Origin: an uncultured Thermococci archaeon
Lineage (GTDB): Archaea > Methanobacteriota_B > Thermococci > Methanofastidiosales > Methanofastidiosaceae
Assembly: GCA_964500005.1 (NCBI GenBank)
Contig: CAZCMP010000004.1
Span: 97,816 to 161,815 of the forward strand
Reading direction: 5' to 3'
Length of the DNA: 64,000 nt
The translations under genes and the position numbers were made by a program. Positions within the stretch are counted from its first letter, which is position 1, and each line of letters starts with the position of its first letter. The notes beneath the pieces were generated by a model. It was given only the letters and a program-made list of their open reading frames with translations. It searched no databases and had not been told where the DNA came from. Positions 1-64,000 of the stretch are shown in pieces.

Positions 1-1
1 C

Positions 2-802
2 AAAGGATTTGCCGTTATAGGACACCAAGACTGTGTTTGGACCAATGTGAGAAAGGAATTCATTCAAAGCCGCGGGTTCTTGATTTAAATCTCTCAAAAA
101 ATACTGATTTATTGAAAGTTTTCCCCCGTCAAACTTTGCTACGCCAATAAGGATTATAGGCCTATTAAATAATCCCAATGTTTCAATATCAAAGAAAACG
201 AAATCTTCTTTCTCGTGAAATCCAGAGCAGCAATATGCAAGCTCATCAGATTTTGATAGCCAGTGGGATATCTTATCCATTATATTTTTAGTATTCATTG
301 ATTCAATCAAATCTACACACTGTTTTGCCTCGCTTGAAAAATTAGGGTGATAAACTAGATCTTCTATTGTTTTATAGCCCCTCTTTCTAAGATACTTTTT
401 TTTCGTATCCCCAATCCCATAAATTAATCTAGTTTCTGATAAAATTTTTTCTTTTGCCTTTTCCCTTGAGAATTTTTTTAGTTCTGATTTTATCTCCTGA
501 TTTACTGTGAATACACTTCCAAATCCTGTATTCGTTTCAGCACCACAAATTGCTTCTGAAATATCAATGCCTTGATATTTTTCTATCAGTTTAGTTTTTA
601 GCTTCTGTGCATTCTGGTACTCTATGTAATTTAGGCCGAAAGGCATGCCGTAGAAAAAATCATCTTTTATGTCTTCATTTTCTTCGATTATCTCGTATTC
701 TTTTACCGAGTCGATCTTTGATCTATAACTCTTACCTATACCGTTAAACGGGGATTTATTGTAGGTATCATTGCCCTTATCTGACTTAATCTCGGTAGAC
801 AT
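2..802 (-). CDS. RNase H-like (YprB/RNase_H_2) exonuclease-domain protein, 3' end runs off the window
   Basis: Manual translation from ATG at 802 stays open to the window edge. It contains an HhH-like LIYGIG and DFVFFDIETLGL...LVSYNGKSF, typical of YprB-like exonucleases. Not in the ORF track. Confidence 0.75.
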   Translation of the reverse strand, partial: MSTEIKSDKGNDTYNKSPFNGIGKSYRSKIDSVKEYEIIEENEDIKDDFFYGMPFGLNYIEYQNAQKLKTKLIEKYQGIDISEAICGAETNTGFGSVFTVNQEIKSELKKFSREKAKEKILSETRLIYGIGDTKKKYLRKRGYKTIEDLVYHPNFSSEAKQCVDLIESMNTKNIMDKISHWLSKSDELAYCCSGFHEKEDFVFFDIETLGLFNRPIILIGVAKFDGGKLSINQYFLRDLNQEPAALNEFLSHIGPNTVLVSYNGKSF

Positions 803-901
803 AAACTCACAAGGTTATAGAATTGACTAGTAATTTTTAGTTACCAATTTCTATTTAAAAGTTGTTATTATAAAATAGTAATAAAAAAATAAATTAAATT
901 T

Positions 902-2419
902 TTAATCCACAACTAGTTCCAACTCAACTATATCGGTCTTTCCTTTTCTATTGTATACAACTGCTTTTATTTGATAGTTTCCTTGGGGTACGTTTGGTGA
1001 CACAGTTAAAGTTAAAGTATATGTCCCTAAATTGTGCGCCTTTATTATCTGAGAAGCTGGATCTACCTTATAGGAAACTCCCTCCGGCAAGCCTTCAAAT
1101 CTTACACCAACGCCTGTTTGTGTTACAAATCCTCTGTTTTCTACTTGGGCAATTAAGCTTTGGGTTCCTGGTGAAATTTCTAGTGGTGCAATTACTTTAC
1201 CATCAAGTACTACGTTAGTTCCCCTGTCAATAAGTGAAACAATATTTCCATCAGGCTCTGCTTCGATTCCTGAATCACCTAACGAGATTATATTGCCGCC
1301 TATTGCTATTGGCCCTCTTAAGATTACCAATTGCTCTAAATCCAATAATGGGTATAACAGTATCGCGATAACCTTCTCTTTTGGCTCATCAGGCGGAGAG
1401 GAACAATCGCTTACTGTAACAGTCACCTTTGCTATGTTGGATGAATAATCGCCGTTTCTCACTGTGTAGCTGAATTCATAATTTCCAGGTTTGCCGGGTG
1501 CACAGTAGTAAACTTTGTCACCAGCCGGTGTGGCTGTGCCATCAGTAGCTGGGTCGACTACTGTTATTACGGGTGATGGCCCATAGTTTGAATCGTTACC
1601 AAGGACATACAGATTGGAGCAAGAGTTACTGCATACAGAAAATGAGTCATCGTTTGCAACTGGCGGTGTACCCGAGCTACAATCGTTTACCGTTACTGTT
1701 ACCTTTGCTTTGTTGGATGTATTTGCCCCATTTCTGACCGTGTAGTTGAAGTCATATGTTCCTGGTGTTTCTGGGGCGCAGTAGTAAATCTTGTCACCAG
1801 AAGGTGTGGCTGCGCCGCCAGTAGCTGGGTCGACTACTGTTATTACTGGTGAAGTGCCGTAGTTCGAATCATTAGCAAGGACATACAGATTAATGCAAGA
1901 GTTACTGCATACAGAAAATGAGTCTGGATTTGCAACTGGATTACTGGGGCAGTTAATATTTATGTTGACTTGTATGGTAATATTTTCTGGGCCACATCCC
2001 CCCTCCCCAAGCTTATGCGCAGTAAAGGTAAAAGAATCCTTAAGGCCACAATAGCTTGGATCTGTGGCAGTATACTGGATAGCTTGATTGTTAAAACGGT
2101 GCACAGTACCAGCAAGGCTATTACATGTTATCAAACCACATCCAAATGGTGCCCCAGTTGATATATTGGGGTCATCTATCTCATAATTTGAACTTCCAAG
2201 ACAATCAGTAATGTTATAATCATCAAATCTATTTATCAAATCTGCATTAATGTTAATTAGGATAGGTGTGTTTAAATTGGCGGTGATGAATCCATCAAAA
2301 ACAATTGGGAATGTGCATGGTGGGCATGTGGGCTTACCCCCTATCACGACTGCAAAGTTAGAAATAGTAGCTGAGATTAAAACTAATGTTATTAATATGG
2401 AAATTACTCCTTTTTTCAT
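902..2419 (-). CDS. Secreted Cys-rich protein with tandem cadherin/Ig-like (Big_9-type) domains and a C-terminal Ig-like domain
   Basis: GGAGG SD before ATG 2419 (MKKGVISILITLVLIS signal peptide); PVANxDSFSV...VLxND...YTV repeats. Confidence 0.75.
   Translation of the reverse strand: MKKGVISILITLVLISATISNFAVVIGGKPTCPPCTFPIVFDGFITANLNTPILININADLINRFDDYNITDCLGSSNYEIDDPNISTGAPFGCGLITCNSLAGTVHRFNNQAIQYTATDPSYCGLKDSFTFTAHKLGEGGCGPENITIQVNININCPSNPVANPDSFSVCSNSCINLYVLANDSNYGTSPVITVVDPATGGAATPSGDKIYYCAPETPGTYDFNYTVRNGANTSNKAKVTVTVNDCSSGTPPVANDDSFSVCSNSCSNLYVLGNDSNYGPSPVITVVDPATDGTATPAGDKVYYCAPGKPGNYEFSYTVRNGDYSSNIAKVTVTVSDCSSPPDEPKEKVIAILLYPLLDLEQLVILRGPIAIGGNIISLGDSGIEAEPDGNIVSLIDRGTNVVLDGKVIAPLEISPGTQSLIAQVENRGFVTQTGVGVRFEGLPEGVSYKVDPASQIIKAHNLGTYTLTLTVSPNVPQGNYQIKAVVYNRKGKTDIVELELVVD
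1388..1939. repeat. Intragenic tandem duplication, 2 x 276 nt (92 aa)
   Basis: gggtcgacta at 1551 and 1827; the two protein repeats align from PVAN to PVAN. Confidence 0.9.
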
Positions 2420-2493
2420 AATTCCTCCATTTCTAGTTAGTTCGGATGCAATATAGCATACTTGATAGATGTACATATATAAATAATTTGCGG

Positions 2494-2555
2494 TTATTCC
2501 AAATATTTACGCGATAGATTTAGAATAGGTTGTAAATATTCCAATTTGGAAATAA
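2494..2555. promoter_or_regulatory. Inverted-repeat operator candidate next to the minus-strand TATA box of the 902-2419 gene
   Basis: aatatttac (2502-2510) and gtaaatatt (2532-2540) form a perfect 9-bp IR, nested in an imperfect ttattccaaat/atttggaaataa IR. Confidence 0.35.
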
Positions 2556-2599
2556 TGTTTATTAAATTAAGAAAAAAATTCTAAATAAAAGAAAAAGGA

Positions 2600-4312
2600 T
2601 TAATCCACTATTAGATTAAACTCTACCCTGTCTGTGATTCCCCTTCTCGAATATGAAACTGCTTTTATCGGGTATGTTCCAGAAGGAGTTGTTGACGGAA
2701 CTGTTAAGGTTAGAGTGTATGTCCCAGTATTATGTCCCTTGATCTTCTGAGTTAGTGGTTCTATTGCAAATGTTACTCCTTGTGGCAATCCCTCTAATCT
2801 AACGCCTGCATCTATCTGAGTTAGGAAACCTTTGTTTTTTACTTGGACGATAAGGCTCTGTGTCCCCGGTACAATTTCTAGAGGAGAAACTACTTTCCCA
2901 CCAAAAATAACATCTGTTCCAGATGATGGTACTGTTAGTTGTACAATGTCTATGCCTGGGTAAAGTATTGAAGGCGGGAGGAGCTTCTTTTCCTCTTCAG
3001 TAATGCAATCATTAACGATCACAGTTACTGTTGCTGTGTTTGATGTTACCTCTCCATCTGTAAATGTATAGTCAAAGAAGTATGTTCCTGTTGTTTTGGG
3101 TGCACAGTATTTGATCTTGCCGTTAGATAATTCTGCTGTGCCTCCTGTTGGAGTTCCAATAAAATTGATCTGTGGTGATGCGCCCTTGTTAATATCATTA
3201 CTAAGGACGTCTATTGTAACACATGCTTCTTTGCAGACTTCTGCTGAGTCGGCATTTGCAATTGGTTGCTCACCGTTGTCATTTGAACAGATTATTCCTA
3301 TCACTACTTTGATAGTAATGGGGTCTGGTATATCCCCTCCGGCCCCAACTTTGTCTGCAAGAAATGTCAGCGTATCTGTTTGCCCACAGTATCCACTACA
3401 GTCTAGAATAGAATAGTCAATCTGGTTTCCTTGACCTGCAAAAACTGCTGTTCCGGGGTTTGGGTTAACAAGAAACATGCTCCCCTTATAGTTAGCTGTG
3501 GGATAACAAGTTCTGGCTGCTTCATTGACATTGATATAATCATATGTGGTGCTACCTACTATAATATCCCCAGTAGCGCAATTATAATCTACATAATAAG
3601 TACAATCTGGTATTGGCGGAGAATTACAAGTAACTGTTACATTAACTTGTACTGTCTTTCCTCCTGCAGTAAATGTAAAACTATCAGGTCCACTGTAACC
3701 TGAAACAGGGGTGTACCTAATCATTCTATTGCTAATTACAGATACGCTGCCATGAGATGGATTTGTATGGCTCTGATAATGATTATTATTAGCCGATATA
3801 CATGAGATTAAATCAAAATCGATGTTCTCATAACTGTCACAATTAACTGAAAAGCTATGGGTGCAATCTGCTCCTGGTGTTCCAGCTTGGATTGTTACTG
3901 TACTTGAAGAAGTTGCTACGCATGACGCCCTATCCCCGGGGGGTCCAGTAGATTCGGTAGCACTTCCAGTAAAATAGACTGTGCCTACTGACCCTGCCGT
4001 ATATATCCATGTAAAGTCCCTGTACTGGCCTACTGGTATGTCCTGGGTGCCAACAGGCGGACCCCCAGGAGGAGTAGCGGATCCAGTGTCTCCACTTGAT
4101 ACACTTATCGAGGGTTGGACACTAATCGCTGCGTTAGCTCCTGTGTTAGTGACTCTCATTGTCACAGTTATAGAATCCCCAATATCAACTGTTGAAGGAG
4201 TAGCGGATATTGATGCTGAAATAGTGGTATCTGGGGCCGCAAAAGCAAAACTAGAAAATACAGTTGAAATTAATACTAACATTACCATTATTGAGATTAT
4301 TTTATTTTTGAT
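2600..4312 (-). CDS. Secreted Ig-like/cadherin-like domain protein, paralog of 902-2419; likely non-AUG start at 4312/4315, first ATG at 4288
   Basis: Signal peptide; Big_9-like PIANADSAEVC...VLSND repeat; C-terminal ~110 aa clearly homologous to the neighbour. Confidence 0.75.
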   Translation of the reverse strand: MKNKIISIMVMLVLISTVFSSFAFAAPDTTISASISATPSTVDIGDSITVTMRVTNTGANAAISVQPSISVSSGDTGSATPPGGPPVGTQDIPVGQYRDFTWIYTAGSVGTVYFTGSATESTGPPGDRASCVATSSSTVTIQAGTPGADCTHSFSVNCDSYENIDFDLISCISANNNHYQSHTNPSHGSVSVISNRMIRYTPVSGYSGPDSFTFTAGGKTVQVNVTVTCNSPPIPDCTYYVDYNCATGDIIVGSTTYDYINVNEAARTCYPTANYKGSMFLVNPNPGTAVFAGQGNQIDYSILDCSGYCGQTDTLTFLADKVGAGGDIPDPITIKVVIGIICSNDNGEQPIANADSAEVCKEACVTIDVLSNDINKGASPQINFIGTPTGGTAELSNGKIKYCAPKTTGTYFFDYTFTDGEVTSNTATVTVIVNDCITEEEKKLLPPSILYPGIDIVQLTVPSSGTDVIFGGKVVSPLEIVPGTQSLIVQVKNKGFLTQIDAGVRLEGLPQGVTFAIEPLTQKIKGHNTGTYTLTLTVPSTTPSGTYPIKAVSYSRRGITDRVEFNLIVD

Positions 4313-4539
4313 AATAATCTACCTCCACTACTATTGGTTATCAATATTGTTAATAATAATTTTAAGTTTAAATGGTTTGCGGTTGTCGCAGTCTCTATCG
4401 TCAAACGACTTCAAAAATAAAAATCAGCCTCGAATCTAACCCGCAATAGATATAAAGCGTTTCGCCACTTTTCGTATCAAAGCACAGAAAAAGAATTGCG
4501 AGAAAAGACAAAACAGTTGAGATTTGGAGAGAGATTCTT

Positions 4540-4833
4540 TTGAGAGAGATAAGTGATGAGAAGCTTACAAAATATTTTGAGATAGCAGGAAAAGCCTTTG
4601 ATGATCTAAAGATAAATCCGCCTAAAGGCTCCCACATGGAAAAGGTCGCAAACGACTACCTTGATATGGCAAAAAGGTATTATGCAGATGCAAAGTATTT
4701 CAAAGAAAAAGGGGATTATGTCACGGCGTTTGCTTGCCTAAACTACCTGCATGGCTACCTTGATGCGGGGGCCAGGCTTGGGGTATTCAAGGTTTCAACA
4801 ACTGAGTACTTTGCTTTTGAGGAGGAGAGGTGA
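4540..4833 (+). CDS. DUF357 domain protein
   Basis: DYLDMAKRYYADAKYFKEKGDYVTAFACLNYLHGYLDAGARLG pattern. Confidence 0.85.
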   Translation: MREISDEKLTKYFEIAGKAFDDLKINPPKGSHMEKVANDYLDMAKRYYADAKYFKEKGDYVTAFACLNYLHGYLDAGARLGVFKVSTTEYFAFEEER

Positions 4834-4837
4834 TTAG

Positions 4838-5203
4838 TTGGATTACAAAGTTACGTTAGAAGTTCCAATTATTGTGAGGGATATAAAGACAGGCGAAGAT
4901 GCGATAAAGGTTGCGATGTCAAATGTTAATAAAAAGCTAAAAGCCGCTAAGCTTGATTATGTAAAGGTCGAGATTGGCATGTCGCAGTGCCCAAAATGTG
5001 GTGACTACTTTGAAAGCTCATTTTTTGTAGGCGATGTTTCCCTTGTGGGGATCTACCTTACACTGGACATATTTAACGCTGAAAACATAAAGCACGCAGA
5101 AAACATAGCAAAATCTGTCGTTGGAAAAGCGCTAAAGGACGTTCCTTTCAAGACGTTTGAGGTAAAGGAGCGGGTGGAAAAGGTCAGAAAGAAGCGTCGA
5201 TGA
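4838..5203 (+). CDS. DUF555 / UPF0212 family protein
   Basis: YKVTLEVPIIVRD...CPKCG...LVGIYLTLDIFNAE..HAENIAKSVVGKALKDVP; SD AGGTGAT before TTG. Confidence 0.8.
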   Translation: MDYKVTLEVPIIVRDIKTGEDAIKVAMSNVNKKLKAAKLDYVKVEIGMSQCPKCGDYFESSFFVGDVSLVGIYLTLDIFNAENIKHAENIAKSVVGKALKDVPFKTFEVKERVEKVRKKRR

Positions 5204-5849
5204 TGCCGGGATCTCCTATATCGTAATAGACTGATTCCCCCTCTTTTTTATAGGGGTGCCTCAGTAGCGTTGCTTTCCTCTTGTTGTTATTCTGCTCTTC
5301 CTTTTCAAGCTTAACGATCAGTTTGGACCAGTATTTTAGGACCTCCCCGCCGATGGGGACCTTCTCTTTGCTGCCAGAAACATCGTCGTAGACCTGGTTT
5401 GTGATCACTAAGGGTATGTTAAAATCTCTAGCAATCCGGGATAGAATCAATAGATCGTTACCAAGCTGCCTTGCTAGCTCCGTCCTCTTCTTGTGATCGT
5501 ATCCTTCTAGCCGGTACAGTGATACTAAAGAGTCAACACAAACAAAACCGATCCTTGTGCTCATTATCTTCTCAAGCTTTGCAACAGATTGCTGTTGGGT
5601 GGCATAGTCCCTTGGCTGGAAAACTATTATTTCCTCTAGGTTTTTTACACCCATAAGAGATAGCCTCTTTGGAGAAAATCCGCCTTCTGTGTCAATGAAG
5701 ACTGATTTTTTGTCTCGCAAGAGGGAGTACTTGCAACACATCAGGCATATCGTAGTCTTGCCTGTTGCATGCTCTCCATAAAACTGCGTTATGACCCCCT
5801 CTGGTATCCCGTCTATTAAAAGGTCCAAAGGGTTTCCGCCAAACTTTAT
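5184..5849 (-). CDS. radB: DNA repair and recombination protein RadB (start probably ATA 5849; ORF track uses GTG 5858)
   Basis: Walker A GEHATGKT, FIDTEGGFS, VDSLVSLYR, ITNQVY, GGEVLKYWSK. Confidence 0.9.
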   Translation of the reverse strand: MKFGGNPLDLLIDGIPEGVITQFYGEHATGKTTICLMCCKYSLLRDKKSVFIDTEGGFSPKRLSLMGVKNLEEIIVFQPRDYATQQQSVAKLEKIMSTRIGFVCVDSLVSLYRLEGYDHKKRTELARQLGNDLLILSRIARDFNIPLVITNQVYDDVSGSKEKVPIGGEVLKYWSKLIVKLEKEEQNNNKRKATLLRHPYKKEGESVYYDIGDPGIIDASF

Positions 5850-5936
5850 TTTAATCACCTTTAATACTACACCAATAAAACCTTAATTTATTTATAAAGT
5901 ATATTCCAACTCTCTGCTAAACAAACATAGAAAATC

Positions 5937-5946
5937 TTTTATATAG
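5937..5946 (+). promoter_or_regulatory. Archaeal TATA box of tRNA-Val
   Basis: aaaatctttttatatag about 25 nt upstream of the tRNA. Confidence 0.6.
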
Positions 5947-5966
5947 AGAGTCTAGTTTTGATTTAA

Positions 5967-6043
5967 GGGCCCATGGTCTAGTTGGTCATGACGTCACCTC
6001 GACACGGTGGAGGTCCTGAGTTCGAATCTCAGTGGGCCCACCA
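5967..6043 (+). tRNA. tRNA-Val (GAC), CCA encoded
   Basis: GGGCCCA/TGGGCCC acceptor stem, TCACC/GGTGG anticodon stem with loop TC-GAC-AC, TTCGAAT T-loop, ACCA, then a T-run. Confidence 0.95.
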
Positions 6044-6062
6044 TCTTTTTTAATGTGAATGT

Positions 6063-6731
6063 ATGGAAAATTCAAACTCTTATAATAAAGAAGCGATACG
6101 AGAGATTATAGATATCTATTCATCTATTAAAGACGGCGTAGAAGAGCGTCTAGATGAGTTTGTCCAAATTTGGGAAAATGAGAGTGAGGAAAACCTTTTT
6201 TCAGAGCTCGCGTTTTGCCTTTTGACCCCGCAATCCAAAGCTAAGATGTGCTGGGATTCTATATGCACACTCAAAGAAAATAATGTCTTAATTAATGGAA
6301 GCGAAGAAGAAGTCCTAGATTGCCTTTACGGCGTCCGATTTAAGTATAAGAAATCGAAGTATATCGTTGAAGTCCGAGAACTATTCAAAGTAGATGGAAA
6401 GATTTCTGTAAAGAAATTAATTGAAAATAGGAATACACCTTTTGAAATCCGGGAGTGGCTTGTAGAAAATGTGAAGGGTATGGGACACAAGGAGGCGAGC
6501 CATTTCTTACGAAACGTTGGGAAGGGCAGAGACTTAGCAATCCTTGACAGGCACATCTTAAAGAACATGAAATTAATAGGCGTAATTGAAAAGATACCTG
6601 ATTCTATGCCACCGAAAAAATATTTAGAGCTTGAGGGTATTTTGAGAGATTTCTCAAGTGAGATTGGGATCCCGATGGATCATTTGGATATAGTGCTGTG
6701 GTACAAGGAAACTAAAGAGATATTCAAATAA
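6063..6731 (+). CDS. ogg: 8-oxoguanine DNA glycosylase / N-glycosylase-DNA lyase
   Basis: ELAFCLLTPQSKA, GVRF, HhH KGMGHKEASHFLRNVG, LAILDRHIL. Confidence 0.9.
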   Translation: MENSNSYNKEAIREIIDIYSSIKDGVEERLDEFVQIWENESEENLFSELAFCLLTPQSKAKMCWDSICTLKENNVLINGSEEEVLDCLYGVRFKYKKSKYIVEVRELFKVDGKISVKKLIENRNTPFEIREWLVENVKGMGHKEASHFLRNVGKGRDLAILDRHILKNMKLIGVIEKIPDSMPPKKYLELEGILRDFSSEIGIPMDHLDIVLWYKETKEIFK

Positions 6732-6755
6732 TTAAAATGTTTGATATAAAAAAAG

Positions 6756-6980
6756 CTACCTATAATATTCAAATTCTTCCTGTGTTAGCCCAGAATCTTT
6801 TATTATTCTCATTAATGTACCTTTCTTCAGTTCTTCGTGTAGTGGCACTGTAATCTTGATAAGTCCATTTTCACCTACTTTTTCAAGTCGGACATGTGAG
6901 CCTTTTTGCCTTACCACAATAAATCCTGCTCTCTTCAAAATTTTAATTACGTCCAAGCCAGAAAGAACAGCAGAGCTCAT
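6756..6980 (-). CDS. hicA: HicA family toxin
   Basis: GFIVVRQKGSHVRL...VPLHEELKKGTLMRIIK. Confidence 0.9.
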   Translation of the reverse strand: MSSAVLSGLDVIKILKRAGFIVVRQKGSHVRLEKVGENGLIKITVPLHEELKKGTLMRIIKDSGLTQEEFEYYR

Positions 6981-7177
6981 ATGGCCACTTCGAGCCTTTC
7001 TCCGGGATACTCCATAAGCTCATTTATGTCTGGCTCTAGGTAAAGCTCTATAGCTTCTCTTATATTATCCAAGGCTTCAGCTTTAGTTTCCCCTTGGGAG
7101 ATGCATCCCGGGAGTGAAGGAACATAAACAGTGAAACCTCCCTCCTCTTGGAGCTCCAAAACTACTGTTAGTTTCAT
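6977..7177 (-). CDS. hicB: HicB family antitoxin (short form)
   Basis: EEGGFTVYVPSLPGCISQGETKAEALDNIREAIELYLE; 4-nt overlap with hicA. Confidence 0.9.
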   Translation of the reverse strand: MKLTVVLELQEEGGFTVYVPSLPGCISQGETKAEALDNIREAIELYLEPDINELMEYPGERLEVAI

Positions 7178-7245
7178 ATAATCTAATTAATAATAAAGGA
7201 TATATAAAATTGATGCATAGGTAAGCTAGAACGCCTAGAAAAATC

Positions 7246-7368
7246 AATAAGAAAAGAAAAAAATAAATTTATTCTTTGTCTTTGTTTCCGAGCCCGAACT
7301 TCTTCATGATCCAGTCCATTGGGAGCGATTTCTTTGTTTCACAAACGACGTCAAGGTTGGCAAGGTAG
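7246..7368. repeat. Dispersed direct repeat, copy 1 of 2 (other copy from 16058)
   Basis: 33 nt identical (7246-7278 = 16058-16090), then about 90 nt of high similarity. Confidence 0.9.
7269..7367 (-). pseudogene. 3' remnant (32 codons) of a beta-propeller surface-protein paralog
   Basis: Translates to YLANLDVVCETKKSLPMDWIMKKFGLGNKDKE*, nearly identical to the C-terminus of 16081-17172. Confidence 0.85.
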
Positions 7369-8483
7369 TGCAAGTGGATGGACTAAGTGGGGAGCAGTAC
7401 AACGTTTTCATACCCAATCCACTTCCCCCAAAGATAGAATTTGATGATGATCTCGTGCTCGTTTTGTCAAAGGCGGAAGAGAAACTTGGTAAACTATCCG
7501 GAGTAGGCCTTACCCTTCCAAGCCCCAATCTCCTTATTGTGCCTTATCTAAGAAAAGAGGCTATAATGAGCACCAGGATAGAGGGGACAAGGATCTCCCT
7601 GCAAGAAGTGTTGCTGTCTGAAGCAAAAGAGAAGGAAGAGAAAACAAAAGATGCACAAGAGGTCATAAATTACATAAACACTGTTAATTATGCCCTAACT
7701 AAAATCGAAAATTCCCCCATCAATCTGGATCTGATAAAGGGCATGCATAAGGTTTTAATGGAAGATGTTAGGGGAAATGAAAAGGCGCCTGGAGAATTTA
7801 GGGAAGTCCAGAACTGGATTGGGTCTGAATTTTCCAAGGTTTCAGACGCCATTTTTGTCCCTCCAAATCCAGAAGCTGTCCCTAAATTAATGGAAGATCT
7901 AATCGATTATCTTAACACAGAGCATAATGTTCCGGTTCTTGTCAGGTGCGCATTGATGCATTACCAGTTTGAAACCGTCCATCCCTTCTGTGACGGTAAT
8001 GGCAGGATAGGGAGAAGCCTGATAACGGTCTACCTATGCAAGAAAAAGAAGATAATAAAACCCCTTTTGTACATCAGTGAGTTTTTTGAAAAGCACAGAA
8101 TGGAATACAATGAACTCTTTTTGAGGACCGGCCAAACAGGTAAATTTGAGAGCTGGATTAAGTTTTTCTTGAAAGCTATTGAAGTCCAATCCGAGGACGC
8201 ATTGTTAAGGGCGCATAAACTTTTGGAGCTAAGGGAAGCTTACAGAAAGAGGGTCCAGAGCGAAGCGCAGTCTAGTGACATTCTAAACATAATCGATTAC
8301 TTGTTTTCAAATCCGTTTATTACGGTCAAGAAGGCCCAACTGATCACAGGTGTTACATATCCAACGGCGAAGAAGTATATGGAAAAATTAGCTAAATATG
8401 AAATCTTAAAAGAAACAAAGCGCCTGCAAAGAGAAAAAACATTTGTGGCCCACGAGATTTACGAGATAATCAAGGATATCTAA
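7368..8483 (+). CDS. Fic family protein (class II with C-terminal wHTH), possibly 5'-truncated
   Basis: Fic motif HPFCDGNGRIGR; inhibitory helix STRIEG; FIPNPLPP N-terminus. Confidence 0.9.
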   Translation: MQVDGLSGEQYNVFIPNPLPPKIEFDDDLVLVLSKAEEKLGKLSGVGLTLPSPNLLIVPYLRKEAIMSTRIEGTRISLQEVLLSEAKEKEEKTKDAQEVINYINTVNYALTKIENSPINLDLIKGMHKVLMEDVRGNEKAPGEFREVQNWIGSEFSKVSDAIFVPPNPEAVPKLMEDLIDYLNTEHNVPVLVRCALMHYQFETVHPFCDGNGRIGRSLITVYLCKKKKIIKPLLYISEFFEKHRMEYNELFLRTGQTGKFESWIKFFLKAIEVQSEDALLRAHKLLELREAYRKRVQSEAQSSDILNIIDYLFSNPFITVKKAQLITGVTYPTAKKYMEKLAKYEILKETKRLQREKTFVAHEIYEIIKDI

Positions 8484-8520
8484 AGCTCATAGAGGATAAA
8501 AATAAAAAAATATGGATTTA

Positions 8521-9408
8521 TTAAATCCATTGTTCAACTAAGTCTCTGTTGTTGTCTACCCACTCTCTGGCTATTTCTGCTGGATCTCTGCCTTTGTCAC
8601 TGTATTCGAGTATCCATTCGCTCTGTGTGTCTTCTGTTACCTGAAACTTCTCAAAGAATGCATAAGCTTCTGGAAAGTCATCTTTGAATCCCTTTCTAAC
8701 AATGGTATATACGACATCTCCGTCACCATATACCTTTTGTGGATCATCGAGCTTTTGTATGTCAAATCTTGCAAACGCAGAATGTGGTTCCCATATTGTA
8801 AATACTATCCATTCGTCATTTAATGTCGCTGCATCTACTTCGGCAATCATTGCTGGAGTGCTACTTGCTTTAAGTGTGTATCCATTTAGGCCATAAGCAT
8901 CTATTGCTTTGCCTGTATTGATCATTATTCCTGCGCCTGGTTCGATTCCAACTATTCTTCCTTTAAACTCTGTTTCTTTTCCAATCAAGTCTGTTATGGA
9001 TGTCACACCGCTATCGTATACATATGTTGGGACGGCAAGCCCCAGCCAAGTTCCAGGAACATTTATATTAACCAATTCAAGATTATTTTGATGAATATTC
9101 CAGTATTCTTGATGAGTTGCAGGTAGCCATCCAGCCAATAAAGCATCGATATTGCCTTCTGCCATTTCAGCATAGACTATTCCTGCATCTAGTTGATTTG
9201 TCTCAACTTTGTAACCCATATCTTCTAGTATTACCTTGGCAACTTCTGTTTTTACAGTTACTCCAGGCCAAGGCGGAAGTCCAAAACTTATTGTTCCTTT
9301 GTCTGTCTTTGTTTCTTCAACTTGCCCGGTACAGCCTGTATTTAGCACAACTAAAGATACTAAAATTATTGTGCCTATACAAATTAGATTTTTTTTAGAA
9401 TTTATCAC
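8521..9408 (-). CDS. proX: Glycine betaine ABC transporter substrate-binding lipoprotein
   Basis: Lipobox LNTGC; WLPATH, GIEPGAG, WEPHSAF; GGAGGTGA SD before GTG 9408. Confidence 0.9.
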   Translation of the reverse strand: MINSKKNLICIGTIILVSLVVLNTGCTGQVEETKTDKGTISFGLPPWPGVTVKTEVAKVILEDMGYKVETNQLDAGIVYAEMAEGNIDALLAGWLPATHQEYWNIHQNNLELVNINVPGTWLGLAVPTYVYDSGVTSITDLIGKETEFKGRIVGIEPGAGIMINTGKAIDAYGLNGYTLKASSTPAMIAEVDAATLNDEWIVFTIWEPHSAFARFDIQKLDDPQKVYGDGDVVYTIVRKGFKDDFPEAYAFFEKFQVTEDTQSEWILEYSDKGRDPAEIAREWVDNNRDLVEQWI

Positions 9409-9522
9409 TAATTTCACCTCCAAATTTAGCGATTAATAATAAAAAAATTTTAACCATATAAAAGGTTAATGGATTATTATAAGAGCAAAACTTTTTTAAC
9501 TTAATTTAAAATATTAATAGTA

Positions 9523-9942
9523 ATGTCTAGAAAAATTACATATAGTGTTAAGAAAAATGTGCCTATCACAGAATTAAACTATACAATTCACAAGTTAGAA
9601 GGGCAAGTAAGACTCTTACAGAGGTTGTATTTTATTAGATTTTTATACAAGGGCATGGGAGTAGAAGATGCCTCAGAACTTATCGGAATTACCAAGAATA
9701 CTGGTTATCATTGGCTTAAAAAGTGGAATGAAAGCGGGCAGGAGCAGTTGATACCTAATTTCAGAGGGGGTCGACATCCTAAAATTAGTAAATCTGATAA
9801 GGACGAGTTAAGGGGGATAATAAGGGACCTAGGATTAAACAAGGCTAGAGATGTCCAAAAATTGATTCAAGAAAAATATAACATTACATATTCTTTATGG
9901 CAAGTTAGAAGAATATTAAATTCATTTGAGAAAAATGAATAA
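9523..9942 (+). mobile_element. IS630-family transposase OrfA-like HTH protein; no DDE domain present
   Basis: RLYFIRFLYKG..VEDASELIGITKNTGYHWLKKWNESG...FRGGRHPK..IQEKYNITYSLWQVRRIL, like methanogen IS630 N-terminal domains. Confidence 0.75.
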
Positions 9943-9946
9943 AAAA

Positions 9947-10792
9947 TTAGTTTTTCTTTGTATCGTAGATTTTTCCAAGTTGTTTTGTTATCCTATCTAG
10001 TATAATTGCCAAAAACACAATAGACAGTCCCGCTTCTATGGAATCTACCAAATTGTACCGTTGTAGTCCCGATATAATGACTTCTCCGAGCCCTCCTGCT
10101 CCAATAAATCCTGCTATTACAACCATAGAAAAGGCTAACATTATAGTCTGATTTATCCCCATCATAATGGAAGGCAGTGCAAGAGGAACCTCTATTTTAA
10201 GAAGTAGTTGGCGAGATGTCGCCCCAAATGCTTTTCCAACTTCAATCATTTCCTTAGAAACATGCTCAAGACCTAAACTTGTTAATCTTATAGCCGGTGG
10301 CATTGAAAATATGACTGTGGCAATAACCCCTGGAACGACGCCTATTCTAAAAAATAGTACTGCCGGTATGAGGTATGATAAGGATGGAAGTGTTTGCATC
10401 AAATCAAGTATTGGTTCTATTATTGTAGCAAAAGTTTTTGATCTCGCTTTCAATATTCCTAAGGGCACCCCGATAAAAAGTGCAATAATTGTAGCCACCA
10501 AAACTAAAGACAGTGTTTCTAGTGTGGCGTTCCATAAATCCATGCTAATAATCAGGACCAAACTAATAAAGGCAAATATTGCCACTTTGATCTTTGCCGT
10601 TTTCCAGGATATTAGCGCAAATATTGCAATTAGCACTATTGGCGGTATAAAGACGAGGGCTGAATAAAAGAACTCAACAACTGCGGATATTATTGACCTT
10701 ATTATCTCGAAAATAATTGAGAAATTTTCTCTCAAGAAGTTAATAATACTAACTATTGGCTCCCCTATTGGTATTTGTGGAATCTCAATTAT
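9947..10792 (-). CDS. proW: Glycine betaine ABC transporter permease (start probably ATA 10792; ORF track uses GTG 10801)
   Basis: PILDLMQTLPSLSYLIP, EAA-like EVGKAFGA, PSIMMGINQTIMLAFSMVVIA. Confidence 0.92.
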   Translation of the reverse strand: MIEIPQIPIGEPIVSIINFLRENFSIIFEIIRSIISAVVEFFYSALVFIPPIVLIAIFALISWKTAKIKVAIFAFISLVLIISMDLWNATLETLSLVLVATIIALFIGVPLGILKARSKTFATIIEPILDLMQTLPSLSYLIPAVLFFRIGVVPGVIATVIFSMPPAIRLTSLGLEHVSKEMIEVGKAFGATSRQLLLKIEVPLALPSIMMGINQTIMLAFSMVVIAGFIGAGGLGEVIISGLQRYNLVDSIEAGLSIVFLAIILDRITKQLGKIYDTKKN

Positions 10793-11978
10793 GTGAATCA
10801 CCCCTTAGAATATCTATTGCAGCCTTCTCATTTGCATGCCCCAAAAGAACCCCTTCTTCGTCAACAACAGGTATGGTCGTTTTAGAGGTAATTAACAAGG
10901 GCAAAGCTTGTGCAAGAGTGACAACACTTTCTACAGAATTACATTTTTTGATGAATTTTTCAACTCTTACATTTTTTCCAGACTTTTCCGCCTCTAGTTC
11001 GGATAAAAAAATAATCCCCAAAAGTTTTTGGGCTTCGTCTACAACGAAAGAGTAAGTTACCCTATTCTTTTTTAATTTATTTATTGCGTCTACTGCCTTA
11101 ATATCCGGGGTAAGTACCACCCTATTTTGTTTTGTTATATAATCAACTTTTATTACATGATGTCTATCAACATTTTGCACAAATGTTTTAACAAACTCTG
11201 TTGCAGGATTAACTAGAATATTCTCAACTGTATCAATCTGGACAAGGACCCCTTCTTCGTTTAAAATTGCAACTCTGTTGCCCAGTTTTACTGCTTCGTT
11301 TAGATCGTGAGTTATAAAGATTATAGTTTTTTTCATCTTTCTTTGAATTCTTAATAATTCCTCTTGCATATTATCTCTTATCAAAGGATCTAATGCGCTA
11401 AAAGGTTCATCCATTAGAAGAATATCCGGGTCAATAGCTAAGGCTCTAGCAAGCCCAACTCGCTGCTTCATTCCCCCACTAAGTTCATCGGGCATGCTAT
11501 TTTCCCAACCTGCAAGCCCTACTGTTTTTAATATTTTCTTACCGGTATTCTCCATATTCTCTTTAGGAACTCCTTGGATTTCAAGGCCCAAAACAACATT
11601 ATCGAGAATAGATCTGTGTGGTAGGAGGCCAAATCTCTGAAAAACCATTCCAAATTTCTTTCGCCTCAATTCAATCAATTCATTTTGATTAAGATTTAGA
11701 ATGTTTATTTTTTCGTTTCCAATTAGTACTTCACCCTTTGTAGGGAGTATCAAACGATTAATACATCTTATAAGTGTTGATTTGCCACTCCCTGAAAGGC
11801 CCATTATGACAAATATTTCTCCTTTATTGATTTCAAGATTTATATCTCTTAAGGCAACAACTTGCCCTGTTTTCTCTTTTATTTGGTTTCTAGTTAAACC
11901 CTTCTCAATCAACGGAAAAGCTTTCTCTGGGTTTTTACCAAATATCATATATAAATTGCTAATTTTTACATCCAACAT
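10785..11978 (-). CDS. proV: Glycine betaine ABC transporter ATPase with CBS domains
   Basis: GLSGSGKS, LSGGMKQR, LLMDEPFSALDP, FITHD, C-terminal CBS pair. Confidence 0.95.
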   Translation of the reverse strand: MLDVKISNLYMIFGKNPEKAFPLIEKGLTRNQIKEKTGQVVALRDINLEINKGEIFVIMGLSGSGKSTLIRCINRLILPTKGEVLIGNEKINILNLNQNELIELRRKKFGMVFQRFGLLPHRSILDNVVLGLEIQGVPKENMENTGKKILKTVGLAGWENSMPDELSGGMKQRVGLARALAIDPDILLMDEPFSALDPLIRDNMQEELLRIQRKMKKTIIFITHDLNEAVKLGNRVAILNEEGVLVQIDTVENILVNPATEFVKTFVQNVDRHHVIKVDYITKQNRVVLTPDIKAVDAINKLKKNRVTYSFVVDEAQKLLGIIFLSELEAEKSGKNVRVEKFIKKCNSVESVVTLAQALPLLITSKTTIPVVDEEGVLLGHANEKAAIDILRGDSHN

Positions 11979-12222
11979 TTTATCGCCAAAAAATCAAAAT
12001 ATTATTAGTATTCAATAATAAAAAAATTTAGGGAGCCTTTAAATAAGTTTCGATTTTTGACTTACAATGATTATTAATTTTAATTTTTATAAATTAAATA
12101 TTATCTATTGATATATTATATGAAAATAATATTATAAATTTAAATATATTGTATATATGAAAAAATTTAGCAACGTCCGTAATTTATTTATATTGATATG
12201 TAATCAATGGGCTGGTGATTAT

Positions 12223-12528
12223 ATGGGATTTGTACAGGAATTTATGGATTTTTTAAAAGAGTACAAAGTTATAGGGCTTGCTGTAGCATTTATTATGGCG
12301 ACAGCCTCTACAACGCTTGTTAAATCTTTTGTAGACGATATTGTTATGCCCATCGTCTCACCCTTCATACCTGGTGGGGATTGGCAGACGGCCGTTATCA
12401 ACATTGGCCCAATCGCAATTAAAGCGGGCTCTTTCTTAGCACAGATTATCAACTTTGTCATATTGGCGATTGTGGTCTTTGTAATTGCAAAGAAGGTCTT
12501 GAAGGAAGAAAAGGTAGCAAAGAAGTAA
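12223..12528 (+). CDS. mscL: Large-conductance mechanosensitive channel
   Basis: EFMDFLKEYKVIGLAVAFIMA..VKSFVDDIVMP..GSFLAQIINFVI; SD GGTGAT before ATG 12223. Confidence 0.9.
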   Translation: MGFVQEFMDFLKEYKVIGLAVAFIMATASTTLVKSFVDDIVMPIVSPFIPGGDWQTAVINIGPIAIKAGSFLAQIINFVILAIVVFVIAKKVLKEEKVAKK

Positions 12529-12680
12529 TTCTCTAATTTATTTAATTTATTAAAAATATTTCACTTTTTTTAATACAAGCAAATCAAATTTTATCTATTA
12601 TAAATTCGCAAAAGACTTTTATAGAACTAATTATTAATAAAGAAAAAGTCGTAGTTAATTCAATTACTTGAAATGATAAA

Positions 12681-13187
12681 ATGTCTAGCCTAGATAATCT
12701 CAATATATATTCAACAGAAGATCTCCTCGTCACCTCTCTTAAAAGTGAGATTGATAGCAGGGCGGCCTACCTTAAAATAAAGGATTCTGTAAAAAACGCC
12801 GTATTAAAGGACAAGATGGATTTTTTGGCAAGGGAAGAGGATAAGCACAGAACATTTTTTGAAACGGTATATCATAATAAATATCCGAACAAAGCTATCA
12901 AACTCCCAGACAAAACACCTGTGCCGCTTCCAGAAATAAGGATAGGGGATGAGAATATCGAGATTAGTGAAGTTTTGGGCCAGGCCATGGATGCAGAGAT
13001 TGCAGCTCACGACTTTTATCTAAAAGTATTAGATAGGTTCAAGGATGAGAAGGACATCTTCAATATGCTAAGATACATAGCAGATATGGAGATGGGGCAC
13101 TACAGGCTTTTGGAGATTGAAAAAGAGAACTCGCTAAAGTTTGAAGATTATGATGATTTCTGGCCCATGATGCATGCTGGCCCTTGA
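12681..13187 (+). CDS. Ferritin-like / rubrerythrin-family protein without rubredoxin domain
   Basis: SEIDS..Y, EEDKH, AEIAAHDFY, EMGH diiron motifs. Confidence 0.85.
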   Translation: MSSLDNLNIYSTEDLLVTSLKSEIDSRAAYLKIKDSVKNAVLKDKMDFLAREEDKHRTFFETVYHNKYPNKAIKLPDKTPVPLPEIRIGDENIEISEVLGQAMDAEIAAHDFYLKVLDRFKDEKDIFNMLRYIADMEMGHYRLLEIEKENSLKFEDYDDFWPMMHAGP

Positions 13188-13226
13188 TGATAATATTTAC
13201 TTTAAAAAAATAAAGGAGGAAGAAAA

Positions 13227-13388
13227 ATGTACAAATATGTTTGCTCAGTTTGTGGATACATCTACAACCCTGCGGAAGGAGACCCTGATGGGGATATACC
13301 TCCAGGCACACCTTTTGAAAAACTTCCAGACGATTGGACATGCCCAGTGTGTGGCGCAAGTAAGAGCCAGTTCGAAAAGCAGGATTGA
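13227..13388 (+). CDS. Rubredoxin (53 aa, below the ORF-track cutoff)
   Basis: [53 protein letters not shown]; GGAGG SD. Confidence 0.97.
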
Positions 13389-13392
13389 TTAA

Positions 13393-14574
13393 ATGAGCCC
13401 AAGAGTTATTAAAGACGGGATATACTGGACCGGATTTATTGATTGGGATAGAAGGCTCTTTGATTCACTAATCCCAACACCACATGGCACTACCTACAAC
13501 TCATACCTGATAAAAGGTAGTGAAAAGACGATGCTAATTGACACTTCAGACTTTGGAAAAGAAGAGAATCTGCTGAATGCTTTAGATATGGCCGGAATAA
13601 AAAGGATAGACTATATTGTATCAAACCATGCGGAGCAGGACCACTCTGGATCCCTGCCAAAGATTTTAGAAAGGTATCCAGAAGCAAAAATCGTTACAAA
13701 TGCCAAGTGCAAGGATTTGCTCGAGTCTTTTCTACCAATCCCTGAAGAAAGATTCATCGTTGTAAATGACAACGAAGAAATCTCTCTTGGCGATAAGACC
13801 GCCCAGTTCTTGATTGCACCTTGGGTGCACTGGCCTGACACGATGCTCACATACTTAAAAGAGGACAAGGTTCTTTTTTCATGTGACTTTTTGGGATCCC
13901 ACTTTTCAACAAGTGAGCTATTTGTTACTGATGAGAATGAGATTTACCTTTCGGCAAAAAGGTACTACGCAGAGATAATGATGCCTTTCAGGACAATGGC
14001 AAAAAAGCATCTTGAAAGGATAGAAAAGTTGGATATCGAGATAATTGCCCCAAGCCACGGCCCGCTATATGATAAACCTTCGTTTATTATTGATGCGTAC
14101 AAGGATTGGACAGGCGATTTGGTCAAAAATCAAGTTATTATACCCTACGTTTCGATGCATGGGAGCACAAAGGCGATGGTCGACCACCTATCAGATGCTT
14201 TGGTAAAGAGGGGAATTGAAGTAAAACTATTCAATCTTGAGATAGCTGATGCAGGAGAGCTTTTGATGTCTTTAGTTGATGCTGCAACTATTGTCATTGG
14301 CGCTTCAACAATGCTTGTTGGACCACATCCGCTTGCATACTATGCGACATACCTTGTGAATGCGGTAAGACCAAAAACAAAATTTGTTTCTATAATCGGA
14401 TCCTTTGGATGGGGCGGGAACGCTGTTGAAACTTTAAAGGGATTGATATCAAACATCAAGGTAGAGCTAATCGAACCTGTCTATATCAAAGGATACCCAA
14501 AAGATTCAGATTTCAAAGCTTTAGAAACGTTGGCAGATGAGATAGCTAATAAGCATAAAGAGTTAGGGTTATGA
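13393..14574 (+). CDS. fprA: Flavodiiron protein (FprA type)
   Basis: GTTYNSYLI, NHAEQDHSG, HWPD, SCDFLGSH, PSHGP, flavodoxin domain YVSMHGST. Confidence 0.95.
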   Translation: MSPRVIKDGIYWTGFIDWDRRLFDSLIPTPHGTTYNSYLIKGSEKTMLIDTSDFGKEENLLNALDMAGIKRIDYIVSNHAEQDHSGSLPKILERYPEAKIVTNAKCKDLLESFLPIPEERFIVVNDNEEISLGDKTAQFLIAPWVHWPDTMLTYLKEDKVLFSCDFLGSHFSTSELFVTDENEIYLSAKRYYAEIMMPFRTMAKKHLERIEKLDIEIIAPSHGPLYDKPSFIIDAYKDWTGDLVKNQVIIPYVSMHGSTKAMVDHLSDALVKRGIEVKLFNLEIADAGELLMSLVDAATIVIGASTMLVGPHPLAYYATYLVNAVRPKTKFVSIIGSFGWGGNAVETLKGLISNIKVELIEPVYIKGYPKDSDFKALETLADEIANKHKELGL

Positions 14575-14597
14575 TTATATAATATAATGGTGAGGAT

Positions 14598-15095
14598 ATG
14601 AAAGAAAAAACTAAGAAAAATTTGATGGAAGCCTTTTCTGGTGAGTCACAGGCAAACAGGAAGTATCTTGCATTTGCAATGAAAGCAGAGCAAGAGGGTT
14701 ACCCCGGAGTTGCGAAACTGTTTAAGGCTGCTGCTGCAGCTGAAACTGTCCACGCACATGCTCACCTTAAAGCCTTAGACGGCATTAATACGACAGAGGA
14801 AAATCTAAAGGAAGCAATCTCGGGTGAGACGCATGAGTTTGTAAGCATGTACCCCAAGATGATAGATGAGGCAAAAGCAGAAGGGGAAAAGGCTGCCGAG
14901 AGATCATTTGTTTTTGCAAATGAAGTGGAAAAGATTCACGCCGGGCTATACAAAAAAGCCCTTGACAATATGGATAACTTTCCAGAAAAAGACTACTATA
15001 TCTGCAGTGTCTGCGGTTACACAGTTGCTGACGCAGCCCCTGAGAAATGCCCAGTTTGCGGGGCATTGAAAAAGGCCTTTAACAAAGTAGATTAA
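14598..15095 (+). CDS. rbr: Rubrerythrin
   Basis: AFSGESQANRKY, ETVHA, GETHE, EKIH, CSVCG...CPVCG. Confidence 0.95.
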   Translation: MKEKTKKNLMEAFSGESQANRKYLAFAMKAEQEGYPGVAKLFKAAAAAETVHAHAHLKALDGINTTEENLKEAISGETHEFVSMYPKMIDEAKAEGEKAAERSFVFANEVEKIHAGLYKKALDNMDNFPEKDYYICSVCGYTVADAAPEKCPVCGALKKAFNKVD

Positions 15096-15130
15096 TCTAC
15101 TTTATTTTTATATTAAAATCCAGTTAAATC

Positions 15131-15640
15131 TTAGTGAATGGAATTTTTTGCCATCTGCTCTTCAAGGGACTCAAGTTTTAGTCTTATATCCTCTTTTTCC
15201 GTCCTTACAGCAATCAAAGAATAGAGGCCTTTTATCCCTTTTATCGGGCCAATTTTTTCTACCTCTAGGTTTCTAAGCTCCTCGTTGTCTGTAACTTTGG
15301 TCTTCACAAGGATGTCCCACTCCCCAGATATTTCGTGGACTTCAAGCAGCTCATCTATCATTGATAGCTCCTTTGAAATCCTCCCAATGTCCTTAATGCT
15401 TTCAATTGAGATTCTTATCCAGGCTGTTGTGAGTTTGCCGCATTTTTTTGCGTCTAGCAAAGGGACTATGCCTTTGATGATGCCTACCTGCCTTAATCTT
15501 CTCGTTCTATCATAAACTGTGGACTCTGCCGCACCTATCTTCTTTGACAGGTCTTTATAGGAGACTGTCGCATCGTTTTGAAGCTCAGTCAAAATATCTT
15601 TATCCAGATCATCCAACTTAATCGGGGGTTCTGTAGCCAT
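15131..15640 (-). CDS. Lrp/AsnC family transcriptional regulator
   Basis: LDDLDKDILTELQNDA HTH; VHEISGEWDILVK. Confidence 0.9.
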   Translation of the reverse strand: MATEPPIKLDDLDKDILTELQNDATVSYKDLSKKIGAAESTVYDRTRRLRQVGIIKGIVPLLDAKKCGKLTTAWIRISIESIKDIGRISKELSMIDELLEVHEISGEWDILVKTKVTDNEELRNLEVEKIGPIKGIKGLYSLIAVRTEKEDIRLKLESLEEQMAKNSIH

Positions 15641-15758
15641 TTTACCACTAAAATCCTTTTGTATTAATTATTAATTATAAATTTAAATATTTTTCGGATA
15701 AAATTTATTTAAAAGAGGTTTCTTTGTAAGAAAAATAGCTTGATTTTTGCCAGAGAAG

Positions 15759-16034
15759 TTATTTGTGCACCCAGCTTAATACCTCAGATACTAAGAATTT
15801 AAGTTCAGAAGATTTTTTCAAGATACTTGTGGGTTTATGCTTCCAAAGGATGGAAATAAAGAATATCCCTAGTATGGCGTAATGTGTGGCAACTCTTAGT
15901 TTACGGGATTTAGTCTTGGAGTAGAACTTAGAGAGGTTATGCATTGCGTTCATTGTAAGCCTAGTTCCAATGCTAATTTTTGAGGATCCGCTCATTAGTT
16001 TCAACTTTTGAAGGTTATATCTATCTAGAGTCAA
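15759..16034 (-). other. Doubtful 91-codon ORF, possibly a decayed transposase fragment
   Basis: Open frame in an otherwise AT-rich intergenic region; KTKSRKLRVATHYAILGIFFISILW is loosely reminiscent of IS4/ISH3 C-termini. Confidence 0.2.
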
Positions 16035-16057
16035 AGTAGCATATAAAATTAATCATT

Positions 16058-16178
16058 AATAAGAAAAGAAAAAAATAAATTTATTCTTTGTTGCCAAGAC
16101 CGAATTTCTTCATGATCCAATTCATTGGGAGTGACTTCTTTGCTGTTTCACAAACGACATCAAGGTTTGCAAGGTAGA
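16058..16178. repeat. Dispersed direct repeat, copy 2 of 2 (other copy 7246-7368); end approximate
   Basis: Shares the stop codon, downstream U-rich terminator and last ~32 codons. Confidence 0.9.
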
Positions 16179-17172
16179 TGTCCCAGTTGCCGTTTCTTTC
16201 GTCACGCCAAACTACCCGATTGCAATATATCTTTGGATCCTCTTGTTTAAATGGGTATGTAGATATATCGAAAAATTCTCCAGCCCTTATATTGTAGCCT
16301 CTGATGTTCCATTTATCCTCGCCAACAGGATCTTCTTGCCAGACGACTATGTCACCGTATATTGCTGGCTTGTATCGTATAACTGAATCATCCGGGGGTA
16401 TATCAAAATAAACTCCAGTCCTTAGGTTCTTGCCTCTGACGTTCCATTCCTCGACGTCATTAGGATCTTGTCGCCAGACGACTATGTCACCGTATATGGC
16501 TGGTTCCTCTTCTTTAAATTGGCCTGTAGCTATATCGTAATAGACTCCAGTCCTTATATTGTAGCCTCTGATGTCCCATTTCTGATCGTCATCAGGCCAT
16601 TCCTGCCAGACGACTATGTCACCGTATATTTTTGGACGCTCTTGATTAAATGGATCTGTAGCTATATCGTAATAAACTCCAGTCCTTATATTGTAGCCTC
16701 TAATATTCCAGTCTCCCCCGCCATCTGGATCTTCTTGCCAGACGACTATGTCACCGTATATTGCCGGCCAGTATCGTCTAACTGGAGGATCACCTGAAGG
16801 TATATCAAAAGGTATATCAAAATAAGCTCCTGTCCTTAGGTTCTTGCCTCTGACGTTCCATTCCTGCTTGTCATCAGGATCTTGTCGCCAGACTACTATG
16901 TCGCCGTATATGGATGGTTCCTCTTCTTTAAATGTTTCTGTAGCTATATCGTAATAAACTCCAGTCCTTATATTGTAGCCTCTGATGTTCCATTTGTTGG
17001 CGTCAGACTCTTCTTGCCAGACGACTATGTCACCGTATATTGCCGGATTTACAATCGAATAATCCGAATCTGTTATCCTCTGTTCGCTCAAGACCCTTGT
17101 CCCCATAACTGCTGAAACAGTGGCAAATGCCAAGACAAAAATAATTAATAATGATTTTAGATATTTTTTCAT
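16081..17172 (-). CDS. Secreted beta-propeller repeat (TolB-like/methanogen surface) protein
   Basis: Signal peptide MKKYLKSLLIIFVLAFATVSA; about 7 PAIYGDIVVW blades; final WRDERNGNWDIY. Confidence 0.88.
   Translation of the reverse strand: MKKYLKSLLIIFVLAFATVSAVMGTRVLSEQRITDSDYSIVNPAIYGDIVVWQEESDANKWNIRGYNIRTGVYYDIATETFKEEEPSIYGDIVVWRQDPDDKQEWNVRGKNLRTGAYFDIPFDIPSGDPPVRRYWPAIYGDIVVWQEDPDGGGDWNIRGYNIRTGVYYDIATDPFNQERPKIYGDIVVWQEWPDDDQKWDIRGYNIRTGVYYDIATGQFKEEEPAIYGDIVVWRQDPNDVEEWNVRGKNLRTGVYFDIPPDDSVIRYKPAIYGDIVVWQEDPVGEDKWNIRGYNIRAGEFFDISTYPFKQEDPKIYCNRVVWRDERNGNWDIYLANLDVVCETAKKSLPMNWIMKKFGLGNKE
16342..17040. repeat. Six intragenic copies of gac(g/t)actatgtc(a/g)ccgtatat, spaced 129-150 nt (propeller blades)
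   Basis: Copies at about 16342, 16477, 16609, 16741, 16891 and 17020; all spacings are multiples of 3. Confidence 0.9.
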
Positions 17173-17309
17173 AGTTATCACTCTTAATAATTGTAATAAA
17201 ACTGATTTTTGGGAATATAAGTGTTTCGCCTAAATAGACTAAGGCGTTTTCCCTAAATTTAAATCCAAAATCTTGCATAAGACTCTAAATTAAAAATATT
17301 AAAAGTAGG

Positions 17310-17384
17310 GGCCGGGGCCGAGATTTGAACCCGAGTCATGGGATCCACAGTCCCATAGGATAACCATGCTACCCCACCCCGGCC
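17310..17384 (-). tRNA. tRNA-His (GTG) with encoded G-1
   Basis: G-GCCGGGG/CCCCGGC-C acceptor, TGGGA-CTGTGGA-TCCCA anticodon arm, TTCAAAT T-loop. Confidence 0.95.
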
Positions 17385-17418
17385 ATCAGAGAACCTAAAG
17401 TTGGGATGTTTATAAATG

Positions 17419-18318
17419 TTATGGGAGTATCCTTTCAACGAGCCATTTTGGATCAAAAGGCTCTAGGTCGTCATAACCCTGGCCTGTCCCAATAAAAAGT
17501 ATCGGTTTTTCTGTGATGTAACTTATCGAAAGAGCAGCTCCGCCTCTGGCGTCGGCATCAACCTTAGTTAATATCGAGCCATCGAGCCCGATTTCAGAAA
17601 ACTTTGCCGCCTGCTCTGCCACAGCATTTCCTGCGAGGGAATCCCCAACAAATATCTTAAAGTCTGGGTTTGCCACCCTAACTAACTTCTTCATTTCATC
17701 CATCAAGTTTCTGTTCATCTCTGATCGGCCTGCGGTGTCTATAAGAACGACATCTATCCCTCTGGCCTTTGCATGGTTTATCGCATCAAACGCAACGGCC
17801 GCAGGGTCTGCCCCATAGCTATGCTTTATGACCTTTATCCCAACATTCTCAGCATGCAAAGAAAGCTGCTCAATTGAGCCAGCTCTGAATGTATCAGAAG
17901 CAGCAATAACAACCTTGTATCCTTTATCCTGCAATAATTTTCCAAATTTAGCGATAGTTGTCGTCTTTCCGGTGCCATTAAATCCAACAAAAGCGATAGA
18001 AAAGATTTCGCCGGCCTTTTTCTTTTTTTGTATCTCCTTGAAGATGTCATATTTTTTGAATTCAAGTATCTCGGTCAAAGTCTCTTCTACAGCCGCCCTT
18101 ACAAAATCTTTCTTCTTTGAGGTAAGCCCGATTTTTTCGCCAGAAAGTTTTTTCTTTAATTCGTTTACAATCTTCTCAGAAACCCTCATCGATACATCGC
18201 TTTCAAGGAGGGAAAGCTCAAAATCTTCCAAGATCTTATTTAAGTCTTTTTCAGTTATCTTCTTAGAACTAACGCCATCGACAAGGCCAGAAAATTTACT
18301 TTTTAGGGAGTCAAACAA
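17419..18318 (-). CDS. ftsY: SRP receptor FtsY
   Basis: GFNGTGKTTT, DTFRAG, DTAGR, TKVDADARGGAA, FIGTGQ. Confidence 0.97.
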   Translation of the reverse strand: MFDSLKSKFSGLVDGVSSKKITEKDLNKILEDFELSLLESDVSMRVSEKIVNELKKKLSGEKIGLTSKKKDFVRAAVEETLTEILEFKKYDIFKEIQKKKKAGEIFSIAFVGFNGTGKTTTIAKFGKLLQDKGYKVVIAASDTFRAGSIEQLSLHAENVGIKVIKHSYGADPAAVAFDAINHAKARGIDVVLIDTAGRSEMNRNLMDEMKKLVRVANPDFKIFVGDSLAGNAVAEQAAKFSEIGLDGSILTKVDADARGGAALSISYITEKPILFIGTGQGYDDLEPFDPKWLVERILP

Positions 18319-18328
18319 CAGTATCAAC

Positions 18329-19162
18329 TCATAAAAGAGACTTTATTATGTCAACATCTCTAACTATCCCTATTAGTCCCCCTTCGGCGTTGATGACTGG
18401 TATCTGCTCTATGTTATTCTTCTTCATCTCTTTTGCACACCTAGAAACTGGAGTCTTTCTTGAGACTGTTACAAGCTCCGTTGACATCACATCTTTTACA
18501 GGCTTTGTAGGTAGTGTGAGCTTCTTTGAGACTATGTGAAGTGCAGTTTTAGGCTCCCATGCCCAATCATCGCCCTCTCCAGAAATATTTAGCTCAGTTT
18601 TCTTAAGCTCATCTAAGAACTCCCCAGAGGACATTATATCTTGGGTATCGACAATCCCAACTATCCCACCATCGTTTCCTAGTACCATGAAGAAGTTTGA
18701 TTTGCTGTAAACCATTATCATGAGCGCTGAACTTAAAGGCGTATCCTGCCAGATGCAGGGGACTTCTTCCTTCATATAAGTATGACATGGCTCAGTTAAA
18801 TCGAGTTTTGATATACCGTTCATCACTATGTCCCTAACAGCAACGACACCCATGAGCTTTCCGTCAGAGATGACCGGGACCCTTGTTAGGCCATTATCAA
18901 TAAGAATTTTAGCAACTTTTTTAATTGTGTCCCCTTCTTTAACAGATTTAAACTTTCTACCCATTACCAAGGCAATTTGATCTTCACCGGGATTTTTAAT
19001 GATGTCTTCTAATGAAATGATACCAACAAGCTCTTTTTCCTTGTTTATTACTGGTAAATCTGGCTTCTTGTATTTTTGCATCTTTTCAAGGGCCTCGTTT
19101 ACTGTTGCTGGTATGGTGACTGAGATTACATCTTTAACCATTACTTCATCTACTTTTACCAT
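18329..19162 (-). CDS. CBS domain protein (four CBS domains)
   Basis: Repeated VMxxDV/LPV/GIIS motifs. Confidence 0.9.
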   Translation of the reverse strand: MVKVDEVMVKDVISVTIPATVNEALEKMQKYKKPDLPVINKEKELVGIISLEDIIKNPGEDQIALVMGRKFKSVKEGDTIKKVAKILIDNGLTRVPVISDGKLMGVVAVRDIVMNGISKLDLTEPCHTYMKEEVPCIWQDTPLSSALMIMVYSKSNFFMVLGNDGGIVGIVDTQDIMSSGEFLDELKKTELNISGEGDDWAWEPKTALHIVSKKLTLPTKPVKDVMSTELVTVSRKTPVSRCAKEMKKNNIEQIPVINAEGGLIGIVRDVDIIKSLL

Positions 19163-19319
19163 AATATCACGAAACAATTTAGTTGGCAGAACGTGCTTTA
19201 AGACAAAGAAGGATTTATAAAGCTTTTTATTTTCTAAATTTGGCCGAATCTTAATAATTCGAGAGATTTTATAATTTTTTACCTAAGAATTTATTAACTG
19301 GATAACAAAATTAAGATTA

Positions 19320-19649
19320 ATGGGATGGAAAGAAAAAAAAGCTGTAAGAAAGAAGGTTGCATCCGATAGGATAAGAGAACTCCTAAATTTCTCAGAGTTA
19401 CACAAAGATGATGAAATCCTATCAAGAAACTCTATAAAGACCGCCATGGCAATCTCAAGGCGCCATAAGATTAGAATCAAGTCCATCTACAAGAGAAGAT
19501 TCTGTAAGAAATGTTACACTCTTTTTATTCCAGATAAAACAGTTAGAGTTAGAATAGGAAAAGGAAAAGTTACCTTTACCTGTTTGAACTGTGGGAATAT
19601 AAAGAGGATACCCTACACAAAAGAAAAAATGGCTAAAAATAATTTATAA
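19320..19649 (+). CDS. rnp4: RNase P protein component 4 (Rpp21)
   Basis: KRRFCKKCYTLFIP...TCLNCG..KRIP. Confidence 0.92.
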   Translation: MGWKEKKAVRKKVASDRIRELLNFSELHKDDEILSRNSIKTAMAISRRHKIRIKSIYKRRFCKKCYTLFIPDKTVRVRIGKGKVTFTCLNCGNIKRIPYTKEKMAKNNL

Positions 19650-19657
19650 AAAATAGA

Positions 19658-21178
19658 TTATAGAGAAAGCTCGCCCTCTACGATGTCAAATATCACCTTT
19701 TCAACACCGATTGGGGTTCCGTCTAGGACTTGAAGCCCGTTGTCTATCTTCTTTTCTTTGTCTGCATAAAGGGTGAACAAATCCTGGCCCTTTGTCACCT
19801 TTTCCCCCTTCTCAACGTGGAAGAGGAGCCCTGCTCCTTTGTCATCCGGCGCACCGCATGCCCTAGCTATCATATTTATCATTCTTGTGTCCATGAAGTC
19901 TATTCTTCCTTCAAACTCAGATTTAACAGTGTGCTTGTAAGCTCCAACAGGTATTTCTTCAGGTGTAATCTTGGGGTTTCCTCCCTGCTCGGAAATAATC
20001 TCCCTAAACTTAGACAAAGCCTTACCGCTGTCAATCATCTGCTCTGCAATCTCTCTTCCTCTGCCACGCTGTGCTTTGCCTCCCATCTCGAAAAGAAGCC
20101 CAGCTATCTCACATGACTTGTCCCTTAGATCTTGAGGCCCTTTGCCCCCCAATACATTCAAGACATCAATTGCCTCAAGCGCTGGCCCTATTCCTCTCCC
20201 TATAGGTTTTCCACCGTAAGTTATCATGCATTTTACTTCCATATCAAGCCTCTCGCCAAGTGTGATGAAATCTCTTGCAAGTTTCTTTGCAACGTTAGGG
20301 TCTTTAACCTTGGCGTTTTTGCCTACAGGGATATCTATGACTACCTTCTCTGAACCGGAAGCTTTTTTCTTTGCAAGTATGCTGGCAAGTAGAAGTGACT
20401 GTGGGTCTAATCCAAGAGGATTTCTAATTTTTATCAATTTGTCATCGGCTATTGCCAAATCGACACCGCCGCCCCATACTATGCAGCATCCAATCTTATT
20501 GACTATTTTTTCAATTTCATCCTTGTGAAAGCTTACATTGCATAATAGCTCCATCGTGTCTGTAGTTCCAGCGGCACTTGAAATTGCCCTAGATGATGTT
20601 TTGGGTATGGTCAATCCTGCAGCACCTAGGATAGGGACTATTACCATAGTTGTTCTATTTCCAGGGACACCACCTATGCAGTGCTTGTCATAGATAGGCT
20701 TTCTTGAAATATTAAGTGTCTGGCCTGTGTTGACCATACTATTAATTAGATTGATTACCTCTTCACTGGAAAGTCCTCTTGTGTATATTGCAGATACAAA
20801 AGCAGAAAGCTCGACATCGCTCAATCTGTTCTCAACTGTGTCTTGTATTATATCGTATATCTCATCTTTAGATAGGGTGTTCCCATCCAGTTTCTTTTTT
20901 ATAAAGTGAACAGAATCTGGAGGTGGAGCAATAGTTACCTCTGCATCAAGGCTACACGCCATGTTTAATTTACTACACAGATATTCGTAAAGTCCAACTT
21001 CGCCTTTTTTAACGAACTTCTCTGTTAGATCAACTACAGCAACAAACTCTTTTTCCCCAACTTTAACATTTACTCTGCCAAGCCTTCTCACTCCAATAAA
21101 CTTTGCATCGTCCTTGTGCATCAGGACAAGCGGGTAGTCTGTCGCTTCAATATCAAGAGTTTTGACCTTTAATAACAA
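19658..21178 (-). CDS. AMP phosphorylase (archaeal thymidine phosphorylase family)
   Basis: N-terminal double-psi domain; DKHCIGGVPGNRT, IPKTSSRAISSAAGT, SILAKK. Confidence 0.92.
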   Translation of the reverse strand: MLLKVKTLDIEATDYPLVLMHKDDAKFIGVRRLGRVNVKVGEKEFVAVVDLTEKFVKKGEVGLYEYLCSKLNMACSLDAEVTIAPPPDSVHFIKKKLDGNTLSKDEIYDIIQDTVENRLSDVELSAFVSAIYTRGLSSEEVINLINSMVNTGQTLNISRKPIYDKHCIGGVPGNRTTMVIVPILGAAGLTIPKTSSRAISSAAGTTDTMELLCNVSFHKDEIEKIVNKIGCCIVWGGGVDLAIADDKLIKIRNPLGLDPQSLLLASILAKKKASGSEKVVIDIPVGKNAKVKDPNVAKKLARDFITLGERLDMEVKCMITYGGKPIGRGIGPALEAIDVLNVLGGKGPQDLRDKSCEIAGLLFEMGGKAQRGRGREIAEQMIDSGKALSKFREIISEQGGNPKITPEEIPVGAYKHTVKSEFEGRIDFMDTRMINMIARACGAPDDKGAGLLFHVEKGEKVTKGQDLFTLYADKEKKIDNGLQVLDGTPIGVEKVIFDIVEGELSL

Positions 21179-21249
21179 TTTAATCCCTCTAATAAAAAGA
21201 ATAATTAAGGGTATTTATAATTACCCCAAACAGATAACTAATATATTGT

Positions 21250-22527
<1,278 letters not shown>

Positions 22528-22576
22528 CTAAGAAAGACTTATAAATAATTGTATTGGCGTTGGTATAGGTGTATTA

Positions 22577-23812
22577 ATGAAAAAGTACATTTTTATGGTT
22601 ATTTTAGCGGCAATGCTACTCCTTTCTTCAGGCTGCGCAGTTCAAAAAACGGCCGAGGTAGGAGATACGGTAAAGGTTGATTATATTTTAAAGCTCCAAG
22701 ATGGAACTGTTTATGATACCTCTATCCTTCAAGAAGCACAAAATGCCGGAATTTACAATCAAGATAGGATCTATGAGCCCCTAACAGTGAAAATAGGGGA
22801 AGGATCAACTATCCCTGGATTTGAAAATGGGTTAATAGGTATGAAGGAGGGGGAAACAAAGATGATTAGTATACCTCCTGAACAGGCCTATGGCCCAGAA
22901 GATCCAAGCTTAAAATTTATTCAGAATAAAATTTTAGAAGAAGTGCCAAAAATACAGGAAATATCAAGGTTTGAAGAAATTGAAAGGACTTTCCAGGCAA
23001 CTATAAGCTCATTTGTCAATAGGTACGGGCAACAGCCAACAGTTGGAATGGTTGTTGAATTAACTGACTGGCCCGGACAGGTAGTTCAAGTTACTTCAAC
23101 TGATGTTATTATAGAACATAAACCTGAAGTTGGTAAAAAAATAACTAATGAAGTTACCACAATCACTGTGACAGAGATTAAACCTTCTACAATAGTCTTA
23201 AGGTACGACCCTGAGATTGGGGATACCATACCCACAGAAATTGGAAATTTGTCTGTACTTGAAGTTACAGATGAAACAATGAAGGTAGAGGCTATGCCAC
23301 AGAAACAGATAGACACAATATTTGGCGTTGCAAATATTGTTGAATCTGGGGACAAGTATGTAATAAGGGTAGACCCAAAATTGGGCGACAGCGTAATATT
23401 CCAAAACGATATAGGTCAAGTAGTTGAAGTGACAGCAGATAGTTTCGTTATTGATTTCAATCACCCTCTAGCGGGGGAAACTCTATACTTTACAGTAACA
23501 GCTGTGGTCATTGATAAAGGCCAGGAAACTGGATTTTTTGAAGAATACAGACTCTTCATACTTGGAAGCCTTCTCATATTAGTATTTGCAGCAGCTTACA
23601 TATTCATGACAAAATTCTACTCCAAAGAAGACAGGGAAAAGAAGAAGGAAAAGATTACAAAGAAGACTAAGGAAGTTAAAGAAGAGATGGACGGCGAACT
23701 GAAAGGTCTAGCATCCACAGTTGAAGATGTCCAAAAAGAGCTTGATACTAAAAAAGAGACAAAGACCAAACCAAAGGCAAAGAAAAAGAGCTCAAAGAAG
23801 AAGAAAGAGTGA
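22577..23812 (+). CDS. FKBP-type (SlyD-like) peptidyl-prolyl isomerase lipoprotein with expanded insert and C-terminal TM
   Basis: Lipobox LSSGC; GDTVKVDY, IPGFENGL, PPEQAYG, DFNHPLAGETLYF. Confidence 0.88.
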   Translation: MKKYIFMVILAAMLLLSSGCAVQKTAEVGDTVKVDYILKLQDGTVYDTSILQEAQNAGIYNQDRIYEPLTVKIGEGSTIPGFENGLIGMKEGETKMISIPPEQAYGPEDPSLKFIQNKILEEVPKIQEISRFEEIERTFQATISSFVNRYGQQPTVGMVVELTDWPGQVVQVTSTDVIIEHKPEVGKKITNEVTTITVTEIKPSTIVLRYDPEIGDTIPTEIGNLSVLEVTDETMKVEAMPQKQIDTIFGVANIVESGDKYVIRVDPKLGDSVIFQNDIGQVVEVTADSFVIDFNHPLAGETLYFTVTAVVIDKGQETGFFEEYRLFILGSLLILVFAAAYIFMTKFYSKEDREKKKEKITKKTKEVKEEMDGELKGLASTVEDVQKELDTKKETKTKPKAKKKSSKKKKE

Positions 23813-23836
23813 TACATTTTAAGGTGAAAATCTAAA

Positions 23837-24835
23837 ATGAAATCTAATAAAAAATTTTTATTTTTAATATTTGCTATTTTTGTTCTTATTACTTCATCAA
23901 TCGGTTGTAGTTTTGACCTAGACGATATGGGGATTACTACTGAAAAGAGTGGAGTTACAAGTAGCGATGAGGTAGACATACTAAAATCGAAACTCTCGGC
24001 TTACGAATCCCAAGAAAAACTAGAGAATGCAGAAATCCAAATGTTAAGGGAAGAGCTTGATAAGATAAAGGCTGAAAACATCCCTATCAGTGGTAACATC
24101 GCTGTCGTCAGGATTTTTGGTATAATTGACCAAGAAGATGTCTTGCCAATAACTGCAGAATTACGAAAGCTTTCTGAGGACGGAGATGTCGGAGGAATTG
24201 TTCTGTGGATTGATAGCTATGGAGGTGGAGTATCACCAGTAACAGAGATCTATGAAGAAATTTATAGGTTAAATATAAGAAAACCTGTAGTTGCATATGT
24301 TGGTGGAGTCGCTGCTTCAGGAGGGTACTATTTAGCTGTTGGGTGCGACAGAATAGTGGTAAAACCTGACGCTACCTTGGGCAGCATCGGCGTAATATAC
24401 GTCCATGAGGACCTAACTGAATACTTCAAAATGTTTGGTATAAAAGTAGAGGTAATAAAAACTGGAGAAGACAAAGACCTTGGCGCTTCATGGAGGCCAT
24501 TAACAGACGAGGATAGAGAGATTATCAGAAATATGATAAATGAAGATTTCGATAAATTTGTCTATGTTGTTTCTAGAGGAAGAAACTTATCAACTGAAGA
24601 GGTCTTAAAATACGCGGATGGAAATGTTTGGAGTGGTACACAGGCGGTTTCTTATAAATTTGCAGATAGGGTCGGGAATCTTGATACGGCTATAGAGGAA
24701 GTGAAAGTTATTTCAGGATTAAGGAGCCCAAAAGTTTCATTCTACCAGATTGCAGACGATGGCAGTGTTTCAGATATGAGCTATGAATCCATGAGATACC
24801 AGTATGAGCCATCTATAAGTATTCAAAAGAAGTAA
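23837..24835 (+). CDS. sppA: Signal peptide peptidase SppA (S49)
   Basis: IDSYGGG, AASGGYY, GSIGV, KTGEDKD. Confidence 0.9.
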   Translation: MKSNKKFLFLIFAIFVLITSSIGCSFDLDDMGITTEKSGVTSSDEVDILKSKLSAYESQEKLENAEIQMLREELDKIKAENIPISGNIAVVRIFGIIDQEDVLPITAELRKLSEDGDVGGIVLWIDSYGGGVSPVTEIYEEIYRLNIRKPVVAYVGGVAASGGYYLAVGCDRIVVKPDATLGSIGVIYVHEDLTEYFKMFGIKVEVIKTGEDKDLGASWRPLTDEDREIIRNMINEDFDKFVYVVSRGRNLSTEEVLKYADGNVWSGTQAVSYKFADRVGNLDTAIEEVKVISGLRSPKVSFYQIADDGSVSDMSYESMRYQYEPSISIQKK

Positions 24836-25583
24836 ATCTTTTTTCAAAGAAATCCTTATCGACAACTAAGACTCTTTTGTCTGTGATAATATCATCGATG
24901 TACCCCTTCCAGTATACAACAATGCCCGGACCAAAGAGAGAGATATAATGCTTTAACTGTTTGTTATAGTCCTGCTTAAACTCTATGTAGTCACAGAAAC
25001 TAGCCTTGCTCTCAAACCAAAATACTTTTCTGCCCCGTATTTTGATTGGTTTTTTTAGGAGGAAATCTGGGGTCTTGCCTGAACCTAATTTTCTTAAATC
25101 ATCTTCTCGTAGGAAATGAATCTCTTTTTTATCAAGATACTCCTTTAGCATCTCTTCCCCATTTTTACCGTTCTCTCTTTGAATCTTAGAAGATTCCGGA
25201 GAGTATGCTATGTCCACCTCGATTGCCTTTTTGATTTCATTTTTAATTCTTTCATCTTCAATTGATTCAGGGTTAATTAGAATACTTCTGATATCCTTCT
25301 TGTTGTAGCCTTTTTCCTTTAGGATCATAGTTGAGATTAATATGGCTGAAAAGGATAGTTTAGAGGATATATCAAAAAAAGTGAGGCCTTTGTCCCATAG
25401 TCTCACAAGCTCTTGGACTCTATTCATTATGGGGTAATAGTCCTTTTTGACATTTCTAACGGTCTTTTGGGACAGTATCGAAAGTAGAATGTCCTCTTCA
25501 ATCCCATATTTTTTAGATAGCTCAGGGACATCGTCTCTTGTTTTTATGGATTTGTATATTTCCATGAACACTTGTTTTCTCAT
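24813..25583 (-). CDS. TPD-motif (CDIN1/C15orf41-like) putative nuclease
   Basis: KTPDFLL...WFESKASF...QLKHYISLFGPGIVVYWKG. Confidence 0.8.
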   Translation of the reverse strand: MRKQVFMEIYKSIKTRDDVPELSKKYGIEEDILLSILSQKTVRNVKKDYYPIMNRVQELVRLWDKGLTFFDISSKLSFSAILISTMILKEKGYNKKDIRSILINPESIEDERIKNEIKKAIEVDIAYSPESSKIQRENGKNGEEMLKEYLDKKEIHFLREDDLRKLGSGKTPDFLLKKPIKIRGRKVFWFESKASFCDYIEFKQDYNKQLKHYISLFGPGIVVYWKGYIDDIITDKRVLVVDKDFFEKRFTSFEYL

Positions 25584-25643
25584 CTGAACACTTTATTGCA
25601 AGATGTAGGAACGCTTTTAAATATTTTCTATACTTTGATGATT

Positions 25644-26882
25644 ATGGATAATAAAGAGTTCTATGAATTCAAGAAGCAGCTTAAATTCCTGTCAAAAATA
25701 AGGGGGAGGCATACGGAACTTGTTTCTGTTTACATACCGGCAGGATATGAAATTTCAAAGGTAGCTGCACAGATTAAAGATGAGCAGGGGACCGCGACAA
25801 ACATTAAATCAAAAGGGACTAGAAAGAACGTTCTCTCTGCACTAGAAAGGGTGATGCAACATTTGCGGTTGTATAAATTGACACCGCCTAACGGGCTCAT
25901 CATCTTTTCAGGCAACATCTCAGAGGATGAAGGCAATCCAAAGATAGAACTCTTTACACTTAATCCTCCTGAGCCAATATCTGTCAGGATTTACAGGTGC
26001 GACCAGCAGTTCGTTCTTGACCCACTTCTTGAAATGATTGAGGACAAGAGGGTCTTTGGCCTAATTATTGTTGAGAGAGGGGAAGCCAGTATAGGCCTTC
26101 TAAGGGGTAAGAAGGTAGAATTACTTAAACATTTGACATCAAGAGTTCCAGGAAAGTTCAGGGCTGGAGGTCAGTCTTCGGTCAGGTTTGCACGATTAAG
26201 AGAAATTGCTGCTGATGATTTCAAGGATACAGTTGGTAAAACTGCAAATGAAATCTTCCTTGCACAGGTAAATCTAGAAGGCATTCTAATTGGTGGAGGG
26301 GGTTATACCAAATATGAATTTGAAGAAGGAGAGTACTTACACCACGAACTTAGGAAGAAAATATTGGGGGTTGTGGACACCGCTTATACAGAGCTCTTTG
26401 GATTGAACGAACTTGTGGACAAGGGTTCAAAAATCCTAGAAAATCTAGATATCACAAAGGAGAAAGATATTGTAACAAGATTCCTTAAGGAATTAATAAA
26501 AGATGACAGCCTTGCAGCTTATGGGGAAAAGGAAGTCAGGAAATATTTAGACGCTGGCGCCGTAGAACTACTGCTTTTATCAGAGGGATTAAATAAAAAC
26601 AGGGTTAAGATAAAATGCTCATCATGTGGTAACCAGACAGAAAAGACAACTACAGATGACGATTTATTCAAATTAGAACAGGAGATTTCTAGCATCCAGT
26701 GCGAAAATTGTGGAAATTTAAGTTTAAACCTTGAAGAAAAAATAGATCTTCTAGAAGAGTTGGCAGATCTGGCTCAAGAAGGTAGCACCAACGTAGAAGT
26801 AATCTCTACAGAAACAGAAGAAGGTAACCAGCTATTAAAGGCATTCGGCGGTATTGCTGCAATTATCAGATACAGGCTCTAG
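25644..26882 (+). CDS. prf1: Peptide chain release factor aRF1
   Basis: TELVSVYIP, NIKS, YRCDQQF, GGQS; Zn-ribbon insert in the C domain. Confidence 0.97.
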   Translation: MDNKEFYEFKKQLKFLSKIRGRHTELVSVYIPAGYEISKVAAQIKDEQGTATNIKSKGTRKNVLSALERVMQHLRLYKLTPPNGLIIFSGNISEDEGNPKIELFTLNPPEPISVRIYRCDQQFVLDPLLEMIEDKRVFGLIIVERGEASIGLLRGKKVELLKHLTSRVPGKFRAGGQSSVRFARLREIAADDFKDTVGKTANEIFLAQVNLEGILIGGGGYTKYEFEEGEYLHHELRKKILGVVDTAYTELFGLNELVDKGSKILENLDITKEKDIVTRFLKELIKDDSLAAYGEKEVRKYLDAGAVELLLLSEGLNKNRVKIKCSSCGNQTEKTTTDDDLFKLEQEISSIQCENCGNLSLNLEEKIDLLEELADLAQEGSTNVEVISTETEEGNQLLKAFGGIAAIIRYRL

Positions 26883-26883
26883 A

Positions 26884-27591
26884 TTATAGCAGCCTTAGTC
26901 CCTCTAGTAACTCCTCAAGAGTTTCTATAGGGGATAAGATAAGGGGTATTTTCTGTATTTCGGCCAACTGCACAGCAATTTCATCTATTTTTTTTGCTCC
27001 GTGTAAAACTACTAGGGAAGGGATTATGCCCTGTACTTTAATTGCAATCATTGGGGATCTTCCAGTTGATACCTTTGTAAATATCAAAGCCCTCTCCGAA
27101 GAAAGTCCATAAAGCTTTAGAAATTCTTCTGAATTCAAATTAAGAATGGCCTTAATGCTATCAATAACTGTATATCCGTGAATTTCCTTACTTAAGTACT
27201 CTTCATTTACCAGTATCTCGCCATCGACCGCATCAATAAGTTTTGTTGGCGGTATTGGAACTGGGAACTCTTTGAGATCCAGAACAACGTCGCTTATTAC
27301 ATCCTTAGTAAATCTGTGGCTAAAGGAATGGATTATCTTTCCGCCTCTTTTTATATCAATATCAATTAAGCTTTCAACGACTTTCCTAATTGTGGAAGAG
27401 CCAGGAGATTTCCTCCTACCTCCCTCATAATCACTTACAACAGAAGGAGATATAGAAAGATGGTGGGCCAAATCAGTTTGAGATATGCCAAAAATTTCTC
27501 GCCATTTCCTTAATGTCTGGCCAGGATCATCTGATAAAACAACCTCCCCCGCTATCATCTTAGCAAGTTGTTCTTTTGCATCTTCAAACAT
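26884..27591 (-). CDS. Cro/XRE HTH + DRTGG-like conserved archaeal regulator
   Basis: LRKWREIFGISQTDLA..ISPSVVSDYEGGRRKSPG; GYTVIDS; STGRSPMIAIK. Confidence 0.85.
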   Translation of the reverse strand: MFEDAKEQLAKMIAGEVVLSDDPGQTLRKWREIFGISQTDLAHHLSISPSVVSDYEGGRRKSPGSSTIRKVVESLIDIDIKRGGKIIHSFSHRFTKDVISDVVLDLKEFPVPIPPTKLIDAVDGEILVNEEYLSKEIHGYTVIDSIKAILNLNSEEFLKLYGLSSERALIFTKVSTGRSPMIAIKVQGIIPSLVVLHGAKKIDEIAVQLAEIQKIPLILSPIETLEELLEGLRLL

Positions 27592-27675
27592 ATAGTTAAA
27601 TAACGAATACAAATATATAAAATTTTCGTTGAAAAGCGGAGAAAATAATAAAAATAGAAGCCAATAATTACATAT

Positions 27676-28719
27676 ATGTCGAATGTCTACTTTGTTCCAT
27701 GGAAAGAAGACTCCGATATGGTTGGTAAGTTTCGGAGGATTCTTAGGAAAAGCAATATTCTAGAAGAGATCTCTAAAGAAGATAGAGTTGCAATTAAACT
27801 ACACGTTGGCGAATATAAAAATCCGGCTCATGTGCATCCCCTCTACATCAAAGAGTTAGTCTCTGGACTTCTAGAGAAGGGATGTGAACCTTTTCTTACA
27901 GATACTACGACTTATTATTGTGGTAACAGATTTTCTGCTGTGGGTATGCTAAAGAATGCATTTTATCACGGTTTTTCTCTTGCAAATATTGGGGCGCCTT
28001 TCATTGTTGCAGATGGCCTAGGGGATAATGAAGGCTTTTCTGTCAAAGTTAGAAGCCCTTTAAACGAAGTAGTCGTACCAACTCTTTTCAAAGAAGTTGA
28101 CAAGATGATAGTTTTTAGTCATTGCAAGGGGCATGCACTGACCTCATTTGGGGGGTCAATAAAAAATGTTGCGATGGGATGTGTAACAAAAAAGTCAAAA
28201 CTTGCTATGCATAAGTTTGTTAATTTCTGCTATGATGATTCCCTTTGTGATGGATGCAACGCTTGTAAAGAAGCTTGTGATAGGGAGATACCTGTAATAA
28301 AAAATGGTAAAAGAGTTCTTTCTCTTGAAAAAAAAGAAGATTGTATGCACTGCCCCTCGTGCATGGAAGCTTGTACGCGGGGTGCAATAAAATTATCAGA
28401 GCGTGAGAGGCTAGAACAGGTACTCCCAATAGCAGTTGAAGGGTTATTCAAAGTATTAGGCAAGGAAAATGTGGCATCAATCAACTGGGGTGCAAATATC
28501 GTAGAGTATTGTGACTGCATGCCATATCCGGGTAAGGTAATTAGAGACAATACAGGGATATATATCTCAAAAGATATTGTTGCTGTTGACAAGGCCTTCC
28601 TTGATGATGCCAAAAAGGATACTTTTATGTTTGATGAAAGGCCTAATCCAGAGATTCAAACAATTGAAGGAGAAAAGATCGGCATAGGAAAAATGGAGTA
28701 CGAAAAAGTAACATTATAG
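27676..28719 (+). CDS. DUF362 domain Fe-S protein with ferredoxin insert
   Basis: VAIKLHVGE, SHCKGH...GGSIKNVAMG, CDGCNAC..C, CMHCPSC..AC, DIVAVD. Confidence 0.88.
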   Translation: MSNVYFVPWKEDSDMVGKFRRILRKSNILEEISKEDRVAIKLHVGEYKNPAHVHPLYIKELVSGLLEKGCEPFLTDTTTYYCGNRFSAVGMLKNAFYHGFSLANIGAPFIVADGLGDNEGFSVKVRSPLNEVVVPTLFKEVDKMIVFSHCKGHALTSFGGSIKNVAMGCVTKKSKLAMHKFVNFCYDDSLCDGCNACKEACDREIPVIKNGKRVLSLEKKEDCMHCPSCMEACTRGAIKLSERERLEQVLPIAVEGLFKVLGKENVASINWGANIVEYCDCMPYPGKVIRDNTGIYISKDIVAVDKAFLDDAKKDTFMFDERPNPEIQTIEGEKIGIGKMEYEKVTL

Positions 28720-28734
28720 TTAAAATATAATTCT

Positions 28735-28949
28735 AAAAGTGTTGGGAATCCCCTCCATTAGGCCATTTTCAGGAAGAGAGGAGGGGATTCTTTGGGTACT
28801 TCTTTCGTCTTTCGAGCAGAATCGCATGCATTTCCACCGTCAAAACTTGGAAGACCCTTTGTCCTTGCCATGGAGCGCATGCATTTCCAAGACAATAGAC
28901 AATCTTGTTCATTGATGACTTGTGACAGTTGTTGCCAGCAACTATCACT
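28735..28949 (-). ncRNA. Candidate structured non-coding RNA (~210 nt) of unknown family
   Basis: Upstream BRE/TATA, 5' 10-bp hairpin at the predicted TSS, internal 14-nt direct repeat, 11-bp 3' stem, T-run. Confidence 0.55.
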
Positions 28950-28971
28950 AGTAATAAATTATGATAACAAC

Positions 28972-28987
28972 TATATAAAGCTTTCGG
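28972..28987 (-). promoter_or_regulatory. BRE-TATA promoter (ccgaaagc-tttatata)
   Basis: Consensus archaeal promoter with no substantial minus-strand CDS downstream. Confidence 0.7.
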
Positions 28988-29083
28988 TTAACAATGGCTA
29001 GATATAATGAAAATCACTGATGATTATTATTGATAAACAACATAAACTTTTAAAATATAAAGTTGATAGTTAAATTGAGTGTT

Positions 29084-30499
29084 ATGAAGAAGATTCTTAT
29101 TGGTGGAAGATGGGTTGATACAAACAGTTACATAGATGTGATAAATCCCTATGATGGAAAAGTTATAGATAGTGTGTCTAAGGCTTCATCTGAAGATATA
29201 AAAGAGGCTGTTGACTCCGCAGTCCGAGGAAGCATAATCATGAGAAGACTTAGCAGACATAAAAGGTATGAAATACTGTCAAAGGCTGCTGAGTTGATGT
29301 TGAATAGAAAAGATGAGATTGCAAGAACAATGTCATTAGAGAGCGGCAAACCGCTTTCTTTTGCTAAGGGTGAGGTTTCAAGGGCCCATGAAACAATTGT
29401 ATTGTCAGCGGAGGAAGCAAAGAGGATTGGGGGGGAAGTAATACCTTTTGATGCTGCGCCAACAAGCTCTGACAAGTATTGTTTTTACATAAGAGTTCCT
29501 GTTGGAGTTATATTGTCCATTACACCATTTAACTTTCCTTTGAATCTTGTGTGTCATAAAGTAGGCCCTGCAATAGCGGCTGGAAATAGTGTAATACACA
29601 AACCTGCATCAAAAACTCCTTTGACTTCCCTAATTTTGGGCGAGATACTTTTAGAGGCCGGGCTCCCTAAAGAAGCATTAAATATAGTCATATGCTCTGC
29701 TGAAGATGCCGAGAAATACCTTGTTAAGAATCAATTGATTAGGAAGATATCATTTACAGGGAGTAAATTGGTAGGAGAGAAAATTGCTTCTAATGCCGGT
29801 TTAAAGAAACTTTCAATGGAACTGGGTTCCAATTCTGGGGTAATTATCGATGAGAAAACTGATATTGACAAGGCTGTGTCTGCTGTAAGAGTTGGCGCAT
29901 TTGGATACTCTGGACAGGTATGTATTCACTGCCAAAGAGCTTACGTTCATGAGAGCGTCTATGAAGAATTTAGGGAGAAAATTGTTAATGCTGCAAATAA
30001 TCTTGTTATTGGCGATCCAATCGAAATGTCAACAGACATTGGCCCAATGATCGATGAGAAGGAGATAGTAAGGGTCCTCTCATGGATAGATGAAGCAAAG
30101 TCTCAAGGCGGCAAGGTTCTATGTGGTGGTGAAAGGGAAGGTTTCGCATTAAAGCCAACTGTAATTGAAAATGCAACTGAAGAGATGAAAATAGTAAAAG
30201 ACGAAACATTTGGCCCAACTCTAGCCCTGATGCCATTTAGTGATTTCAAAGATGCTGTAAGTAAATTGAATGATTCAATCTATGGATTACAGGCGGGCGT
30301 GTTTACTGAAAATCTTAGGAATGCATACTATGCTATTGACAACTTAGATGTTGGCGGGGTTATGATAAATGACGTTCCAACATTTAGGATAGATCTAATG
30401 CCCTATGGCGGGGTAAAGTGTTCAGGATATGGGAGAGAAGGCCCAAAATATGCAATTGAAGAAATGACCGAAATAAAATGTGTAAGGTTTCACATTTAG
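29084..30499 (+). CDS. NAD(P)-dependent aldehyde dehydrogenase
   Basis: ITPFNFP, KPASKTP, FTGS, MELGSN, GQVCIH, ETFGP, PYGGVKCSGYGREG. Confidence 0.95.
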   Translation: MKKILIGGRWVDTNSYIDVINPYDGKVIDSVSKASSEDIKEAVDSAVRGSIIMRRLSRHKRYEILSKAAELMLNRKDEIARTMSLESGKPLSFAKGEVSRAHETIVLSAEEAKRIGGEVIPFDAAPTSSDKYCFYIRVPVGVILSITPFNFPLNLVCHKVGPAIAAGNSVIHKPASKTPLTSLILGEILLEAGLPKEALNIVICSAEDAEKYLVKNQLIRKISFTGSKLVGEKIASNAGLKKLSMELGSNSGVIIDEKTDIDKAVSAVRVGAFGYSGQVCIHCQRAYVHESVYEEFREKIVNAANNLVIGDPIEMSTDIGPMIDEKEIVRVLSWIDEAKSQGGKVLCGGEREGFALKPTVIENATEEMKIVKDETFGPTLALMPFSDFKDAVSKLNDSIYGLQAGVFTENLRNAYYAIDNLDVGGVMINDVPTFRIDLMPYGGVKCSGYGREGPKYAIEEMTEIKCVRFHI

Positions 30500-30520
30500 A
30501 ATAATAAAAATTTGAGGATT

Positions 30521-31855
30521 TTAAATCCTCTTGTCTATTTCAGTGTATGGAATGAAATCACCAACATGTGCGTATGCAGGTCTAATTATCTTTTTTCCCG
30601 AGATAAGTTCCTCAATTCTGTGAGCGCACCATCCAGGTATTCTTCCCATTGCAAATAGCGGGGTATACATCTCTTTAGGTATGTCAAGACAGTTGTATAC
30701 AAAACCAGAATAGAAATCTACATTTGCTGTTATCACTTTGTTGGATTTCTTAACATCATAGAATACTTCAGGACCGACCTGCTCAATAAGTTCATAAAGT
30801 TTGAATTCGTCCATCCTCTTTTTATCTTTTGCAAGCTCTCTTGCTTTTTTCTTGAGTATAACTGTTCTTGGATCTGACTTAGTGTAAATTGCATGGCCGA
30901 GCCCATAGATAACGCCCATTCCATCAAAGGCCTTTCTTTCAAGTATTTGTTTTAGGTAGTCCTTTACTTGCTCTTCATCTTCCCAATCGTTAACATTGTC
31001 CTTGATGTTTTTCATCATTGCCATGACACTTTTATTTGCACCGCCGTGTAAGGGGCCTTTTAGAGATCCTATTGCCGCAGATATTGCAGAGTAGGTGTCA
31101 GTTCCAGAAGATGTAACTACATGCACGGTAAATGAAGAGTTATTACCTCCACCGTGTTCAGCATGAAGGATCAAAAGGATGTCAAGTGTATCTGCCTCAA
31201 GTTTAGTAAAATTCCCATCTTCCCTTAGCATGTAAAGAAAATTCTCTGCTGCTGAGTACTCTGGATTCTGATTTCTTAAGATTAGGTCCTTGCCTTTGAA
31301 ATAATGTTTCCTAGCTTGGTAAGCATATGCGACAATTGATGGAAATTTAGCTATTAATCCAACACTCTGTCTCAAGACATTTTCTATACTTGTGTCATCT
31401 GCTTTTTTATCAAGAGCGTAAAGAACTAGAACACTTCTTGCAAGTTTGTTCATTATATCGTTACTTGGGAAGTGAAGTATTACATCATTAGTAAAATTAA
31501 CTGCTAAATCCCTGTTACTTACCATTAACTCATTGAAATACTCCAGTTCTTCCCAGGTGGGTAGTTTACCAAAAAGAAGCAAGAAAACAATTTCTTCAAA
31601 TCCGTGCCTATTCTCTTTTGAGATAGCCTCAACTATATCCTCAATTTTAATCCCCCTGTATGCAAGCCTACCCTCTAGTGGTGTGAAAATCCCATCTTTT
31701 TTTTCATATCCTGTTACATCGGATATCTTAGTGAGTCCAACTAAGACCCCACTCCCATCGTCATTCCTTAACCCTCTTTTGACGTCGTATTTTGGATAAA
31801 GTTCTGGTGTGATTTGATTATTAATCTTGGCGTAGTCCACTAATTTTTCAAACAT
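30521..31855 (-). CDS. gltA: Citrate synthase (Firmicutes-like type)
   Basis: HAEHGGGNNS, GPLHGGAN, GLGHAIY..SDPR, ANVDFYSG. Confidence 0.92.
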   Translation of the reverse strand: MFEKLVDYAKINNQITPELYPKYDVKRGLRNDDGSGVLVGLTKISDVTGYEKKDGIFTPLEGRLAYRGIKIEDIVEAISKENRHGFEEIVFLLLFGKLPTWEELEYFNELMVSNRDLAVNFTNDVILHFPSNDIMNKLARSVLVLYALDKKADDTSIENVLRQSVGLIAKFPSIVAYAYQARKHYFKGKDLILRNQNPEYSAAENFLYMLREDGNFTKLEADTLDILLILHAEHGGGNNSSFTVHVVTSSGTDTYSAISAAIGSLKGPLHGGANKSVMAMMKNIKDNVNDWEDEEQVKDYLKQILERKAFDGMGVIYGLGHAIYTKSDPRTVILKKKARELAKDKKRMDEFKLYELIEQVGPEVFYDVKKSNKVITANVDFYSGFVYNCLDIPKEMYTPLFAMGRIPGWCAHRIEELISGKKIIRPAYAHVGDFIPYTEIDKRI

Positions 31856-32013
31856 TTAAACACCTTTTTAATAAAAATATTGACATATGTCTTATTATTA
31901 ATTAAATTTTTAATCTTATGTTTGATATTTAAGAGTTTCGGTGGAAACTTAACTAAAAAATATATAAATTTGTCTTAAAAATATGATTTAAGCCAATAAA
32001 ACAAAAGAATAAA

Positions 32014-32091
32014 TGGTGGGGTCGCTGAGATTTGAACTCAGGTCCCAAGCTCCCAAAGCTCGAAGGATAGGCCAAGCTACCCCACGACCCC
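32014..32091 (-). tRNA. tRNA-Pro (TGG), CCA encoded
   Basis: GGGGTCG/CGACCCC acceptor, CGAGC-TTTGGGA-GCTTG anticodon arm, TTCAAAT, ACCA. Confidence 0.96.
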
Positions 32092-32140
32092 AATAAGTCC
32101 AATTTTTAATATGACGCTTATAAGATTTTCGTTTAATTGA

Positions 32141-32809
32141 TTATTTGATTATAATCCTTTCACCTGTGACCATATAGTGTATTTTCTCTGAGATTTTGCA
32201 AACGTGATCCCCGCATCGTTCAAGGTATCTCGATATCAACATATAATGTGTATAGTAGCTTATACCTTTAGGATTTTCAATCATGTAGGATATGCATTCT
32301 CGGAGTATTGTATGAAAAAGATCGTCGACTGTATCGTCTCTTTTCCACATATCGTCAATGATGGTCAAATCTTCATTTTCATATGCTTTGATTACATCAT
32401 CTAACATTTCTAAAACAAGGTCTCCCATCACACAAACACTTTTTAGCCTAGGAAACTCTTTATTAAATGTTATCTCACGGATATCCTTTGAGATGTCCTT
32501 GGAATATATCCCAATTCTTGTTAGATATGTATTCATTTTTAAGGTAGATATTATGGCCCTTAAGTCCCTAGCAACTGGTTGATACAAAACTATTAATCTT
32601 TGTGCATCATCTTCAATTTTATAGTCAAATTCCCTAATATCTCTCCTTTGACTTATTACTTTTTCAGCAATGGTGATATCTGACGTTTTAAGAGCATCAA
32701 TTGACTCTTTTAACATTTCTTTGGAGAGATTTGACATCTCAACTACATCAGATTTAAGTTGTTTTAATTCTTCAACAAATCTTTCTCTCATTTTTCTCAA
32801 CCTATCCAA
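32141..32809 (-). CDS. phoU: Phosphate signalling protein PhoU
   Basis: [24 protein letters not shown]. Confidence 0.93.
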
Positions 32810-33578
32810 ATCTTCCCATTATATATTTTTCAGTTAATTCCTCTTTAGGATTTTCAAATATCTGCTGAGTTTCATCAAATTCTATAAGCTCACCTAAATA
32901 CATGAAACCTGTATAATCGCTTATTCTTGCGGCTTGTTGCATATTATGTGTAACAATGACAACGGTGTAATCTTTTTTCAATTCATCTATTAAGTCCTCT
33001 ATTTTTGTTGTTGCAATGGGATCTAAAGCAGAACAAGGCTCATCCATTAAAATTATATCCGGCTGAACCGCTAGAGCCCTTGCAATACAAAGTCTCTGTT
33101 GTTGCCCGCCGGAAAGGCCCATTGCGGACTCTCCTAATCTTTCAGAAACTTCTTCCCACAATGCGGAATCTTTTAAGCTTTTTTCTACGATATTATCTAG
33201 ATCATTCTTATTTTTAATGCCATGGATTCTTGGCCCATAGGCAATGTTATCATATATTGAACGTGGAAATGGATTTGGTTTTTGGAAAACCATTCCAATT
33301 TTACTTCTCAATGCTACAGGATCAACTTTGGGATCTAGTATGTTCATTCCTCTCCAGATTATCTCTCCCTCCATTCTGCAGCTCTCAATTTCTTCATTCA
33401 TACGATTGAGGGCTCTAAGCAATGTACTTTTACCGCACCCACTAGGACCAATAAATGCAGTGACTTTATTTTTTGGTATGCTAAGAGATACTTTATTGAC
33501 TGCAAGCTTATTGGAATAGTAAACATTCAAATTTGAAAGTATCAATGATCCATCGTGCATTTTTTCTTTAGATTCCAT
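32802..33578 (-). CDS. pstB: Phosphate ABC transporter ATPase
   Basis: [41 protein letters not shown]. Confidence 0.97.
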
Positions 33579-33608
33579 CCATTATCACCAAACATTTTAT
33601 TATCATTT

Positions 33609-35498
33609 TCACCAATCTCTATTTGCCTGTGAACGTTGACGTATAACTATAGCAAATAAGTTCATGGCAAATAAAATTATTAATAAAACAATTATTGTAC
33701 TAGCTGCAAGGTTCTGGAAAGCTACCTTGGGATGTCTTGTCCAGAAAAATATGGTAACAGGTAAAGCCAAGAATCCATCAAAAATACTACTTGGGGCAAC
33801 TTTGGAAAAAACTGATGCTATGAATAAAATAGGCGCTGTTTCACCTATTGCTCTAGAAAGAGCAAGTATTGAACCTGTTAGTGTTCCAGGCAGAGCATAA
33901 GGTATAACGTGATGTCTTACCGTCTGCCACTTTGTTGCGCCGAGCCCTCTAGCTGCCTCTCTAAAAGATTTAGGAATTGCTTTTAGTGCTTCTTCGGTAG
34001 TAACAATAATAACGGGCATGATCATCAATGAAAGAGTTAAACTACCTGCCAAAACACTGGTCCCAAACCCAAGTATACGAACAAATACAGCAAGCCCAAC
34101 TAATCCAAAAACAATTGATGGTACTCCTGCAAGATTTTGTATTAGCCTTCTTAGGATATTTGTGTAGAAATTGTCTCTTGCAAATTCAGTCAGATAAACT
34201 GCAGCACCGACGCTTAAGGGTATGGAAAAGAGCATAGCGAGGCCAACAAGATAAATCGAACCAAGAATTACCGGGTAGATACCTGCTATGGCAGGATTTG
34301 AACTTGGATAAGATGTCAAGAAGGTAAGATTAATCCCAGACAATCCCTGTTCCAGAACAGTAAAAATTAATAATCCTAAGAAAACTGCTGCAAATACTAA
34401 ACAGGATGCCACTGCAACAATTCCTAATTTTCCTATTTTATGTCTAAATGACAAGGTATTTTCTGATGCAATTTTTTTAGTCTCTATATTAGTTTTTGAA
34501 GAAATAGTATTGACCGTTTTTCGATTGCTTAGAGGTAACTTTAATTTATTACTTTTTTTTGAAGTTGTTTTGCCGGCATTTTGTATCCTCAAAACAACCC
34601 GTCCTGCGATAAAATTGATTATATATGTTATTGCAAATAAAACAAGCCCTACTGCAAATGCGGCGCTCACTGCCAATCCTGGGGGTATGTCCCCAGTTGC
34701 TACTTGGGCTATATAAGCAGTCATAGTTTGAACTTGACTTAAAGGATTTAGGGTTAGTCTTGCCACATTTCCAGCGGCAAGAGCTACTACCATTGTTTCT
34801 CCCAAAGCTCTTGCCAATCCGAGTAATACTGAAGCTATTATACCACTTGAAGCAGCAGGCATCACAACCTTAATTGCTGTTTCCCACTTAGTCGCCCCAA
34901 CTGCAAGGCTTGCTTCTTTTAGGTCTCTAGGAACTGCTCTCATAGAGTCATCTGAAACGCTTACAATTATTGGAAGAATCATTACTACCATTACTATAAT
35001 TGCACTCGCAGCATTGAAATAACTGGCACCAAAATATTCTCTTAAAATTGGACTTATTGTAATAAGGGCAAAGAACCCATATACTATAGATGGAATACCT
35101 GCTAAAAGTTCAATAATCGGTTTGGCTATAGAACTAATTTTTTTATTTGCAAATTGGGTAAGATAGACTGCTGCACCTACTCCAAGTGGTGTCGCAATTA
35201 GGATAGATCCTCCCGCAATCAAAACTGTACCGGATAATAAAGGAAGTATGCCAAAACTTGGATCTGTTCCACTTGGTGTCCATTTTGTACCAGTAAAAAA
35301 TTGTAGAATACTTACTTTAGGGCTTAAAAAAAATTCAATAGAGCCATCTACCAATGTGTATAAGATGGCAAAACTAACTAATATGGCAAGGCTTGCTGCC
35401 ATAAATATTAGTCTTACTATCAACGCCTCTTTTAGATCCACTTTTTTATAAAATGGATTAGTCCCATTGAAGTGTGCTCTATTGACTTTACCTAACAT
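33609..35498 (-). CDS. Fused phosphate ABC permease PstC-PstA
   Basis: Two permease modules in one frame (IPSIVYGFF/ARALGETM and VPSIVFGLVG/SRAIGETAP). Confidence 0.92.
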   Translation of the reverse strand: MLGKVNRAHFNGTNPFYKKVDLKEALIVRLIFMAASLAILVSFAILYTLVDGSIEFFLSPKVSILQFFTGTKWTPSGTDPSFGILPLLSGTVLIAGGSILIATPLGVGAAVYLTQFANKKISSIAKPIIELLAGIPSIVYGFFALITISPILREYFGASYFNAASAIIVMVVMILPIIVSVSDDSMRAVPRDLKEASLAVGATKWETAIKVVMPAASSGIIASVLLGLARALGETMVVALAAGNVARLTLNPLSQVQTMTAYIAQVATGDIPPGLAVSAAFAVGLVLFAITYIINFIAGRVVLRIQNAGKTTSKKSNKLKLPLSNRKTVNTISSKTNIETKKIASENTLSFRHKIGKLGIVAVASCLVFAAVFLGLLIFTVLEQGLSGINLTFLTSYPSSNPAIAGIYPVILGSIYLVGLAMLFSIPLSVGAAVYLTEFARDNFYTNILRRLIQNLAGVPSIVFGLVGLAVFVRILGFGTSVLAGSLTLSLMIMPVIIVTTEEALKAIPKSFREAARGLGATKWQTVRHHVIPYALPGTLTGSILALSRAIGETAPILFIASVFSKVAPSSIFDGFLALPVTIFFWTRHPKVAFQNLAASTIIVLLIILFAMNLFAIVIRQRSQANRDW

Positions 35499-35510
35499 AT
35501 AGGAACACTC

Positions 35511-36539
35511 TTATTTTAGCTTGGAAAGTTGTGTGGGTATTATTGTTGGATCAACTAAGGGCACTTGCACATATCCAACCTGTGGAACAATTTTTTGTCC
35601 TTCTTCACTTAGTATGTATTCTAGGTAAGCATTTATAGCTTTTCCCTTGTCAGATGAGGTGTCGGGTACGCCGTTTGTATATATGAATAAAGGTCTTGCC
35701 ATTGGGTATTTTGCAACATTTTGAATTGATGCTTCTACGAATGTATCTCCTGATTTTTTAGCTATCTTAGAAACTTTTACTTGACCGGGATTTTCCATTA
35801 TGTATGCATATCCAAAGTAACCAATTGCATATTTGTTTGATTTTACAGCGTCCAAAACAACATTGTCATCTGCGCTTGGGTTGTATACGCCGTCACCTGC
35901 GTCAAGTCTTGTCCTTGCTACCTGAGTTGTCTTTCCCCAGTCTTTAATTATGCTCTCGAAGAAGTAATCGTATGTTCCGCTGGCTTCATCAGGTGCGTAT
36001 ATTGATATCTTTTCGTGTGGGGCCCCTTTCTCCTTTAATCCTAGGACGTCATCCCAATAAACTGCCGGGGAGTCATCTGTGAAAATCTTGTAGAGCTGAT
36101 CGTATGTAAGTTCAGTTGCCCATGTGTTTTCGTTGTTTACTACTACAGCTAATACGTCGTATGCCACTATCCATTGAGTTGGAAGAACGCCGCTACATGC
36201 AGCTTTTGCAGTACCGTCTGCGTTAACTAGTTTTTCGTCACAACCCACGCTCTTATAGTCAGACCCTTTCATTACTCTGCTTGAATCGCCCAAATCTGTC
36301 TCTCCTTTAAGAAGAGCATTTAATCCATGACTTGATCCTCCTCCAGAAACAGATATCTGTGCGCCTTCAAATTCTTCTGCCCAGACAATCGCTAATGGCA
36401 AAACTGTGCTTGATCCTGTCTGATTGAGTTTTACAGTTGATGACTGAGTTGATGTGTTTTGAGTACAGCCGGAAAAGACCATACCTAAAACAATAACGGC
36501 CATCAATAATCCAAACACCCCTAATCTTTTTCTACCCAT
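35511..36539 (-). CDS. pstS: Phosphate-binding lipoprotein
   Basis: Lipobox FSGC; GSSTV, GGGSSHG, SGTYDYF, YPMARPLF. Confidence 0.93.
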   Translation of the reverse strand: MGRKRLGVFGLLMAVIVLGMVFSGCTQNTSTQSSTVKLNQTGSSTVLPLAIVWAEEFEGAQISVSGGGSSHGLNALLKGETDLGDSSRVMKGSDYKSVGCDEKLVNADGTAKAACSGVLPTQWIVAYDVLAVVVNNENTWATELTYDQLYKIFTDDSPAVYWDDVLGLKEKGAPHEKISIYAPDEASGTYDYFFESIIKDWGKTTQVARTRLDAGDGVYNPSADDNVVLDAVKSNKYAIGYFGYAYIMENPGQVKVSKIAKKSGDTFVEASIQNVAKYPMARPLFIYTNGVPDTSSDKGKAINAYLEYILSEEGQKIVPQVGYVQVPLVDPTIIPTQLSKLK

Positions 36540-36699
36540 GGTTAATCACCGAACAAATTAATTTTAGATCTTTTATAATGTTTCTCGACTTAGAGTATAT
36601 AAGAATACTTATCAAATTGATATCTCAATATATCTATATAGAAGTATAAAAATATACAGAAATGCTTAAATATTCAATAGAATTTAAAAAATCGATTAA

Positions 36700-37698
36700 A
36701 TGGAAATAAGAAAGGTTCAAATTACAGGTGGCTCTTCTTATGTTATTACATTGCCAAAGGATTGGATCAAATCATTAAACATAAAGAAGAACGATTCTCT
36801 CGGATTAATTGTCCAAAAAGATGGAACTCTACTTGTAACCCCAGATAAAGTCATAGAGAAAAAAAGAAAACAAAAGGAATATGTTGTTGATTCTGATACT
36901 GATAAAACCTATTTATTCAGACTACTTGTTGGGGCTTATGTTATGGGTTATTCTGATATTGCTATTAGATCAAAGGACATAATGCCGCCTCAGATTAGAG
37001 AAGCCATACGCATGTTCACCCAAATTGCTATTGGGCCTGAAATTGTAGACGAGGAGCCAGATCTTTTCGTTATAAAAGACCTATTAAGCCCGATGGAAAT
37101 GCCTTTTGAAAAAACTGTCAAAAGGATGTACTCTCTTGTTGAAAGCATGCATAAGGATGCAATTAAATCTCTAAAATCAAACAACAAAGAATTAGCGGAG
37201 AACGTTGTTTCTAGAGATTTTGAGGTAGATAGGCTTTACTGGCTTGCAACACACCAATACAATGTAATTCTTACAGATATAATGCTTTCAAAGAGGATGG
37301 GTCTAAGCCAAGAAGACGCAAGCTACTACTTTTTAATAAGCAGGATTTTAGAAAGAATTGGTGACCACGCAGCTATTCTTGGTGAAAATGTTGTAAAAGT
37401 TATAGATAAACTAAATCAAGACATACTCAAAGAGATAGAATCTGCAAGCACATTGTCCCTAGAGATTTTCTCAAAAAGTTTTGAATCCCACTTCAAAAAA
37501 GATATCAAAAAAGCTAATGAAAATATTGATGCAGTAGAAAAACTAATAGAAAAGTGTGAAAAAATTAACAACAAAGCCTTAAACCTTGGGATTGAAGCTG
37601 TCCCTGTTGTCTACATAGTTGAAAGTATTAGGAGAACTGGCGAATATTCTGGTGATATATCGGAGCACACTATAAATTACCTAATATTAAAAAATTAA
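36700..37698 (+). CDS. Archaeal phosphate uptake regulator (AbrB + two PhoU domains)
   Basis: RKVQITGGSSYVITLPKDW; ERIGDH; RRTGEY. Confidence 0.92.
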   Translation: MEIRKVQITGGSSYVITLPKDWIKSLNIKKNDSLGLIVQKDGTLLVTPDKVIEKKRKQKEYVVDSDTDKTYLFRLLVGAYVMGYSDIAIRSKDIMPPQIREAIRMFTQIAIGPEIVDEEPDLFVIKDLLSPMEMPFEKTVKRMYSLVESMHKDAIKSLKSNNKELAENVVSRDFEVDRLYWLATHQYNVILTDIMLSKRMGLSQEDASYYFLISRILERIGDHAAILGENVVKVIDKLNQDILKEIESASTLSLEIFSKSFESHFKKDIKKANENIDAVEKLIEKCEKINNKALNLGIEAVPVVYIVESIRRTGEYSGDISEHTINYLILKN

Positions 37699-37702
37699 AT
37701 AA

Positions 37703-38170
37703 TTATTTTATTCCTTTGATAAAACTTTTTATTTTGTCTTCAGTGTTTGTTTTAAGTTCTTTAGTAGTAAAGGACAATTTTGACAATGGAGTAATCCCTA
37801 TATAGTCTTCCATCTCACCAAATGTTTTTATGTCCCCGGGGGAGCTGCCACAAGTACAAAAGAATACTACATTCTTAAATTTCCCTTTATTCTCGTAAAT
37901 GTAAGTTCTAATTGCAGGTGCCATAAGCCCTGCCCATACTGGGGTTCCAATTGCAACTATATCATATTTAGATGGGTCCTTTCTAATTTCTTTAATTGTA
38001 GTTAATTTCTTAGAATGTGCATCCCTTCCAGATCTAAGCCATCCTATGATTCCTTTTCTGTTTTTGGTATCTATAATCTCCTCAATATCGCACTTTATTT
38101 TTTTTGAAAGCTCTTCTGCCACTACCTTCGTATTGCCAGATCTAGAATAGTACACAACAAGTGTTTTCAT
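37703..38170 (-). CDS. Flavodoxin
   Basis: YYSRSGNT, GTPVW, FCTCG. Confidence 0.9.
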   Translation of the reverse strand: MKTLVVYYSRSGNTKVVAEELSKKIKCDIEEIIDTKNRKGIIGWLRSGRDAHSKKLTTIKEIRKDPSKYDIVAIGTPVWAGLMAPAIRTYIYENKGKFKNVVFFCTCGSSPGDIKTFGEMEDYIGITPLSKLSFTTKELKTNTEDKIKSFIKGIK

Positions 38171-38363
38171 GAACTCTCGTTGTTTTTGAAATATTTAAAT
38201 CTTGTTACCATTAAAAAATGAGAACTAATTCCTTTAAAGTAAATAGTATTGGGGTTTATCCCCTAGATTAATTAGAGATAAGTCTTATATATCCAATACC
38301 ATAGTAAGTGTCTAGGCGAGTAAAAGAGCTGCCAATCATTTTAATTTTTATGGAGGGACACAA

Positions 38364-38453
38364 ATGATTGAACCACAGATTAATTTTCCAGTAGAAGACA
38401 GAGAAGATGAGCAGCCTTTCTTCATTCCTGAAGAAGACTACGATGAAGACTAA
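38364..38453 (+). CDS. Putative 29-aa acidic microprotein
   Basis: GGAGGGA SD 6 nt upstream, own TATA near 38283-38292, downstream T-rich terminator; MIEPQINFPVEDREDEQPFFIPEEDYDED. Confidence 0.65.
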   Translation: MIEPQINFPVEDREDEQPFFIPEEDYDED

Positions 38454-38570
38454 ATATATTAATTATTCTTTTTTATAAATTCAGCTTTAAAGTCCATAAT
38501 TTTTAATAGGTTTGTATTAACCGAAAACTATTTTAAGAATATATCCTTGTATGAAAATGGGGGACTTTTA

Positions 38571-38972
38571 TTGCCAGAAAAAAGATTAAGGATATTGATA
38601 GCTAAACCTGGCCTCGATGGTCACGATAGAGGGGCAAAGGTAGTTGCTAGGGCTTTAAGAGATGCAGGAATGGAAGTAATTTACACCGGACTCAGACAAA
38701 CTCCTGAAAGTATTGTGGAAACAGCCTTACAAGAGGATGTCGATGTCATTGGACTCAGTATACTATCTGGGGCACATAATCACCTGTTTAAAAAAGTAAT
38801 AGACATTCTAAAGAGGGAAGGTGCAGATGATATCCCTATCTTTGGTGGTGGCATTATTCCCGAAGACGATATACCATATCTTAATGGCATTGGGGTCAAG
38901 AAAATATTTGGACCTGGAACGAGTACTGAAGATATCGTGTCCTATATTAAAGAAATTACTAATAAATCATAA
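38571..38972 (+). CDS. Cobalamin-binding (methylmalonyl-CoA mutase small) subunit
   Basis: [13 protein letters not shown] (DxHxxG), [15 protein letters not shown]. Confidence 0.93.
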
Positions 38973-38975
38973 AGA

Positions 38976-39938
38976 GTGCCTAAAATGATCTCCTTTGATG
39001 AATTGATAAAACGTATGATCTCTGGAGATAGAAGGGCTCTTGGAAAAATAATTACTTTAATCGAAAATGATCCTTCTTCTTCTGCTTATATTATTCCTCC
39101 AATACATAACCTTACTGGAAGGGCCCATATTGTAGGTATTACTGGGCCTCCTGGTTCTGGTAAGAGTAGCGTTGTTGATAAGTTAATATCCAATTATAGA
39201 AATGATGGATTTACGGTTGGAGTTATTGCCATTGACCCTACGAGCCCTTTTACAGGAGGGGCTATACTTGGGGACAGAATAAGAATGAAAAAACACTATA
39301 CTGATAAGGATGTTTTCATTAGGAGTATGGCAACAAGAGGTAATCTTGGTGGGCTTTCTGAGGCTACTGGAAACGCCGTTAAGGCACTTGATGCCTTTGG
39401 TAAAGATGTAATAATAATTGAAACGGTGGGTGCGGGTCAGGTAGAGGTAGATATTGTAAAAGTAGCAGACACTGTAATAGTTATTTCTGTTCCAAGTATG
39501 GGGGACAGTGTTCAAACACTTAAAGCGGGGATTATGGAAATAGGGGACATATTTGCCGTTAATAAGGCAGATATCGAAGGTGTGGAAAAGTGTATTATGG
39601 AAATCAGGATGATGTTAGACCTTTCTGATAAAAAAGAAGAATGGCCCCCACCTATAATAAAAACATTTGGAAATAAAGACGATGGCGCTAATGAACTTTA
39701 TGAAGCTATTAAGGGCCACCATAAATTTTCAGTTGAATCTGGACATCACGAAAAAAGAAGGATAATAAGAGGTAAAACTGAATTAGTTAACATTTTGCAA
39801 AATCTATTTATTAGAAATCTTTACGACACTATAAGTGAAGATGAAATGGAAGAACTTGCTAAAAAGATAGCAAATAGAGAGAAAGATCCTTACATGATTA
39901 TTGAAGAATTAATTCCAAGATTAAAGAGAATTATATGA
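38976..39938 (+). CDS. meaB: Methylmalonyl-CoA mutase-associated GTPase MeaB
   Basis: GPPGSGKS, DPTSPFTGGAILGDRIRM, ETVGAGQ, NKAD. Confidence 0.95.
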   Translation: MPKMISFDELIKRMISGDRRALGKIITLIENDPSSSAYIIPPIHNLTGRAHIVGITGPPGSGKSSVVDKLISNYRNDGFTVGVIAIDPTSPFTGGAILGDRIRMKKHYTDKDVFIRSMATRGNLGGLSEATGNAVKALDAFGKDVIIIETVGAGQVEVDIVKVADTVIVISVPSMGDSVQTLKAGIMEIGDIFAVNKADIEGVEKCIMEIRMMLDLSDKKEEWPPPIIKTFGNKDDGANELYEAIKGHHKFSVESGHHEKRRIIRGKTELVNILQNLFIRNLYDTISEDEMEELAKKIANREKDPYMIIEELIPRLKRII

Positions 39939-39947
39939 GGTGGCATT

Positions 39948-40346
39948 ATGATAAAGAAAATAGACCATATTGGGATAGCTGTGAGCAATTTAGAAGAATC
40001 TTTAAGTTTTTATGAAGGAGCTCTTGGATTAAAAGTAGAAAACATAGAAGAAGTCCCAGAGCAGAAGGTAAAGGTTGGATTTCTTGATATTGGAGGGGTT
40101 CATTTAGAGCTTTTGGAGCCTACATCTCCTGATGGTCCTGTTGCAAAATTCATAGAAAAAAGAGGGGAAGGGATACATCACATCTCGATTTTGGTCGATA
40201 ATATCGAAAATAGTATTGAATCAATCAAAGAAAAAGGGATAAAACTTATCGATGAAACCCCAAGAAAAGGTGCTGGAGACTCTAAAATGGCCTTTATTCA
40301 CCCAAAAAGCGCCCATGGGGTACTATTAGAGCTCTATGAGAAATAG
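39948..40346 (+). CDS. mce: Methylmalonyl-CoA epimerase
   Basis: DHIGIAV, ELLEP, GEGIHH, FIHPKS..GVLLEL. Confidence 0.93.
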
Positions 40347-40411
40347 GTTTTTAAATAAAAAGATATATATACTGTATATTGGCATTTTATTAATACAATA
40401 GGAGGGGTTAA

Positions 40412-41524
40412 ATGGGCCTTTTTGGTGGTAGTGACGAAAAAGATGAAAAAATAAATATACTCACGCAAAATATAGAAGAAATTGAAAAGGAAAACAGGGC
40501 TCTCAAGATGCAACTTAAGGTTTACGAAGAAGAATACGAGAACATAGAAATCATCAAAGAAAAATTCGAGAAGATTACGAGAGAGAACCAAGATTTTGTC
40601 AATAAATTAAGAGAAGCTGAAGACAAATACAAAGAAGTCGAAGAAAGAACCCACGATGTCATAACGGAAATAAGCGAAGAAAGAGACAAGTACAAATCTG
40701 AACTTAACAACGAAAGATCCAAGGAAATCATTGAAATAAGACAAAAAGAAGAGCTAATCGAAGATGTTCAAAGAGAGTTAGAAAGGGTAAAAGCAATTAA
40801 TGAAGAACTTAACAGACAAATGGAAGAAACAGAGAGAGGGAAAGTTATAGTACTTGACGCTTTTGAAAAGGACATTGAAATAAGCGAAGGCGTGATTGTA
40901 AAAGGTGGATTAAAAACTAAAGAGAACGTAAAAATCGAAAACGATGCTTTAATTAAAGGGGATATAATCGCCGGAAAGAATGTTACACTCGGAGACAGAA
41001 CAACTGTTCAAGGGGCTGTAAAGTGTGATGGATCCTTAGTAATGGGAGAAGAAGCCGAAATCAGAGAAGAGATTTTCGCAGGCAATGCATTTATTTCAAA
41101 TGGTAGCATTATCCCTATTTCAATAAAGACTACCGGGGATATTAAAGGTGGAGAAAGAATAAGAGTTGGTGGCGAATTTATTTCTGGCGGTGACGTTTTC
41201 TTAGGTAGTGAAACTGTAATAAAAACAAAACTTGAAGCAAATGGAAATGTTTCAATTGGCGAGAACAGCAAAATAATGAAGGATTTGATTGCAGGTGGAG
41301 ATGTTATATTATGCGCCAATAGCGATGCAAAGACAATCAAAGCAAGAGGAAATGTTACAATCGGCCACAATTGCAACGTTAGTAAAGTTCTTTCAGATGG
41401 CTCAGTAAACTTAATGGATGGTGCCCACATCAGTGAAGGAATTGAATATAGGGGTTCAATAAAAATTGGTGGCGGTGTAACACTAGAAGGAACTATAAGA
41501 ACTAAGGATAGAGGAGAAATTTAA
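40412..41524 (+). CDS. Coiled-coil + bactofilin-like (polymer-forming) beta-helix protein
   Basis: Charged heptad region aa ~10-140, then ~17-aa repeats of I-x-G-x-I/V-x-A-x-G-x-V-x-I-G. Confidence 0.65.
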   Translation: MGLFGGSDEKDEKINILTQNIEEIEKENRALKMQLKVYEEEYENIEIIKEKFEKITRENQDFVNKLREAEDKYKEVEERTHDVITEISEERDKYKSELNNERSKEIIEIRQKEELIEDVQRELERVKAINEELNRQMEETERGKVIVLDAFEKDIEISEGVIVKGGLKTKENVKIENDALIKGDIIAGKNVTLGDRTTVQGAVKCDGSLVMGEEAEIREEIFAGNAFISNGSIIPISIKTTGDIKGGERIRVGGEFISGGDVFLGSETVIKTKLEANGNVSIGENSKIMKDLIAGGDVILCANSDAKTIKARGNVTIGHNCNVSKVLSDGSVNLMDGAHISEGIEYRGSIKIGGGVTLEGTIRTKDRGEI

Positions 41525-41533
41525 AAATTTTTT

Positions 41534-43399
41534 TTATCTATAAATTTCTCTTTTTGTATAGATTACGGCTATACCGCCAATTATTAGGCCTATCAGCAAC
41601 CCGCCGATAAAGTATCCAACATATCTATATGATTTAGTTGATACTAAAGTTTGTGATTTTTCAATTTCTACTTCTTCTGGATTAGATGTTTCCTCTAATG
41701 GATCCAAAAATCTAAGTGCAAATGCTACGCCCTTAGAGTACTTATAAAGGATTATTGCACTTATTCTATCAGATTCTTCAAAGGTGGATGCATACTCATA
41801 GTAGCTTTCTGCCATTATAGGCTCCCCACCATTCTTTCTTGCAAGGTATATTGCACCACTGGCATCTTGTTTTGCCCTCTCAAGTCTTTGTTTTATCACT
41901 TCCTCGCCAGAAGACCACAACTCAATTGAAACGCTAGACCTAACTTTGCTATCAATTGCATCAAATATGGCGGCCGCATATCTTTCATTCTGGTATTCAT
42001 TTTCGGCAGCTTTAAGTAATTCTGAACTTTGAGTAAGTAAATTATTTTGACCTATTAATGTTTGAGCATAAATAAGACTCAATCTTGCATCCTCAATTCT
42101 TTGGCTTGCGGTGTATTTTATTTGAGATTCATCAATTATTGTGTCCCCTTCAGAATTTTCCTTGCTGACTTCCATCCATAATTTTGCTGTCTTTGCCCTT
42201 TCTTGTGCAAAGTTAGCGTAATAAACAGCATCATAATACTTTAGATTATAGAAATTTTTCCAAGCATCGGCTATTAGATTCTCTGCTTCAATCGCCCTTT
42301 TTTCAGATGCTGCAAGGCATTCAAAAGAAGTAATGCCCCTTATATTTGAGGATTCATTTAATATTAGTTCATTTGCTTCTTCAAGCTCTTTTTGTGCAGC
42401 TTCTATTCTAGATTTAACTATATTTGAATCTCTATTTATCATAACATCTATTGAGTCACTAATATAGTTCAACTGTATTTTAGCATTGAATATGTTACTC
42501 ATAGCGCTGTAATATCTTTTTTCAGCAAGATTCTTTTTGGCTGTTTCTATGTTTGAATTTGCCCTTGTCAAAAAATCGGCTAAAGTTTGATATTCTGAGT
42601 ATCCAATGGTTTCAGAATCTAATTTTATTTTTGTAGTGTCATATAGTTTCTCCACGGCAACAAACTCAGAAAGCGCCCTACCCTTGACAAAATCAGTATT
42701 AACGACGATCCTTGAGGGTAGTTGATCTTCCTTTACCCTATATCCAGTAAAATACCATAATGCGTCTACCGCATCGTCAACCTCAATGACTGTGATACCC
42801 CATCTACTCTTTGCATAGTCAATTACGTTAATAGTTTCAATGTTATCTCCTTGAATTATTTGAACAACTGATTGTCCGCTTGGAATAAGAAATACCTTTA
42901 TTCCTTTTGCATTAGCACCCATTATTTTTTCTATTATACCTCCTACAGGGCCTACGGTTCCGTCCGGATTTATCATCCCGGTCATCATTACTCCTGGTTC
43001 AATATCAAGTTGTTTCATTGAAGCCATTGTAGCAATAGTAAGTGCTGCACCTGCAGAAGGCCCTCCAATTACGGGAGAATCTGCCCTAATTGTATAGAAA
43101 TAATCGTATTTTGAATGTTGCACTTTTAATATATCTGAAGCAACTACAGAAGCAAATCTACAAGAAGCCTGGGTGTCAAGTTCAGATAGGGGCCACGTAT
43201 CTACAAATACTCTTCCTGTACCAGGTTTAACTAAAACTGTGGCATCAAAAACAGCGCCCTCAAGTCCTGAGTCTGTCCTTTTAACTGCTGGCACTTTTAT
43301 AGTGATGGATTTCCCATTATCTTCTTGGGATAATAAAACTGGTAAAAAACCAATGAATATGATACTAAGTAAAAAAATAGCCAATATTTTTTTATTCAT
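41534..43399 (-). CDS. Secreted/membrane-anchored archaeal S16 (Lon-like) serine protease
   Basis: IGGPSAG (Ser), GPVGGIIEK (Lys), signal peptide, helical region, C-terminal TM. Confidence 0.88.
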   Translation of the reverse strand: MNKKILAIFLLSIIFIGFLPVLLSQEDNGKSITIKVPAVKRTDSGLEGAVFDATVLVKPGTGRVFVDTWPLSELDTQASCRFASVVASDILKVQHSKYDYFYTIRADSPVIGGPSAGAALTIATMASMKQLDIEPGVMMTGMINPDGTVGPVGGIIEKIMGANAKGIKVFLIPSGQSVVQIIQGDNIETINVIDYAKSRWGITVIEVDDAVDALWYFTGYRVKEDQLPSRIVVNTDFVKGRALSEFVAVEKLYDTTKIKLDSETIGYSEYQTLADFLTRANSNIETAKKNLAEKRYYSAMSNIFNAKIQLNYISDSIDVMINRDSNIVKSRIEAAQKELEEANELILNESSNIRGITSFECLAASEKRAIEAENLIADAWKNFYNLKYYDAVYYANFAQERAKTAKLWMEVSKENSEGDTIIDESQIKYTASQRIEDARLSLIYAQTLIGQNNLLTQSSELLKAAENEYQNERYAAAIFDAIDSKVRSSVSIELWSSGEEVIKQRLERAKQDASGAIYLARKNGGEPIMAESYYEYASTFEESDRISAIILYKYSKGVAFALRFLDPLEETSNPEEVEIEKSQTLVSTKSYRYVGYFIGGLLIGLIIGGIAVIYTKREIYR

Positions 43400-43407
43400 C
43401 AAAACAC

Positions 43408-43944
43408 CTAAATAGTTTCTAAAAGTTTTTGTATTTTGCTATAACAAGCCTCAAGTTTTTTCCAAGCGTTGTCCATGTCTGCTTTCTCTATATTGGGGTT
43501 TTGGATATTATCAAAATAAAATCTTGTTAAATCCCGATACATCTGACTAATCTTGAAATATTCATGGGATTTGGCATCCACCAAAACTTTACTCAAGTTG
43601 TCTATTTCTATGATAAAGTCTGCCCAGGTATTAATTTTTCTTCTCTCTTGAATTTTTGGGGGTTCAACTACGGGAGGAATTTCGCCTACAGGCTCTGGAA
43701 CATATTTTTGTGGTTCCATATAAGCCTGTTTTGGTATCTCCTCTATTTTTACCTCTGGCTCAGTTGTCTTTTTTGTGGAGAAGATAGATACTTTTTCTGG
43801 AATAGTTACCCCAGGTATCCCAGATCTACTCTTCTTTTTCTGGGAAACTAACCTAACGAGGAAAACTAGCAATACAAATAATACAATTAGAACTAAAAAT
43901 ATTACAATCCAGTACTGGGCTAGTAGTGTTTCTATAGAAGCCAT
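43408..43944 (-). CDS. Hypothetical bitopic membrane protein
   Basis: N-terminal TM, Pro/Glu-rich linker, helical C-terminal domain. Confidence 0.7.
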   Translation of the reverse strand: MASIETLLAQYWIVIFLVLIVLFVLLVFLVRLVSQKKKSRSGIPGVTIPEKVSIFSTKKTTEPEVKIEEIPKQAYMEPQKYVPEPVGEIPPVVEPPKIQERRKINTWADFIIEIDNLSKVLVDAKSHEYFKISQMYRDLTRFYFDNIQNPNIEKADMDNAWKKLEACYSKIQKLLETI

Positions 43945-44128
43945 TGATAAAATGAGTGCAAAATTACTTATAACTTTTTCTATAAATTAAATAGTTAACA
44001 GATAACAAATTAAGAAGATGATTACCGAAATCTTTAAATAGTTTTTTACATTATTATTTTTTAATATAATTAAAAGTTATGTAAAAAGATGGTAATCTTT
44101 AATAAATAAATGTAATAATGGGGTACTT

Positions 44129-45460
44129 ATGTTTAGAATAGATGTTTCTTCCTCATATGAGAGATTTGGATTGGAGAAAAACCCTTTTACAGATCTATCC
44201 TCTGAGGCGATAAGGGATATCGAAAAGATTCACGTTTCTCAAGAGATAGACTCCCGTATAGCCGATATTCTCTCCGATGTCATTGGAGAAAATTCTGGCA
44301 TAGCCCTTGCACTTGTTGGGCCTTTAGGTTCAGGTAAAACACAGAGACTTAAAGGAATCCACAAACTCATACAAGAATCTGGAGGCATGTCAATCTATCA
44401 AAAGATTGACTCAAACGATATCATAAAAGCAACTCTCGACATTTTCTCGTATTTTTCTGAGTATGAAGAAGAGGAGGTTCAGCAGCCTATTGAAGAAATG
44501 GTTTCTGTGGAAGATTCTGAACTGGAAGGGCAAGCCTATGAACAGCCTTACCCAGAACAAAAACTTTCATTTTTCGATAAAATAAAAAGATTTTTCTCAG
44601 GAGAGCCAAAGTTTGTACCTGTTGTTGAAGAATACGAAGATATTGAACTCACAAGAGCAAACTATAATTCTCAGGATATTGGAAATCAATTGATTGACTA
44701 CCTTGGGGAATATAAGAGATCTGCCCTCATAATTGATGAAATGGAGAATATTTTATCAGCTTCAAATACAGACCTTATTCTTTTCTTTGAATTCTTGAGA
44801 GAATTTATCAGCAACATGCCTGAATCAAGCGTTTTTATAATGGCCTGCACTAACAATGCTTACGACAAGATAAAAGAAATCAATCCTGCATTTACGGCAA
44901 GATTACATAACGAATTGTTCTCTGAACCCCTTTCAGACGAGAGGGCCATAAAACTTGTTCAAAAAAGGCTTGAATACACCAGAAAAAAATCTATAGTAAA
45001 TCCGCTTTACCCATTTGAAGAAAGTGCCATAATTCTTGCAAATAGCATGTCAAAGGGAAATCCAAGAGAACTACTTAAGCTCCTTCACACTACTTTGTTT
45101 ACTGCTACAAGGGACAACTTTGTAGAGTTTATAGATGACAGATATGTTGCAAAAGTTTTGACTGGACCATCATCAGTTGAAGAATACATAAGGAGAGTTC
45201 CTTCAGATTTAAGGGAAGACGTCAGGATAATTATTGAAAAGTATGGCGGTGGGCCTGTAACATATATCCAACTTGCAAAGGACACTCAAGAGCCCGTGAC
45301 AAAGCAGTATACCAAACTGGAAGAGTTAGTTGCTATGGGTATTCTGACAAGTTCAAAAGGAAAATACCAAATAAATAGCTCGGTCATCCAGATGGTTAGA
45401 GCTTCTATAAGAAAAGAAAGTGAAAAGCCGAAAGAAGGAAAAAGGGATACAAAAAAGTAA
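44129..45460 (+). CDS. AAA+ ATPase with C-terminal wHTH-like region
   Basis: Walker A GPLGSGKT, Walker B LIIDE, ARL, GNPRE. Confidence 0.8.
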   Translation: MFRIDVSSSYERFGLEKNPFTDLSSEAIRDIEKIHVSQEIDSRIADILSDVIGENSGIALALVGPLGSGKTQRLKGIHKLIQESGGMSIYQKIDSNDIIKATLDIFSYFSEYEEEEVQQPIEEMVSVEDSELEGQAYEQPYPEQKLSFFDKIKRFFSGEPKFVPVVEEYEDIELTRANYNSQDIGNQLIDYLGEYKRSALIIDEMENILSASNTDLILFFEFLREFISNMPESSVFIMACTNNAYDKIKEINPAFTARLHNELFSEPLSDERAIKLVQKRLEYTRKKSIVNPLYPFEESAIILANSMSKGNPRELLKLLHTTLFTATRDNFVEFIDDRYVAKVLTGPSSVEEYIRRVPSDLREDVRIIIEKYGGGPVTYIQLAKDTQEPVTKQYTKLEELVAMGILTSSKGKYQINSSVIQMVRASIRKESEKPKEGKRDTKK

Positions 45461-45461
45461 A

Positions 45462-46640
45462 TTATTGTTTCTTTAGAAGTTCTATAAAGTCACTTCCGTT
45501 GATTAGGCCAAATCTACCTTTCTTTCCTTCTTTTTCAGTGTAAAAAGATGTTTTATCCTTCTTAATTTTTTTTGAGAATACTGCAAATGGCACTGGGTCT
45601 GACACATGTGTCCTTATTTTAATAGGTGTTGGGTGGTCAGCCACTATGCTTATATTGTAATCAAATCCTTTGCCATCTAGTTTATTCAAAAGCCTTCCAA
45701 CAACTCTTTTGTCAAGATCTTCAATTGCTTTGATCTTCATCTCAAGGTTCCCAGAATGACCTGCTTCATCAGGCGCTTCTACATGAATATAAATGAAGTC
45801 AATGTCCTCTAGAGCTTTTACAGCGTAATCTGCCTTTCCTTCGTAGTTTGTATCAATGAATCCTGTTGCTCCTGGAACATTGATGACCTTCATTTTTGCT
45901 CCGTATCCTATCCCTTTTATCAAATCAACAGCAGAGATTACTCCTCCCTTCATCCCAAACTTCTCAAAGAATGGCTCCATTGGGACTTTTCTCCCTTGTC
46001 CCCATAACCATATCATGTTTCCAGGATTTTTACCTTCAGAGATTCTTTTTTTATTGACAGGATGATCCATTAGCACTTTCTTTGAATCGAGCATCATCTT
46101 ATTCAATATCTCTGAATTTTTGCCTTTGATGAGGTTATCAGATACCTTTTGCCCAACTACATCGTGTGGCGGTGTACAGGAAAAACTATTCTCTCCGTTG
46201 TATACAAATAGATGCCTATAGCTTACCCCACGATAGAATTTCCCTATGTCAAATGATTCAGAAACTTTTTGTATGAGTTCTGCTGATTCCGGTGTGGTAA
46301 TGTGGCCTGAAGAATAATCCTTTATAATACCCTTTTCTTCAGTTATGATGTTGCATCTAAATGCGATATCGCCTTCTGCTAGGTCAACACCAATACTGTA
46401 GGCCTCTAAAGGTCCTCTGCCAGTATAATATTTTTTGGGATCATACCCTAAGATAGAAAGGTTTGCAACATCAGATCCAGCTTCAAATCCATCGGGCACT
46501 GTTTTCAACTCGCCCATGGCACCTTCCTTGGCAATCATGTTTATGTTTGGGATATTGGAAAGCTCAAGAACTGTTTTGTTCCCCTTATCCTCTAATGGAT
46601 AGTCAGCCATTCCGTCTCCACATACCACTATGTATTTCAT
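45462..46640 (-). CDS. apgM: Cofactor-independent phosphoglycerate mutase (archaeal)
   Basis: GDGMAD, GSDVANL, EAPDEAGH, ADHPTP..TH. Confidence 0.95.
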   Translation of the reverse strand: MKYIVVCGDGMADYPLEDKGNKTVLELSNIPNINMIAKEGAMGELKTVPDGFEAGSDVANLSILGYDPKKYYTGRGPLEAYSIGVDLAEGDIAFRCNIITEEKGIIKDYSSGHITTPESAELIQKVSESFDIGKFYRGVSYRHLFVYNGENSFSCTPPHDVVGQKVSDNLIKGKNSEILNKMMLDSKKVLMDHPVNKKRISEGKNPGNMIWLWGQGRKVPMEPFFEKFGMKGGVISAVDLIKGIGYGAKMKVINVPGATGFIDTNYEGKADYAVKALEDIDFIYIHVEAPDEAGHSGNLEMKIKAIEDLDKRVVGRLLNKLDGKGFDYNISIVADHPTPIKIRTHVSDPVPFAVFSKKIKKDKTSFYTEKEGKKGRFGLINGSDFIELLKKQ

Positions 46641-46672
46641 GTCACAAATGAATATAGATTGTTTAAAAGGTT

Positions 46673-47755
46673 TTAGAAATTTCTAAGATATGCTTTTAGA
46701 AAAATAGGTAAAAATGCAAATACTTTAGGATCTTTTAATAATGAAAGAATAGTCTTGGAATGCTCGTCAAAACTTCCATGTTGGGCAAGTATTTGTTTTT
46801 TTGATTTTATAAAATCAAATATACTGCCAAGCTCTTTGTCTGTCAGATTCTCATATGTTTTTCTAAAGAGTAATCCCCTAGATATCTCCTTCCCAAATAA
46901 TTCTTTACACATTAGAGGGTAATCATTGTATTTTCCATGGATTATTGAATTAGCAAGAGCCTCTGAAGCCAAAGCACCGTAATAGACGCCTCCACCTGAC
47001 AAAGGCTTTACCTGGCATGCCGCATCGCCCAAAAGAAAGACTCTATCTCTATAGATATCCCCTTTGCCTATCGGGATTACCCCCGCTTGGGCTTCAATCG
47101 TTTTTCCTTTGATGCCTTTTTCCTTCAAGAACATCTCAAGGGATTGTTTAGGGTTTTCTGAAACTGTCCCTATCCTAAATATTCCATCGCCCTCAGGTAT
47201 TACCCATGTGAAGAATGGTTTTTTGATGTGGACTTCAACAAAATTATCTAAATCAAGATTCGCTTTAGTTCTAATCTGATACCCTTTATAGTGCTTTATA
47301 TTGAATTGAAACTCTTGGGACCTAACTCTAGATGATGGGCCATCTGCCCCTATGAGTAAATCGGTGCCAAATTTTCTCTTGTTTGTTTTTATTATGATAT
47401 TATTCTTTGTTCTATCGAAAGAATCAAATCTTTCAGACAAGGAAACTTCAAGCCCTCTTGAAAGGGATTTGTCAAATGAGGCCCTGTCGACAACAAATGA
47501 TACCCCCTTTCTTTTTAGTTCAAAAGATTCATTCCCTAAAAATACCTTTGCACCGTCAATCCTATTTTTAATTGAATCCTTAAAGTCAAATTCTTTGAAA
47601 TGATCAAAAAAATCCCTGCCTATAAGCCCTGAGCATGAAACAGGGTTGCCTATGGAGCTATGTTCTTCAATAATTTTGACTTTATATCCGCCTTTAGTTA
47701 GGTACTGGGAAGCTAAAAGTCCTGCTGGGCCGGCACCGATTACAGTTATTTCCAC
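46673..47755 (-). CDS. Geranylgeranyl reductase family FAD oxidoreductase
   Basis: GAGPAG, CSG, GADG, WVIPEG, GDAACQVKPLSGGG. Confidence 0.88.
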   Translation of the reverse strand: MEITVIGAGPAGLLASQYLTKGGYKVKIIEEHSSIGNPVSCSGLIGRDFFDHFKEFDFKDSIKNRIDGAKVFLGNESFELKRKGVSFVVDRASFDKSLSRGLEVSLSERFDSFDRTKNNIIIKTNKRKFGTDLLIGADGPSSRVRSQEFQFNIKHYKGYQIRTKANLDLDNFVEVHIKKPFFTWVIPEGDGIFRIGTVSENPKQSLEMFLKEKGIKGKTIEAQAGVIPIGKGDIYRDRVFLLGDAACQVKPLSGGGVYYGALASEALANSIIHGKYNDYPLMCKELFGKEISRGLLFRKTYENLTDKELGSIFDFIKSKKQILAQHGSFDEHSKTILSLLKDPKVFAFLPIFLKAYLRNF

Positions 47756-47824
47756 AAAAAGAGATGAATTTACTACTTTATAAATAGTTACTAATATTTC
47801 TATAAAAGAAAAATAAAATTTAAA

Positions 47825-48178
47825 TTAAACTTTAGTCCATTTTAACTCAGACATCTTTGAAGAGTCTGAATTCTTTACTTTTGCAGAGAAGTAGTAACTT
47901 GTAGGACAAATATTACATGCCTCACAAACTGCATTTCCAGACTCCACTTTCTTGACTTCAGAAAGCTCTATTTTGTAAACATTGCTATAGTATGCAATTA
48001 TGAGTTCACTATCTGTTGGCTCTTTGATAAACTGAATATTTCCTTCAGCATACCACTTTTCCCAAGGTGTCTCTTCGCACTGCATAGGCTGAAACTTCAT
48101 CGTTATTGGCGCATTACTTGTACATCCTAAGGAGAGAATTAACAACAACAAAGGGATAGCTAATAGGAACTTCTTCAT
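47825..48178 (-). CDS. Hypothetical lipoprotein
   Basis: Lipobox LSLGC; CEACNIC motif. Confidence 0.75.
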   Translation of the reverse strand: MKKFLLAIPLLLLILSLGCTSNAPITMKFQPMQCEETPWEKWYAEGNIQFIKEPTDSELIIAYYSNVYKIELSEVKKVESGNAVCEACNICPTSYYFSAKVKNSDSSKMSELKWTKV

Positions 48179-48251
48179 ATATTCACCAGAATAAATAGGG
48201 TCGATTTAATATTTAAATGATTCGGAGTAAAAAAGAGAAAATATAAAAAAA

Positions 48252-49211
48252 TTAATTTTTCCTCTTGTATAGCATTGCTCCCAGTGCTACTGCTATTATT
48301 AAGAATACTGCAGTCAAACCCTGGAATATTACCAATTGATTTGAAATTGAGGATATCTCTGATTTGAGCTCGGAAATTTCTTTTGATTCAGTTTGAATCT
48401 CCTTAATTGAGCTAAATATCTGGTCTGCATTGTATTGAATCATTTCTGCTATTGTATCTGTTCCGGGGATAGCTTCTGGGAAATTTGAGAAAACAACATG
48501 TCTTCCTCCAATCTCTTCAGCCATTTGAGCGCCGAGGGTAGTTCCACTCTGAAGATTATCTATAACAAATGATACGCCGTCTTCCTTTCCTTTTACAACA
48601 AGGTTCTGGACAGTCTGTACAGATAGTGTTTCAGGCGGCTGGTATGCTTCAACTACCTGAAGACCAATCCATTCTGAAAAAGGTTTCTGCCATGCCATCA
48701 CAATTGCTTTGTAATCTGAGATTCCAAGCTCATTTGCCTCAGCCAATATTTTCTCATTTAACTCGTCTAGCTCTTTTGAAACATCGGCAGCATTTTTTTC
48801 ATAGTAAGATTTGTTCTTTGGATCAATTTCAATCAACGCATCCTTAATTGAATTGATCTTTGCTTTGGCAAGAGGTGGTGTTCCCCACGGCCCTTGAAGC
48901 AAGAGTTTTTTTACATCCTTATTTTCAGAAGCACTTACCATATTATCAAGCCAAGGCTCAACTCCATGGTATACTACAAGTGATGCGGTATTTATTTCAG
49001 ATACTACGCTAGGCCTTACATCAAAATGATCAGGGCATATACCTGGCTGTACCAAAGAGATGGCATCTACTTTATCCCCGCCGACTTCTTCTACAAAATA
49101 TTTCATCGTAGTTGTGGTGCAGATTACTTTTATTTTTTCTGCAGAGGAGAATGTAGGCATTGAGGATAAAACCAGTGCTAAAATAAAAACGGATACTATT
49201 ATTTTCTTTAT
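48252..49211 (-). CDS. ZnuA/TroA-like solute-binding protein with C-terminal anchor; likely ATA start at 49211 (first ATG 49160)
   Basis: KVICTTT...EEVGGDKV...PDHFDVRP..A.LVVYHG; LIEIDP.N..YY.N; C-terminal TM + KRKN. Confidence 0.8.
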   Translation of the reverse strand: MKKIIVSVFILALVLSSMPTFSSAEKIKVICTTTTMKYFVEEVGGDKVDAISLVQPGICPDHFDVRPSVVSEINTASLVVYHGVEPWLDNMVSASENKDVKKLLLQGPWGTPPLAKAKINSIKDALIEIDPKNKSYYEKNAADVSKELDELNEKILAEANELGISDYKAIVMAWQKPFSEWIGLQVVEAYQPPETLSVQTVQNLVVKGKEDGVSFVIDNLQSGTTLGAQMAEEIGGRHVVFSNFPEAIPGTDTIAEMIQYNADQIFSSIKEIQTESKEISELKSEISSISNQLVIFQGLTAVFLIIAVALGAMLYKRKN

Positions 49212-49366
49212 AATAATCCCTCCTAGTGATACGAATTTAATATTCGTGCTACTAATAAACTTTAGATATTATTTATAAAGGTTTTGGTTTTTAGGTAATT
49301 TCAATAGTAAGAATGTACTAAGTAAATTATATAAGCAAGTTACTATAAATTAGGGTGGTGATTTAC

Positions 49367-50422
49367 ATGAAGAGGATTATTATAGCTCTATTATTACTGA
49401 CGTTGTTATTACCAAGCGTATACGCTGTACAAACAGTAAATGATCAGAAAGGAGAAGTCGTTACTATCGATAACGACGTAAATGAAGACCTATTCATTTC
49501 AGGTAACAAAGTTATAATAAACGGCAATATTAATGGCGATCTATTTGCTGCCGCGGGGGAGGTAGTTGTAAACGGTCAAGTGAATGGGGATGCCTATGTT
49601 GTCGCAGGAACTGTTACTGTAAACGGAAACATAACTGGTGAGCTTATTGTAGGTGCCGGGCAGGTGACCGTTTCGGGGGACACTGAGAAGATCCTGGCCG
49701 GTTGTGGAGACTTGGCTATTAAAGGCGACACGAAAAAGGTAGTAGCAGCTTCGGGGAATGTTAGAATTTACTCAACTTCAGTTATAGAAGAATATGCATA
49801 CATAGCGACAGGTACATTTGATAATCAAGGGACCATTAATGGAGAGCTTGTCCTTACAGCTGAACAATTGGTAAATAAAGGAACAGTTGGTTCATTTAAC
49901 TATACGCAAACAGAAACTAGCAAAGATTTTTCTGAAGGTATGAAGGCTATAGCCACTATCTTTTCAATACTTGCTGCAATTGGGATGCTAGTTCTTGGAA
50001 TACTACTAATAAGATTCTTCCCAAAGCTATTCTTCACAGTTGAGAAGGAAGTGGAAACGGACACTATAGTGAGGACTATAATCGGATTCCTATTGATTAT
50101 CGCGGCAGTTGCTGTCACTATCATACTTGCGGGTACTATAATCGGCCTACCTATTGCAGCCATACTTGGAGCTTTCATATTCATGGCCTTTATGACCTCG
50201 GGATTGTTCGTTTCTTATTGTACAGGGAACTTTGTTACAAAGAGATTAAATATCAATACAAGTGAGCTAGGTATATTCATAATCGGTTTCATAATACTGA
50301 CAGTTCTAAACATAATCCCTGTCCTTGGATCCTTTGTTGGTCTTGTAGTTACAAGTCTTGGATTTGGAGCAATCTATTACGCAGTTAAAAACAATTGGAA
50401 TTTAATAACGGCAAAAAATTAA
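49367..50422 (+). CDS. Secreted bactofilin-like beta-helix protein with multi-TM C-terminus
   Basis: Signal peptide; repeats D-L-F-x-x-G-x-x-V-x-I-N-G; about 5 C-terminal TM helices. Confidence 0.7.
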   Translation: MKRIIIALLLLTLLLPSVYAVQTVNDQKGEVVTIDNDVNEDLFISGNKVIINGNINGDLFAAAGEVVVNGQVNGDAYVVAGTVTVNGNITGELIVGAGQVTVSGDTEKILAGCGDLAIKGDTKKVVAASGNVRIYSTSVIEEYAYIATGTFDNQGTINGELVLTAEQLVNKGTVGSFNYTQTETSKDFSEGMKAIATIFSILAAIGMLVLGILLIRFFPKLFFTVEKEVETDTIVRTIIGFLLIIAAVAVTIILAGTIIGLPIAAILGAFIFMAFMTSGLFVSYCTGNFVTKRLNINTSELGIFIIGFIILTVLNIIPVLGSFVGLVVTSLGFGAIYYAVKNNWNLITAKN

Positions 50423-50487
50423 TTTTATTTTTTTCTTTTTATTTTTAAGAACAAAAACTTATAAACTTCTTATCAACCGTTCATCTA

Positions 50488-50943
50488 ATGATTAATCCAA
50501 ATAACACCAGAATGGTTCCCGGCTGGAAATTCGCACCGGTCCCCATTTGTTATGGCGGTGACTTAAGGGCAATCGCATTCTGTTGCCATCCAGGATACCC
50601 CTTGACATTTTCCTTCAAATGTGGCCTTCCCAAAGCCTTGGAAGAGCTTGGGATAACTAAAGAAGAGTACATCGAAATAAAGGATAAGTTCTCAAAGGAA
50701 CACGACTGGGATAGTGAGCTGGTCTGCTTCAAATCGCTTTCTTATTGTTGTATGAGAAGAGGCGGATGTATGGGTGGAAGGGATATTGCCCTTGAAACAA
50801 AATACGAAGGAGAAGGATTTGAGAAATATTTTGCTTTAAAGAGAAAGCTATGCGTTGAAATATTAAAAATGGCAAGAAACAAAGAAAAGGTAAAAGAACT
50901 TCTAGATTATGAGCTTTCTAGACCAGAGCCTTTAATCGAATAA
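50488..50943 (+). CDS. Methanogenesis marker domain 9-like Cys-rich protein
   Basis: W..AP..ICYGGDLRAIAFCC...EYIEIK..F...CFKSLSYCC. Confidence 0.75.
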   Translation: MINPNNTRMVPGWKFAPVPICYGGDLRAIAFCCHPGYPLTFSFKCGLPKALEELGITKEEYIEIKDKFSKEHDWDSELVCFKSLSYCCMRRGGCMGGRDIALETKYEGEGFEKYFALKRKLCVEILKMARNKEKVKELLDYELSRPEPLIE

Positions 50944-51589
50944 TATTGTTTTTTATACTGTCCTTTTTATTGAAGACTGCAGAACCAGCTACAAGTATAT
51001 CTGCGCCAGCATCTCTGATCTTCTTTATGTTTTTTTCTGTAACCCCACCATCTACTAAGATCTCGATATCGTTGCCCTTAACTAGGTTCTTTGCTTCCTT
51101 AATCTTTGGTAGCATTGTTTCAATGAAGCTCTGCCCACCAAATCCAGGATTTACCGTCATTAAAATAAGGAGATCCATTGAGTCCAAAAGATGAGTTATG
51201 GTATTGACCGGCGTAGAAGGGTTCAAAGCAATTCCTGATTTAACTTTGAGCTCCCGGATCTTATTCAAGAGTCGGTGCGGGTGATACGATGCTTCAATAT
51301 GAAAAGAGATATAGTCAAGAGAAATGTCCCTATCGTTTTTTTCAAGTGATTTAGAAAACAATTCAACGTAATCAGAAGGGTTTTCTATCATCAGGTGAAC
51401 GTCTATAGGTAGTTCAGTTATCCTAGAAACTGCGTCAACGACAAGCGGCCCAATTGTGATATTTGGAACAAAGTGGCCATCCATAACATCTACATGTATT
51501 AAATCTGCACCTGCGTTTTCTGCCTCTAATATCTCATCGCCAAGCCGAGAAAAATCAGCAGAAAGGATAGAGGGTGCAATTTTTGCCAT
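50918..51589 (-). CDS. rpe: Ribulose-phosphate 3-epimerase
   Basis: IAPSILSADF, HVDVMDGHFVPN, MTVNPGFGGQ, VDGG. Confidence 0.97.
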   Translation of the reverse strand: MAKIAPSILSADFSRLGDEILEAENAGADLIHVDVMDGHFVPNITIGPLVVDAVSRITELPIDVHLMIENPSDYVELFSKSLEKNDRDISLDYISFHIEASYHPHRLLNKIRELKVKSGIALNPSTPVNTITHLLDSMDLLILMTVNPGFGGQSFIETMLPKIKEAKNLVKGNDIEILVDGGVTEKNIKKIRDAGADILVAGSAVFNKKDSIKNNIIRLKALV

Positions 51590-51593
51590 GAGA

Positions 51594-52247
51594 CTAAATC
51601 TCCTTGTGTTCTACTTTTTTCCAGTCACACATGAACTTTTCAATGCCTATGTCAGTTAGAGGGTGTTTAATAATCTTCATCAAGACATCATAAGGTACAG
51701 TTGCTATGTCTGCACCCATAAGAGCTGCCTGTAATACATGAATTGGATGCCTGATACTTGCAACGATAACTTCGGTTTCAAAGGAGTAGTTTCTAAATAT
51801 CTGTTGAATCTCTGCAACAAGGTTCATCCCTTCAGTTGAAATATCATCTAGCCTTCCAACAAAAGGAGACACATATGATGCACCTGCTTTTGCTGCCAAA
51901 AGAGCTTGAGTTGAAGAGAAGATAAGGGTCACATTTGTCTTGACTCCTTCCTCTGATAAAGACTTCACTGCTTTAAGCCCATCTTTTGTTATTGGAACTT
52001 TCACTACAATGTTCTTGTGGACGTCAGACAACTTTAATGCTTCTTCAACCATGCCCTTGTAATCAGAACAAGTGACTTCGGCGGATATAGGTCCATCTAC
52101 AATTTTACATATCTCGTAGATTATCTCCCTAAAAGGTTTCTTTTCTTTAGAGATTAGTGATGGGTTTGTAGTAACGCCCTCAATTAGTCCAAGGCTTGCT
52201 GCATCCCTAATCTGCTCAATATTTGCAGTATCCAAAAAAAATTTCAT
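51594..52247 (-). CDS. tal: Transaldolase (FSA/TalC type)
   Basis: [35 protein letters not shown]. Confidence 0.93.
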
Positions 52248-52272
52248 GTTATTCCCTCTATCATAATTAGTA

Positions 52273-53214
52273 TTATCTTTTCATTGTTATAACATTTTTT
52301 GATAGTTTATAAATTTCATCTGCAGTGAGGTTGTATATCTGCATCAATAGCTCGTAATCCCCGCTCTGTGCAAATGTGTCTTTTATTCCGCATCTTAAAA
52401 CTGGAACAGGGTACTCTTCGGAAAGAATTGAGGACACAAGTGCCCCCACACCCATATAGATGTTGTGCTCTTCAGCTGTCACAACACATCCTGTTTTTTT
52501 TGCAGCTTTAATGATGCCTTGTCTATCAATTGGTTTTAATGTGCTTAGATTAACTACGCCTGCAGAAATACCTTCACTCTGAAGTTTCTCTGCTGCATCA
52601 AGCGATTTTGATACCATTACACCTGATGCCATTATTGTGACGTCATCTCCATCCAATAATGTTGTGGCCTTCCCTAGTTTAATTTCATCTTCACTTTCAA
52701 AGACGTTTGGCACTTTGCTTCTTCCAAGCCTCACATATGTTGGGCCTTTCTCTAGAGAGATTTCTCTTATTGTCTTTTTAGTTTCAAAGGTGTCGGCCGG
52801 GACTGTGACCTTCATGTTTGGAAGGGCACACATGAGCGATATATCTTCAATCATCTGGTGTGATACACCATCTTCCCCTACCGTGATGCCAGCGTGCGTT
52901 GCAACAATCTTCACATTCATCTTTGGGTAAGCAATAGATTGCCTTATCTGGTCGTAAACTCTTCCTACTGCAAACATTGCAAAGGAGGAGGCAAAAACAG
53001 TTTTTCCTGTTGTAGCTAACCCAGCAGAAATGCCAATCATGTTCTGCTCAGCGATCCCTATATTGAAGAACCTTTCAGGAAACTTCTTCCCAAATGATGA
53101 AGTTTTTGTTGAAGAGGAGAGATCGGCATCTAGCACAACTATGTCTTTTCTTGTTTCTCCAAGCTCTGAAAGGACCTCTCCGTATGCGTCCCTTGGGACT
53201 CCAAATCCTTTCAT
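52273..53214 (-). CDS. Transketolase C-terminal subunit
   Basis: [33 protein letters not shown]. Confidence 0.95.
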
Positions 53215-54053
53215 GAGATCGTCTCCAACTCTTTCATAGCAATCTTATACTCCTCATCAGTTGGGGATTTGCCGTGGAATGACACATTGTTCTCCATAAA
53301 AGACACTCCCTTTCCCTTGACTGTATGTGCAATTATAATCTTTGGTTTATCTGTAATTTTTAACCCTTCGTTTATAGTTTCGATTATCTCTCGGATATTG
53401 TGGCCATCAATCTCATAAACTTGCCAGTTGAACGCCTTGAGCTTGTCTTTTAATGGCTCAAGCGCCATGACCTTTTCAGTGGGGCCGTCTATTTGTAGAT
53501 TGTTCCTATCAATTATCGCAGTTAGATTTCCAAGCTTGAATTTTGGAGCGGCCATCATGGCTTCCCAGACCTGGCCAGATTGGAGCTCACCGTCTCCAAG
53601 CAGGGCAAAAACCCTAGAACTGCTGCCATCAAGCCTAAGACCAAGAGCAATACCTGTTGCAATTGATAATCCTTGGCCCAAAGAGCCTGTTGATATCTCA
53701 ATTCCTGGTGTCTTAGTACAGGGGTGTCCTTGTAAAAGACACTGTGGCTTTCTTAAGTTCTTTAACTCACTCACATCAAAATATCCAGATTCAGCAAGTG
53801 CTGCATAAAGAGAAGGGCATGCATGACCCTTACTCAAGATGAATCTGTCCCTTCCAATCCAAGTGGGATTTTTAGGATCGTGATTCATTATATGAAAATA
53901 TAAAGAAGTAACAATATCTGCCGAAGAAAGAGACCCGCCGGGGTGCCCTGACTTTGCAGCGTATATCATTTCGATTATATCTTTTCTAATAGTGTTAGCT
54001 CTTTTTTTTAGATCATTAATAGTCGAATCATTTATAGGTTGATTTGCTTTCAT
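53211..54053 (-). CDS. Transketolase N-terminal subunit
   Basis: SGHPGGSLS, LSKGHACP, GSLGQG, GDGELQSG...N. Confidence 0.95.
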   Translation of the reverse strand: MKANQPINDSTINDLKKRANTIRKDIIEMIYAAKSGHPGGSLSSADIVTSLYFHIMNHDPKNPTWIGRDRFILSKGHACPSLYAALAESGYFDVSELKNLRKPQCLLQGHPCTKTPGIEISTGSLGQGLSIATGIALGLRLDGSSSRVFALLGDGELQSGQVWEAMMAAPKFKLGNLTAIIDRNNLQIDGPTEKVMALEPLKDKLKAFNWQVYEIDGHNIREIIETINEGLKITDKPKIIIAHTVKGKGVSFMENNVSFHGKSPTDEEYKIAMKELETIS

Positions 54054-54156
54054 CTTATCTGATAAGATTTAATTTTTCTCGATATAAATGATTTATGGTT
54101 AATATCTCTTAATAAAGTAAGCTAAACTTTTTATATCTGAAGATTTAAAAATAATC

Positions 54157-54750
54157 ATGGAAACTTGTGGAATTTGCAGTAAAAAGATAAAGGACAATCT
54201 TGAGATGTGCTACTGCAGTTACTGTAACATGACCTTTCATTTTACATGTATAGAAGAACAGCCATGCCCAAATTGTGGCAAAGTTCTAAATATTGCACAC
54301 GTAAGACTTGGAAAACCAGTTGAAATTTTTAGGAAGGAAGAAAACAAAGATGTCTTTATCGAAGAGGTTGATATTGAGCAGAAGAGTGAGCCTTTATCTC
54401 CCGTTGAGCAGAGTTTTGAGAAAGAAGGTATAACGGAAGAGGAAATACCTGAAAGAATGAAAAGCGAATTCTATCAAGGCAAATACCCTTACGAAGAAGA
54501 AAGACCGAGGGCTAATGTGCCACCTATGAGCCCAATGGTCGAAAGAGGCAGGACACTTAGAAGGAGAGAAGCGCCAAGAAGAAGGTCTGGACTATCGAAT
54601 AAAAAACTATTGTTCATTCTTCTCGTTGTCGCCCTTTTGATAATAAATGCAGTTGTAATCTATTATGTGCTATATGGTGGGACTATTCCTTTACTAAATA
54701 TTAGAACTGGTACCGAAGAGGCAACTTCACAAATCTTCTTAAATTTTTAA
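54157..54750 (+). CDS. Membrane-anchored protein with an N-terminal C4HC3 (PHD-like) zinc finger
   Basis: C4-C7, C20-C23, H28, C31, C37-C40 spacing; C-terminal TM. Confidence 0.7.
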   Translation: METCGICSKKIKDNLEMCYCSYCNMTFHFTCIEEQPCPNCGKVLNIAHVRLGKPVEIFRKEENKDVFIEEVDIEQKSEPLSPVEQSFEKEGITEEEIPERMKSEFYQGKYPYEEERPRANVPPMSPMVERGRTLRRREAPRRRSGLSNKKLLFILLVVALLIINAVVIYYVLYGGTIPLLNIRTGTEEATSQIFLNF

Positions 54751-54803
54751 TATTAACCAAAAATGATAAAAAGATTCTACCTAGTTTTGCTGTGGGGACT
54801 ATA

Positions 54804-56489
54804 TTGCTCAAAGATTTGAAGAATGCGTTGGAAGCTTCAATAAGGAAAGCTGTTTGCTCAGAAGCTGCTGCAGACATCCCAATAGTTTTTTCTAGACCCC
54901 CCGATTTTAAACTTGGTGATATTGCAACTCCACTGTCCTTTGAGCTTGCTAAAAAAATGAAGAATAATCCAATCAAAATTGCAAAGGATATTGTAGAAAA
55001 AATTATTCTGCCAGAAGGTGTAGAAAGAGCAGAAACTTCTGGCGGTTACATAAACTTCTTTTTTGATAGAAAATATTTTTCAAAAAAGACTGTTTCTACT
55101 ATAATAAATGAAGATACATCTTACGGAAAAGGAGAAAAAAAGAAAGATAAGGTAATGGTTGAGTACTCTCAGCCTAACACTCACAAATCATTTCATATAG
55201 GGCACTTGAGGAACGTTTGTTTAGGGGATGCCCTTGCCAATATAATGGAGTTTTCTGGGTATGAAACTGTAAGGGCAAATTATATTGGGGATGTTGGCGC
55301 CCATGTTGCGAAGTGCTTATGGGGATACATGAAGTTCTATGATGGCGTGGTACCCCAAATAAATAAAGGGGATTTTCTTGGAAAGGTCTACTCTGAAGCA
55401 GACAATAAACTCAAAGATTCTGAAGAATACCAAGAGGAATACAAGGTCGTCTTAAAGAACCTCTACGAAGAGGACAAAAAGACCATGGATGTCTGGAGGA
55501 TGACGAGAGAGTGGAGCCTTGAAGAGTTTAATAGAATCTACCAAGAACTTGGAGTTAACTTTGATATTTTCCTTTATGAGAGTGAAGTGAAAGACGAAGG
55601 CACCAAAATAGCAAAAGAGCTTTTAGATAAAGGCGTTGCAGAAAATAAGGATCGGGCGGTAATAGTTAATCTGAAAGAGTATGGCCTTGATGAGTTTGTA
55701 ATCTTGAGAAGTGATGGAACGGCCCTCTACTCAACAAAAGACCTAGCGCTTGCTGAGAGAAAGTTTCAGGAGTTTAAAATAGATCTTTCATTGTATGTCG
55801 TTGGAAGCGAACAAAAATTCTACTTCAAACAGCTTTTCAAAACATTAGAGCTTATGGGATTTAAACAGGCAAAAAGATGCTATCATTTATCATATGAACT
55901 TGTTATGCTTGAAGAGGGTAAGATGTCCTCTAGGGAAGGAAATGTCGTACTTTATTCAGAACTGAAGGATGTTGTAAAAAAAGAGGCGGTAAATCAAGTA
56001 AGGGAACGTAATATATCAAATGCAGAAAGTATTTCTGAAATTGTTACTTTGGGTGCATTGAAGTACAGCATGATGAAGGACAACAACAAGCGGATCATCT
56101 TCAACTGGAAGAAAGCCTTGGACTTTGAAGGGGATACAGCTCCATATATACAGTATGCTCACGCAAGGGCATCGAGCATTCTAAATAAAATTACTGATTT
56201 TAAGAACGAATTTGAAATAGATGAGCTTAACGAAAAGGAGTATAAGCTAGTGTCTATGTTATCAGAATTTCCTGAGGTAGTTGAGAAAGCATCGATTGAT
56301 TATAGGCCAGACTATGTTTCTAACTATGTCTATGGACTTGCAAAATGCTTCAACGAGTTTTACCATGAGTGCCATGTCTTAAATGCAGAGACAAACAAAG
56401 AGTTTAGGGCCTCTCTTGTTAAAGCAACAAAGATAGTATTAAATAATGGGCTGGGACTTCTTGGTATTAAAGCTCCGGAAGAGATGTAA
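54804..56489 (+). CDS. argS: Arginine-tRNA ligase
   Basis: EYSQPN..HIGH, KMSSR, GDTAPYIQYAHAR, APEEM. Confidence 0.97.
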   Translation: MLKDLKNALEASIRKAVCSEAAADIPIVFSRPPDFKLGDIATPLSFELAKKMKNNPIKIAKDIVEKIILPEGVERAETSGGYINFFFDRKYFSKKTVSTIINEDTSYGKGEKKKDKVMVEYSQPNTHKSFHIGHLRNVCLGDALANIMEFSGYETVRANYIGDVGAHVAKCLWGYMKFYDGVVPQINKGDFLGKVYSEADNKLKDSEEYQEEYKVVLKNLYEEDKKTMDVWRMTREWSLEEFNRIYQELGVNFDIFLYESEVKDEGTKIAKELLDKGVAENKDRAVIVNLKEYGLDEFVILRSDGTALYSTKDLALAERKFQEFKIDLSLYVVGSEQKFYFKQLFKTLELMGFKQAKRCYHLSYELVMLEEGKMSSREGNVVLYSELKDVVKKEAVNQVRERNISNAESISEIVTLGALKYSMMKDNNKRIIFNWKKALDFEGDTAPYIQYAHARASSILNKITDFKNEFEIDELNEKEYKLVSMLSEFPEVVEKASIDYRPDYVSNYVYGLAKCFNEFYHECHVLNAETNKEFRASLVKATKIVLNNGLGLLGIKAPEEM

Positions 56490-56555
56490 TACTCATTTTT
56501 AAGTATCTACCCAAAAATTTATATATGGTTTTTATTTAGTGATTTTGGTGTTTCA

Positions 56556-57065
56556 TTGAAATCTAAAAGTTCAAAGAATATTGCCTTCACTGCAATCTTT
56601 GCTGCAATAGGGATTCTATTTGGGACGATACTACTTATCCCAACACCGGTACCAAATGTTTATCTTGATCTGTCCCATATAGGTACAGTTCTTGCTGCTA
56701 TATTATTGGGTCCGATTTTTGGGGGTATAACGGGATTTATCGTTGGTATATGGCCTGGCATTACCTTTGGTAACTTCTTCGTACCTCCTTTTAAAGCCTT
56801 GACAGGTATTTTTATTGCAATTCTGTCCAAAAAGACAAGACCTGGAATAGCAGTCTTAGGTGGGTACCTACCTGAAGCTTTTTTGACATATCTCACACTT
56901 GCAGTATTGAAAATCCCATATGGGCTTCCCTTGCCCGTTGTATACACAATATTAACGAAGGCTTTTGCTGAAATAATTATTCTCGGCGTACTTATGGAAA
57001 TACTGATGAGAAATAAAGGTGTAAAACACTTTCTTGAATCAAAGGTAGGATTTTTATACCTTTGA
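56556..57065 (+). CDS. ECF transporter S component
   Basis: Small multi-TM protein; AIFAAI...LLGPIFGGITG. Confidence 0.75.
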   Translation: MKSKSSKNIAFTAIFAAIGILFGTILLIPTPVPNVYLDLSHIGTVLAAILLGPIFGGITGFIVGIWPGITFGNFFVPPFKALTGIFIAILSKKTRPGIAVLGGYLPEAFLTYLTLAVLKIPYGLPLPVVYTILTKAFAEIIILGVLMEILMRNKGVKHFLESKVGFLYL

Positions 57066-57079
57066 TATTTTTTATTTTT

Positions 57080-57724
57080 GTGAAGAAAAAACAGCTTGAA
57101 ATCTTTCTTTCAAATCTGAAGGAGATGGAAGACCCTGACATGTTTGAGGAGCAGTATACGACCCCTGGTGACATTGCCGCCAAAATAGTCCTATTTGCAT
57201 ACCACAGGGGGGACATAGAAGGGAAAACTGTAGTAGATCTTGGCGCAGGTACAGGTCGGCTTGGTATAGCTTCGCTCCTATTAGGTGCTAAAAAAGCCTA
57301 TTTTGTAGAGAAAGATAAAAGGGCTATAGAGATTTTAAACAATAATCTAAAAACATTAACTTTAAAAAGTAACGAAATCTTAGGAAAATACGAGATTAAG
57401 GATGCTGACGTTTTAGACGTCCTCCTGCGAGGGGACACTATTATTCAAAATCCGCCTTTTGGTACAAAAAAGAGGGGCATGGACTCCAAATTTTTGAAAA
57501 AGGCTTTCGAAATAGGGAATGTTGTGTATTCCTTGCACAAGAAAGGAAACTATGATTTCATAAGAAATGTGGCATTGGAAAAGGGATTTGATCTAGTAGA
57601 AAAGCAAGATTTCAATTTTCCAATAAAAGCGATGTTTGAAGTTCATAAGAAGAGGAAAGTACTGATTGAGGTTGAACTTTATAGATTCATGAGGTGTTAT
57701 GATGGAAGCGAACGGAGAGACTAA
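57080..57724 (+). CDS. METTL5-family RNA methyltransferase
   Basis: EQYTTP, VVDLGAGTGRL, QNPPFG, YSLH. Confidence 0.9.
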   Translation: MKKKQLEIFLSNLKEMEDPDMFEEQYTTPGDIAAKIVLFAYHRGDIEGKTVVDLGAGTGRLGIASLLLGAKKAYFVEKDKRAIEILNNNLKTLTLKSNEILGKYEIKDADVLDVLLRGDTIIQNPPFGTKKRGMDSKFLKKAFEIGNVVYSLHKKGNYDFIRNVALEKGFDLVEKQDFNFPIKAMFEVHKKRKVLIEVELYRFMRCYDGSERRD

Positions 57725-58286
57725 AAAAGAATTTGTTATACCAGGCGACTACATAGGTGTTGCCGAAGAATTTTTACCAGGAAATGGAGCATTTGAAGAG
57801 AACGGAAAGATATATGCTACACTGGTAGGAAACCTAGACCTTGACATGTCAAGAAGAAGTGCAAGTGTTGTTTCAAAAACAAATGTTGTGCCTCAAATAA
57901 AAGAAGGGGATATAGTCTACGGGGAAGTAGTATCAGTTAAACCGCAGATGGTTTACGTAGACCTCCTAGCTTTAGAGGGGTACGCAGACAAAAAGCTTTC
58001 AGCCAATACAAAGGCAAGGATATATGTTTCGCAGACTGACAAAAAGTATGTAAAAACTATCTCCACAGAATTTAGGAATGGGGATATTGTAAGAGCAAGA
58101 GTTGTAGATACTCAGGGCGACGCTGTAAGACTTTCAACTGCGGAAGATAACCTTGGGGTAATCAGAGCTATTTGTGGCGTTTGCAGAAAAACCCTTGAAA
58201 TAAAGGGCGATACACTTGAGTGCAGCTACTGCAGCTCAAAGGAAACAAGAAAGACAGCAAACGACTACATGAAAGCAAAATTATGA
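57699..58286 (+). CDS. csl4: Exosome RNA-binding protein Csl4
   Basis: VIPGD..EEF.PG, S1 domain, FRNGDIVRARV, CGVC...CSYC...E.RK.A. Confidence 0.92.
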   Translation: MMEANGETKKEFVIPGDYIGVAEEFLPGNGAFEENGKIYATLVGNLDLDMSRRSASVVSKTNVVPQIKEGDIVYGEVVSVKPQMVYVDLLALEGYADKKLSANTKARIYVSQTDKKYVKTISTEFRNGDIVRARVVDTQGDAVRLSTAEDNLGVIRAICGVCRKTLEIKGDTLECSYCSSKETRKTANDYMKAKL

Positions 58287-58290
58287 TAAG

Positions 58291-58881
58291 ATGAAGAGAA
58301 AAACACGAGTTTTAAGTTTTAAAATTAAGGGCAATGAGAAGGTAGAAATTGCCCGTTTTCTTTCTAAATTTGAAGATATAAATTTTAACATATCAGATGA
58401 TACGTTAAAGGTAAAAGTATTAGATCCAGGCAGCATGGGGGATGTAGTCCACTCAATTAAAAGTTTCTTGGAAGAGAAAAAGGAAAAGCAGATAAAAGAG
58501 GACAAAGGTATTTACAGCTACAATCTTGACAGCATCTCTAAAATCGCTGGCACAACTGTTCCTGTAAAGCTTCTAAAAGCAGTATTAAGTGACAAAGGTT
58601 ACTCATTTGAAGTCGATAGAGAAAATGTAGTTTCTACGGCTCATGTTTCGGTAGCCGCTGAAAATGCAGGCGAAATATCCTATCTTTTAGAAGATTTGGA
58701 TGGGGTTTCAAAGCCGGTAACAGAAATCATTGTAAGGGTTGCAATTGAGTTTGATATGTTGTCTTCAGAGCTTTTGAGTGTCGGAATAGATAAAAAGATT
58801 TTTAACGATACAAAAACGGTATCTTTAAATATAAGCTATGATGATGCTCTTTCATATTTAAGGGAGTACGCAGGTGAATAA
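58291..58881 (+). CDS. DUF2067-like conserved hypothetical protein
   Basis: Position between csl4 and rpoL, as in Thermococci; weak motif match. Confidence 0.6.
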   Translation: MKRKTRVLSFKIKGNEKVEIARFLSKFEDINFNISDDTLKVKVLDPGSMGDVVHSIKSFLEEKKEKQIKEDKGIYSYNLDSISKIAGTTVPVKLLKAVLSDKGYSFEVDRENVVSTAHVSVAAENAGEISYLLEDLDGVSKPVTEIIVRVAIEFDMLSSELLSVGIDKKIFNDTKTVSLNISYDDALSYLREYAGE

Positions 58882-58882
58882 T

Positions 58883-59155
58883 TTGGATATTGAAGTAATT
58901 AAGAATAAGGATAGTTTAATGGAATTTAGGATTATAGGAGAAGATCACACACTTTGTAACTTATTAAGGGATGCTTTACTAAAAAATAAAAAAGTCAAGG
59001 TTGCAGCATACAAGATTGACCACCCTCTTTTGAGCGGTAAAAGTCCAATGTTCATAATCAATACGGACGGCTCTATATCACCCAAAGATGCACTTCTTGA
59101 AGCTATAAAAAATATCGAAAAAGATGTTAAAGGCTTAAAGAAAAATTTGCTTTAA
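58883..59155 (+). CDS. rpoL: RNA polymerase subunit L (Rpo11)
   Basis: GEDHTLCNLLR, AAYKIDHPL. Confidence 0.95.
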   Translation: MDIEVIKNKDSLMEFRIIGEDHTLCNLLRDALLKNKKVKVAAYKIDHPLLSGKSPMFIINTDGSISPKDALLEAIKNIEKDVKGLKKNLL

Positions 59156-59670
59156 AATGAATCTGCTTCTTCTTCAAGGACATCTTTTCTAATAATTTCA
59201 TCTCTTTTTAGGACAGATATGCCTGTTTTTTTATCAATTATTTGAATGATGACCTTAATGTCTGGGTCCTCAAGATTAACTTTTGCCCCTGTTGCTTCGA
59301 CTATTTTTGCACCGATCTCTCTTTCGAGGTTTTGGGATTTGAAGTTTGTCTTACCTCTTTTCTTACACCTGACAGCAAATGTGTCACTTTTGAAAATTTT
59401 TGGTACTGCAACGTCAGTTGCTTCGACCATTATTAAGTCTGGGTCAGTGTTAATGTATCTGTCAAACGGCAATACTCTGTGAATAGCACTTGTCTCATAA
59501 TCTCTAATCGTTTCGGCAGCTTTTCTGGCATCCTTGCATTTTACAAGGAGGACCCCTTTGAACTTAGTTTTTTTAATTTCATAGATCTCTCCTTCCAATG
59601 CCCATTCTACTTCCCAAATTCCATCAAACTGCCTTGCCGTGGGAGTTGTCACGAGCAGATATTCTTTCAT
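59152..59670 (-). CDS. THUMP domain protein
   Basis: TFAVRCKKRG...LEREIGAKI...VNLEDPD. Confidence 0.9.
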   Translation of the reverse strand: MKEYLLVTTPTARQFDGIWEVEWALEGEIYEIKKTKFKGVLLVKCKDARKAAETIRDYETSAIHRVLPFDRYINTDPDLIMVEATDVAVPKIFKSDTFAVRCKKRGKTNFKSQNLEREIGAKIVEATGAKVNLEDPDIKVIIQIIDKKTGISVLKRDEIIRKDVLEEEADSF

Positions 59671-59882
59671 TTGCTCCATACAGAAAGGAAATCTTATCGA
59701 TTTAAAAAGTTTTATATGATTGTTAAAATCTAATTTCAGAATAATTAGCCGTATAGAGTTTTAGTTCTCTATACAGCGGAATACTATATGCCAGTAACAC
59801 TAATATATAAGAAAGTGTTACTATTTATAAATCTATCTGTAGGCCTAGATACTTTTTTAATTTAGATGTCCTACCCTATACA

Positions 59883-60236
59883 ATGCCTTCTCATGACTTA
59901 TCTAAAATTTTTAAAAAACTCACCTATCAAAGGAATTTTTTTGAGCTATCAAGAGGTCTAATGTTTAGGAAGGATATATCCAAATCAAATGAAGCATATA
60001 TCTTTGTTCTAGATAAGGAAAGGAAGGCCGCAATAACGATGATGTTTGTTTTTTTCTCAATCGATGTTATTTGGCTTAACTCTGAATTTCAGGTGATAGA
60101 CACAAAGGAAAATGTAAAACCTTTTTCATTTTATACAGGCCACGAAGGCAAAGCCAAATACTTTATTGAAATGCCGCTAAACTCTATTAAGAAACATAAA
60201 ATGATTAAGGGAGACAAGATTCTGTTTAGTATTTAG
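59883..60236 (+). CDS. DUF192 domain protein
   Basis: RGLMFR...MMFVFFSIDVIWL...AKYFIEMP...GD. Confidence 0.88.
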   Translation: MPSHDLSKIFKKLTYQRNFFELSRGLMFRKDISKSNEAYIFVLDKERKAAITMMFVFFSIDVIWLNSEFQVIDTKENVKPFSFYTGHEGKAKYFIEMPLNSIKKHKMIKGDKILFSI

Positions 60237-60260
60237 CGAGCAATTGGAAAACTATTAATA

Positions 60261-61121
60261 ATGGTCAATCAATATAATATTATGTTCATTACTGACAATC
60301 ACATGCATATTGACCCATTAGATGGTATGGGGCTTGAAGCTGTTAGAGAATTTACTTCCGCCGGTGGCACCCATCTCATGCTTGTATACAAAACTGCTTA
60401 TGATTCGGGGACTGAAATAAAAAATGGCAAGGACTTCGGCAAAGCCTATGATTATGTAATAGATCTATCAAACAAAATAAATAAGGAAACTGATGCAAAA
60501 TCTTATCCAATAATCGGACTTCATCCTGCAGAATTTCATCATCTTATAATAAATTTTGGTAAAGAAAAGGCATTTGAGATAGCTCTTGATGCCTTAAGTG
60601 AAATTGAAAAAAGAATTTCTGAGAATCTTGTTTTTGGTATAGGTGAAGTCGGAAGGCCACATTATGAGGTAGACAAAGAGATCACTGACATGTCAAATCA
60701 GTTCCTAATCGAGGTACTAAAAGTTTCAAAGCGATTAAAATGCCCAGTACAACTACACACAGAAACTTTTGATGAAAAAAAATTTATTGAGTTGGGGGAC
60801 ATGGTAAAAAAGTATGGGGGCCTAGGAAAGGTAATCAAACATTTCTCACCGCCAATGATTTCTTTATGTGAGAAGATTGGGATTTATCCATCAGTTGTTG
60901 CAAGGGAGAAAAATATATTGAAGGCATGTGAAGAAGGAAAGAGATTTTTGATGGAAACTGATTACATTGACGATAACAAAAGACCAGGTGCCGTTGTTGG
61001 TCCCAAAACGGTCCCTAAAACTACTAAAAAACTATTTGAAAGGGGAATTCTATCAAAAGATGACATCGATTATATCCACAGGTTTTTGATAGAAAAAATT
61101 TATGGGATTGAATTTATCTGA
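60261..61121 (+). CDS. Archaeal TatD-related hydrolase
   Basis: DNHMH, GLHPAE, GEVGRPH, QLHTE, KHF, METDYIDD. Confidence 0.88.
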   Translation: MVNQYNIMFITDNHMHIDPLDGMGLEAVREFTSAGGTHLMLVYKTAYDSGTEIKNGKDFGKAYDYVIDLSNKINKETDAKSYPIIGLHPAEFHHLIINFGKEKAFEIALDALSEIEKRISENLVFGIGEVGRPHYEVDKEITDMSNQFLIEVLKVSKRLKCPVQLHTETFDEKKFIELGDMVKKYGGLGKVIKHFSPPMISLCEKIGIYPSVVAREKNILKACEEGKRFLMETDYIDDNKRPGAVVGPKTVPKTTKKLFERGILSKDDIDYIHRFLIEKIYGIEFI

Positions 61122-61404
61122 TATTCCTATAAGAGTCTATCCTCTCTTTTGATGAAAGAACTTCTGCCTTTGTCAAAAGCTCCTTATTCTTCTTTATTTC
61201 TTTATTTCTTTTCATATCTGATGATCCCATAAAGAATATGTTTGTGCCAACAATCATGAATGATATCGCTATAATAGTGGCAGCTGACATCATATAAACA
61301 TCTGCCGAGGTGGATTTAGCATTTAGAGCTACTGACAGACCAAATAATACCCCAACTGCCAAGACAATCATGCCAACTACCCATTTGAGTACATAAAGTG
61401 CCAT
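61114..61404 (-). CDS. Small two-TM hypothetical membrane protein
   Basis: Two hydrophobic helices and a charged tail. Confidence 0.7.
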   Translation of the reverse strand: MALYVLKWVVGMIVLAVGVLFGLSVALNAKSTSADVYMMSAATIIAISFMIVGTNIFFMGSSDMKRNKEIKKNKELLTKAEVLSSKERIDSYRNIR

Positions 61405-61518
61405 GATTTAAAGAAAACACCAAAAAATTTATAAGAGTTTTCTTTTTGTTGGGAAAAATCTTAAATAATCCCGTATTAATTGTAATATATACATCCAAGA
61501 CATATATATGGTGGCCTC

Positions 61519-62484
61519 ATGAAAAAATTAATTATTACTTTACTTATTATTATGGGCATTTTCTGCCAGATTCCCGTATATGCGCAGGAAGATTATGCCT
61601 GTATGGGGTGTACAATAGATTTGGATATATCTGAAAAGTCTGAACATGTTACCATCCGGATGATATTTTTAAACTTGGGGCTTCCTGATTTCAATGGTTT
61701 TTTTCTTTACGTTCCTGGTAAAGCAAATAATCTACAGGTAACAGATGACGCGGGTAATGTTCTTGAGTCTTCTACTTCGCCTATAGGTAAAGAAACTTTT
61801 GTAAGATTTTACTTCAATAGAAGCTTAAGACTAGGAGAAACTATACTTGTAAAAATTGAATATGATGTATCTGATTTAATTACAAAAAATGAATACTATA
61901 CTTTATCCTTCCCCTTCGAATCCCCTTGCGATATAAGGTATCTAAAGATGTCATTTAATTTTGAGAAGGGAATCCCAGTTTTAACTGAGTTTAAACCTTC
62001 ACCTTCAAGGTTTGAATCTGTAGACAGCACAGTTTCTGTCGTCTGGTATAAAGAAGAATTAAAAGAAGGAGAAAAATTCCTTTTTGAGGCCAATTATGAC
62101 GAGAAATATGCTCCGCTAAGGCAAATAAAAGATCAAGCTCCTCCACAAGAAGAGCCTCAAGATAATACTGCAATCTATATCCTAATGTCAACTGCAATTA
62201 TCTTCTTTGGATTAATTGGAATCCTCTTGCTCACCAGAAAGAAGGGCCATCGAAAGATAGATGTGGCATTGAATGTTTTAGATCCAAGGGAATCTAGAAT
62301 TCTAAAGATAATATACGATAACGGGGGCTCAATGACTCAGGCTAAGCTATTTGAGCAGACCACATTCTTTTCAAAACCAACTTTATCTAGAGTACTAGAT
62401 AAACTACTCAAGAGAAAGCTCATAGAAAAGGAAGAAAAGGGAAGAACAAACATCATAAAGCTTGGGGAAAAATTGAAAGAGTAA
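61519..62484 (+). CDS. Single-pass membrane protein with extracellular beta domain and cytoplasmic winged HTH
   Basis: Signal peptide, TM near aa 220-240, LDPRESRILKII..GG.MTQAKL...SKPTLSRVLDKL. Confidence 0.8.
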   Translation: MKKLIITLLIIMGIFCQIPVYAQEDYACMGCTIDLDISEKSEHVTIRMIFLNLGLPDFNGFFLYVPGKANNLQVTDDAGNVLESSTSPIGKETFVRFYFNRSLRLGETILVKIEYDVSDLITKNEYYTLSFPFESPCDIRYLKMSFNFEKGIPVLTEFKPSPSRFESVDSTVSVVWYKEELKEGEKFLFEANYDEKYAPLRQIKDQAPPQEEPQDNTAIYILMSTAIIFFGLIGILLLTRKKGHRKIDVALNVLDPRESRILKIIYDNGGSMTQAKLFEQTTFFSKPTLSRVLDKLLKRKLIEKEEKGRTNIIKLGEKLKE

Positions 62485-62523
62485 ACAAAAGAGATAAAAG
62501 ATAGAGTTTCAGTCATTATCTTT

Positions 62524-63912
62524 ATGATTAAGAAATCCCTGATGCTCCTCATCGCAAATTCATTTTCTAGAGTTGCAAATTATATGTTTACTCTATTCAC
62601 TGCAAACATACTTCTCCTTACCGAATACGGCCTTCTTTCGGCGATTATGCCTTTTCAGTCATTGATACTTGTCCTTTCATCATTTGGTATTGCTCCTTCT
62701 GTATCAAGATTCACATCAATTTACGATGCAGAAGACAAAAAAGATAAAATCTCATCTTCTCTGTTCTTTGTTCCTATTGGGATTCTCCTTTTCCTTTTTC
62801 TCTTCGTCCTTTTACCTGTGATAAGGGGCTTTTACTCAGTAGACATAAGGGATGGTATTGATACGCCACTAAAGGTAATACTTCTCGTAATACCTCTTGG
62901 GATTTTATTTTCTGTATTTACTGGAATCTTGCTTGGTATCAAAAAAGTAAATTATATGGCAGTATCGATATTTGCTCTATCATTATCTTATTTTTTACTT
63001 TCAATCCCCCTTTCATATGCCTTTAGAGTATCAGGTGCCTCGGCTGCCCTTGTAGGGGGGTATGTAATTGGTATAATAGTTTCATTTTATCTTATTTTAA
63101 AGAGCGGTATAAAATTGAGGTTGAAAAGAGAGAACTATAATGAATTTAAGAAAATATTTTCATTTGCAATCCCTGTTTCAATATTCTCATTAAGCCTTGT
63201 TCTGCTCTTCAATGCAGATATATACATCCTAGCCCACTTTTTTGGTCCAAAGACCGTTGGGATTTATGGAATGGCCTCCCCCACTGCAGGGATCATACCC
63301 TCATTTGCAATAGCTCTTTCCGCGGTTTTGTTGCCAGAGCTATCAAAACTAAAATCAATAGAAAAGGATGGAATAAAGAGTATTTTAGTATCACTTAAAG
63401 CCTCCTTCAATATTACCTTCCCAGTTGCACTTTCTCTTTTTGCTTTTTCAAGCCCAATCATATACTTCCTTTTTGGGGTCCAAGAAGGGGGATGGGTGCT
63501 AAAACTACTATCAATTGGAATGCTATTTTATTCGATATTCTACATATACTCAACTTCTCTCCAAGCGATGGGTAAACAATGGACTCCAATGAAGATAACA
63601 GTTCTTATAGCCACCATAAATGTGGCGCTTAACTATATACTCATACCGAAGTATGAAATAAATGGTGCGGCCTTTGCAACTATGATTTCTTGTATAATTG
63701 GAACGATATTAATAGTGAAAAGCTTAAGGTTAATATTTGTTCCAGAAAAAAAGTTTGTTTTATTATCAATCTTTATTTTTGTATTGATGATGGGTTTTGA
63801 AAGTATCGTAGGATTATTCCCATCAAGAGTTCTCAATCTATTAGTATATGGCGGGTTTGGAATGCCCTTACTTTTAGGTTATTTTTACTATCTTAAGAAA
63901 AAGTGGAAATAA
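62524..63912 (+). CDS. Flippase / polysaccharide biosynthesis (MOP/RfbX) transporter
   Basis: About 12-14 TM helices; EYG, VGIYG, NVALNYILIPKYEINGAAFAT. Confidence 0.88.
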   Translation: MIKKSLMLLIANSFSRVANYMFTLFTANILLLTEYGLLSAIMPFQSLILVLSSFGIAPSVSRFTSIYDAEDKKDKISSSLFFVPIGILLFLFLFVLLPVIRGFYSVDIRDGIDTPLKVILLVIPLGILFSVFTGILLGIKKVNYMAVSIFALSLSYFLLSIPLSYAFRVSGASAALVGGYVIGIIVSFYLILKSGIKLRLKRENYNEFKKIFSFAIPVSIFSLSLVLLFNADIYILAHFFGPKTVGIYGMASPTAGIIPSFAIALSAVLLPELSKLKSIEKDGIKSILVSLKASFNITFPVALSLFAFSSPIIYFLFGVQEGGWVLKLLSIGMLFYSIFYIYSTSLQAMGKQWTPMKITVLIATINVALNYILIPKYEINGAAFATMISCIIGTILIVKSLRLIFVPEKKFVLLSIFIFVLMMGFESIVGLFPSRVLNLLVYGGFGMPLLLGYFYYLKKKWK

Positions 63913-63918
63913 TTTAAA

Positions 63919-63999
63919 TTATTTTTTTAAGGAATCAAAATAGGATTTTGTGAATATCTTCAGTATGGTAATCCCGCTATAAGGCGATTGATATATATT
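63919..63999 (-). CDS. Probable 3' end of a gene starting beyond the window
   Basis: Open frame NIYQSPYSGITILKIFTKSYFDSLKK* converging on the flippase; too short to identify. Confidence 0.35.
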   Translation of the reverse strand, partial: NIYQSPYSGITILKIFTKSYFDSLKK

Positions 64000-64000
64000 G

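Follow-up and report, generated by a model that had tools for sequence, protein, structure and literature searches.

Conserved genes of Candidatus Methanofastidiosum that appear to start at ATA, ATT or ATC behind strong Shine-Dalgarno sequences

Introduction

Can an archaeal gene begin at an isoleucine codon? The question is raised by a 64-kb stretch of DNA (hereafter, the window) in which four unrelated genes, encoding an Ig-like protein, RadB, ProW and a ZnuA-like protein, have ATA or ATC where a start codon would be expected. The window comes from Candidatus Methanofastidiosum, a methanogen-related archaeon, and its radB neighbourhood shares 84-90% amino-acid identity with 10 Methanofastidiosum MAGs. 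The original prediction, made from the window sequence, was that ATA, ATT and ATC (together, ATH) may be used systematically as starts.

Starts of this type are well known for bacteria; to our knowledge, they are not listed for archaea. In Escherichia coli, infC and pcnB have AUU starts that attenuate expression, infC being autoregulated through IF3, and the genome holds two to four such genes (~0.1%) under IF3 proofreading. Eukaryotic near-cognate initiation (at CUG, ACG, AUU and others) depends on eIF1 stringency, scanning and Kozak context.

In Staphylococcus aureus, four conserved AUU or AUA starts per genome (cvfC1 AUU, ccpN AUA, citZ AUA and infC AUA) were mapped by Ribo-Ret and luciferase assays; they have extended Shine-Dalgarno (SD) sequences, give ~10% of AUG output and are missed by gene callers (PMC13009471). 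In archaea, a Pyrococcus abyssi model mRNA carries GGAGGUGAU-N4-AUG, and aIF1 destabilises complexes formed at non-AUG codons (PMC6237735). For the Asgard tubulin AtubA, an upstream ATT at a plausible ribosome-binding-site distance has been proposed to restore a conserved N-terminus that is truncated in the deposited protein (PMC13394414).

Results

The four sites in the window

All four ATH sites lie on the minus strand, and each was confirmed when that strand was re-read together with the SD and spacing. The genes match Pfam Big_9, Rad51, BPD_transp_1 and ZnuA, respectively. Two ATG starts used for comparison in the original prediction also read as described (GTGAT-aact-ATG at 17172 and GTGAT-ttac-ATG at 49367). 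The spacing at the ATH sites and in their orthologues, GGTGAT-N3/4-ATH or GGAGGCGAT-N4-ATH, equals that of canonical starts, GGTGAT-N3/4-ATG/TTG at 4838, 12223, 49367 and 17172. The SD reaches at least 6 nt at 4/4 ATH sites versus 11/68 canonical starts, even with every canonical start given its best score.

For an estimate of chance, we required an SD match of at least 6 nt at an aligned spacing of 3-5, which 0.24% of all ATH triplets in the window satisfy. Across 69 ORFs, the regions from the upstream stop to the first canonical start contain 96 ATH codons, among which 2 hits were observed versus 0.23 expected, with 2 more behind GTGs that lie within an SD; the 631 non-ATH codons of the same regions gave 1 hit. 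The excess of ATH at SD-spaced positions in the window is modest by itself, and it is comparison among genomes that shows a non-chance pattern. Nor is it significant in isolation that ATG is missing at these sites: with G at 11% of fourfold-degenerate third positions, the probability of seeing no G is ~0.09 even with 20 independent lineages. The related loci compared below (L numbers) were retrieved for containing radB, znuA, proW or a Big_9 gene, and frequencies taken from them are biased.

Start codons of radB and the ZnuA-like gene

The radB locus comprises the following features.

5184..5849, minus strand: radB (RadB/Rad51-family ATPase) coding sequence, from ATA 5849-5847 to the stop, supported by Pfam Rad51, orthologues, outgroup Met1 and dN/dS
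5854..5860, minus strand: SD AGGTGAT, followed by the 4-nt spacer taaa (5853-5850); AAGGTGAT is kept in orthologues
5891..5898, minus strand: TATA-box-like TTTATAAA 5' of radB, at the same position in all orthologues

The product matches Pfam Rad51 (E=6e-26, residues 4-219) and has GEHATGKTT at about residues 27-35. This is the arrangement of RadB, a Rad51/RecA core with Walker A near a short N-terminus, and database homologues are named RadB. The element TTTATAAA, a putative promoter from its position, reads TTTATAAG in L002 and L003 and TTTTAAAT in L008. In 14/14 orthologous loci the start codon is ATA or ATT after AAGGTGAT-N3/4, with GGTGGT instead of AAGGTGAT in L010.

On a conventional account, radB and proW would start at the GTG that their SDs contain and the Ig-like and ZnuA-like genes at an ATG farther downstream, leaving ATH as an ordinary isoleucine codon or as untranslated leader. 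In the window, GTG 5858-5856 within the radB SD and GTG 10801 within that of proW are indeed in frame, and Prodigal-type database entries begin at these GTGs (VIKIKFGG... and VIHIIE...). However, both GTGs are themselves part of an SD and lack a separate one, and in most radB orthologues the spacing is N3, so that the GTG falls out of frame. The codon preceding ATH is TAA or TAG in six loci (L001, L003, L005, L006, L008 and L034), and no relative has a canonical in-frame start 5' of the radB ATH. In L007-L010 no canonical start follows until codon 36-37, past Walker A. Variable sites in codons 2-12 fall mainly in the third position (3, 2 and 10 by codon position), and dN/dS is ~0.04. Outgroup RadB proteins (45-51% identity) begin MKTGCALFD, MDIGCRPID and MEIGCKSLD, and their Met aligns with the ATA. 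As far as comparative genomics can establish, we regard it as certain that radB of this genus starts at the codon of ATA 5849, with GTG 5858 a possible start for this strain's own radB.

The ZnuA-like gene gives an independent case.

48252..49211, minus strand: ZnuA-family solute-binding protein coding sequence from ATA 49211-49209, supported by Pfam ZnuA, 11 sequences and dN/dS
49212..49224, minus strand: SD AGGAGG (49224-49219) and spacer gattatt; orthologues have GGAGGCGAT-N4-ATH

The spacer holds two more in-frame ATT codons, at 49217 and 49214, but the codon equivalent to 49211 is the sole position that is ATH in 11/11 sequences (ATA in 5, ATC in 4, ATT in 2), where it follows GGAGG(C)GAT-N4. 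The product matches Pfam ZnuA (E=2e-35, residues 29-265) and, like ZnuA/TroA-type proteins, has an export signal ahead of that domain. As predicted by reading the sequence, the signal peptide is (M)KKIIVSVFILALVLSSMPTFSSA, with KK, a hydrophobic core and an SSA|E end. The first canonical start, ATG 49160 (codon 18), lies within this signal peptide and would remove it by truncation; in L017 it is replaced by ACA. Variable sites number 10, 3 and 17 by codon position, and the dominance of the third position shows that codons upstream of the ATG are translated. The dN/dS is 0.05-0.08. On this comparison the gene must start at the codon of ATA 49211, and we consider this certain as far as comparative genomics can establish.

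Both radB and the ZnuA-like gene are intact and conserved but lack a usable ATG, GTG or TTG, so that in a minimum of two genes ATA, ATT or ATC behind a strong ribosome-binding site must serve as the start. For these two genes the genus-level comparison refutes the conventional account, which we consider unlikely for the set as a whole.

An artefact or gene decay (an assembly or consensus error, a pseudogene, A-to-I editing or reassignment of AUA to Met) would fit the plain lack of ATG in the window sequence and nothing else. Between 11 and 14 assemblies, independent of one another and made from different samples, have ATH at the same codon, and agreement among more than 10 of them disposes of a consensus error. 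The reading frames are intact, and across the three genes tested (radB, znuA and proW) dN/dS is 0.04-0.08, at a dS of 0.74 (closest proW pair) or 1.2-1.8 (other pairs). This strong purifying selection excludes sequencing errors and pseudogenes. The presence of ATT and ATC at the orthologous start codon excludes A-to-I editing, which had been offered as an option for ATA: these two codons would be rescued neither by editing of an A nor by AUA reassignment. A code change is further contradicted inside genes, where ATA, at 4.2% of codons the commonest one for isoleucine, is exchanged with ATT and ATC. The comparative data already refute an artefact or decay, to which we assign almost no probability.

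Start codons of proW and the Ig-like gene

Whether sister genomes keep ATH or replace it with ATG, a check proposed with the original prediction, has a divided answer: ATH is kept in radB and znuA, and the proW and Ig-like codons are ATG in sister species.

9947..10792, minus strand: proW (glycine betaine/proline ABC permease) coding sequence from ATA 10792-10790, supported by L031-L034 orthologues and dN/dS
10797..10804, minus strand: proW SD GGGGTGAT with spacer tcac, within the proV 3' end (proV stop 10787-10785)

At the aligned proW codon, L031-L033 (a sister species, 84% identity) have AGGTGAgcaaa-ATG, with the same SD geometry, and L034 (91% identity) has GGGGTGATccac-ATA. More distant ProW orthologues begin MIDIPQIP, and dN/dS is 0.065. 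The in-frame GTG is a possible start in the window, but the same GTG lies in the SD of the ATG-starting orthologue. We conclude that proW probably starts at ATA 10792.

2600..4312, minus strand: Big_9 Ig-domain secreted protein from ATC 4312-4310, with ATG 4288 as alternative; six homologues have ATG
4321..4326, minus strand: SD GGAGGT ahead of an ATT-ATT-ATC run, spacer agattatt, from sequence reading

The Ig-like ATC comes right after an in-frame TAG. Six homologues (L009 and L034-L038) have ATG AAA AAT/AGT AAA at the aligned codon, and the KNKIISI codons show only synonymous differences from L036, which favours translation upstream of ATG 4288. That ATG (codon 9, eight codons downstream) is new and common to the window and its nearest relative, L001, which lost the ancestral start and must use either the codon-9 ATG or an adjacent ATT/ATA. 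With a newly gained ATG in this lineage and the ancestral position gone from L001, the case for a start at ATC 4312 is about even. The claim that ATH serves as a start in unrelated genes at normal SD spacing therefore stands for radB and the ZnuA-like gene, is probable for proW and is evenly balanced for the Ig-like gene.

Other non-canonical starts

Three further genes of the window start at TTG or GTG.

4838..5203, plus strand: DUF555 gene, TTG start behind GAGGTGAT-N3; TTG in all genomes examined
8521..9408, minus strand: proX (OpuAC), GTG start behind GGAGGTGA-N5
56556..57065, plus strand: ECF transporter S component, TTG start; orthologues have ATG or CTG

The two longest SDs of the window (8 nt) belong to DUF555, whose TTG is retained in 12/12 genes, and to proX, which has GTG in the window, L007 and L034 and TTG in L031. 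The ECF S component has ATG in L019 and L020 and GGTGAT-tcg-CTG in L014 and L015, where an in-frame stop lies upstream and no canonical start occurs before codon 51; its SD is GGTGAT in the CTG-start orthologue and GGTG in the ATG and TTG orthologues. At L008:15148, GGAGGT-N6-ATA stands ahead of a lipoprotein signal peptide, and the 40 codons inspected contain no canonical start. A Big_9 gene in L034 starts at ATT (or possibly ACG), the ATT aligning with the ATG of its L011 homologue. Sister genomes thus add one CTG, one ATA and one ATT (or ACG) start. The word 'systematic' holds for these 64 kb plus the loci syntenic with them (2-4 of ~65 genes, with the three sister-genome cases); it does not extend to a genome-wide claim.

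Discussion

Taken together, these observations support a reading in which AUA, AUU and AUC, and occasionally CUG, are probably genuine starts in a minority of genes of the genus, positioned by the SD, read by initiator Met-tRNA and low in output. A long SD duplex (6-9 nt of GGAGGUGAU) would hold the 30S subunit in place, with the codon 3-4 nt past ...GAU in the P site, where Met-tRNAi would pair with two of the three bases of ATH. Initiation would be slow and the protein would begin with Met, its output set low, while the long SD may compensate for the weak start codon. The lower output is suggested by the bacterial measurements (PMC13009471) and by the association with long SDs.

Of the causes originally proposed, deliberate down-tuning of translation fits best on sequence comparison, with its reduced output an inferred element. 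It does so because start type is kept gene by gene despite synonymous sites near or past saturation, and because ATH, CTG, GTG and TTG starts have the longest SDs. Start choice would then be gene-specific and maintained over evolutionary time, as in radB and the ZnuA-like gene, which have kept ATH since the genus began to diverge.

Alternatively, stringency could be relaxed globally, for example by changes in aIF1, the initiator tRNA or the rRNA of the P site, such that near-cognates behind an SD work efficiently and ATH is nearly neutral. One small sample contains GTG, TTG, CTG, ATA, ATT, ATC and possibly ACG starts, and ATG has given way to ATH several times independently: throughout the divergence of the genus in radB and znuA, where A, T and C replace one another freely as the third base; within the genus in proW, as an ATG-to-ATA switch; and sporadically in secreted Big_9 genes. 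However, ATG is constant in ~30 genes, as is the DUF555 TTG, despite saturation of synonymous sites between the species, a pattern not expected from neutrality among near-cognates; the pairing of weak codons with the longest SDs also suggests that they need help. We consider relaxed stringency improbable.

Still less likely is initiation without Met-tRNAi, in which an elongator tRNA-Ile would enter the P site and leave an N-terminal Ile, or, for proW, termination-reinitiation coupling would operate. The set ATA, ATT and ATC is exactly the isoleucine box, but it is also exactly the set of near-cognates that differ from AUG in the third position. Starts at CUG and possibly ACG, which are not Ile codons, occur as well, and the aIF1 of P. 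abyssi selects against elongator tRNA (PMC6237735). The proW ATA lies 5 nt ahead of the proV stop codon, as coupling might require, but coupling is no option for radB and znuA, each of which has a TATA-like element of its own directly 5' of it.

Weak near-cognate starts of the known bacterial kind (infC, pcnB and S. aureus ccpN), recurring in an archaeon, are thus our best reading. As in those genes, the SD has canonical spacing, the codon is conserved and aligned with a distant Met1 (the outgroup alignment covering RadB), and relatives of radB and znuA have no functional canonical start, although strictly the window's radB and proW have an in-frame GTG and the Ig-like gene an ATG at codon 9. 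The E. coli genes share AUH at normal SD spacing as the sole route to full protein, conserved and thought to limit expression, but here the machinery is archaeal (aIF1, aIF1A and aIF2), 2-4 of ~65 genes are involved, and no autoregulatory logic like that of infC is evident for radB, znuA or proW. Eukaryotic near-cognate initiation also uses codons one mismatch from AUG under eIF1, the homologue of aIF1, whereas here SD/anti-SD pairing would place the codon. AtubA is likewise an archaeal gene with an N-terminally truncated deposited protein and an ATH that would restore the N-terminus; it is one gene in one genome with no orthologue series, whereas unrelated genes in 11-14 genomes are compared here. 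The best mechanistic analogue is S. aureus, with conserved AUU/AUA and a long SD at fixed short spacing, although the present case is comparative-genomic in an uncultured archaeon, apparently more frequent, and includes AUC and CUG.

As in S. aureus, gene callers miss these starts. The masking foreseen in the original prediction is borne out by database RadB proteins of the genus, whose N-termini differ and whose lengths are 154, 183, 185, 200, 207-211, 222, 224 and 236 aa, and by the two lengths of ProW, 284 aa (GTG start) or 281 aa.

Extended Shine-Dalgarno sequences precede ATH codons

The original prediction was that four genes of this Candidatus Methanofastidiosum window start at ATH codons (ATA, ATT or ATC). 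On evidence that is computational throughout, series of orthologues bear this out for radB and the ZnuA-like gene, proW is a probable case, and the Ig-like gene stands at about even odds. On rereading the window sequence, the four sites and their Shine-Dalgarno (SD) geometry were found exactly as described, as was GTGAT-N4-ATG at the two canonical sites used for comparison, 17172 and 49367. All four genes with candidate ATH starts lie on the minus strand.

Candidate ATH start regions in the window
4312, minus strand: Ig-like gene (Pfam Big_9), GGAGGT-agattatt-ATC
5849, minus strand: radB (Pfam Rad51-family RadB), AGGTGAT-taaa-ATA
10792, minus strand: proW (Pfam BPD_transp_1 permease, adjoining ProV, an ABC ATPase with CBS domains), GGGGTGAT-tcac-ATA
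49211, minus strand: ZnuA-like gene (Pfam ZnuA-family binding protein), AGGAGG-gattatt-ATA

The window has a GC content of 37%, and its radB neighbourhood shares 84-90% amino-acid identity and gene order with ten Candidatus Methanofastidiosum MAGs (class Methanofastidiosia, formerly WSA2/Arc I). An SD match of at least 6 nt at an aligned spacing of 3-5 is found for 0.24% of ATH triplets in the window. The stretches running from an upstream stop to the first canonical start (ATG, GTG or TTG) hold 96 ATH codons, for which 0.23 SD-backed matches are expected and 2 are observed; two further SD-backed ATH sites fall behind GTG triplets that lie within the SD. Among the 631 non-ATH codons of these stretches, the one SD-backed match is an AAA beside a genuine ATG. 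All four ATH sites have an SD of at least 6 nt, compared to 11 of 68 canonical starts, each scored at its best. This window-only statistic is suggestive of a non-chance pattern, and it is the comparison across orthologous sequences, rather than this statistic, that we consider decisive.

Conserved ATH starts in radB and the ZnuA-like gene

In 14 orthologous loci, the radB start region reads AAGGTGAT-N3/4-ATA or -ATT, and none of these relatives has a canonical in-frame start upstream of the ATH codon. The spacer is 4 nt in the window, locus L031 and the group of database protein P0002, which places the GTG of the SD in frame, and 3 nt in the remaining loci, which places it out of frame. The codon directly before the ATA is TAA or TAG in six genomes (L001, L003, L005, L006, L008 and L034). 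Downstream, the earliest canonical start in L007-L010 is codon 36-37, past the Walker A motif, and the Pfam Rad51 match opens at residue 4. Codons 2-12 have 3, 2 and 10 variable sites by codon position in the orthologue alignment, which is the pattern of translated sequence. The N-termini of outgroup RadB proteins, from more distant Methanofastidiosia (45-51% identity), are MKTGCALFD..., MDIGCRPID... or MEIGCKSLD..., with the Met opposite the ATA of (I)KFGGNPLD... in the alignment. Taken together, the conservation, the stops, the third-position variation and the outgroup Met1 show that ATA or ATT is the radB start codon genus-wide.

The ZnuA-like gene reads GGAGGCGAT-N4-ATH-AAR-AAA in 10 of 10 metagenomic orthologues (79-94% identity). 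With the window included (n = 11), the start codon is ATA in five, ATC in four and ATT in two, and in no case ATG, GTG or TTG. One or two extra in-frame ATH codons often lie upstream; of these codons, the counterpart of 49211 alone is ATH throughout the 11 sequences. Read from the sequence, the N-terminus (KK, a hydrophobic core, then SSA followed by E) is a textbook signal peptide, and its variation is mostly third-position (10, 3 and 17 by codon position). The earliest ATG in the window, at 49160, is codon 18, within the signal peptide, and is ACA in L017.

Most genomes carry two to three consecutive in-frame ATH codons in the znuA start region at 49209-49217, for example ATT ATT ATA or ATT ATC ATA (L013-L024), and the Ig-like gene has a similar run, ATT ATT ATC. 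Tandem weak start codons may increase the odds of in-frame initiation, and they make the codon actually used ambiguous from sequence.

Pseudogenes are excluded for radB, znuA and proW by pairwise dN/dS values of 0.04-0.08, with dS values of 1.2-1.8 in all pairs but the closest proW pair, where dS is 0.74. Consensus errors are likewise excluded, as more than 10 independent assemblies agree. A-to-I editing, proposed earlier for the ATA starts, fails because orthologues carry ATT and ATC at the identical codon, and the same substitutions rule out reassignment of AUA to Met. ATA is the commonest Ile codon inside genes. Selection against ATG at the ATH sites is not demonstrable: because G is rare at third positions (P(no G) of ~0.09-0.3), the absence of ATG has no significance by itself.

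Substitution of an ancestral ATG in proW

In the window and L034 (91% identical), proW reads GGGGTGAT-N4-ATA ATT GAR. The sequence in L031-L033 (84% identical) is AGGTGAg-caaa-ATG ATT GAA, in which the ATG matches the window ATA in codon and geometry, and more distant ProW orthologues open MIDIPQIP.... The window ATA thus occupies the position of the ancestral proW ATG. It is possible that proW begins instead at the in-frame GTG (10801), which would give a canonical start; this GTG has no SD of its own and is part of the SD even in species that clearly use ATG. On the orthologue alignment, ATA is probably the proW start. Ribosomes that reinitiate after the overlapping proV stop could use the ATA or the GTG alike. 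An early verdict against the ATA came from a lone GTDB orthologue, L007 (ATG ATT GAT ATT), that seemingly aligned with the GTG, and was reversed when further orthologues aligned ATG with ATA.

Big_9 genes and start codons elsewhere

Six homologues of the Ig-like gene (L009 and L034-L038) read ATG AAA AAT/AGT AAA... where the window reads ATC AAA AAT AAA. The ATC has a 6-nt SD at the correct placement, and differences between the window and L036 in the KNKIISI codons after the start are all synonymous. From the paralogue and L009 alignment, the ATC was initially taken as the start. However, an ATG at codon 9 (4288) is common to the window and its nearest relative, L001, and is lacking in the other homologues. 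In L001 the old start position reads AAA, with a stop two codons upstream, so the L001 start must be at or beside the codon-9 ATG. Given this common ATG and the loss of the upstream start in L001, we downgraded the ATC, and the alignments now leave the chances that it serves as a start about even.

Two other Big_9 genes appear to start non-canonically. At L008:15148 (plus strand), GGAGGT-N6-ATA precedes NKRYISIVLFIFLCLNTLNFVLGC in a 1037-aa Big_9 lipoprotein, and the 40 codons displayed hold no canonical start. At ~15413 in L034 (plus strand), an ATT aligns with the ATG of the L011 homologue, the alternative being an ACG two codons later. The start of the ECF-transporter S-component gene is TTG in the window (56556), ATG in L019 and L020, and CTG in L014 and L015 (L014:3688 and L015:894, minus strand, GGTGAT-tcg-CTG). 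In L014 and L015 a stop precedes the CTG in frame, no canonical start occurs in the first 50 codons, and the SD is longer than in the TTG and ATG orthologues.

In ordinary genes, by contrast, start type is very stable between species. ATG is kept in ~30 genes; every DUF555 and FtsY orthologue has TTG, and the FAD-dependent oxidoreductase gene (46673-47755) keeps its GTG. Both 8-nt SDs of the window belong to non-ATG starts, one GTG and one TTG. In an SD-anchored codon census of all loci, ATH is the third commonest codon class at SD+3-5; the census loci were picked via ATH genes and the census was used to find extra cases, not frequencies. Since the related loci were retrieved through the radB, znuA, proW and Big_9-type genes in question, frequencies among them are biased rather than genome-wide.

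GTG and TTG starts are frequent and conserved in type across species at 4838 (plus), 9408, 18318, 21178 and 47755 (minus) and 57062 (plus), with the two codons replacing each other at proX and at the gene that ends at 21178. The gene for the archaeal release factor aRF1 (eRF1 domains 1-3; 25521-26882, plus strand) starts at a TTG-ATG-ATT-ATG cluster ~41-44 codons into its open frame.

Consequences for annotation

Gene callers do hide ATH starts, as had been anticipated, and the RadB and ProW database entries have scattered N-termini. Database RadB of this genus shows at least nine different N-termini, with lengths of 154 to 236 aa, and public protein sets include forms of up to 249 aa. Walker A is missing from the 154-aa form and from the 'MCCKYS...' forms of 183 and 185 aa. 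NCBI annotation picks the correct radB ATA in two MAGs (L037 and L038). Elsewhere the NCBI start is an ATA that falls within the TATA box (P0004), an ATG lying before the promoter (L031, 249 aa) or a downstream ATG (L034, 208 aa), and the 185-aa call in L036 is from a JGI metagenome record, not NCBI. Public annotation holds five different radB starts, the downstream ATGs being codon 12 or 37 (L010/P0004, L031:1-747, L034:13217, L036:7878, L037:1949 and L038:7770). ProW is listed as 284 aa (GTG start) or 281 aa, and proX of L031 is annotated from an ATA one codon past an in-frame TTG. We rejected the PGAP ATA calls as independent evidence because NCBI is inconsistent, as the P0004 and L031 proX calls illustrate.

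Under calling restricted to ATG, GTG and TTG, signal peptides or first transmembrane helices would be missing from the ZnuA-like, Big_9 and ECF S-component proteins. This loss is directly seen for the L034 Big_9 gene, where the NCBI call is a GTG that cuts off part of the signal peptide. For this uncultured methanogen lineage, mis-started proteins affect what is inferred about metabolism and the secretome.

A proposed model for weak start codons

AUA, AUU, AUC and CUG are each one mismatch off AUG. We hypothesize that a long SD duplex would keep the weak start codon in the P site, while the weak codon itself would set the translation rate low; such down-tuning is the best-fitting reading of the sequences. 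The start geometry of the ATH sites matches that of the P. abyssi aEF1A model mRNA, GGAGGUGAU-N4-AUG (PMC6237735). For that system, it was proposed that SD pairing is followed by sampling of P-site triplets by the initiator tRNA, with aIF1 destabilising non-AUG complexes (PMC6237735). In S. aureus, conserved AUU/AUA starts always have extended SDs and give ~10% of AUG output (PMC13009471); the same logic fits the present sequences, in which the longest SDs go with non-ATG starts. A tblastn search for aIF1/SUI1 with two unverified query sequences gave no match in the window or in 313 kb of related loci, a weak negative, and ARAGORN found tRNA-Val, His and Pro but no initiator tRNA in the window and 22 loci.

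A review of archaeal translation initiation lists AUG, GUG and UUG alone as starts (PMC7531240). Our full-text literature search turned up a single anecdotal ATT start, in Asgard AtubA (PMC13394414), but otherwise no account of conserved archaeal AUH starts, and nothing directly relevant on Methanofastidiosa start codons or archaeal AUU/AUA starts. This kind of non-canonical start is already known in bacteria (infC, pcnB, and S. aureus cvfC1, ccpN and citZ). What appears to be new is the archaeal setting, the recurrence (2-4 of ~65 genes, plus three cases nearby) and the persistence across a genus with saturated synonymous sites. One ATH codon is traced through 11-14 genomes in two unrelated genes, and ATG-to-ATH or ATG-to-CTG switches are found in others.

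A broader reading, which we consider doubtful, would be that Methanofastidiosum, and possibly SD-using AT-rich archaea more widely, have lowered start-codon stringency, with several percent of genes on AUA, AUU, AUC, CUG or ACG behind extended SDs. If true, archaea would use more start codons than the textbook AUG/GUG/UUG, the starts of such genes would be systematically wrong in current archaeal gene catalogues, and the genus would offer a natural setting in which to study the tuning of aIF1/eIF1-type proofreading. The ATH sites are natural SD-plus-near-cognate substrates for the eukaryote-like handling of non-AUG codons by aIF1/aIF2, and permit asking whether long SD pairing offsets weak codon-anticodon pairing in archaea as in S. 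aureus.

Features flanking proW and znuA

proW lies in a block (~6750-12530) that holds a HicA toxin (6756-7019), a Fic-domain protein (7251-8483), proX, an HTH protein, proW, proV and MscL. No HicA or Fic orthologue is present in any related locus fetched. proVWX is present in only some Methanofastidiosum genomes (L007, L031 and L034); in L001, L004, L006 and L008-L010, Ogg and MscL/rubrerythrin have no proVWX between them.

Between a TATA-like box (49269-49280) and the znuA SD lies a palindrome, ACGAAT-N5-ATTCGT (49231-49247, minus strand). Its arms are kept in orthologues, with one base different in L019, and its 5-nt centre is variable. The palindrome is probably an operator for a dimeric metal-responsive repressor of the ZnuA-like gene, and this putative operator could possibly also control the divergent gene at 49367.

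Follow-up and report, generated by a model that had tools for sequence, protein, structure and literature searches.

A portable, lineage-specific C-terminal tag without a transmembrane segment on exported proteins of Candidatus Methanofastidiosum

The window, by which we mean the whole 64,000-nucleotide stretch of DNA that was analyzed, is archaeal, has a GC content of 37%, and is collinear over ∼6 kb with Methanofastidiosum MAG contigs at ∼80% nucleotide identity. It contains a gene for an exported beta-propeller protein that ends in a short conserved peptide, called the tag here, and a second copy of that gene's 3′ end at another site. The features concerned, with the evidence for each, are as follows.

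16081 to 17181, minus strand: gene for an exported 7-bladed beta-propeller protein of 366 amino acids (open reading frame, TIGR04275 matches, and AF2 model)
17101 to 17181, minus strand: signal peptide, approximately residues 1 to 27, (V)ITMKKYLKSLLIIFVLAFATVSAVMG (hydropathy and an AF2 helix at residues 4 to 25)
16084 to 16140, minus strand: tag, K348 to E366, KKSLPMNWIMKKFGLGNKE (profile scan, positional profile, AF2, and pS/pN)
16058 to 16080, minus strand: T-rich stretch following the stop codon, ATTTATTTTTTTCTTTTCTTATT (same in the remnant copy)
7269 to 7368, minus strand: remnant 3′ end of a lost propeller paralog, YLANLDVVCETKKSLPMDWIMKKFGLGNKDKE followed by a stop codon (regular expression and codon comparison)
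7246 to 7268, minus strand: copy of the T-rich stretch after the stop codon, identical to 16058 to 16080 at 23 of 23 nucleotides
7368 to 8483, plus strand: Fic/DOC family gene abutting the 5′ edge of the remnant (Pfam Fic_N and Fic)
6756 to 7177, minus strand: HicA/HicB toxin-antitoxin pair just downstream of the remnant (Pfam HicA_toxin, 2e-19; HicB_lk_antitox, 8e-11)

The 366-residue protein is a clear member of TIGR04275 (beta_prop_Msarc), with seven repeats of this NCBIfam model scoring 179.9 bits against a cut-off of 85; a Pfam search of the same protein gave no match above threshold. The AF2 model, built on a 38-sequence alignment, has a mean pLDDT of 90 and seven blades that extend up to residue 340, and its best PDB matches in Foldseek are propellers of the TolB and acylaminoacyl-peptidase types. 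A reading made earlier from the letters of the window (the sequence-only reading) had described a secreted propeller lacking a transmembrane (TM) segment, a PGF-CTERM signal, and a lipobox, and all three absences were confirmed. The 19-residue Kyte-Doolittle profile peaks at 2.29 in the N terminus, stays at ≤0.61 elsewhere, and falls to −0.81 in the last window of the profile, so that hydropathy gives no C-terminal TM segment; no PGF-CTERM or other C-terminal sorting model in Pfam or NCBIfam matches the protein; and there is no lipobox because the signal peptide contains no Cys, the only Cys residues being 320 and 344. The gene is partly covered by metatranscriptome contigs at ≥99% identity, and the public runs that contain it come from anaerobic digesters and sludge.

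The propeller protein ends in ...CETAKKSLPMNWIMKKFGLGNKE. Positions 16084 to 16149 of the minus strand encode ETAKKSLPMNWIMKKFGLGNKE, with a TAA stop codon at 16081 to 16083, and both the coordinates and the strings that the sequence-only reading gave for this C-terminal motif are correct. In the AF2 model, residues 341 to 366 have lower confidence (pLDDT, 71/69/57) and form short helices at 345 to 348 and 353 to 359 (MNWIMKK). The tag comprises ∼19 residues, with a core of L-P-M-[DN]-x-[IF]-[ML]-K-x-[FL]-G-[LF]-G, K-[SA] ahead of the LP, and a charged end. We assigned the conserved Cys (CET) to the propeller and not to the tag because the other tagged families lack CET. Based on 41 distinct tags, numbered from the invariant Pro as position 0, the positional profile is as follows.

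Position −3: K or R (76%)
Position −2: S, A, or P
Position −1: L
Position 0: P
Position +1: M or I
Position +2: D, N, E, or Q
Position +3: variable; W in 26 of 41, otherwise Q, K, or R
Position +4: I or F
Position +5: M or L
Position +6: K (39 of 41)
Position +7: K, I, or F
Position +8: F or L
Position +9: G (33 of 41)
Position +10: L or F
Position +11: G or N

Some of these invariances are partly due to the search patterns, and many instances that were found only beside pattern matches fit the profile too. Position +11 is followed by 2 to 5 residues, mostly charged, and the protein ends 13 to 16 residues past the Pro, except in one variant that adds NRCKNHPDAEGC[KE]VN; the extended variant runs at least 10 residues beyond the tag, with a Cys-loop. 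The sequence-only reading had placed M, I, M, and F on one face of a helix. The hydrophobic positions agree with this, forming a stripe at P+1, +4, +5, and +8 that is invariant among the 41 distinct tags, all of which are net cationic. The hydrophobic moment of the WIMKKFGLG form, at 0.35, is unremarkable and no better than that of same-residue shuffles (z, ∼0.5), with KIL forms of the tag reaching 0.45 to 0.72 (z, 1.3 to 2.2). Judging packing from AF2 pLDDT and secondary structure, we find that the predicted tag helix is short (∼7 to 9 residues), follows the last strand, and lies below the domain in confidence in two unrelated folds; the second is that of tagged family 3, where a low-confidence model (pLDDT, 65) has a short helix at residues 131 to 137 after the last strand.

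A search of all six frames of the window with a regular expression for the motif gave two occurrences, in the propeller gene and in the remnant. The latter retains the peptide and has neither protein body nor signal peptide, which fits the term “remnant paralog” used in the sequence-only reading. Across 30 aligned codons, it differs from the full gene by nine synonymous third-position changes and one N-to-D codon, as expected from the earlier description of the changes as mostly synonymous; third codon positions hold 10 of the 11 substitutions, and the two indels relative to the full gene (−3 and +6 nucleotides) are both in frame. Homology of the remnant to the propeller stops at ∼7368, and homology to the Fic locus of L002 starts at 7357. 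The Fic gene of the window shares 87% nucleotide identity with Fic genes positioned immediately downstream of tagged genes at loci L001, L002, and L018. On the simplest reading of these junctions, the remnant would be a second tagged propeller gene reduced to its last 32 codons by a rearrangement involving the Fic gene. The T-rich stretch after the stop codon is probably a transcription terminator of the oligo-T type that travels with the tag, and similar T-runs occur 3′ of every tagged gene at the other loci. Metatranscriptome contigs link the copy at 7246 to 7268 to the remnant's own flank and have loose ends at 16058. An integrated element covering 7374 to 16080, with the two copies as its att-type direct repeats, was considered and rejected: housekeeping-type genes lie in this interval (OpuAC, MscL-like, rubrerythrin, rubredoxin, FprA, and Lrp) with no integrase among them, and the copies differ from each other in a codon-periodic manner.

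The same periodicity is seen among 23 DNA versions encoding LPM[DN]WI[MLI]KKFGLG: 3 sites vary at the first codon position, none at the second, and 11 at the third, with a pS of 0.62 and a pN of 0.03. Synonymous sites of the tag are near saturation while the peptide is kept. It follows from these values and from the codon-position pattern that the peptide is conserved and not the DNA and that the similarity does not stem from recent copying. Within family 3, the passenger domains are 41 to 61% identical with many indels, and the tag is almost invariant and the most conserved part of the protein. To judge from these comparisons, the tag is under purifying selection at the peptide level.

We searched 1.84 billion (1.84e9) representative proteins with a profile of the tail only, at full HMMER sensitivity and E ≤ 1e-3. 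This search returned 24 matches, 21 of them genuine and all at the extreme C terminus of proteins of ≤340 amino acids. The remaining three, P0125 (TPR), P0126, and P0139, are spurious matches to repetitive proteins, the last two of low complexity. A kinship with TPR-type repeats, as might be read from SLPLDWAMTQNNLGNAL in P0125, was also rejected: the score sums seven repeats in a cytoplasmic NB-ARC protein, and the tag is not a repeat of this type because it is a single copy of ∼15 residues that ends exported proteins. The first tagged protein other than a propeller was P0123, from a 45-residue tail search with three matches. Among the best 120 whole-protein homologs of the propeller protein, only a small subfamily (P0001, P0002, P0005, P0007, P0012, P0015, P0021, and P0022) keeps the tail, and other family members have in its place a TM helix with a basic tail, PEP-CTERM-like ends, dockerin-like modules, Zn-ribbons, or PKD domains. 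TIGR04275 as described covers the repeat alone, and its members bear many different C-terminal modules; the tag is one such module without an earlier description. Three Methanofastidiosia propellers (P0062, P0076, and P0103) end in SLPIRIL, a TM helix, and KKEE and have SLP[IM]xxI[LM] in common with the tag. We tried this tail as a modular ancestor of the tag, but a search for it gave only one further propeller protein, and the resemblance is merely suggestive.

Six-frame translation of loci from the GTDB-genome and metagenome scans brought the unrelated exported passenger families that bear the tag to at least seven:

TIGR04275 propellers
PQQ/BamB-like propeller, 416 to 421 amino acids (Pfam/NCBIfam model searches)
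SBBP-like propeller (Pfam/NCBIfam model searches)
Cys-rich protein of ∼200 amino acids, with no Pfam/NCBIfam match
Protein of ∼150 amino acids with an F[KR]A[VL]xPGT motif and no Pfam/NCBIfam match
Lamin-tail-like protein starting ...VVINEVNFD, assigned by reading of that motif, with no model match
Protein of 258 amino acids, with no Pfam/NCBIfam match

In the GTDB scan, the tag occurs only in MAGs of Ca. Methanofastidiosum or of “uncultured Thermococci archaeon.” The sole tagged contig from a “Cloacimonadota” bin is evidently misbinned, since it is 98.6% identical to a Methanofastidiosum-type contig. A signal-peptide-like N terminus (MKK plus a hydrophobic stretch) is present in 41 of 44 distinct full-length tagged open reading frames and in 16 of 190 untagged open reading frames from the same DNA (Fisher P = 6e-29), an enrichment that the sequence-only reading had predicted. 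No signal peptide was recognizable in the tagged proteins of L007 and L036, which may be truncated; in L038, the open reading frame call is overextended and a signal-peptide-like stretch lies further inside. The last ∼19 residues are a portable, modular, lineage-specific C-terminal tag on exported Methanofastidiosum proteins, restricted to C-terminal ends and to proteins with signal peptides and kept by purifying selection. The earlier suggestion of a lineage-specific tag on secreted proteins holds on each of these counts: at least seven unrelated families, a distribution confined to Methanofastidiosum, and selection at the level of the peptide.

Tagged genes often stand side by side, with five consecutive in L033, three in L018, and pairs in L002, L004, L007, and L010, and one contig of 87.7 kb bears nine. 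We searched the neighborhoods for a partner gene or membrane enzyme and found nothing conserved and no sortase-like gene; the neighbors include RtcA/RtcB-like, molybdopterin, beta-CASP, and toxin-antitoxin genes. The co-occurring membrane enzyme that the sequence-only reading had proposed looking for was not found in the immediate surroundings of tagged genes.

Genes of toxin-antitoxin type (Fic, HicAB, MazE, and HepT/MNT) repeatedly adjoin tagged genes. In L018, a gene stands between two tags, and locus L002 is missing precisely this gene, a difference from which we conclude that the tag-coding repeats recombine, and the propeller gene occupies differing genomic sites in related species. Tag-coding repeats appear to drive both gain and loss of tagged genes. 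An apparent pair of 95-nucleotide direct repeats flanking the propeller in L011 and L013 was discarded, as the two blast matches lie on either side of a junction, and the window is contiguous across it.

The tag probably tells the cell where to keep its exported proteins. Taken as a whole, a portable address for surface localization is the best explanation we can offer, and we hold it with slightly more belief than doubt. Surface retention in general, with membrane attachment and receptor docking counted together, has a somewhat better than even chance of being correct. We favor it because the tagged proteins are exported and otherwise soluble, because homologous propellers bear membrane anchors or wall- or polymer-attachment modules at the tag position, and because the tag combines a net positive charge and an invariant hydrophobic stripe with, in most cases, a Trp at +3.

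For the manner of retention, the reading to which we commit, though tentatively, at less than even odds, and by analogy, is that the tag attaches proteins peripherally to the anionic cytoplasmic membrane, on its outer face. The tag would mark a defined subset of Sec-exported soluble proteins, among them several kinds of beta-propeller, lamin-tail-like proteins, and small Cys-containing beta-sandwich domains. After export and signal peptide cleavage, one short capped helix would form, with Ser/Ala-Leu-Pro as its N-terminal cap, M-D-x-I-M-K-x-F as the helix, and Gly as its end. The hydrophobic face (P+1, +4, +5, and +8, usually with Trp at +3), together with the flanking lysines, would then hold the soluble domain at the cell surface. 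Several points count against a lipid role: the modeled helix spans only ∼7 to 9 residues, the moment of WIMKKFGLG is not above that of shuffles, and variants that reside in the same genome have Gln, Lys, or Arg instead of Trp at +3. In addition, with synonymous sites saturated, D at +2, K at +6, and G at +9 and +11 are kept more tightly than lipid binding usually demands. Such tightness suggests that a protein, either a receptor or an enzyme, reads the tag. Unless an enclosing layer is present or the proteins oligomerize, the cell would lose a weak monomeric anchor from its exterior, and no partner gene was seen beside the tagged genes; we count both against membrane attachment. As a close alternative, which we regard as doubtful, the same helix might dock on a surface receptor common to the tagged proteins. 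It is also unlikely that the tag is the recognition element of a TM-less archaeal surface-sorting system in which a dedicated receptor or enzyme reads LPMDx[IF][ML]Kx[FL]G and fixes the proteins covalently or noncovalently.

The DVVCET strand ahead of the tail and Cys344 are propeller specific and conserved, as they would be if the tail were the last structural element of a propeller and common to two paralogs only, but the same tail on at least six other unrelated folds has already refuted this, and we give it virtually no credence. In the AF2 model, the tail lies beyond the last blade, in a helix of its own with lower confidence. Both halves of the objection that the sequence-only reading had raised against itself, occurrence in two paralogs only and packing within the propeller, run counter to what was found (at least seven families and a helix beyond the last blade). 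Conservation of the DNA, with the tag-coding stretch and T-rich tail forming a recombination or terminator cassette and the peptide a mere passenger, would account for the 23 nucleotides after the stop codon that are identical in the window copies and similar across families, for recombination between tag repeats (the gene loss in L002 versus L018), and for tagged genes at different genomic places in related species. However, the 3/0/11 distribution of variable sites by codon position, a pS of 0.62 with the peptide unchanged, and indels that stay in frame are expected only from protein-level selection, and no Rfam family matches (a search around the propeller gene found tRNA-His only and nothing at the tag); we consider this very improbable.

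The remaining alternatives give the peptide a protein reader. If it were an assembly or docking tag, the helix would bind a common partner or other tags and gather modules into an extracellular complex, much as dockerins or the cargo peptides of microcompartments and encapsulins do. Hydrophobic residues at i, i+3, i+4, and i+7, helix caps, and invariant D, K, and G are typical of helix-in-groove linear motifs, and tagged genes are clustered, with passengers of binding type (propellers, lamin-tail domains, and small beta-sandwiches). Nonetheless, we judge it unlikely: the neighborhoods yielded neither a conserved untagged neighbor nor a receptor, WIMKKFGLG, KFMKFFGLG, and QILKILKDN coexist in one array and would all need to fit one site, and the known targeting peptides of this type are cytoplasmic, whereas the tagged proteins are exported. 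A signal in the sense of sortases and archaeosortases would have an enzyme read LPMD...K..FG, remove the tail, and form a covalent bond between the protein and a lipid or wall polymer. A short motif kept very tightly under saturated synonymous change is consistent with such processing, as are the many unrelated signal-peptide targets per genome, which recall PEP-CTERM/PGF-CTERM systems (PMC6098224), and the relatives with SLPI, a TM helix, and KKEE at the equivalent position. Against it stand the missing TM segment (13 to 16 residues after the Pro, including 3 to 6 charged ones, and a final 19-residue hydropathy value of −0.81), the failure of NCBIfam and Pfam sorting models to match, the absence of a candidate enzyme from all neighborhoods examined, the limitation of the SLPI-plus-TM tail to one propeller subfamily, and the extended variant, which continues for at least 10 residues beyond the tag with its Cys-loop. 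We consider enzymatic processing quite unlikely.

The tag is so far undescribed and is covered by no Pfam, NCBIfam, PDB, or Rfam entry. Its profile gave 0 matches against PDB sequences, no C-terminal model in Pfam or NCBIfam matched any of 11 tagged proteins at E ≤ 1, and among the titles and abstracts listed for Methanofastidiosum or Methanofastidiosa with signal peptides or S-layers, none concerns this subject. To our knowledge, established retention of exported proteins in archaea always involves a hydrophobic segment or a lipid, as in TM anchors, lipobox proteins, and archaeosortase signals. A short, sharply conserved tag without a TM segment on unrelated exported proteins would add a route of archaeal surface retention, and a TM-less sorting system, if it exists, would delimit a “tagged exoproteome” and add a new class to the known C-terminal sorting signals. 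Anaerobic digesters commonly harbor the uncultured methanogen Methanofastidiosum. The tag would give a handle on the envelope of this organism and, in our view, directly list the proteins that the cell displays. The passengers, mostly propellers and small binding domains, suggest a set of surface binders. At 19 residues, the portable tag might also serve as a surface-display module.

The membrane-targeting sequences of MinD and FtsA are C-terminal cationic amphipathic helices of 8 to 12 residues, of the KK..F/L..K..FG(G) type, and so short a helix is nevertheless able to give reversible membrane binding. They act on the cytoplasmic face, with avidity gained through dimerization or polymerization, whereas the proteins that bear the tag are exported. 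Another parallel is Escherichia coli PBP5, an exported protein anchored at the outer face of the inner membrane by a C-terminal amphipathic helix of 18 residues (PMC2909392). As in PBP5/DacA, PBP6, and PBP4, the predicted C-terminal helix comes immediately after a Sec-exported soluble domain and there is no TM segment, and the tag resembles PBP5-type tails in being cationic and hydrophobic and in ending in aromatic and Gly residues. Its helix of ∼7 to 9 residues is much shorter than that of PBP5, and any likeness would be one of functional class only, with no sequence similarity and no homology. In the PBP tails, it is the pattern that is conserved and no sharp motif stands out, nor do unrelated families share these tails; the tag is a sharp motif shared by such families.

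Signals for archaeosortases and exosortases consist of a short motif, an obligatory hydrophobic TM helix, and a charged end (PMC6098224). The tag shares their genomic behavior: like PGF-CTERM and PEP-CTERM, its motif lies near the C terminus of many unrelated signal-peptide proteins, with multiple instances per genome. The motif itself differs from PGF, PEP, and PEF, and unlike PGF-CTERM and PEP-CTERM, the tag has no TM helix, no model match, and no sortase-like gene nearby. Because the TM helix and the model matches are absent, it is not to be classed with archaeosortase, exosortase, or sortase signals. Like the LPXTG signal of sortases, the tag starts with Leu-Pro, is C-terminal, and occurs on signal-peptide proteins, but in place of LPXTG, a TM segment, and a basic tail, it has LPM[DN]W and lacks both Thr-Gly and a TM segment. 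We know of no archaeal wall acceptor for the Methanofastidiosum lineage. Judged by its sequence features, the tag would belong among the C-terminal localization tags of exported proteins, set apart from the tripartite signals by the lack of a TM segment and from the PBP tails by its sharp motif.

Gene order at two loci from the genome scans shows how tagged genes come and go. Locus L018 (2845..4456) carries a tagged propeller gene, a tagged gene of family 2 (another passenger family), and then a Fic gene, whereas L002 (8727..9432) runs directly from the tagged propeller gene to Fic and is without the family-2 gene. The limits of the gene absent from L002 coincide exactly with two tag-coding repeats, which argues that whole tagged genes are deleted (or inserted) through homologous recombination between tags. 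The tagged propeller gene also behaves like a movable cassette, as it occupies different genomic sites: in two other Methanofastidiosum MAGs (L013, 4926..6218; L011, 5565..6218) it is inserted between two genes that are directly adjacent in the window (at about 63906..63911), while the window's own copy has tRNA-His (17308..17383) on one side and an Lrp/AsnC gene on the other. In L011, the propeller gene has collapsed to a 61-aa ORF.

The remnant tag in the window has a HicA/HicB pair on one side and a Fic/DOC gene on the other (window 6756..8483), and this Fic gene is 87% identical to the Fic genes of L001, L002, and L018, which are convergent with and 0.37 kb downstream of the tagged genes. 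The window order, Fic and then the tail, is a circular permutation of the order at those loci. The window's Fic gene starts with GTG at 7368, and homology to the L002 Fic locus stops 11 nt upstream of this codon.

Both window tags are followed by the same T-rich stretch:

16058..16080, minus strand: 23 nt directly after the stop codon of the full propeller gene, ATTTATTTTTTTCTTTTCTTATT
7246..7268, minus strand: the identical 23 nt after the stop codon of the remnant

The coding parts of the two tag copies differ at 11 sites, versus 0 of these 23 nt. Similar double T-runs occur 3' of tagged genes in other families and species, suggesting that the stretch is probably an oligo-T terminator that moves together with the tag. 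A single metatranscriptome contig (window 15836..16203) crosses both the stop codon and the T-run and continues into the spacer beyond them. Other RNA-library contigs connect the shared 34 nt (window 16058..16091) with the flank of the remnant; the remnant locus thus also seems to be represented in RNA libraries, although these contigs may stem from DNA carry-over.

Between the two tag copies lie the following genes, identified by eye from translations:

12681..15095: oxidative-stress cluster, including a rubrerythrin-like protein and the next three entries
13227..13388: rubredoxin
13393..14574: FprA-type flavo-diiron protein
14598..15095: rubrerythrin

An MscL-like gene (12157..12528) was recognized in the same way. 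The signal peptide of an OpuAC glycine-betaine-binding protein (8521..9423, minus strand) ends in a lipobox-like site, ...VVLNTGC; lipoprotein-type anchoring is therefore probably another mode that this organism employs.

The tag is not necessarily the extreme C terminus, since an extended variant (L002 6723..7988; L031/L029 2879..3397; L021; protein P0122), ...LP[IM]D[RQ][FI][LT][KN]IL[NE][EK]NRCKNHPDAEGC[KE]VN, carries a two-Cys loop beyond it. The 1,285-aa NB-ARC-like protein P0125 has seven copies of a TPR-like repeat, SLPLDWAMTQNNLGNAL, whose likeness to the tag scores 71 bits; we attribute this likeness to a helix-forming pattern that arose convergently, not to homology. Among the homologs, a separate TIGR04275 propeller subfamily (P0032, P0040, P0060, P0061, P0065, P0088, P0094, P0112, and P0119) has a conserved TM-less tail of other sequence, ...KPLSPVSNAYxSGLNLISQLLRLK. 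Other archaea may thus have a further tag of this type. Methanofastidiosia propellers P0062, P0076, P0103, and P0142 end in CCSLPIRILSTEY, a TM helix, and KKEE, a tail seen on propellers only. Its start, SLP[IM]xxI[LM], resembles the tag, hinting that the tag may be derived from, or equivalent to, a TM anchor.

Follow-up and report, generated by a model that had tools for sequence, protein, structure and literature searches.

The spacer of 343 bp that separates the gene of a DUF362 Fe-S protein from an aldehyde dehydrogenase (ALDH) gene (ATG at 29084), in the 64,000-nucleotide stretch of archaeal DNA analysed here (the window), raises the question of whether it encodes a gene of its own and, if so, what that gene might do. 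The window comes from Candidatus Methanofastidiosum; with proteins encoded in metagenome-assembled genomes of that genus, the DUF362 protein shares 79-89% identity. Methanofastidiosum is part of a widespread group of uncultured methanogens of anaerobic digesters and sediments, and literature text searches returned no description of non-coding RNA biology for it. A sequence-only reading of the spacer had proposed a promoter-driven structured RNA on the minus strand, carrying an internal 14-nt direct repeat and acting perhaps as a protein sponge, a switchable RNA or a dual-function peptide RNA. The present analysis indicates that the spacer looks like a real minus-strand non-coding RNA gene with its own promoter and a predicted transcript, and the identification as a structured non-coding RNA gene is one in which we place high confidence. 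As both neighbouring genes lie on the plus strand, the RNA is convergent with DUF362 and divergent from ALDH. The locus comprises the following features, in window coordinates.

27676..28719, plus strand: DUF362 Fe-S protein gene, convergent with the RNA, its stop codon about 16 nt from the predicted RNA 3' end
28735..28949, minus strand: predicted small RNA (sRNA), long form, of about 215 nt, with the transcription start placed at 28949 +/-1 and an approximate 3' end
28735..28745, minus strand: 3' tail CCCAACACUUUU of the RNA, a conserved CCCAACA followed by a short U-run
28972..28987, minus strand: BRE/TATA promoter, CCGAAAG-C-TTTATATA, the whole box being CCGAAAGCTTTATATA, read directly from the letters
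29084..30499, plus strand: ALDH gene, divergent from the RNA, with its own TATA near 29052-29060

The consensus BRE/TATA box that had been proposed at 28972-28987 on the minus strand, with a start at about 28949, was confirmed, and its spacing proved to be like that of the tRNA promoters. The local reference for the consensus was provided by the tRNA-Val and tRNA-Pro promoters of the same window, which consist of (C/A)GAAAAUC and a T-rich TATA, like the sRNA promoter; the end of the TATA lies 22 nt upstream of the mature 5' end of tRNA-Val and 23 nt upstream of 28949 in the sRNA. Among all homologues aligned over the promoter, TTTATATA is invariant, the BRE reads CGAWAR, and a constant 21 nt separates the promoter from the conserved start UAGUGAUAG. 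The 216-nt stretch downstream folds with a minimum free energy of -72.4 kcal/mol, compared with -52.9 +/- 4.4 kcal/mol for dinucleotide shuffles (z = -4.46; none of 200 shuffles as good), and in the alignment of relatives conservation falls off past both ends of the predicted RNA. The U-run noted earlier at the 3' end is there, but it amounts to only 4 nt in the window, varies in length among the homologues and is missing altogether from several of them, and the 3' end of the RNA is therefore given only approximately.

Two further promoter-like elements were observed in the vicinity. An XRE-type helix-turn-helix gene (26884-27612) has a BRE/TATA, GAAAGnTTTATATA, at 27614-27627 on the minus strand that is almost identical to that of the sRNA; the box lies very near the start of the reading frame, and the mRNA is probably leaderless or begins at a downstream codon. 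In most relatives, the interval that separates the sRNA promoter from the divergent ALDH promoter contains an inverted repeat of 7 bp, TAATGAT-A-ATCATTA (in L003 at about 5250-5290, and equivalents in alignment columns 44-66); it resembles the operator of a dimeric transcription factor and is degenerate in the window (29013-29036).

Homologous loci were gathered by way of the DUF362 gene, a DNA pattern for the 3' hairpin and the ALDH gene, and a covariance model was built from eight relatives. Exactly one strong match was returned per locus (73-208 bits), that of the window scoring 118.9 bits (E = 3e-26) over 28729-28950, with no second match in the rest of the 64-kb window or in the approximately 160 kb of collected loci. 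The homologues represent 18 distinct lineages and 19 distinct sequences, and in 18 of 18 lineages the RNA adjoins the same ALDH gene in divergent orientation. At the L026 locus (707-1450), DUF488 replaces DUF362 on the 3' side of the RNA, which is still found beside ALDH; the RNA thus stayed with ALDH across a rearrangement. The distant DUF362 homologues L013 and L015 (46-47% identity, in another genomic context) gave no RNA match, and ALDH identity drops from at least 80% inside Methanofastidiosum to about 52% in bacteria, for which reasons the locus could not be followed past the genus. The next-best ALDH homologues are bacterial (about 52%; Deferribacteres, Calditerrivibrio, Hippea). This distribution of identities suggests that the ALDH gene at 29084-30499 may have been acquired horizontally, with the RNA gene always alongside. 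A scan of metagenomes with the signature of the 3' hairpin found only three loci, one of them a duplicate of L004. Two pattern matches on viral contigs were dismissed as chance, being located inside a GC-rich reading frame of 1921 aa and scoring 13.6 bits. As far as sampled, the RNA family looks restricted to the genus Candidatus Methanofastidiosum.

The consensus fold consists of three conserved elements, namely the 10-bp H1, the long hairpin H2, and H3, which comprises 11 bp, an internal loop and a short capped stem. The window RNA, which has two copies of H2, is laid out as follows from its 5' end.

28922..28948, minus strand: H1, 10-bp 5'-terminal hairpin, GUGAUAGUUG (28948-28939) pairing with CAACUGUCAC (28931-28922), one pair being U-G
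28911..28918, minus strand: core of the linker, UCAUCAAU, near-invariant in the alignments and unpaired in the consensus structure
28859..28902, minus strand: H2a, first copy of the hairpin module, mean pairing probability 0.77, orthologous to the single H2 of the short forms
28876..28889, minus strand: core motif, copy 1, UGGAAAUGCAUGCG, forming the upper 5' strand and loop of H2a
28850..28857, minus strand: segment a, GGGUCUUC, derived from the palindrome GGAGCUCC and predicted to pair with segment b (probability 0.80)
28807..28846, minus strand: H2b, second copy of the hairpin module, pairing probability 0.69-0.79, folding on its own at -9.0 kcal/mol
28823..28836, minus strand: core motif, copy 2, UGGAAAUGCAUGCG, 53 nt after copy 1
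28794..28802, minus strand: segment b, GAAGUACCC, the other descendant of the palindrome, predicted to form a helix with segment a and so to enclose H2b
28746..28790, minus strand: H3, an 11-bp stem, an internal loop and a short apical stem with an invariant apical sequence, probability 1.00
28763..28773, minus strand: tip of H3, CCUGAAAAUGG, a CC/GG mini-stem capping the heptaloop UGAAAAU, the same in 18 of 19 sequences

Both terminal hairpins that had been read from the letters were recovered. H1, with its G-U pair (28922-28931 with 28939-28948), has a pairing probability of 1.00, and 98.4% of its cells are paired across the 19 sequences, the U-G at the fifth pair being kept in 13 of them. 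The 11-bp stem of H3 is perfect (28746-28756 with 28780-28790), 97.6% of its cells are paired and compensatory changes occur in five of its 11 pairs in the same set; at the tip, L028 carries a compensatory variant of the mini-stem, GCUC-UGAAAAU-GAGC. The check on conservation and covariation to which the sequence-only reading had looked thus came out positive, in 18 lineages and with compensatory pairs above those in shuffles. In an independent MAFFT alignment of eight sequences, seven compensatory pairs were counted against 2.4 +/- 1.2 in shuffles (0/500) and 96% of cells were paired against 38-53% with the partners slid, while the model-fitted alignment of 19 sequences gave 17 compensatory pairs against 7.5 +/- 1.8 (0/500) and 94% of cells paired against 40-53%, the shuffle statistics being inflated by the close kinship of the sequences. 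The larger alignment leans to the model, and in the long forms it matches arms from different H2 copies, the 5' one from H2a and the 3' one from H2b, an artefact that leaves H1 and H3 unaffected (98% paired each). G-U pairs outnumber A-C pairs in the helices by 63 to 14, and the helices therefore exist only on the minus strand of the window. The pair of mutually exclusive stems of 6 and 7 bp from which a switchable RNA had been conceived fared differently: the complementarity exists, but neither stem exceeds a probability of 0.01 or is conserved in the relatives, and the switch is left without their support. A closing helix around H3 (AGGAG/YUUCU) was also considered; it is compatible with the sequences, shows little double-sided covariation, is unsupported by L022, and is kept as tentative.

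With regard to known families, a scan of the window with Rfam 15 (4227 models, including SRP RNA, RNase P, HgcC, H/ACA, C/D and riboswitches), in which membership is defined by a covariance-model score at or above the gathering threshold of the family, detected only three tRNAs (Val-GAC, 5967-6043, plus strand; His-GUG, 17308-17383, minus strand; Pro-UGG, 32014-32091, minus strand). Permissive scans of the locus in the window, L003 and L011 yielded only matches of E >= 0.08 to unrelated families, far below gathering, in agreement with the earlier reading, which had recognised no match to SRP, RNase P, C/D, H/ACA or common riboswitches. Literature text searches for the motifs and for sRNAs of Methanofastidiosa produced nothing relevant. 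Archaeal C/D sRNAs carry a terminal box C (RUGAUGA) and box D (CUGA), a K-turn and a conserved guide of 10-12 nt. The present RNA does have a box-C-like GUGAUAG at its 5' end and a CUGA in the H3 loop, but the GUGAUAG is fully Watson-Crick paired in the covariation-supported H1 (98% of cells paired), a 3'-terminal box D/CUGA is missing, and the length is 160-216 nt rather than about 50-70 nt. In archaeal H/ACA RNAs, a pseudouridylation pocket with conserved guide strands is found together with a K-turn or K-loop in the upper stem and an ACA about 14-16 nt from the pocket. An ACA follows H3 by three nucleotides here; however, its distance from the top of the loop is about 21 nt, L017 and L018 have AUA in its place, the 5' side of the internal loop of H3 varies in sequence and length (4-9 nt) among close relatives, and the upper stem of H3 measures only 2-4 bp without tandem G-A pairs. 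A cis-regulatory leader or riboswitch was rejected, given that both neighbours are encoded on the opposite strand and neither is a co-oriented downstream gene. What the locus does present is what an independent archaeal sRNA gene generally has, with a BRE/TATA at the canonical distance, a conserved structure and no coding potential, and, being found in 18 lineages with a fold backed by covariation and a promoter that is conserved, it makes a candidate Rfam family, previously undescribed as far as searched.

The 14-nt direct repeat, whose two copies (28823-28836 and 28876-28889) are exact as had been claimed, is the conserved tip of a duplicated hairpin module, H2. At up to two mismatches, UGGAAAUGCAUGCG has three matches in the window against 0.38 expected, a number reached in none of 100 shuffles. 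The homologues fall into a short form of about 160 nt with one H2 (13 lineages) and a long form of about 215 nt with two (five lineages, including the window), and relative to the short forms the window has an insertion of 55-58 nt that corresponds to the second H2 module and the segment after it. Each of the two copies in the window can be aligned with the one module that the relatives have, and each folds as a hairpin. The long forms comprise the window, L021 (whose ALDH is 97% identical to that of the window), L022-L025 (one species from many samples), L026/L027 and L031, and H2b is found in all five lineages. When the two copies are superimposed with a constant shift of 53 nt, their flanks agree in only about 20% of positions, roughly as random sequence would, whereas the core is identical between the copies within each lineage over 12-32 nt: 14/14 in the window and L021 (UGGAAAUGCAUGCG), 18/18 in L022 (GUCGUGGAAAAGCAUGCG), 12/12 in L026 (GAAAUGCAUGCU) and 32 nt in L031, where the spacing is 55. 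Lineage-specific substitutions appear in both copies (U to A in L022, G to U in L026), from which it follows that the two H2 tips evolve in concert, either by gene conversion or because a shared partner requires both to fit. Across the H2 modules, it is the upper 5' strand and the loop that are conserved, the 3' strand varying freely provided that pairing is kept, and every module folds as a hairpin despite its differing arms. Most of the motif lies in the stem under a 5-nt loop in the short forms, while the H2 loops of the long forms span 10-11 nt and are predicted to be accessible. A loop-loop kissing contact between H2a and H2b extending beyond GCAUGC was rejected upon sequence inspection, as the lineage-specific changes are not compensatory. 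The occurrence of one or two H2 modules in closely related species, with the core kept identical, offers a natural experiment on the gain and retention of RNA modules, and the concerted core points to the nucleotides to be chosen for mutation or as bait.

A second element distinguishes the two forms. In all 13 short forms, the exact palindrome GGAGCUCC, often extended to AGGAGCUCCU, stands in an A-rich unpaired stretch between H2 and H3, and it is absent from both copies in five of five long-form lineages. By itself, a palindrome of 8 nt could well arise by chance in an RNA of 160 nt; what counts is its invariance and its complete loss from the long forms. The corresponding long-form segments, which are not palindromic, are GGAGCUUC and GAAGUUCC in L022 and GGGACUUC and GUAGUACCC in L026. 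The duplex energies in the window are -11.2 kcal/mol for a:b, -6.3 for a:a and -3.6 for b:b, the a:b helix is present in the consensus structure of the long forms, and a:b outdoes a:a and b:b in four of the five long-form lineages, the exception being L031, the most recently homogenised; ensemble support for the helix is weak in L021. When two short-form molecules were co-folded, a dimer joined via the palindrome was predicted in 10 of 11 cases, with an energy of about -16.5 kcal/mol relative to the separate monomers. Taken as models, these foldings suggest that the palindrome may be a pairing element, intermolecular in the short forms and internalised in the long ones.

A more specific and distinctly unlikely proposal holds that the short-form RNA would be a homodimer formed via (A)GGAGCUCC(U), presenting two identical H2 tips to a dimeric partner, and that in several lineages tandem duplication would have converted it into an intramolecular a:b pseudo-dimer. 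Such a history would explain why the palindrome has been kept in 13 short forms and lost in five long ones, as well as the drift of a and b to mutual complementarity and the concerted H2 cores. An invariant GC-rich and unpaired palindrome of 8-10 nt in all short forms recalls the dimerisation initiation sites of retroviruses and the loop-loop contacts of phi29 pRNA, and the H2 tips, too, are self-complementary (GCGC, UCGCGA, GCAUGC, AUUCGAAU); unlike in those systems, the dimer here is a thermodynamic prediction only, and no homology is implied. If true, the passage from dimer to tandem would count among the few documented examples in which duplication has made a tertiary contact out of a quaternary one in RNA.

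As to how the long form arose, a single origin finds no support in the ALDH neighbour-joining tree, in which the long forms are monophyletic in 0 of 100 bootstraps. Between long-form L031 and short-form L002, identity amounts to 90.7% for ALDH but only 81% for the RNA outside H2. Fully independent duplications are argued against by the derived characters that the long forms share, namely CUUC in segment a, GCAUGC loops and, for three of the four independent lineages, a spacing of 53 nt. The module may have been duplicated more than once or lost more than once, or the RNA locus may have been exchanged.

The mechanism proposed for this RNA would run as follows. From the strong BRE/TATA promoter, transcription would start at about 28949, and the RNA would fold into the 5'-terminal H1, the unpaired linker UCAUCAAU, H2 and the long 3' hairpin H3 capped by the invariant UGAAAAU, with H2 exposing UGGAAAUGC(AU)GCG in its loop and along the upper part of its 5' strand. 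In the long form, H2 and the adjacent palindrome would have been duplicated in tandem, the palindrome copies becoming the complementary segments a and b that enclose H2b. The product would be a stable trans-acting RNA whose working part we infer to be the H2 tip motif, recognised in a sequence-specific manner by a partner that is most likely a protein and may be dimeric. A short-form molecule would offer a single such site and a long-form molecule two, and further contacts would be made by the linker and the H3 loop. This trans-acting reading is favoured because the conserved motif of the short forms sits partly in a stem beneath a small loop, because the number of modules varies between one and two, because the copies evolve in concert, and because a strong promoter is combined with protective terminal hairpins. 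The sRNA gene together with the whole mechanism comes close to an even chance of being correct, and that H2 is specifically a partner-binding hairpin with a protein as its partner is put forward tentatively, at somewhat less than that.

The nearest parallels in known systems are partial ones. Like CsrB and RsmZ, the RNA displays hairpin-borne motifs containing GGA that are repeated within one molecule and vary in number by module duplication; it has one or two modules where those RNAs have 5-20, its motif is a specific one of 12-14 nt rather than a bare GGA, and the GGA of UGGAAAU sits in a stem where the others expose at least five GGA motifs in loops. One or two H2 sites per RNA are few for a titrating RNA, and the repeat does not form a sponge array; no CsrA-like partner was seen in the 64-kb window, and to our knowledge none is known in archaea. 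A likeness by description, Rfam having given no match, is borne by the archaeal intergenic sRNAs, such as sRNA154, sRNA162 and sRNA41 of Methanosarcina mazei and those detected by RNA-seq in Thermococcales, which also have an independent BRE/TATA, a length of 100-250 nt and several stable hairpins, are also lineage-restricted, and also bear short motifs, repeated or invariant, through which they presumably contact their partners. In contrast to these, the most conserved motif of the present RNA is partly in a stem, and the module number is one or two between close species.

Were the RNA instead an antisense regulator, the linker UCAUCAAU, the H3 loop UGAAAAU and/or the long-form H2 loops (AAUGCAUGCG) would seed pairing with mRNAs, which we consider the main rival reading and on the whole rather unlikely. 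Invariant unpaired segments are typical of seeds, the accessible 10-11-nt loops of the long forms would suit such a role, and sRNAs with repeated seed motifs are known among archaea in Methanosarcina. Yet six conserved segments had no site in the 64-kb window that beat shuffled queries (a search of low power, over about 3% of the genome), no pairing with the starts of three neighbouring genes (ALDH, DUF362 and citrate synthase) held up across lineages (a search likewise of low power), and the short-form motif, mostly buried in a stem under a 5-nt loop, fits recognition by a protein better than antisense pairing. The persistent company of ALDH, in 18 of 18 lineages and outlasting the exchange of DUF362 for DUF488 in L026, would also befit an element acting in cis, be it H3 as a bidirectional terminator for DUF362, an antisense overlap with the 3' end of DUF362 or interference with the ALDH promoter, and the predicted 3' end is indeed only about 16 nt from the DUF362 stop codon, with a T-rich tract after H3 on the plus strand. 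Such a role is nonetheless improbable: the G-U pairs of H3 work only on the minus strand, a terminator would leave the invariant loops, H1, H2 and the conserved promoter unexplained, and the RNA persists in L026 without DUF362.

Translation of the locus, as a small-protein mRNA or a dual-function RNA, was suggested by the micro-ORFs of the sequence-only reading (28840-28884 and 28769-28831) and could likewise involve a leaderless GUG ORF at +3. ORFs of 14-59 codons do exist in the window, and public gene calls of 33-64 aa without a Pfam match have been placed on the RNA locus at 313-450 in L021, 1170-1361 in L023, 1170-1364 in L024 and 851-952 in L031, all on the minus strand. Among the 12 homologues listed, however, no reading frame is conserved, with frames, lengths and stop positions all differing: in L011, L016, L017 and L018 the GUG ORF ends within 15 codons, the frames of L006 and L012 are shifted relative to those of L003 and L004, and indels of 1-2 nt are common, while the substitutions follow base-pairing and not codons. 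The micro-ORFs are artefacts of the repeat, since each core contains an AUG, the idea of a peptide-encoding dual function did not survive the comparison, and we regard a translated product as highly improbable; the gene calls are very likely mis-annotations of the non-coding RNA, and a family entry would correct these spurious 'hypothetical protein' calls. Scarcely credible, finally, is the view of the locus as a mobile-element remnant (MITE) or as an otherwise non-functional palindrome-rich intergenic sequence, in spite of the internal repeat and the several palindromes: the RNA occurs as a single copy at a fixed syntenic position in 18 lineages and nowhere else in the window or the collected loci, it shows compensatory changes and a conserved promoter, and the only pattern matches on viral contigs are those dismissed above as chance. 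The earlier proviso that a MITE or an Rfam match would overturn the reading was thus pursued, with a single syntenic copy and no Rfam family match as the outcome.

Two minor observations concern repeats and resemblances elsewhere in the window. Tandem repeats are found at 16234-17040 (132 nt x 6, 69% matches) and 1403-1939 (276 nt x 1.9, 82% matches), where repeated protein domains are probably encoded. The linker stretch AUGAACAAGAUU of the sRNA (28901-28912) and the first codons of ALDH, AUGAAGAAGAUU (29084-29095), agree in 11 of 12 nt in the same sense, a likeness that is confined to the lineage of the window and is probably a coincidence.

What the first reader, a model, noticed from the sequence alone, without database searches (positions are those of the whole stretch)
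49155..49225. ZnuA-like gene: complete signal peptide lies upstream of the first ATG and begins at ATA
The sequence is GGAGG-gattatt-ATA-AAG-AAA-ATA-ATA-GTA..., giving (M)KKIIVSVFILALVLSSMPTFSSA. No ATG, GTG or TTG occurs in frame between the upstream stop and 49160. This is the cleanest of the four non-AUG cases, because the ATG form would lack an export signal.
Basis: seen in the sequence. Interest (0 to 1): 0.62.

Follow-up and report, generated by a model that had tools for sequence, protein, structure and literature searches.

The report
Conserved ATA/ATT/ATC start codon, archaeal gene
A surface metal-binding-type protein gene of the uncultured methanogen Methanofastidiosum has no ATG/GTG/TTG in front of its export signal and most likely starts at an ATA codon placed behind a strong ribosome-binding site. 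The layout is kept across the genus and recurs in at least two other genes of the window, so gene callers routinely truncate these proteins.

Summary
On the minus strand, AGGAGG (49224-49219) is followed by G ATT ATT ATA AAG AAA. No in-frame ATG/GTG/TTG lies between the stop at 49271-49269 and the ATG at 49160. No canonical start occurs in any frame between the TATA box and the ATA.

The organism is Candidatus Methanofastidiosum, an archaeon. Sixteen distinct orthologous loci keep the same layout. The codon before Lys-Lys is ATA (9), ATC (4) or ATT (3), never ATG. In many loci an in-frame TAG sits four codons upstream. One locus lacks the internal ATG.

The 16 codons between the ATH (ATA/ATC/ATT) codon and the ATG vary like coding sequence. 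Theionarchaea orthologues start with Met in the same alignment column. ATA 49211 sits at the modal ribosome-binding-site spacing of the window's ATG genes (7 nt). DNA and RNA contigs from independent runs read ATA.

Two more genes in the window show the same thing. RadB starts at ATA 5849, and five lineages carry ATA or ATT there; in one of them ATT is the only codon that can serve. A Big_9 surface protein has ATC at 4312 where relatives have ATG.

Verdict: this is a real, conserved near-cognate start. The exact codon (ATA versus the neighbouring ATT) and the protein's N-terminus have not been shown experimentally.

The parts
48252..49211 (-). Proposed full coding sequence of the ZnuA-family (PF01297) substrate-binding protein: 319 codons plus stop, starting at ATA 49211-49209. 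Gene callers give only 48252-49160 (302 aa).
   Evidence: PF01297, E 2.2e-35, 122.9 bits; most close homologues are called at 302 aa, others at 307, 315, 321 or 353 aa depending on accidental ATG/TTG codons.
49209..49211 (-). ATA, the most likely initiation codon, presumably read as Met by the initiator tRNA.
   Evidence: Seven nt after AGGAGG, the modal spacing. This position is ATA/ATC/ATT in 16 of 16 distinct orthologous loci. It aligns with the Met of Theionarchaea orthologues. DNA and RNA contigs read it as ATA.
49212..49217 (-). Two further near-cognate codons, ATT ATT, between the SD and the ATA. They are alternative or additional initiation sites.
   Evidence: ATT 49214 has spacing 4, seen once among canonical genes. 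This position is AAT or AAC in 3 of 16 lineages, and the first position is AAT in one lineage and ATG in one (L033).
49219..49224 (-). Shine-Dalgarno sequence AGGAGG. In relatives it is AGGAGGCGAT or AGAGGTGAT, complementary to the canonical archaeal 16S 3' end.
   Evidence: GGAGG conserved in 13 of the 16 aligned sequences; GGGGG in L005, AGAGG in L007 and a gapped GGAGG in the L010 group; the same motif family precedes the ATG genes of the window.
49140..49211 (-). Signal peptide, 24 codons: n-region M-K-K, h-region IIVSVFILALVLSS, c-region MPTFSSA, with predicted cleavage after Ala24 (SSA|EK).
   Evidence: maximum Kyte-Doolittle hydrophobicity over 12 residues is 3.44, against 1.01 for the ATG form; coding-type substitution pattern. 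The cleavage site is inferred from the -3/-1 rule; no predictor was run.
49158..49160 (-). Internal ATG (Met18), the start chosen by ORF finders. It lies inside the c-region of the signal peptide.
   Evidence: It is replaced by ACA in L020.
48270..48335 (-). C-terminal transmembrane anchor (L293-L314), followed by the cytoplasmic tail YKRKN.
   Evidence: Kyte-Doolittle over 19 residues is 2.49. It is conserved in orthologues.
49269..49285 (-). Archaeal BRE/TATA-like promoter element AAAACCTTTATAAATAA. The predicted transcription start is near 49250, giving a 5' UTR of roughly 38 nt that contains the SD.
   Evidence: The CTTTATA core is invariant and the rest nearly so in the 16-sequence alignment. 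The transcription start is inferred from the usual -26/-27 TATA position and is not mapped.
49224..49254 (-). Conserved palindrome TAGT-N3-ACGAAT-N5-ATTCGT-N3-ACTA, with a variable centre. It is a candidate operator for a metal-responsive repressor and overlaps the predicted transcription start.
   Evidence: arms conserved, centre free. (the only occurrence in the window; 0.35 expected at up to 2 mismatches). (no significant RNA fold, z = -1.19).
5184..5849 (-). RadB, a second gene with a conserved ATH start: AAGGTGAT TAAA ATA(5849) AAG TTT GGC.
   Evidence: Five lineages have ATA or ATT 3-4 nt after GGTGAT. In L049 an in-frame TAA four codons upstream leaves ATT as the only near-cognate codon. 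Other Methanofastidiosia orthologues have Met at that position.
2600..4312 (-). Big_9 surface protein, a third case: GGAGGT AG ATT ATT ATC(4312) AAA AAT AAA, giving (M)KNKIISIMVMLVLISTVFSSFAFA|AP.
   Evidence: Relatives L034, L035 and L039 have ATG AAA AAT AAA at exactly this position. The ATC reads identically in contigs of four runs dated 2017-2025.

Best explanation
The gene encodes an exported, C-terminally membrane-anchored substrate-binding protein of the ZnuA/TroA family in Candidatus Methanofastidiosum.

Proposed mechanism:
- The mRNA is leadered, with a TATA box at 49280 and a 5' UTR of about 38 nt (inferred).
- The 30S subunit is positioned by a strong Shine-Dalgarno duplex (AGGAGG, extended in relatives) (inferred).
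- Initiator Met-tRNA pairs with a near-cognate AUH codon through its first two bases. ATA 49211 is the most likely codon; the adjacent ATT 49214 is possible (inferred).
- The product, M-K-K-IIVSVFILALVLSS-MPTFSSA|EK..., is exported by the Sec pathway, cleaved after Ala24 and held on the cell surface by the C-terminal helix (inferred).
- Initiation at AUH is expected to be inefficient and sensitive to the fidelity factor aIF1, so the codon probably sets a low, tunable translation level (inferred).

Shown here: the sequence layout; its conservation across 16 lineages; the coding-type evolution of the segment upstream of the ATG; the absence of any canonical start; the match to the SD spacing of ATG genes; and the same arrangement in RadB and, in this strain, a Big_9 surface protein.
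For: - Sequence and frame.
- Family and organism.
- Twenty related loci, 16 distinct sequences, with TAG/TAA-GGAGG-CG-ATT-ATT-ATH-AAR-AAA; ATH at the third position in 16 of 16, never ATG; L020 lacks the internal ATG.
- Codon-position variability of 10/3/14 in codons 2-17.
- Theionarchaea orthologues start with Met in the same column.
- SD spacing of 7 equals the mode.
- ATA is read in DNA and RNA contigs.
- Strong SDs (at least 6 nt) with no canonical start codon at spacing 4-10 occur, across the window and all loci, only in front of this gene, RadB and the Big_9 gene, plus one antisense artefact.
- RadB.
- Big_9: ATC in the window against ATG in relatives.
- Literature: AUA/AUC/AUU initiate at 1-2% of AUG in E. 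coli and Met is inserted (bioRxiv 10.1101/063800). Archaeal aIF1 discriminates against AUU (PMC4705826). Archaeal SD-led complexes scan locally (PMC6237735).
Against: - There is no protein N-terminus, ribosome footprint or transcription-start data. The RNA evidence is unstranded assembled contigs.
- Three adjacent ATH codons make the exact start ambiguous.
- One lineage (L033) has ATG two codons upstream, only 2 nt after GGAGG. Four sampled loci (L010, L016, L017, L023; one distinct sequence) have an ATG at codon 5. A shorter or longer N-terminus is therefore tolerated in some strains.
- AUH initiation by archaeal ribosomes in vivo has not been documented in the literature I could search.
- The absence of ATG at the start position in 16 lineages is suggestive, not statistically strong.
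- No formal signal-peptide prediction was run.
Confidence: 0.8

Rival explanations
1. Translation starts at a near-cognate codon, but at ATT 49214 (or ATT 49217) rather than ATA 49211. That gives M-I-K-K... or M-I-I-K-K.... Alternatively, all three codons are used.
For: All three are one mismatch from AUG. Spacing 4 occurs in a canonical gene of the window and in relatives (GGAGGAATT ATG). L033 carries ATG at the first of the three positions. Local scanning is reported for archaeal initiation complexes (PMC6237735).
Against: The second position is AAT or AAC in 3 of 16 lineages, and the first is AAT in L020, while the third is ATH in 16 of 16. Spacing 7-8 is the mode, while spacings of 4 and below are rare. 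Orthologues align Met with the third position.
Confidence: 0.15
2. The protein starts at the internal ATG 49160, or at the CTG/TTG codon 49175, and has no signal peptide. On this reading the upstream conservation reflects regulatory DNA or RNA.
For: It is the first canonical start, and most gene callers choose it.
Against: Substitutions upstream follow a coding pattern. L020 has ACA instead of the ATG. Codon 13 is CTG, TTG or TTA, that is, synonymous Leu codons. There is no SD in front of either codon. Orthologues have signal peptides. The C-terminal helix plus KRK tail implies an extracellular domain. The ATG form has no hydrophobic N-terminus.
Confidence: 0.03
3. The gene has lost its start codon and is a pseudogene, or is barely expressed.
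For: AUH codons are poor starts in tested systems (10.1101/063800). There is no partner ABC permease or ATPase gene nearby.
Against: The full-length frame is intact, and protein identity ranges from 74 to 95% across at least 16 lineages, with synonymous-dominated change. The SD and promoter are conserved. RNA-type runs hold the region. The same start type occurs in RadB.
Confidence: 0.02
4. The ATA is an artefact (sequencing or assembly error) or is converted to AUG in the RNA by editing.
For: None was found.
Against: Four runs, DNA and RNA-type, read ATA. Twenty independent assemblies have ATA/ATC/ATT. ATC and ATT cannot become AUG by any known base deamination.
Confidence: 0.005

Closest known systems
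AUU start codons of bacterial infC (IF3) and pcnB
   Same: A near-cognate AUH codon placed behind a Shine-Dalgarno sequence, read by the initiator tRNA, and conserved rather than accidental. The efficiency of such codons depends on the start-codon fidelity factor.
   Different: Those are bacterial, use AUU specifically, and infC is autoregulated by IF3. Here the host is an archaeon whose fidelity factor is aIF1. The third base drifts freely among A, C and U. The genes concerned (a surface binding protein, RadB, a Big_9 protein) have no evident link to translation. No regulation has been shown.
AUA/AUU/AUC start codons of mitochondria (and some reduced bacterial genomes)
   Same: AUN codons serve as regular start codons for several genes of one genome.
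   Different: Mitochondria pair this with a reassigned AUA (Met) and a modified tRNA-Met. Here ATA is plainly used as an Ile-type codon inside the same signal peptide (codons 4-5 vary among I, L, V and M). Nothing is known about the initiator tRNA of this lineage.
Canonical archaeal SD-led initiation, e.g. Pyrococcus abyssi aEF1A mRNA (AUUUGGAGGUGAUUUAAAUG; PMC6237735)
   Same: The same SD family (GGAGGUGAU), the same distance (8 nt there; 7-8 nt here) and an AU-rich spacer. The layout is that of an ordinary strong archaeal ribosome-binding site.
   Different: The codon in the P-site position is AUA/AUC/AUU instead of AUG.
ZnuA/TroA/PsaA cluster A-I metal-binding proteins (PF01297; Synechocystis ZnuA 1PQ4, E 5.9e-13)
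   Same: Pfam family membership and overall domain length. The GxCPxHFDxRPS motif lies at the position of the first metal-ligand motif (DPHxYEP).
   Different: The second and third His ligands of Synechocystis ZnuA are not aligned with His. The protein is anchored by a C-terminal helix rather than a lipid. The gene stands alone, without permease or ATPase genes. The ligand is therefore uncertain.

Membership tests
Genes initiated at a near-cognate AUH (AUA/AUU/AUC) start codon | No ATG/GTG/TTG in frame upstream of sequence that is demonstrably coding | tested here: met
   In many relatives an in-frame TAG lies four codons before the ATH. No canonical start occurs in any frame of the predicted 5' UTR.
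Genes initiated at a near-cognate AUH (AUA/AUU/AUC) start codon | The segment between the proposed start and the first canonical start evolves as protein-coding sequence | tested here: met
   variable columns at codon positions 1/2/3 are 10/3/14; Ser codons use all four TCN synonyms; changes are hydrophobic-for-hydrophobic. Pairwise codon differences are 511 synonymous against 367 non-synonymous.
Genes initiated at a near-cognate AUH (AUA/AUU/AUC) start codon | A ribosome-binding site at the distance used by canonical genes of the same genome | tested here: met
   AGGAGG plus 7 nt, against a modal spacing of 7 (range 4-9) for SD-led ATG/GTG/TTG genes of the window.
Genes initiated at a near-cognate AUH (AUA/AUU/AUC) start codon | Conservation of the near-cognate codon in orthologues | tested here: met
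   ATA 9, ATC 4, ATT 3 of 16 distinct sequences, spanning 74-95% protein identity.
Genes initiated at a near-cognate AUH (AUA/AUU/AUC) start codon | Protein N-terminus, toeprint or ribosome footprint at that codon | not testable with these tools
   Only assembled, unstranded RNA contigs were available.
infC-type autoregulated AUU genes | The gene product, or a factor it controls, sets start-codon stringency and so feeds back on its own translation | not tested
   No evidence either way. A link through the zinc knuckle of aIF1 (PMC6237735) is pure speculation.
ZnuA/TroA cluster A-I substrate-binding proteins (PF01297) | Profile match above the curated threshold | tested here: met
   122.9 bits against a cut-off of 29, covering residues 29-265; 40 PDB relatives.
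ZnuA/TroA cluster A-I substrate-binding proteins (PF01297) | The three metal-coordinating His residues of ZnuA (Synechocystis 1PQ4: in the DPHTYEP, DPHIW and FHPSW motifs) | tested here: not met
   pairwise alignment. In the first motif the His aligns with Asp, with a His one residue later (CPDHFDVRP). In the second motif the PH is deleted. In the third motif the His aligns with Val. This is sequence alignment only; no structure was made.
ZnuA/TroA cluster A-I substrate-binding proteins (PF01297) | Genetic linkage to ABC-3 permease and ATPase genes (znuB/znuC) | tested here: not met
   Neighbours are a 117-aa lipoprotein-like protein, an FAD oxidoreductase, ApgM, a bactofilin-like membrane protein and pentose-phosphate enzymes.
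Sec-type cleavable signal peptides | A positively charged n-region, a hydrophobic h-region of at least 10 residues, and small residues at -3/-1 | tested here: met
   MKK, then IIVSVFILALVLSS (Kyte-Doolittle over 12 residues 3.44), then S-S-A|E. This is by inspection and a hydrophobicity calculation; no SignalP-type predictor was on hand.

The most novel reading that the evidence does not exclude
Methanofastidiosum (and perhaps the wider Methanofastidiosia) treats AUA/AUU/AUC as a regular fourth class of start codon on SD-led mRNAs. At least three unrelated genes in this 64-kb window use it, roughly 3-5% of genes. Two of them (RadB and the ZnuA-like protein) are fixed across the genus, with the third base drifting freely.

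This would imply a lineage-specific relaxation of start-codon proofreading, through aIF1, the initiator tRNA or 16S P-site features. It would also imply a set of genes whose translation responds to the activity of that fidelity factor. For the metal-binding protein this could couple translation to zinc through the Zn knuckle that many archaeal aIF1 proteins carry.
Probability: 0.4. Interest if true: 0.8.

Novelty: new member of a known kind. Interest (0 to 1): 0.62.

Why it matters
Archaea are described as using AUG, GUG and UUG (PMC4705826). Near-cognate sites seen by ribosome profiling in Haloferax volcanii were set aside as possible false positives (PMC7261190). In E. coli only two AUU genes are confirmed (10.1101/063800).

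Here a near-cognate ATA/ATC/ATT start is conserved through a whole archaeal genus in two unrelated genes, and appears in a third gene of this strain.

- Annotation. Prodigal-type and NCBI-pipeline calls truncate these proteins: 302 instead of 319 aa here, with the export signal lost, and 185-209 instead of about 221 aa for RadB. Localisation and function predictions for these uncultured methanogens inherit that error.
- Biology. This gives a concrete, testable set of natural mRNAs for asking how stringently archaeal initiation complexes (aIF1/aIF1A/aIF2) reject third-position mismatches when the SD is strong. It also lets one ask whether weak starts are used to set expression levels.

Tried and rejected
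- Sequencing error or RNA editing: rejected. Contigs of four runs read ATA, and relatives carry ATC and ATT.
- A start further upstream: rejected. Relatives have an in-frame TAG at the SD, and the upstream ATG called in P0024/L006 lies upstream of the conserved TATA box.
- An upstream small ORF, reinitiation, or a frameshift from another frame: rejected. The predicted 5' UTR contains no ATG/GTG/TTG in any frame.
- A leaderless mRNA starting at the ATA: unlikely. The only conserved TATA element is about 69 nt upstream, and the AT-rich centre of the palindrome is not conserved.
- An RNA hairpin or riboswitch in the leader: no support. The fold z-score is -1.19, the palindrome arms show no compensatory changes, and L007 breaks them without compensation.
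- A blastp screen for conservation upstream of the first canonical start was uninformative. Close relatives also conserve non-coding DNA, so nearly every gene was flagged.
- ABC permease at 10792 (GGGTGAT TCAC ATA, spacing 8): left undecided. An in-frame GTG at 10801 is available and no orthologous DNA was obtained.
- The GTG at 5858 as the RadB start: rejected as the conserved start. It is part of the SD and is out of frame in the other four lineages.
- P0106 was uninformative because its 5' end is disrupted by an IS element.
- No tRNA-Met gene and no aIF1 gene lies in the sequence held, so the machinery could not be examined.
- Literature searches found nothing on ATH starts in Methanofastidiosa or other archaea.
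Full report
**1. What is there**

The finding lies on the minus strand. Reading 5'->3', the elements are, in order:
- a conserved archaeal promoter-like element, AAAACCTTTATAAATAA (49285-49269);
- a palindrome, TAGT-N3-ACGAAT-ATTAA-ATTCGT-N3-ACTA (49254-49224);
- the ribosome-binding (Shine-Dalgarno, SD) motif AGGAGG (49224-49219), one G, then ATT ATT ATA AAG AAA ATA ATA GTA TCC GTT TTT ATT TTA GCA CTG GTT TTA TCC TCA ATG CCT ACA TTC TCC TCT GCA GAA...

The in-frame stop upstream is TAA at 49271-49269. From there to the ATG at 49160 there is no ATG, GTG or TTG in frame. Between the TATA box and the ATA there is none in any frame.

The ORF finder reports only 48252-49160 (302 aa). From ATA 49211 the product has 319 residues. 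It matches Pfam ZnuA (PF01297) over residues 29-265 with E 2.2e-35.

**2. Whose gene it is, and how relatives look**

The closest proteins come from Candidatus Methanofastidiosum genome bins. More distant ones (42-50% identity) include proteins named as Theionarchaea.

Gene callers disagree on the start of the close homologues. Most give 302 aa; others give 307, 315, 321 or 353 aa. That disagreement is a symptom of a missing canonical start.

I fetched the DNA of 20 related Methanofastidiosum loci from genome and metagenome collections, plus one further locus. They yield 16 distinct upstream sequences, the window included.

- All have the same layout: (T)AGGAGG-CG-ATT-ATT-ATH-AAR-AAA, where H is A, C or T.
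- The codon just before Lys-Lys is ATA in 9, ATC in 4 and ATT in 3 sequences. It is never ATG.
- In many loci the triplet TAG that overlaps the SD is in frame. The reading frame then opens only four codons before the ATH (TAG GAG GCG ATT ATT ATH), so no start further upstream is possible.
- The internal ATG that ORF finders use is ACA in locus L020.
- Codon 13, which one caller used as a TTG start, is CTG in the window and TTA in L008. It behaves as an ordinary Leu codon.

**3. Is the upstream segment translated?**

Across the 16 sequences, the 16 codons between the ATH and the ATG have variable columns at codon positions 1, 2 and 3 in the ratio 10: 3: 14. The two Ser codons run through all four TCN synonyms. 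The remaining changes are mostly I/V/L exchanges that keep the stretch hydrophobic. That is the signature of a translated signal-peptide core, not of a regulatory element.

The Theionarchaea orthologues begin MKK-, MNR-, MKR- or MKT-, followed by a hydrophobic core. MAFFT places their Met in the same column as the ATA-encoded residue.

With the ATA start, the N-terminus reads:
- n-region: M-K-K;
- h-region: 14 hydrophobic residues (maximum Kyte-Doolittle hydrophobicity over 12 residues, 3.44);
- c-region: S-S-A|E.

From the ATG the maximum is 1.01 and there is no hydrophobic core.

The C-terminus carries a 22-residue hydrophobic helix followed by YKRKN. By the positive-inside rule this puts the binding domain outside the cell, which requires an N-terminal export signal.

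**4. Which codon?**

I aligned the SDs of the window's canonical genes to AGGAGGTGATC, the complement of the conserved archaeal 16S 3' end (my assumption; no rRNA gene lies in the window). I then measured the distance from the last G of GGAGG to the start codon.

| Spacing (nt) | Canonical genes |
|---|---|
| 7 | 10 |
| 8 | 3 |
| 9 | 3 |
| 6 | 1 |
| 4 | 1 |

Two further genes were outliers, at 12 and 16 nt.

- ATA 49211 sits at 7 nt (8 in relatives).
- ATT 49214 sits at 4 nt (5 in relatives).
- ATT 49217 sits at 1-2 nt.

The third position is ATH in 16 of 16 lineages. The second is AAT or AAC in three. The first is AAT in one and ATG in one (L033).

ATA is thus the best-supported codon. The neighbouring ATT cannot be excluded, and local scanning of archaeal initiation complexes (PMC6237735) would allow more than one to be used.

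**5. Not an artefact**

Contigs from one DNA run and three RNA-type runs of sludge and wastewater samples cover 49209-49211 without any difference. These contigs are unstranded assemblies. They show that the region is present in RNA libraries and unedited, but they do not map the 5' end.

**6. The same thing elsewhere in the window**

I scanned all long frames for a strong SD that has no canonical start at the right distance. Besides this gene, only one real gene came up: a Big_9 surface protein at 4312-2600, minus strand.

*Big_9 surface protein.*
- The sequence is GGAGGT AG ATT ATT ATC AAA AAT AAA, giving (M)KNKIISIMVMLVLISTVFSSFAFA|AP.
- Relatives have GGTGA-GATT(AT)-ATG AAA AAT AAA, with ATG exactly where the window has ATC.
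- The ATC reads identically in contigs of four runs from 2017 to 2025.

*RadB (5849-5184, minus strand).*
- An in-frame GTG inside the SD had masked this case.
- Many Methanofastidiosum RadB proteins are called truncated, at 185-211 aa.
- DNA from five lineages shows GGTGAT or GGTGGT, then 3-4 nt, then ATA or ATT, then AAR TTY/ATT GGN GGN AAY CCT.
- The GTG is out of frame in the other four lineages.
- In L049/L050 an in-frame TAA leaves only GGT GAT TAC ATT before the conserved Lys-Phe-Gly-Gly. ATT is the only near-cognate codon among them.
- RadB proteins from more distant lineages (45-51% identity; one is named Candidatus Methanofastidiosia archaeon) start MKTGC..., MDIGC... or MEIGC..., with Met at the position of the ATH.

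*Specificity of the scan.* Repeating the orphan-SD scan over every fetched locus returned only the ZnuA-like and RadB orthologues and one antisense artefact.

*A fourth candidate.* An ABC permease (ATA 10792, spacing 8) remains open, because GTG 10801 is also available.

**7. Mechanism proposed**

*Shown:* the layout, its conservation, coding-type evolution of the upstream segment, and spacing equal to that of ATG genes.

*Inferred:*
- a leadered mRNA starting near 49250;
- SD-anchored 30S binding;
- initiator Met-tRNA pairing with AU of AUH and a third-position mismatch;
- Sec export, cleavage after Ala24, and surface anchoring by the C-terminal helix.

In E. coli, AUA/AUC/AUU give 1-2% of AUG activity and still put Met at the N-terminus (10.1101/063800). 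In Sulfolobus, aIF1 rejects AUU complexes (summarised in PMC4705826). The start is therefore probably weak and dependent on aIF1.

Both signal-peptide cases carry the strongest SD type of the window (GGAGG). That fits compensation for a weak codon.

Free drift among A, C and U at the third base, with no G in 16 + 5 lineages, suggests that ATG is not favoured there. The number of independent changes is too small for a real test.

**8. What the protein is**

It belongs to the ZnuA/TroA family by profile. In the pairwise alignment to Synechocystis ZnuA (1PQ4), only the first ligand motif is recognisable (CPDHFDVRP against DPHTYEPKP). The second His lies in a deleted dipeptide, and the third aligns with Val.

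There are no permease or ATPase genes next to it. I would therefore not call it a zinc-binding protein. "ZnuA-family surface binding protein of unknown ligand" is as far as the evidence goes.

The conserved palindrome over the predicted transcription start looks like a repressor operator. It is unique in the window. This fits a metal-regulated gene, but it is untested.

**9. Comparison and novelty**

Near-cognate AUH starts are a known kind. They are listed in translation table 11, occur in infC and pcnB, and are standard in mitochondria. So the gene is a new member of that kind.

What I could not find described is such a start conserved through an archaeal genus, in several unrelated genes, with an interchangeable third base. 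Whether this reflects relaxed proofreading in the lineage is the most novel reading still open. I give it about 0.4.

**10. Limits**

All evidence is comparative. No protein, ribosome or transcription-start data exist for this uncultured organism in what I could reach. No signal-peptide predictor was available. The initiator tRNA and aIF1 of the lineage could not be inspected.

Noticed in passing
window 5184-5860 (minus strand): RadB most likely starts at ATA 5849 (AAGGTGAT TAAA ATA AAG TTT), not at GTG 5858, which is part of the SD. Four other Methanofastidiosum lineages have ATA or ATT at this place with the GTG out of frame. Many database RadB entries of the genus are truncated to 185-211 aa.
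   Followed up: yes
window 2600-4326 (minus strand): A Big_9/Ig-like surface protein has ATC at 4312, behind GGAGGT and two ATT codons, where relatives have ATG. ORF finders start at ATG 4288 and cut off the charged n-region of the signal peptide. The ATC is identical in contigs from four runs dated 2017-2025.
   Followed up: yes
window 9947-10801 (minus strand): An ABC permease (BPD_transp_1) has GGGTGAT TCAC ATA(10792) at SD spacing 8, inside the 3' end of the upstream gene. GTG 10801 has no SD. This is a possible fourth ATH start, but no orthologous DNA was obtained.
   Followed up: partly
window 49224-49254 (minus strand): A palindrome, TAGT-N3-ACGAAT-N5-ATTCGT-N3-ACTA, lies between the TATA box and the SD. 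Its arms are conserved in 15 of 16 lineages and its centre is free. It is unique in the window. It is a candidate operator of a (metal-responsive?) repressor over the predicted transcription start.
   Followed up: partly
window 48252-49211 (minus strand): The ZnuA-family protein lacks two of the three His ligands of Synechocystis ZnuA in pairwise alignment. It has conserved Cys residues (VICTTT, GICPDH), a C-terminal transmembrane anchor, and no neighbouring permease or ATPase genes. Its ligand is uncertain.
   Followed up: partly
window 902-2476 (minus strand): The listed ORF starts at ATG 2476, but a GGAGG AATT ATG at 2428-2417 suggests the real start is ATG 2419. The same GGAGGAATT ATG arrangement (spacing 4) precedes the Big_9 paralogues in L036 and L039.
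   Followed up: no
window 7251-8483 (plus strand): A 371-aa ORF has 39 open codons upstream of its first GTG, with no SD and no canonical start there. It may be truncated at the N-terminus or have an unrecognised start.
   Followed up: no
window 47825-48178 (minus strand): A small conserved gene lies directly downstream of the ZnuA-like gene. It encodes a 117-aa protein with a lipoprotein-like signal (MKKFLLAIPLLLLILSLGC) and no Pfam match. It is syntenic in relatives (L033).
   Followed up: no
L033 1424-1432: One lineage of the ZnuA-like gene (proteins P0006-P0008) has GGAGGCG ATG ATT ATC AAG. The ATG is two codons upstream of the conserved ATH and only 2 nt after GGAGG. It may be an emerging canonical start.
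   Followed up: partly
L036 1-1001: In the genome bin carrying LNJC01000004.1, a Big_9 paralogue has lost its 5' end next to a DDE transposase gene (IS insertion). Its database protein (P0106) is therefore a fragment.
   Followed up: no
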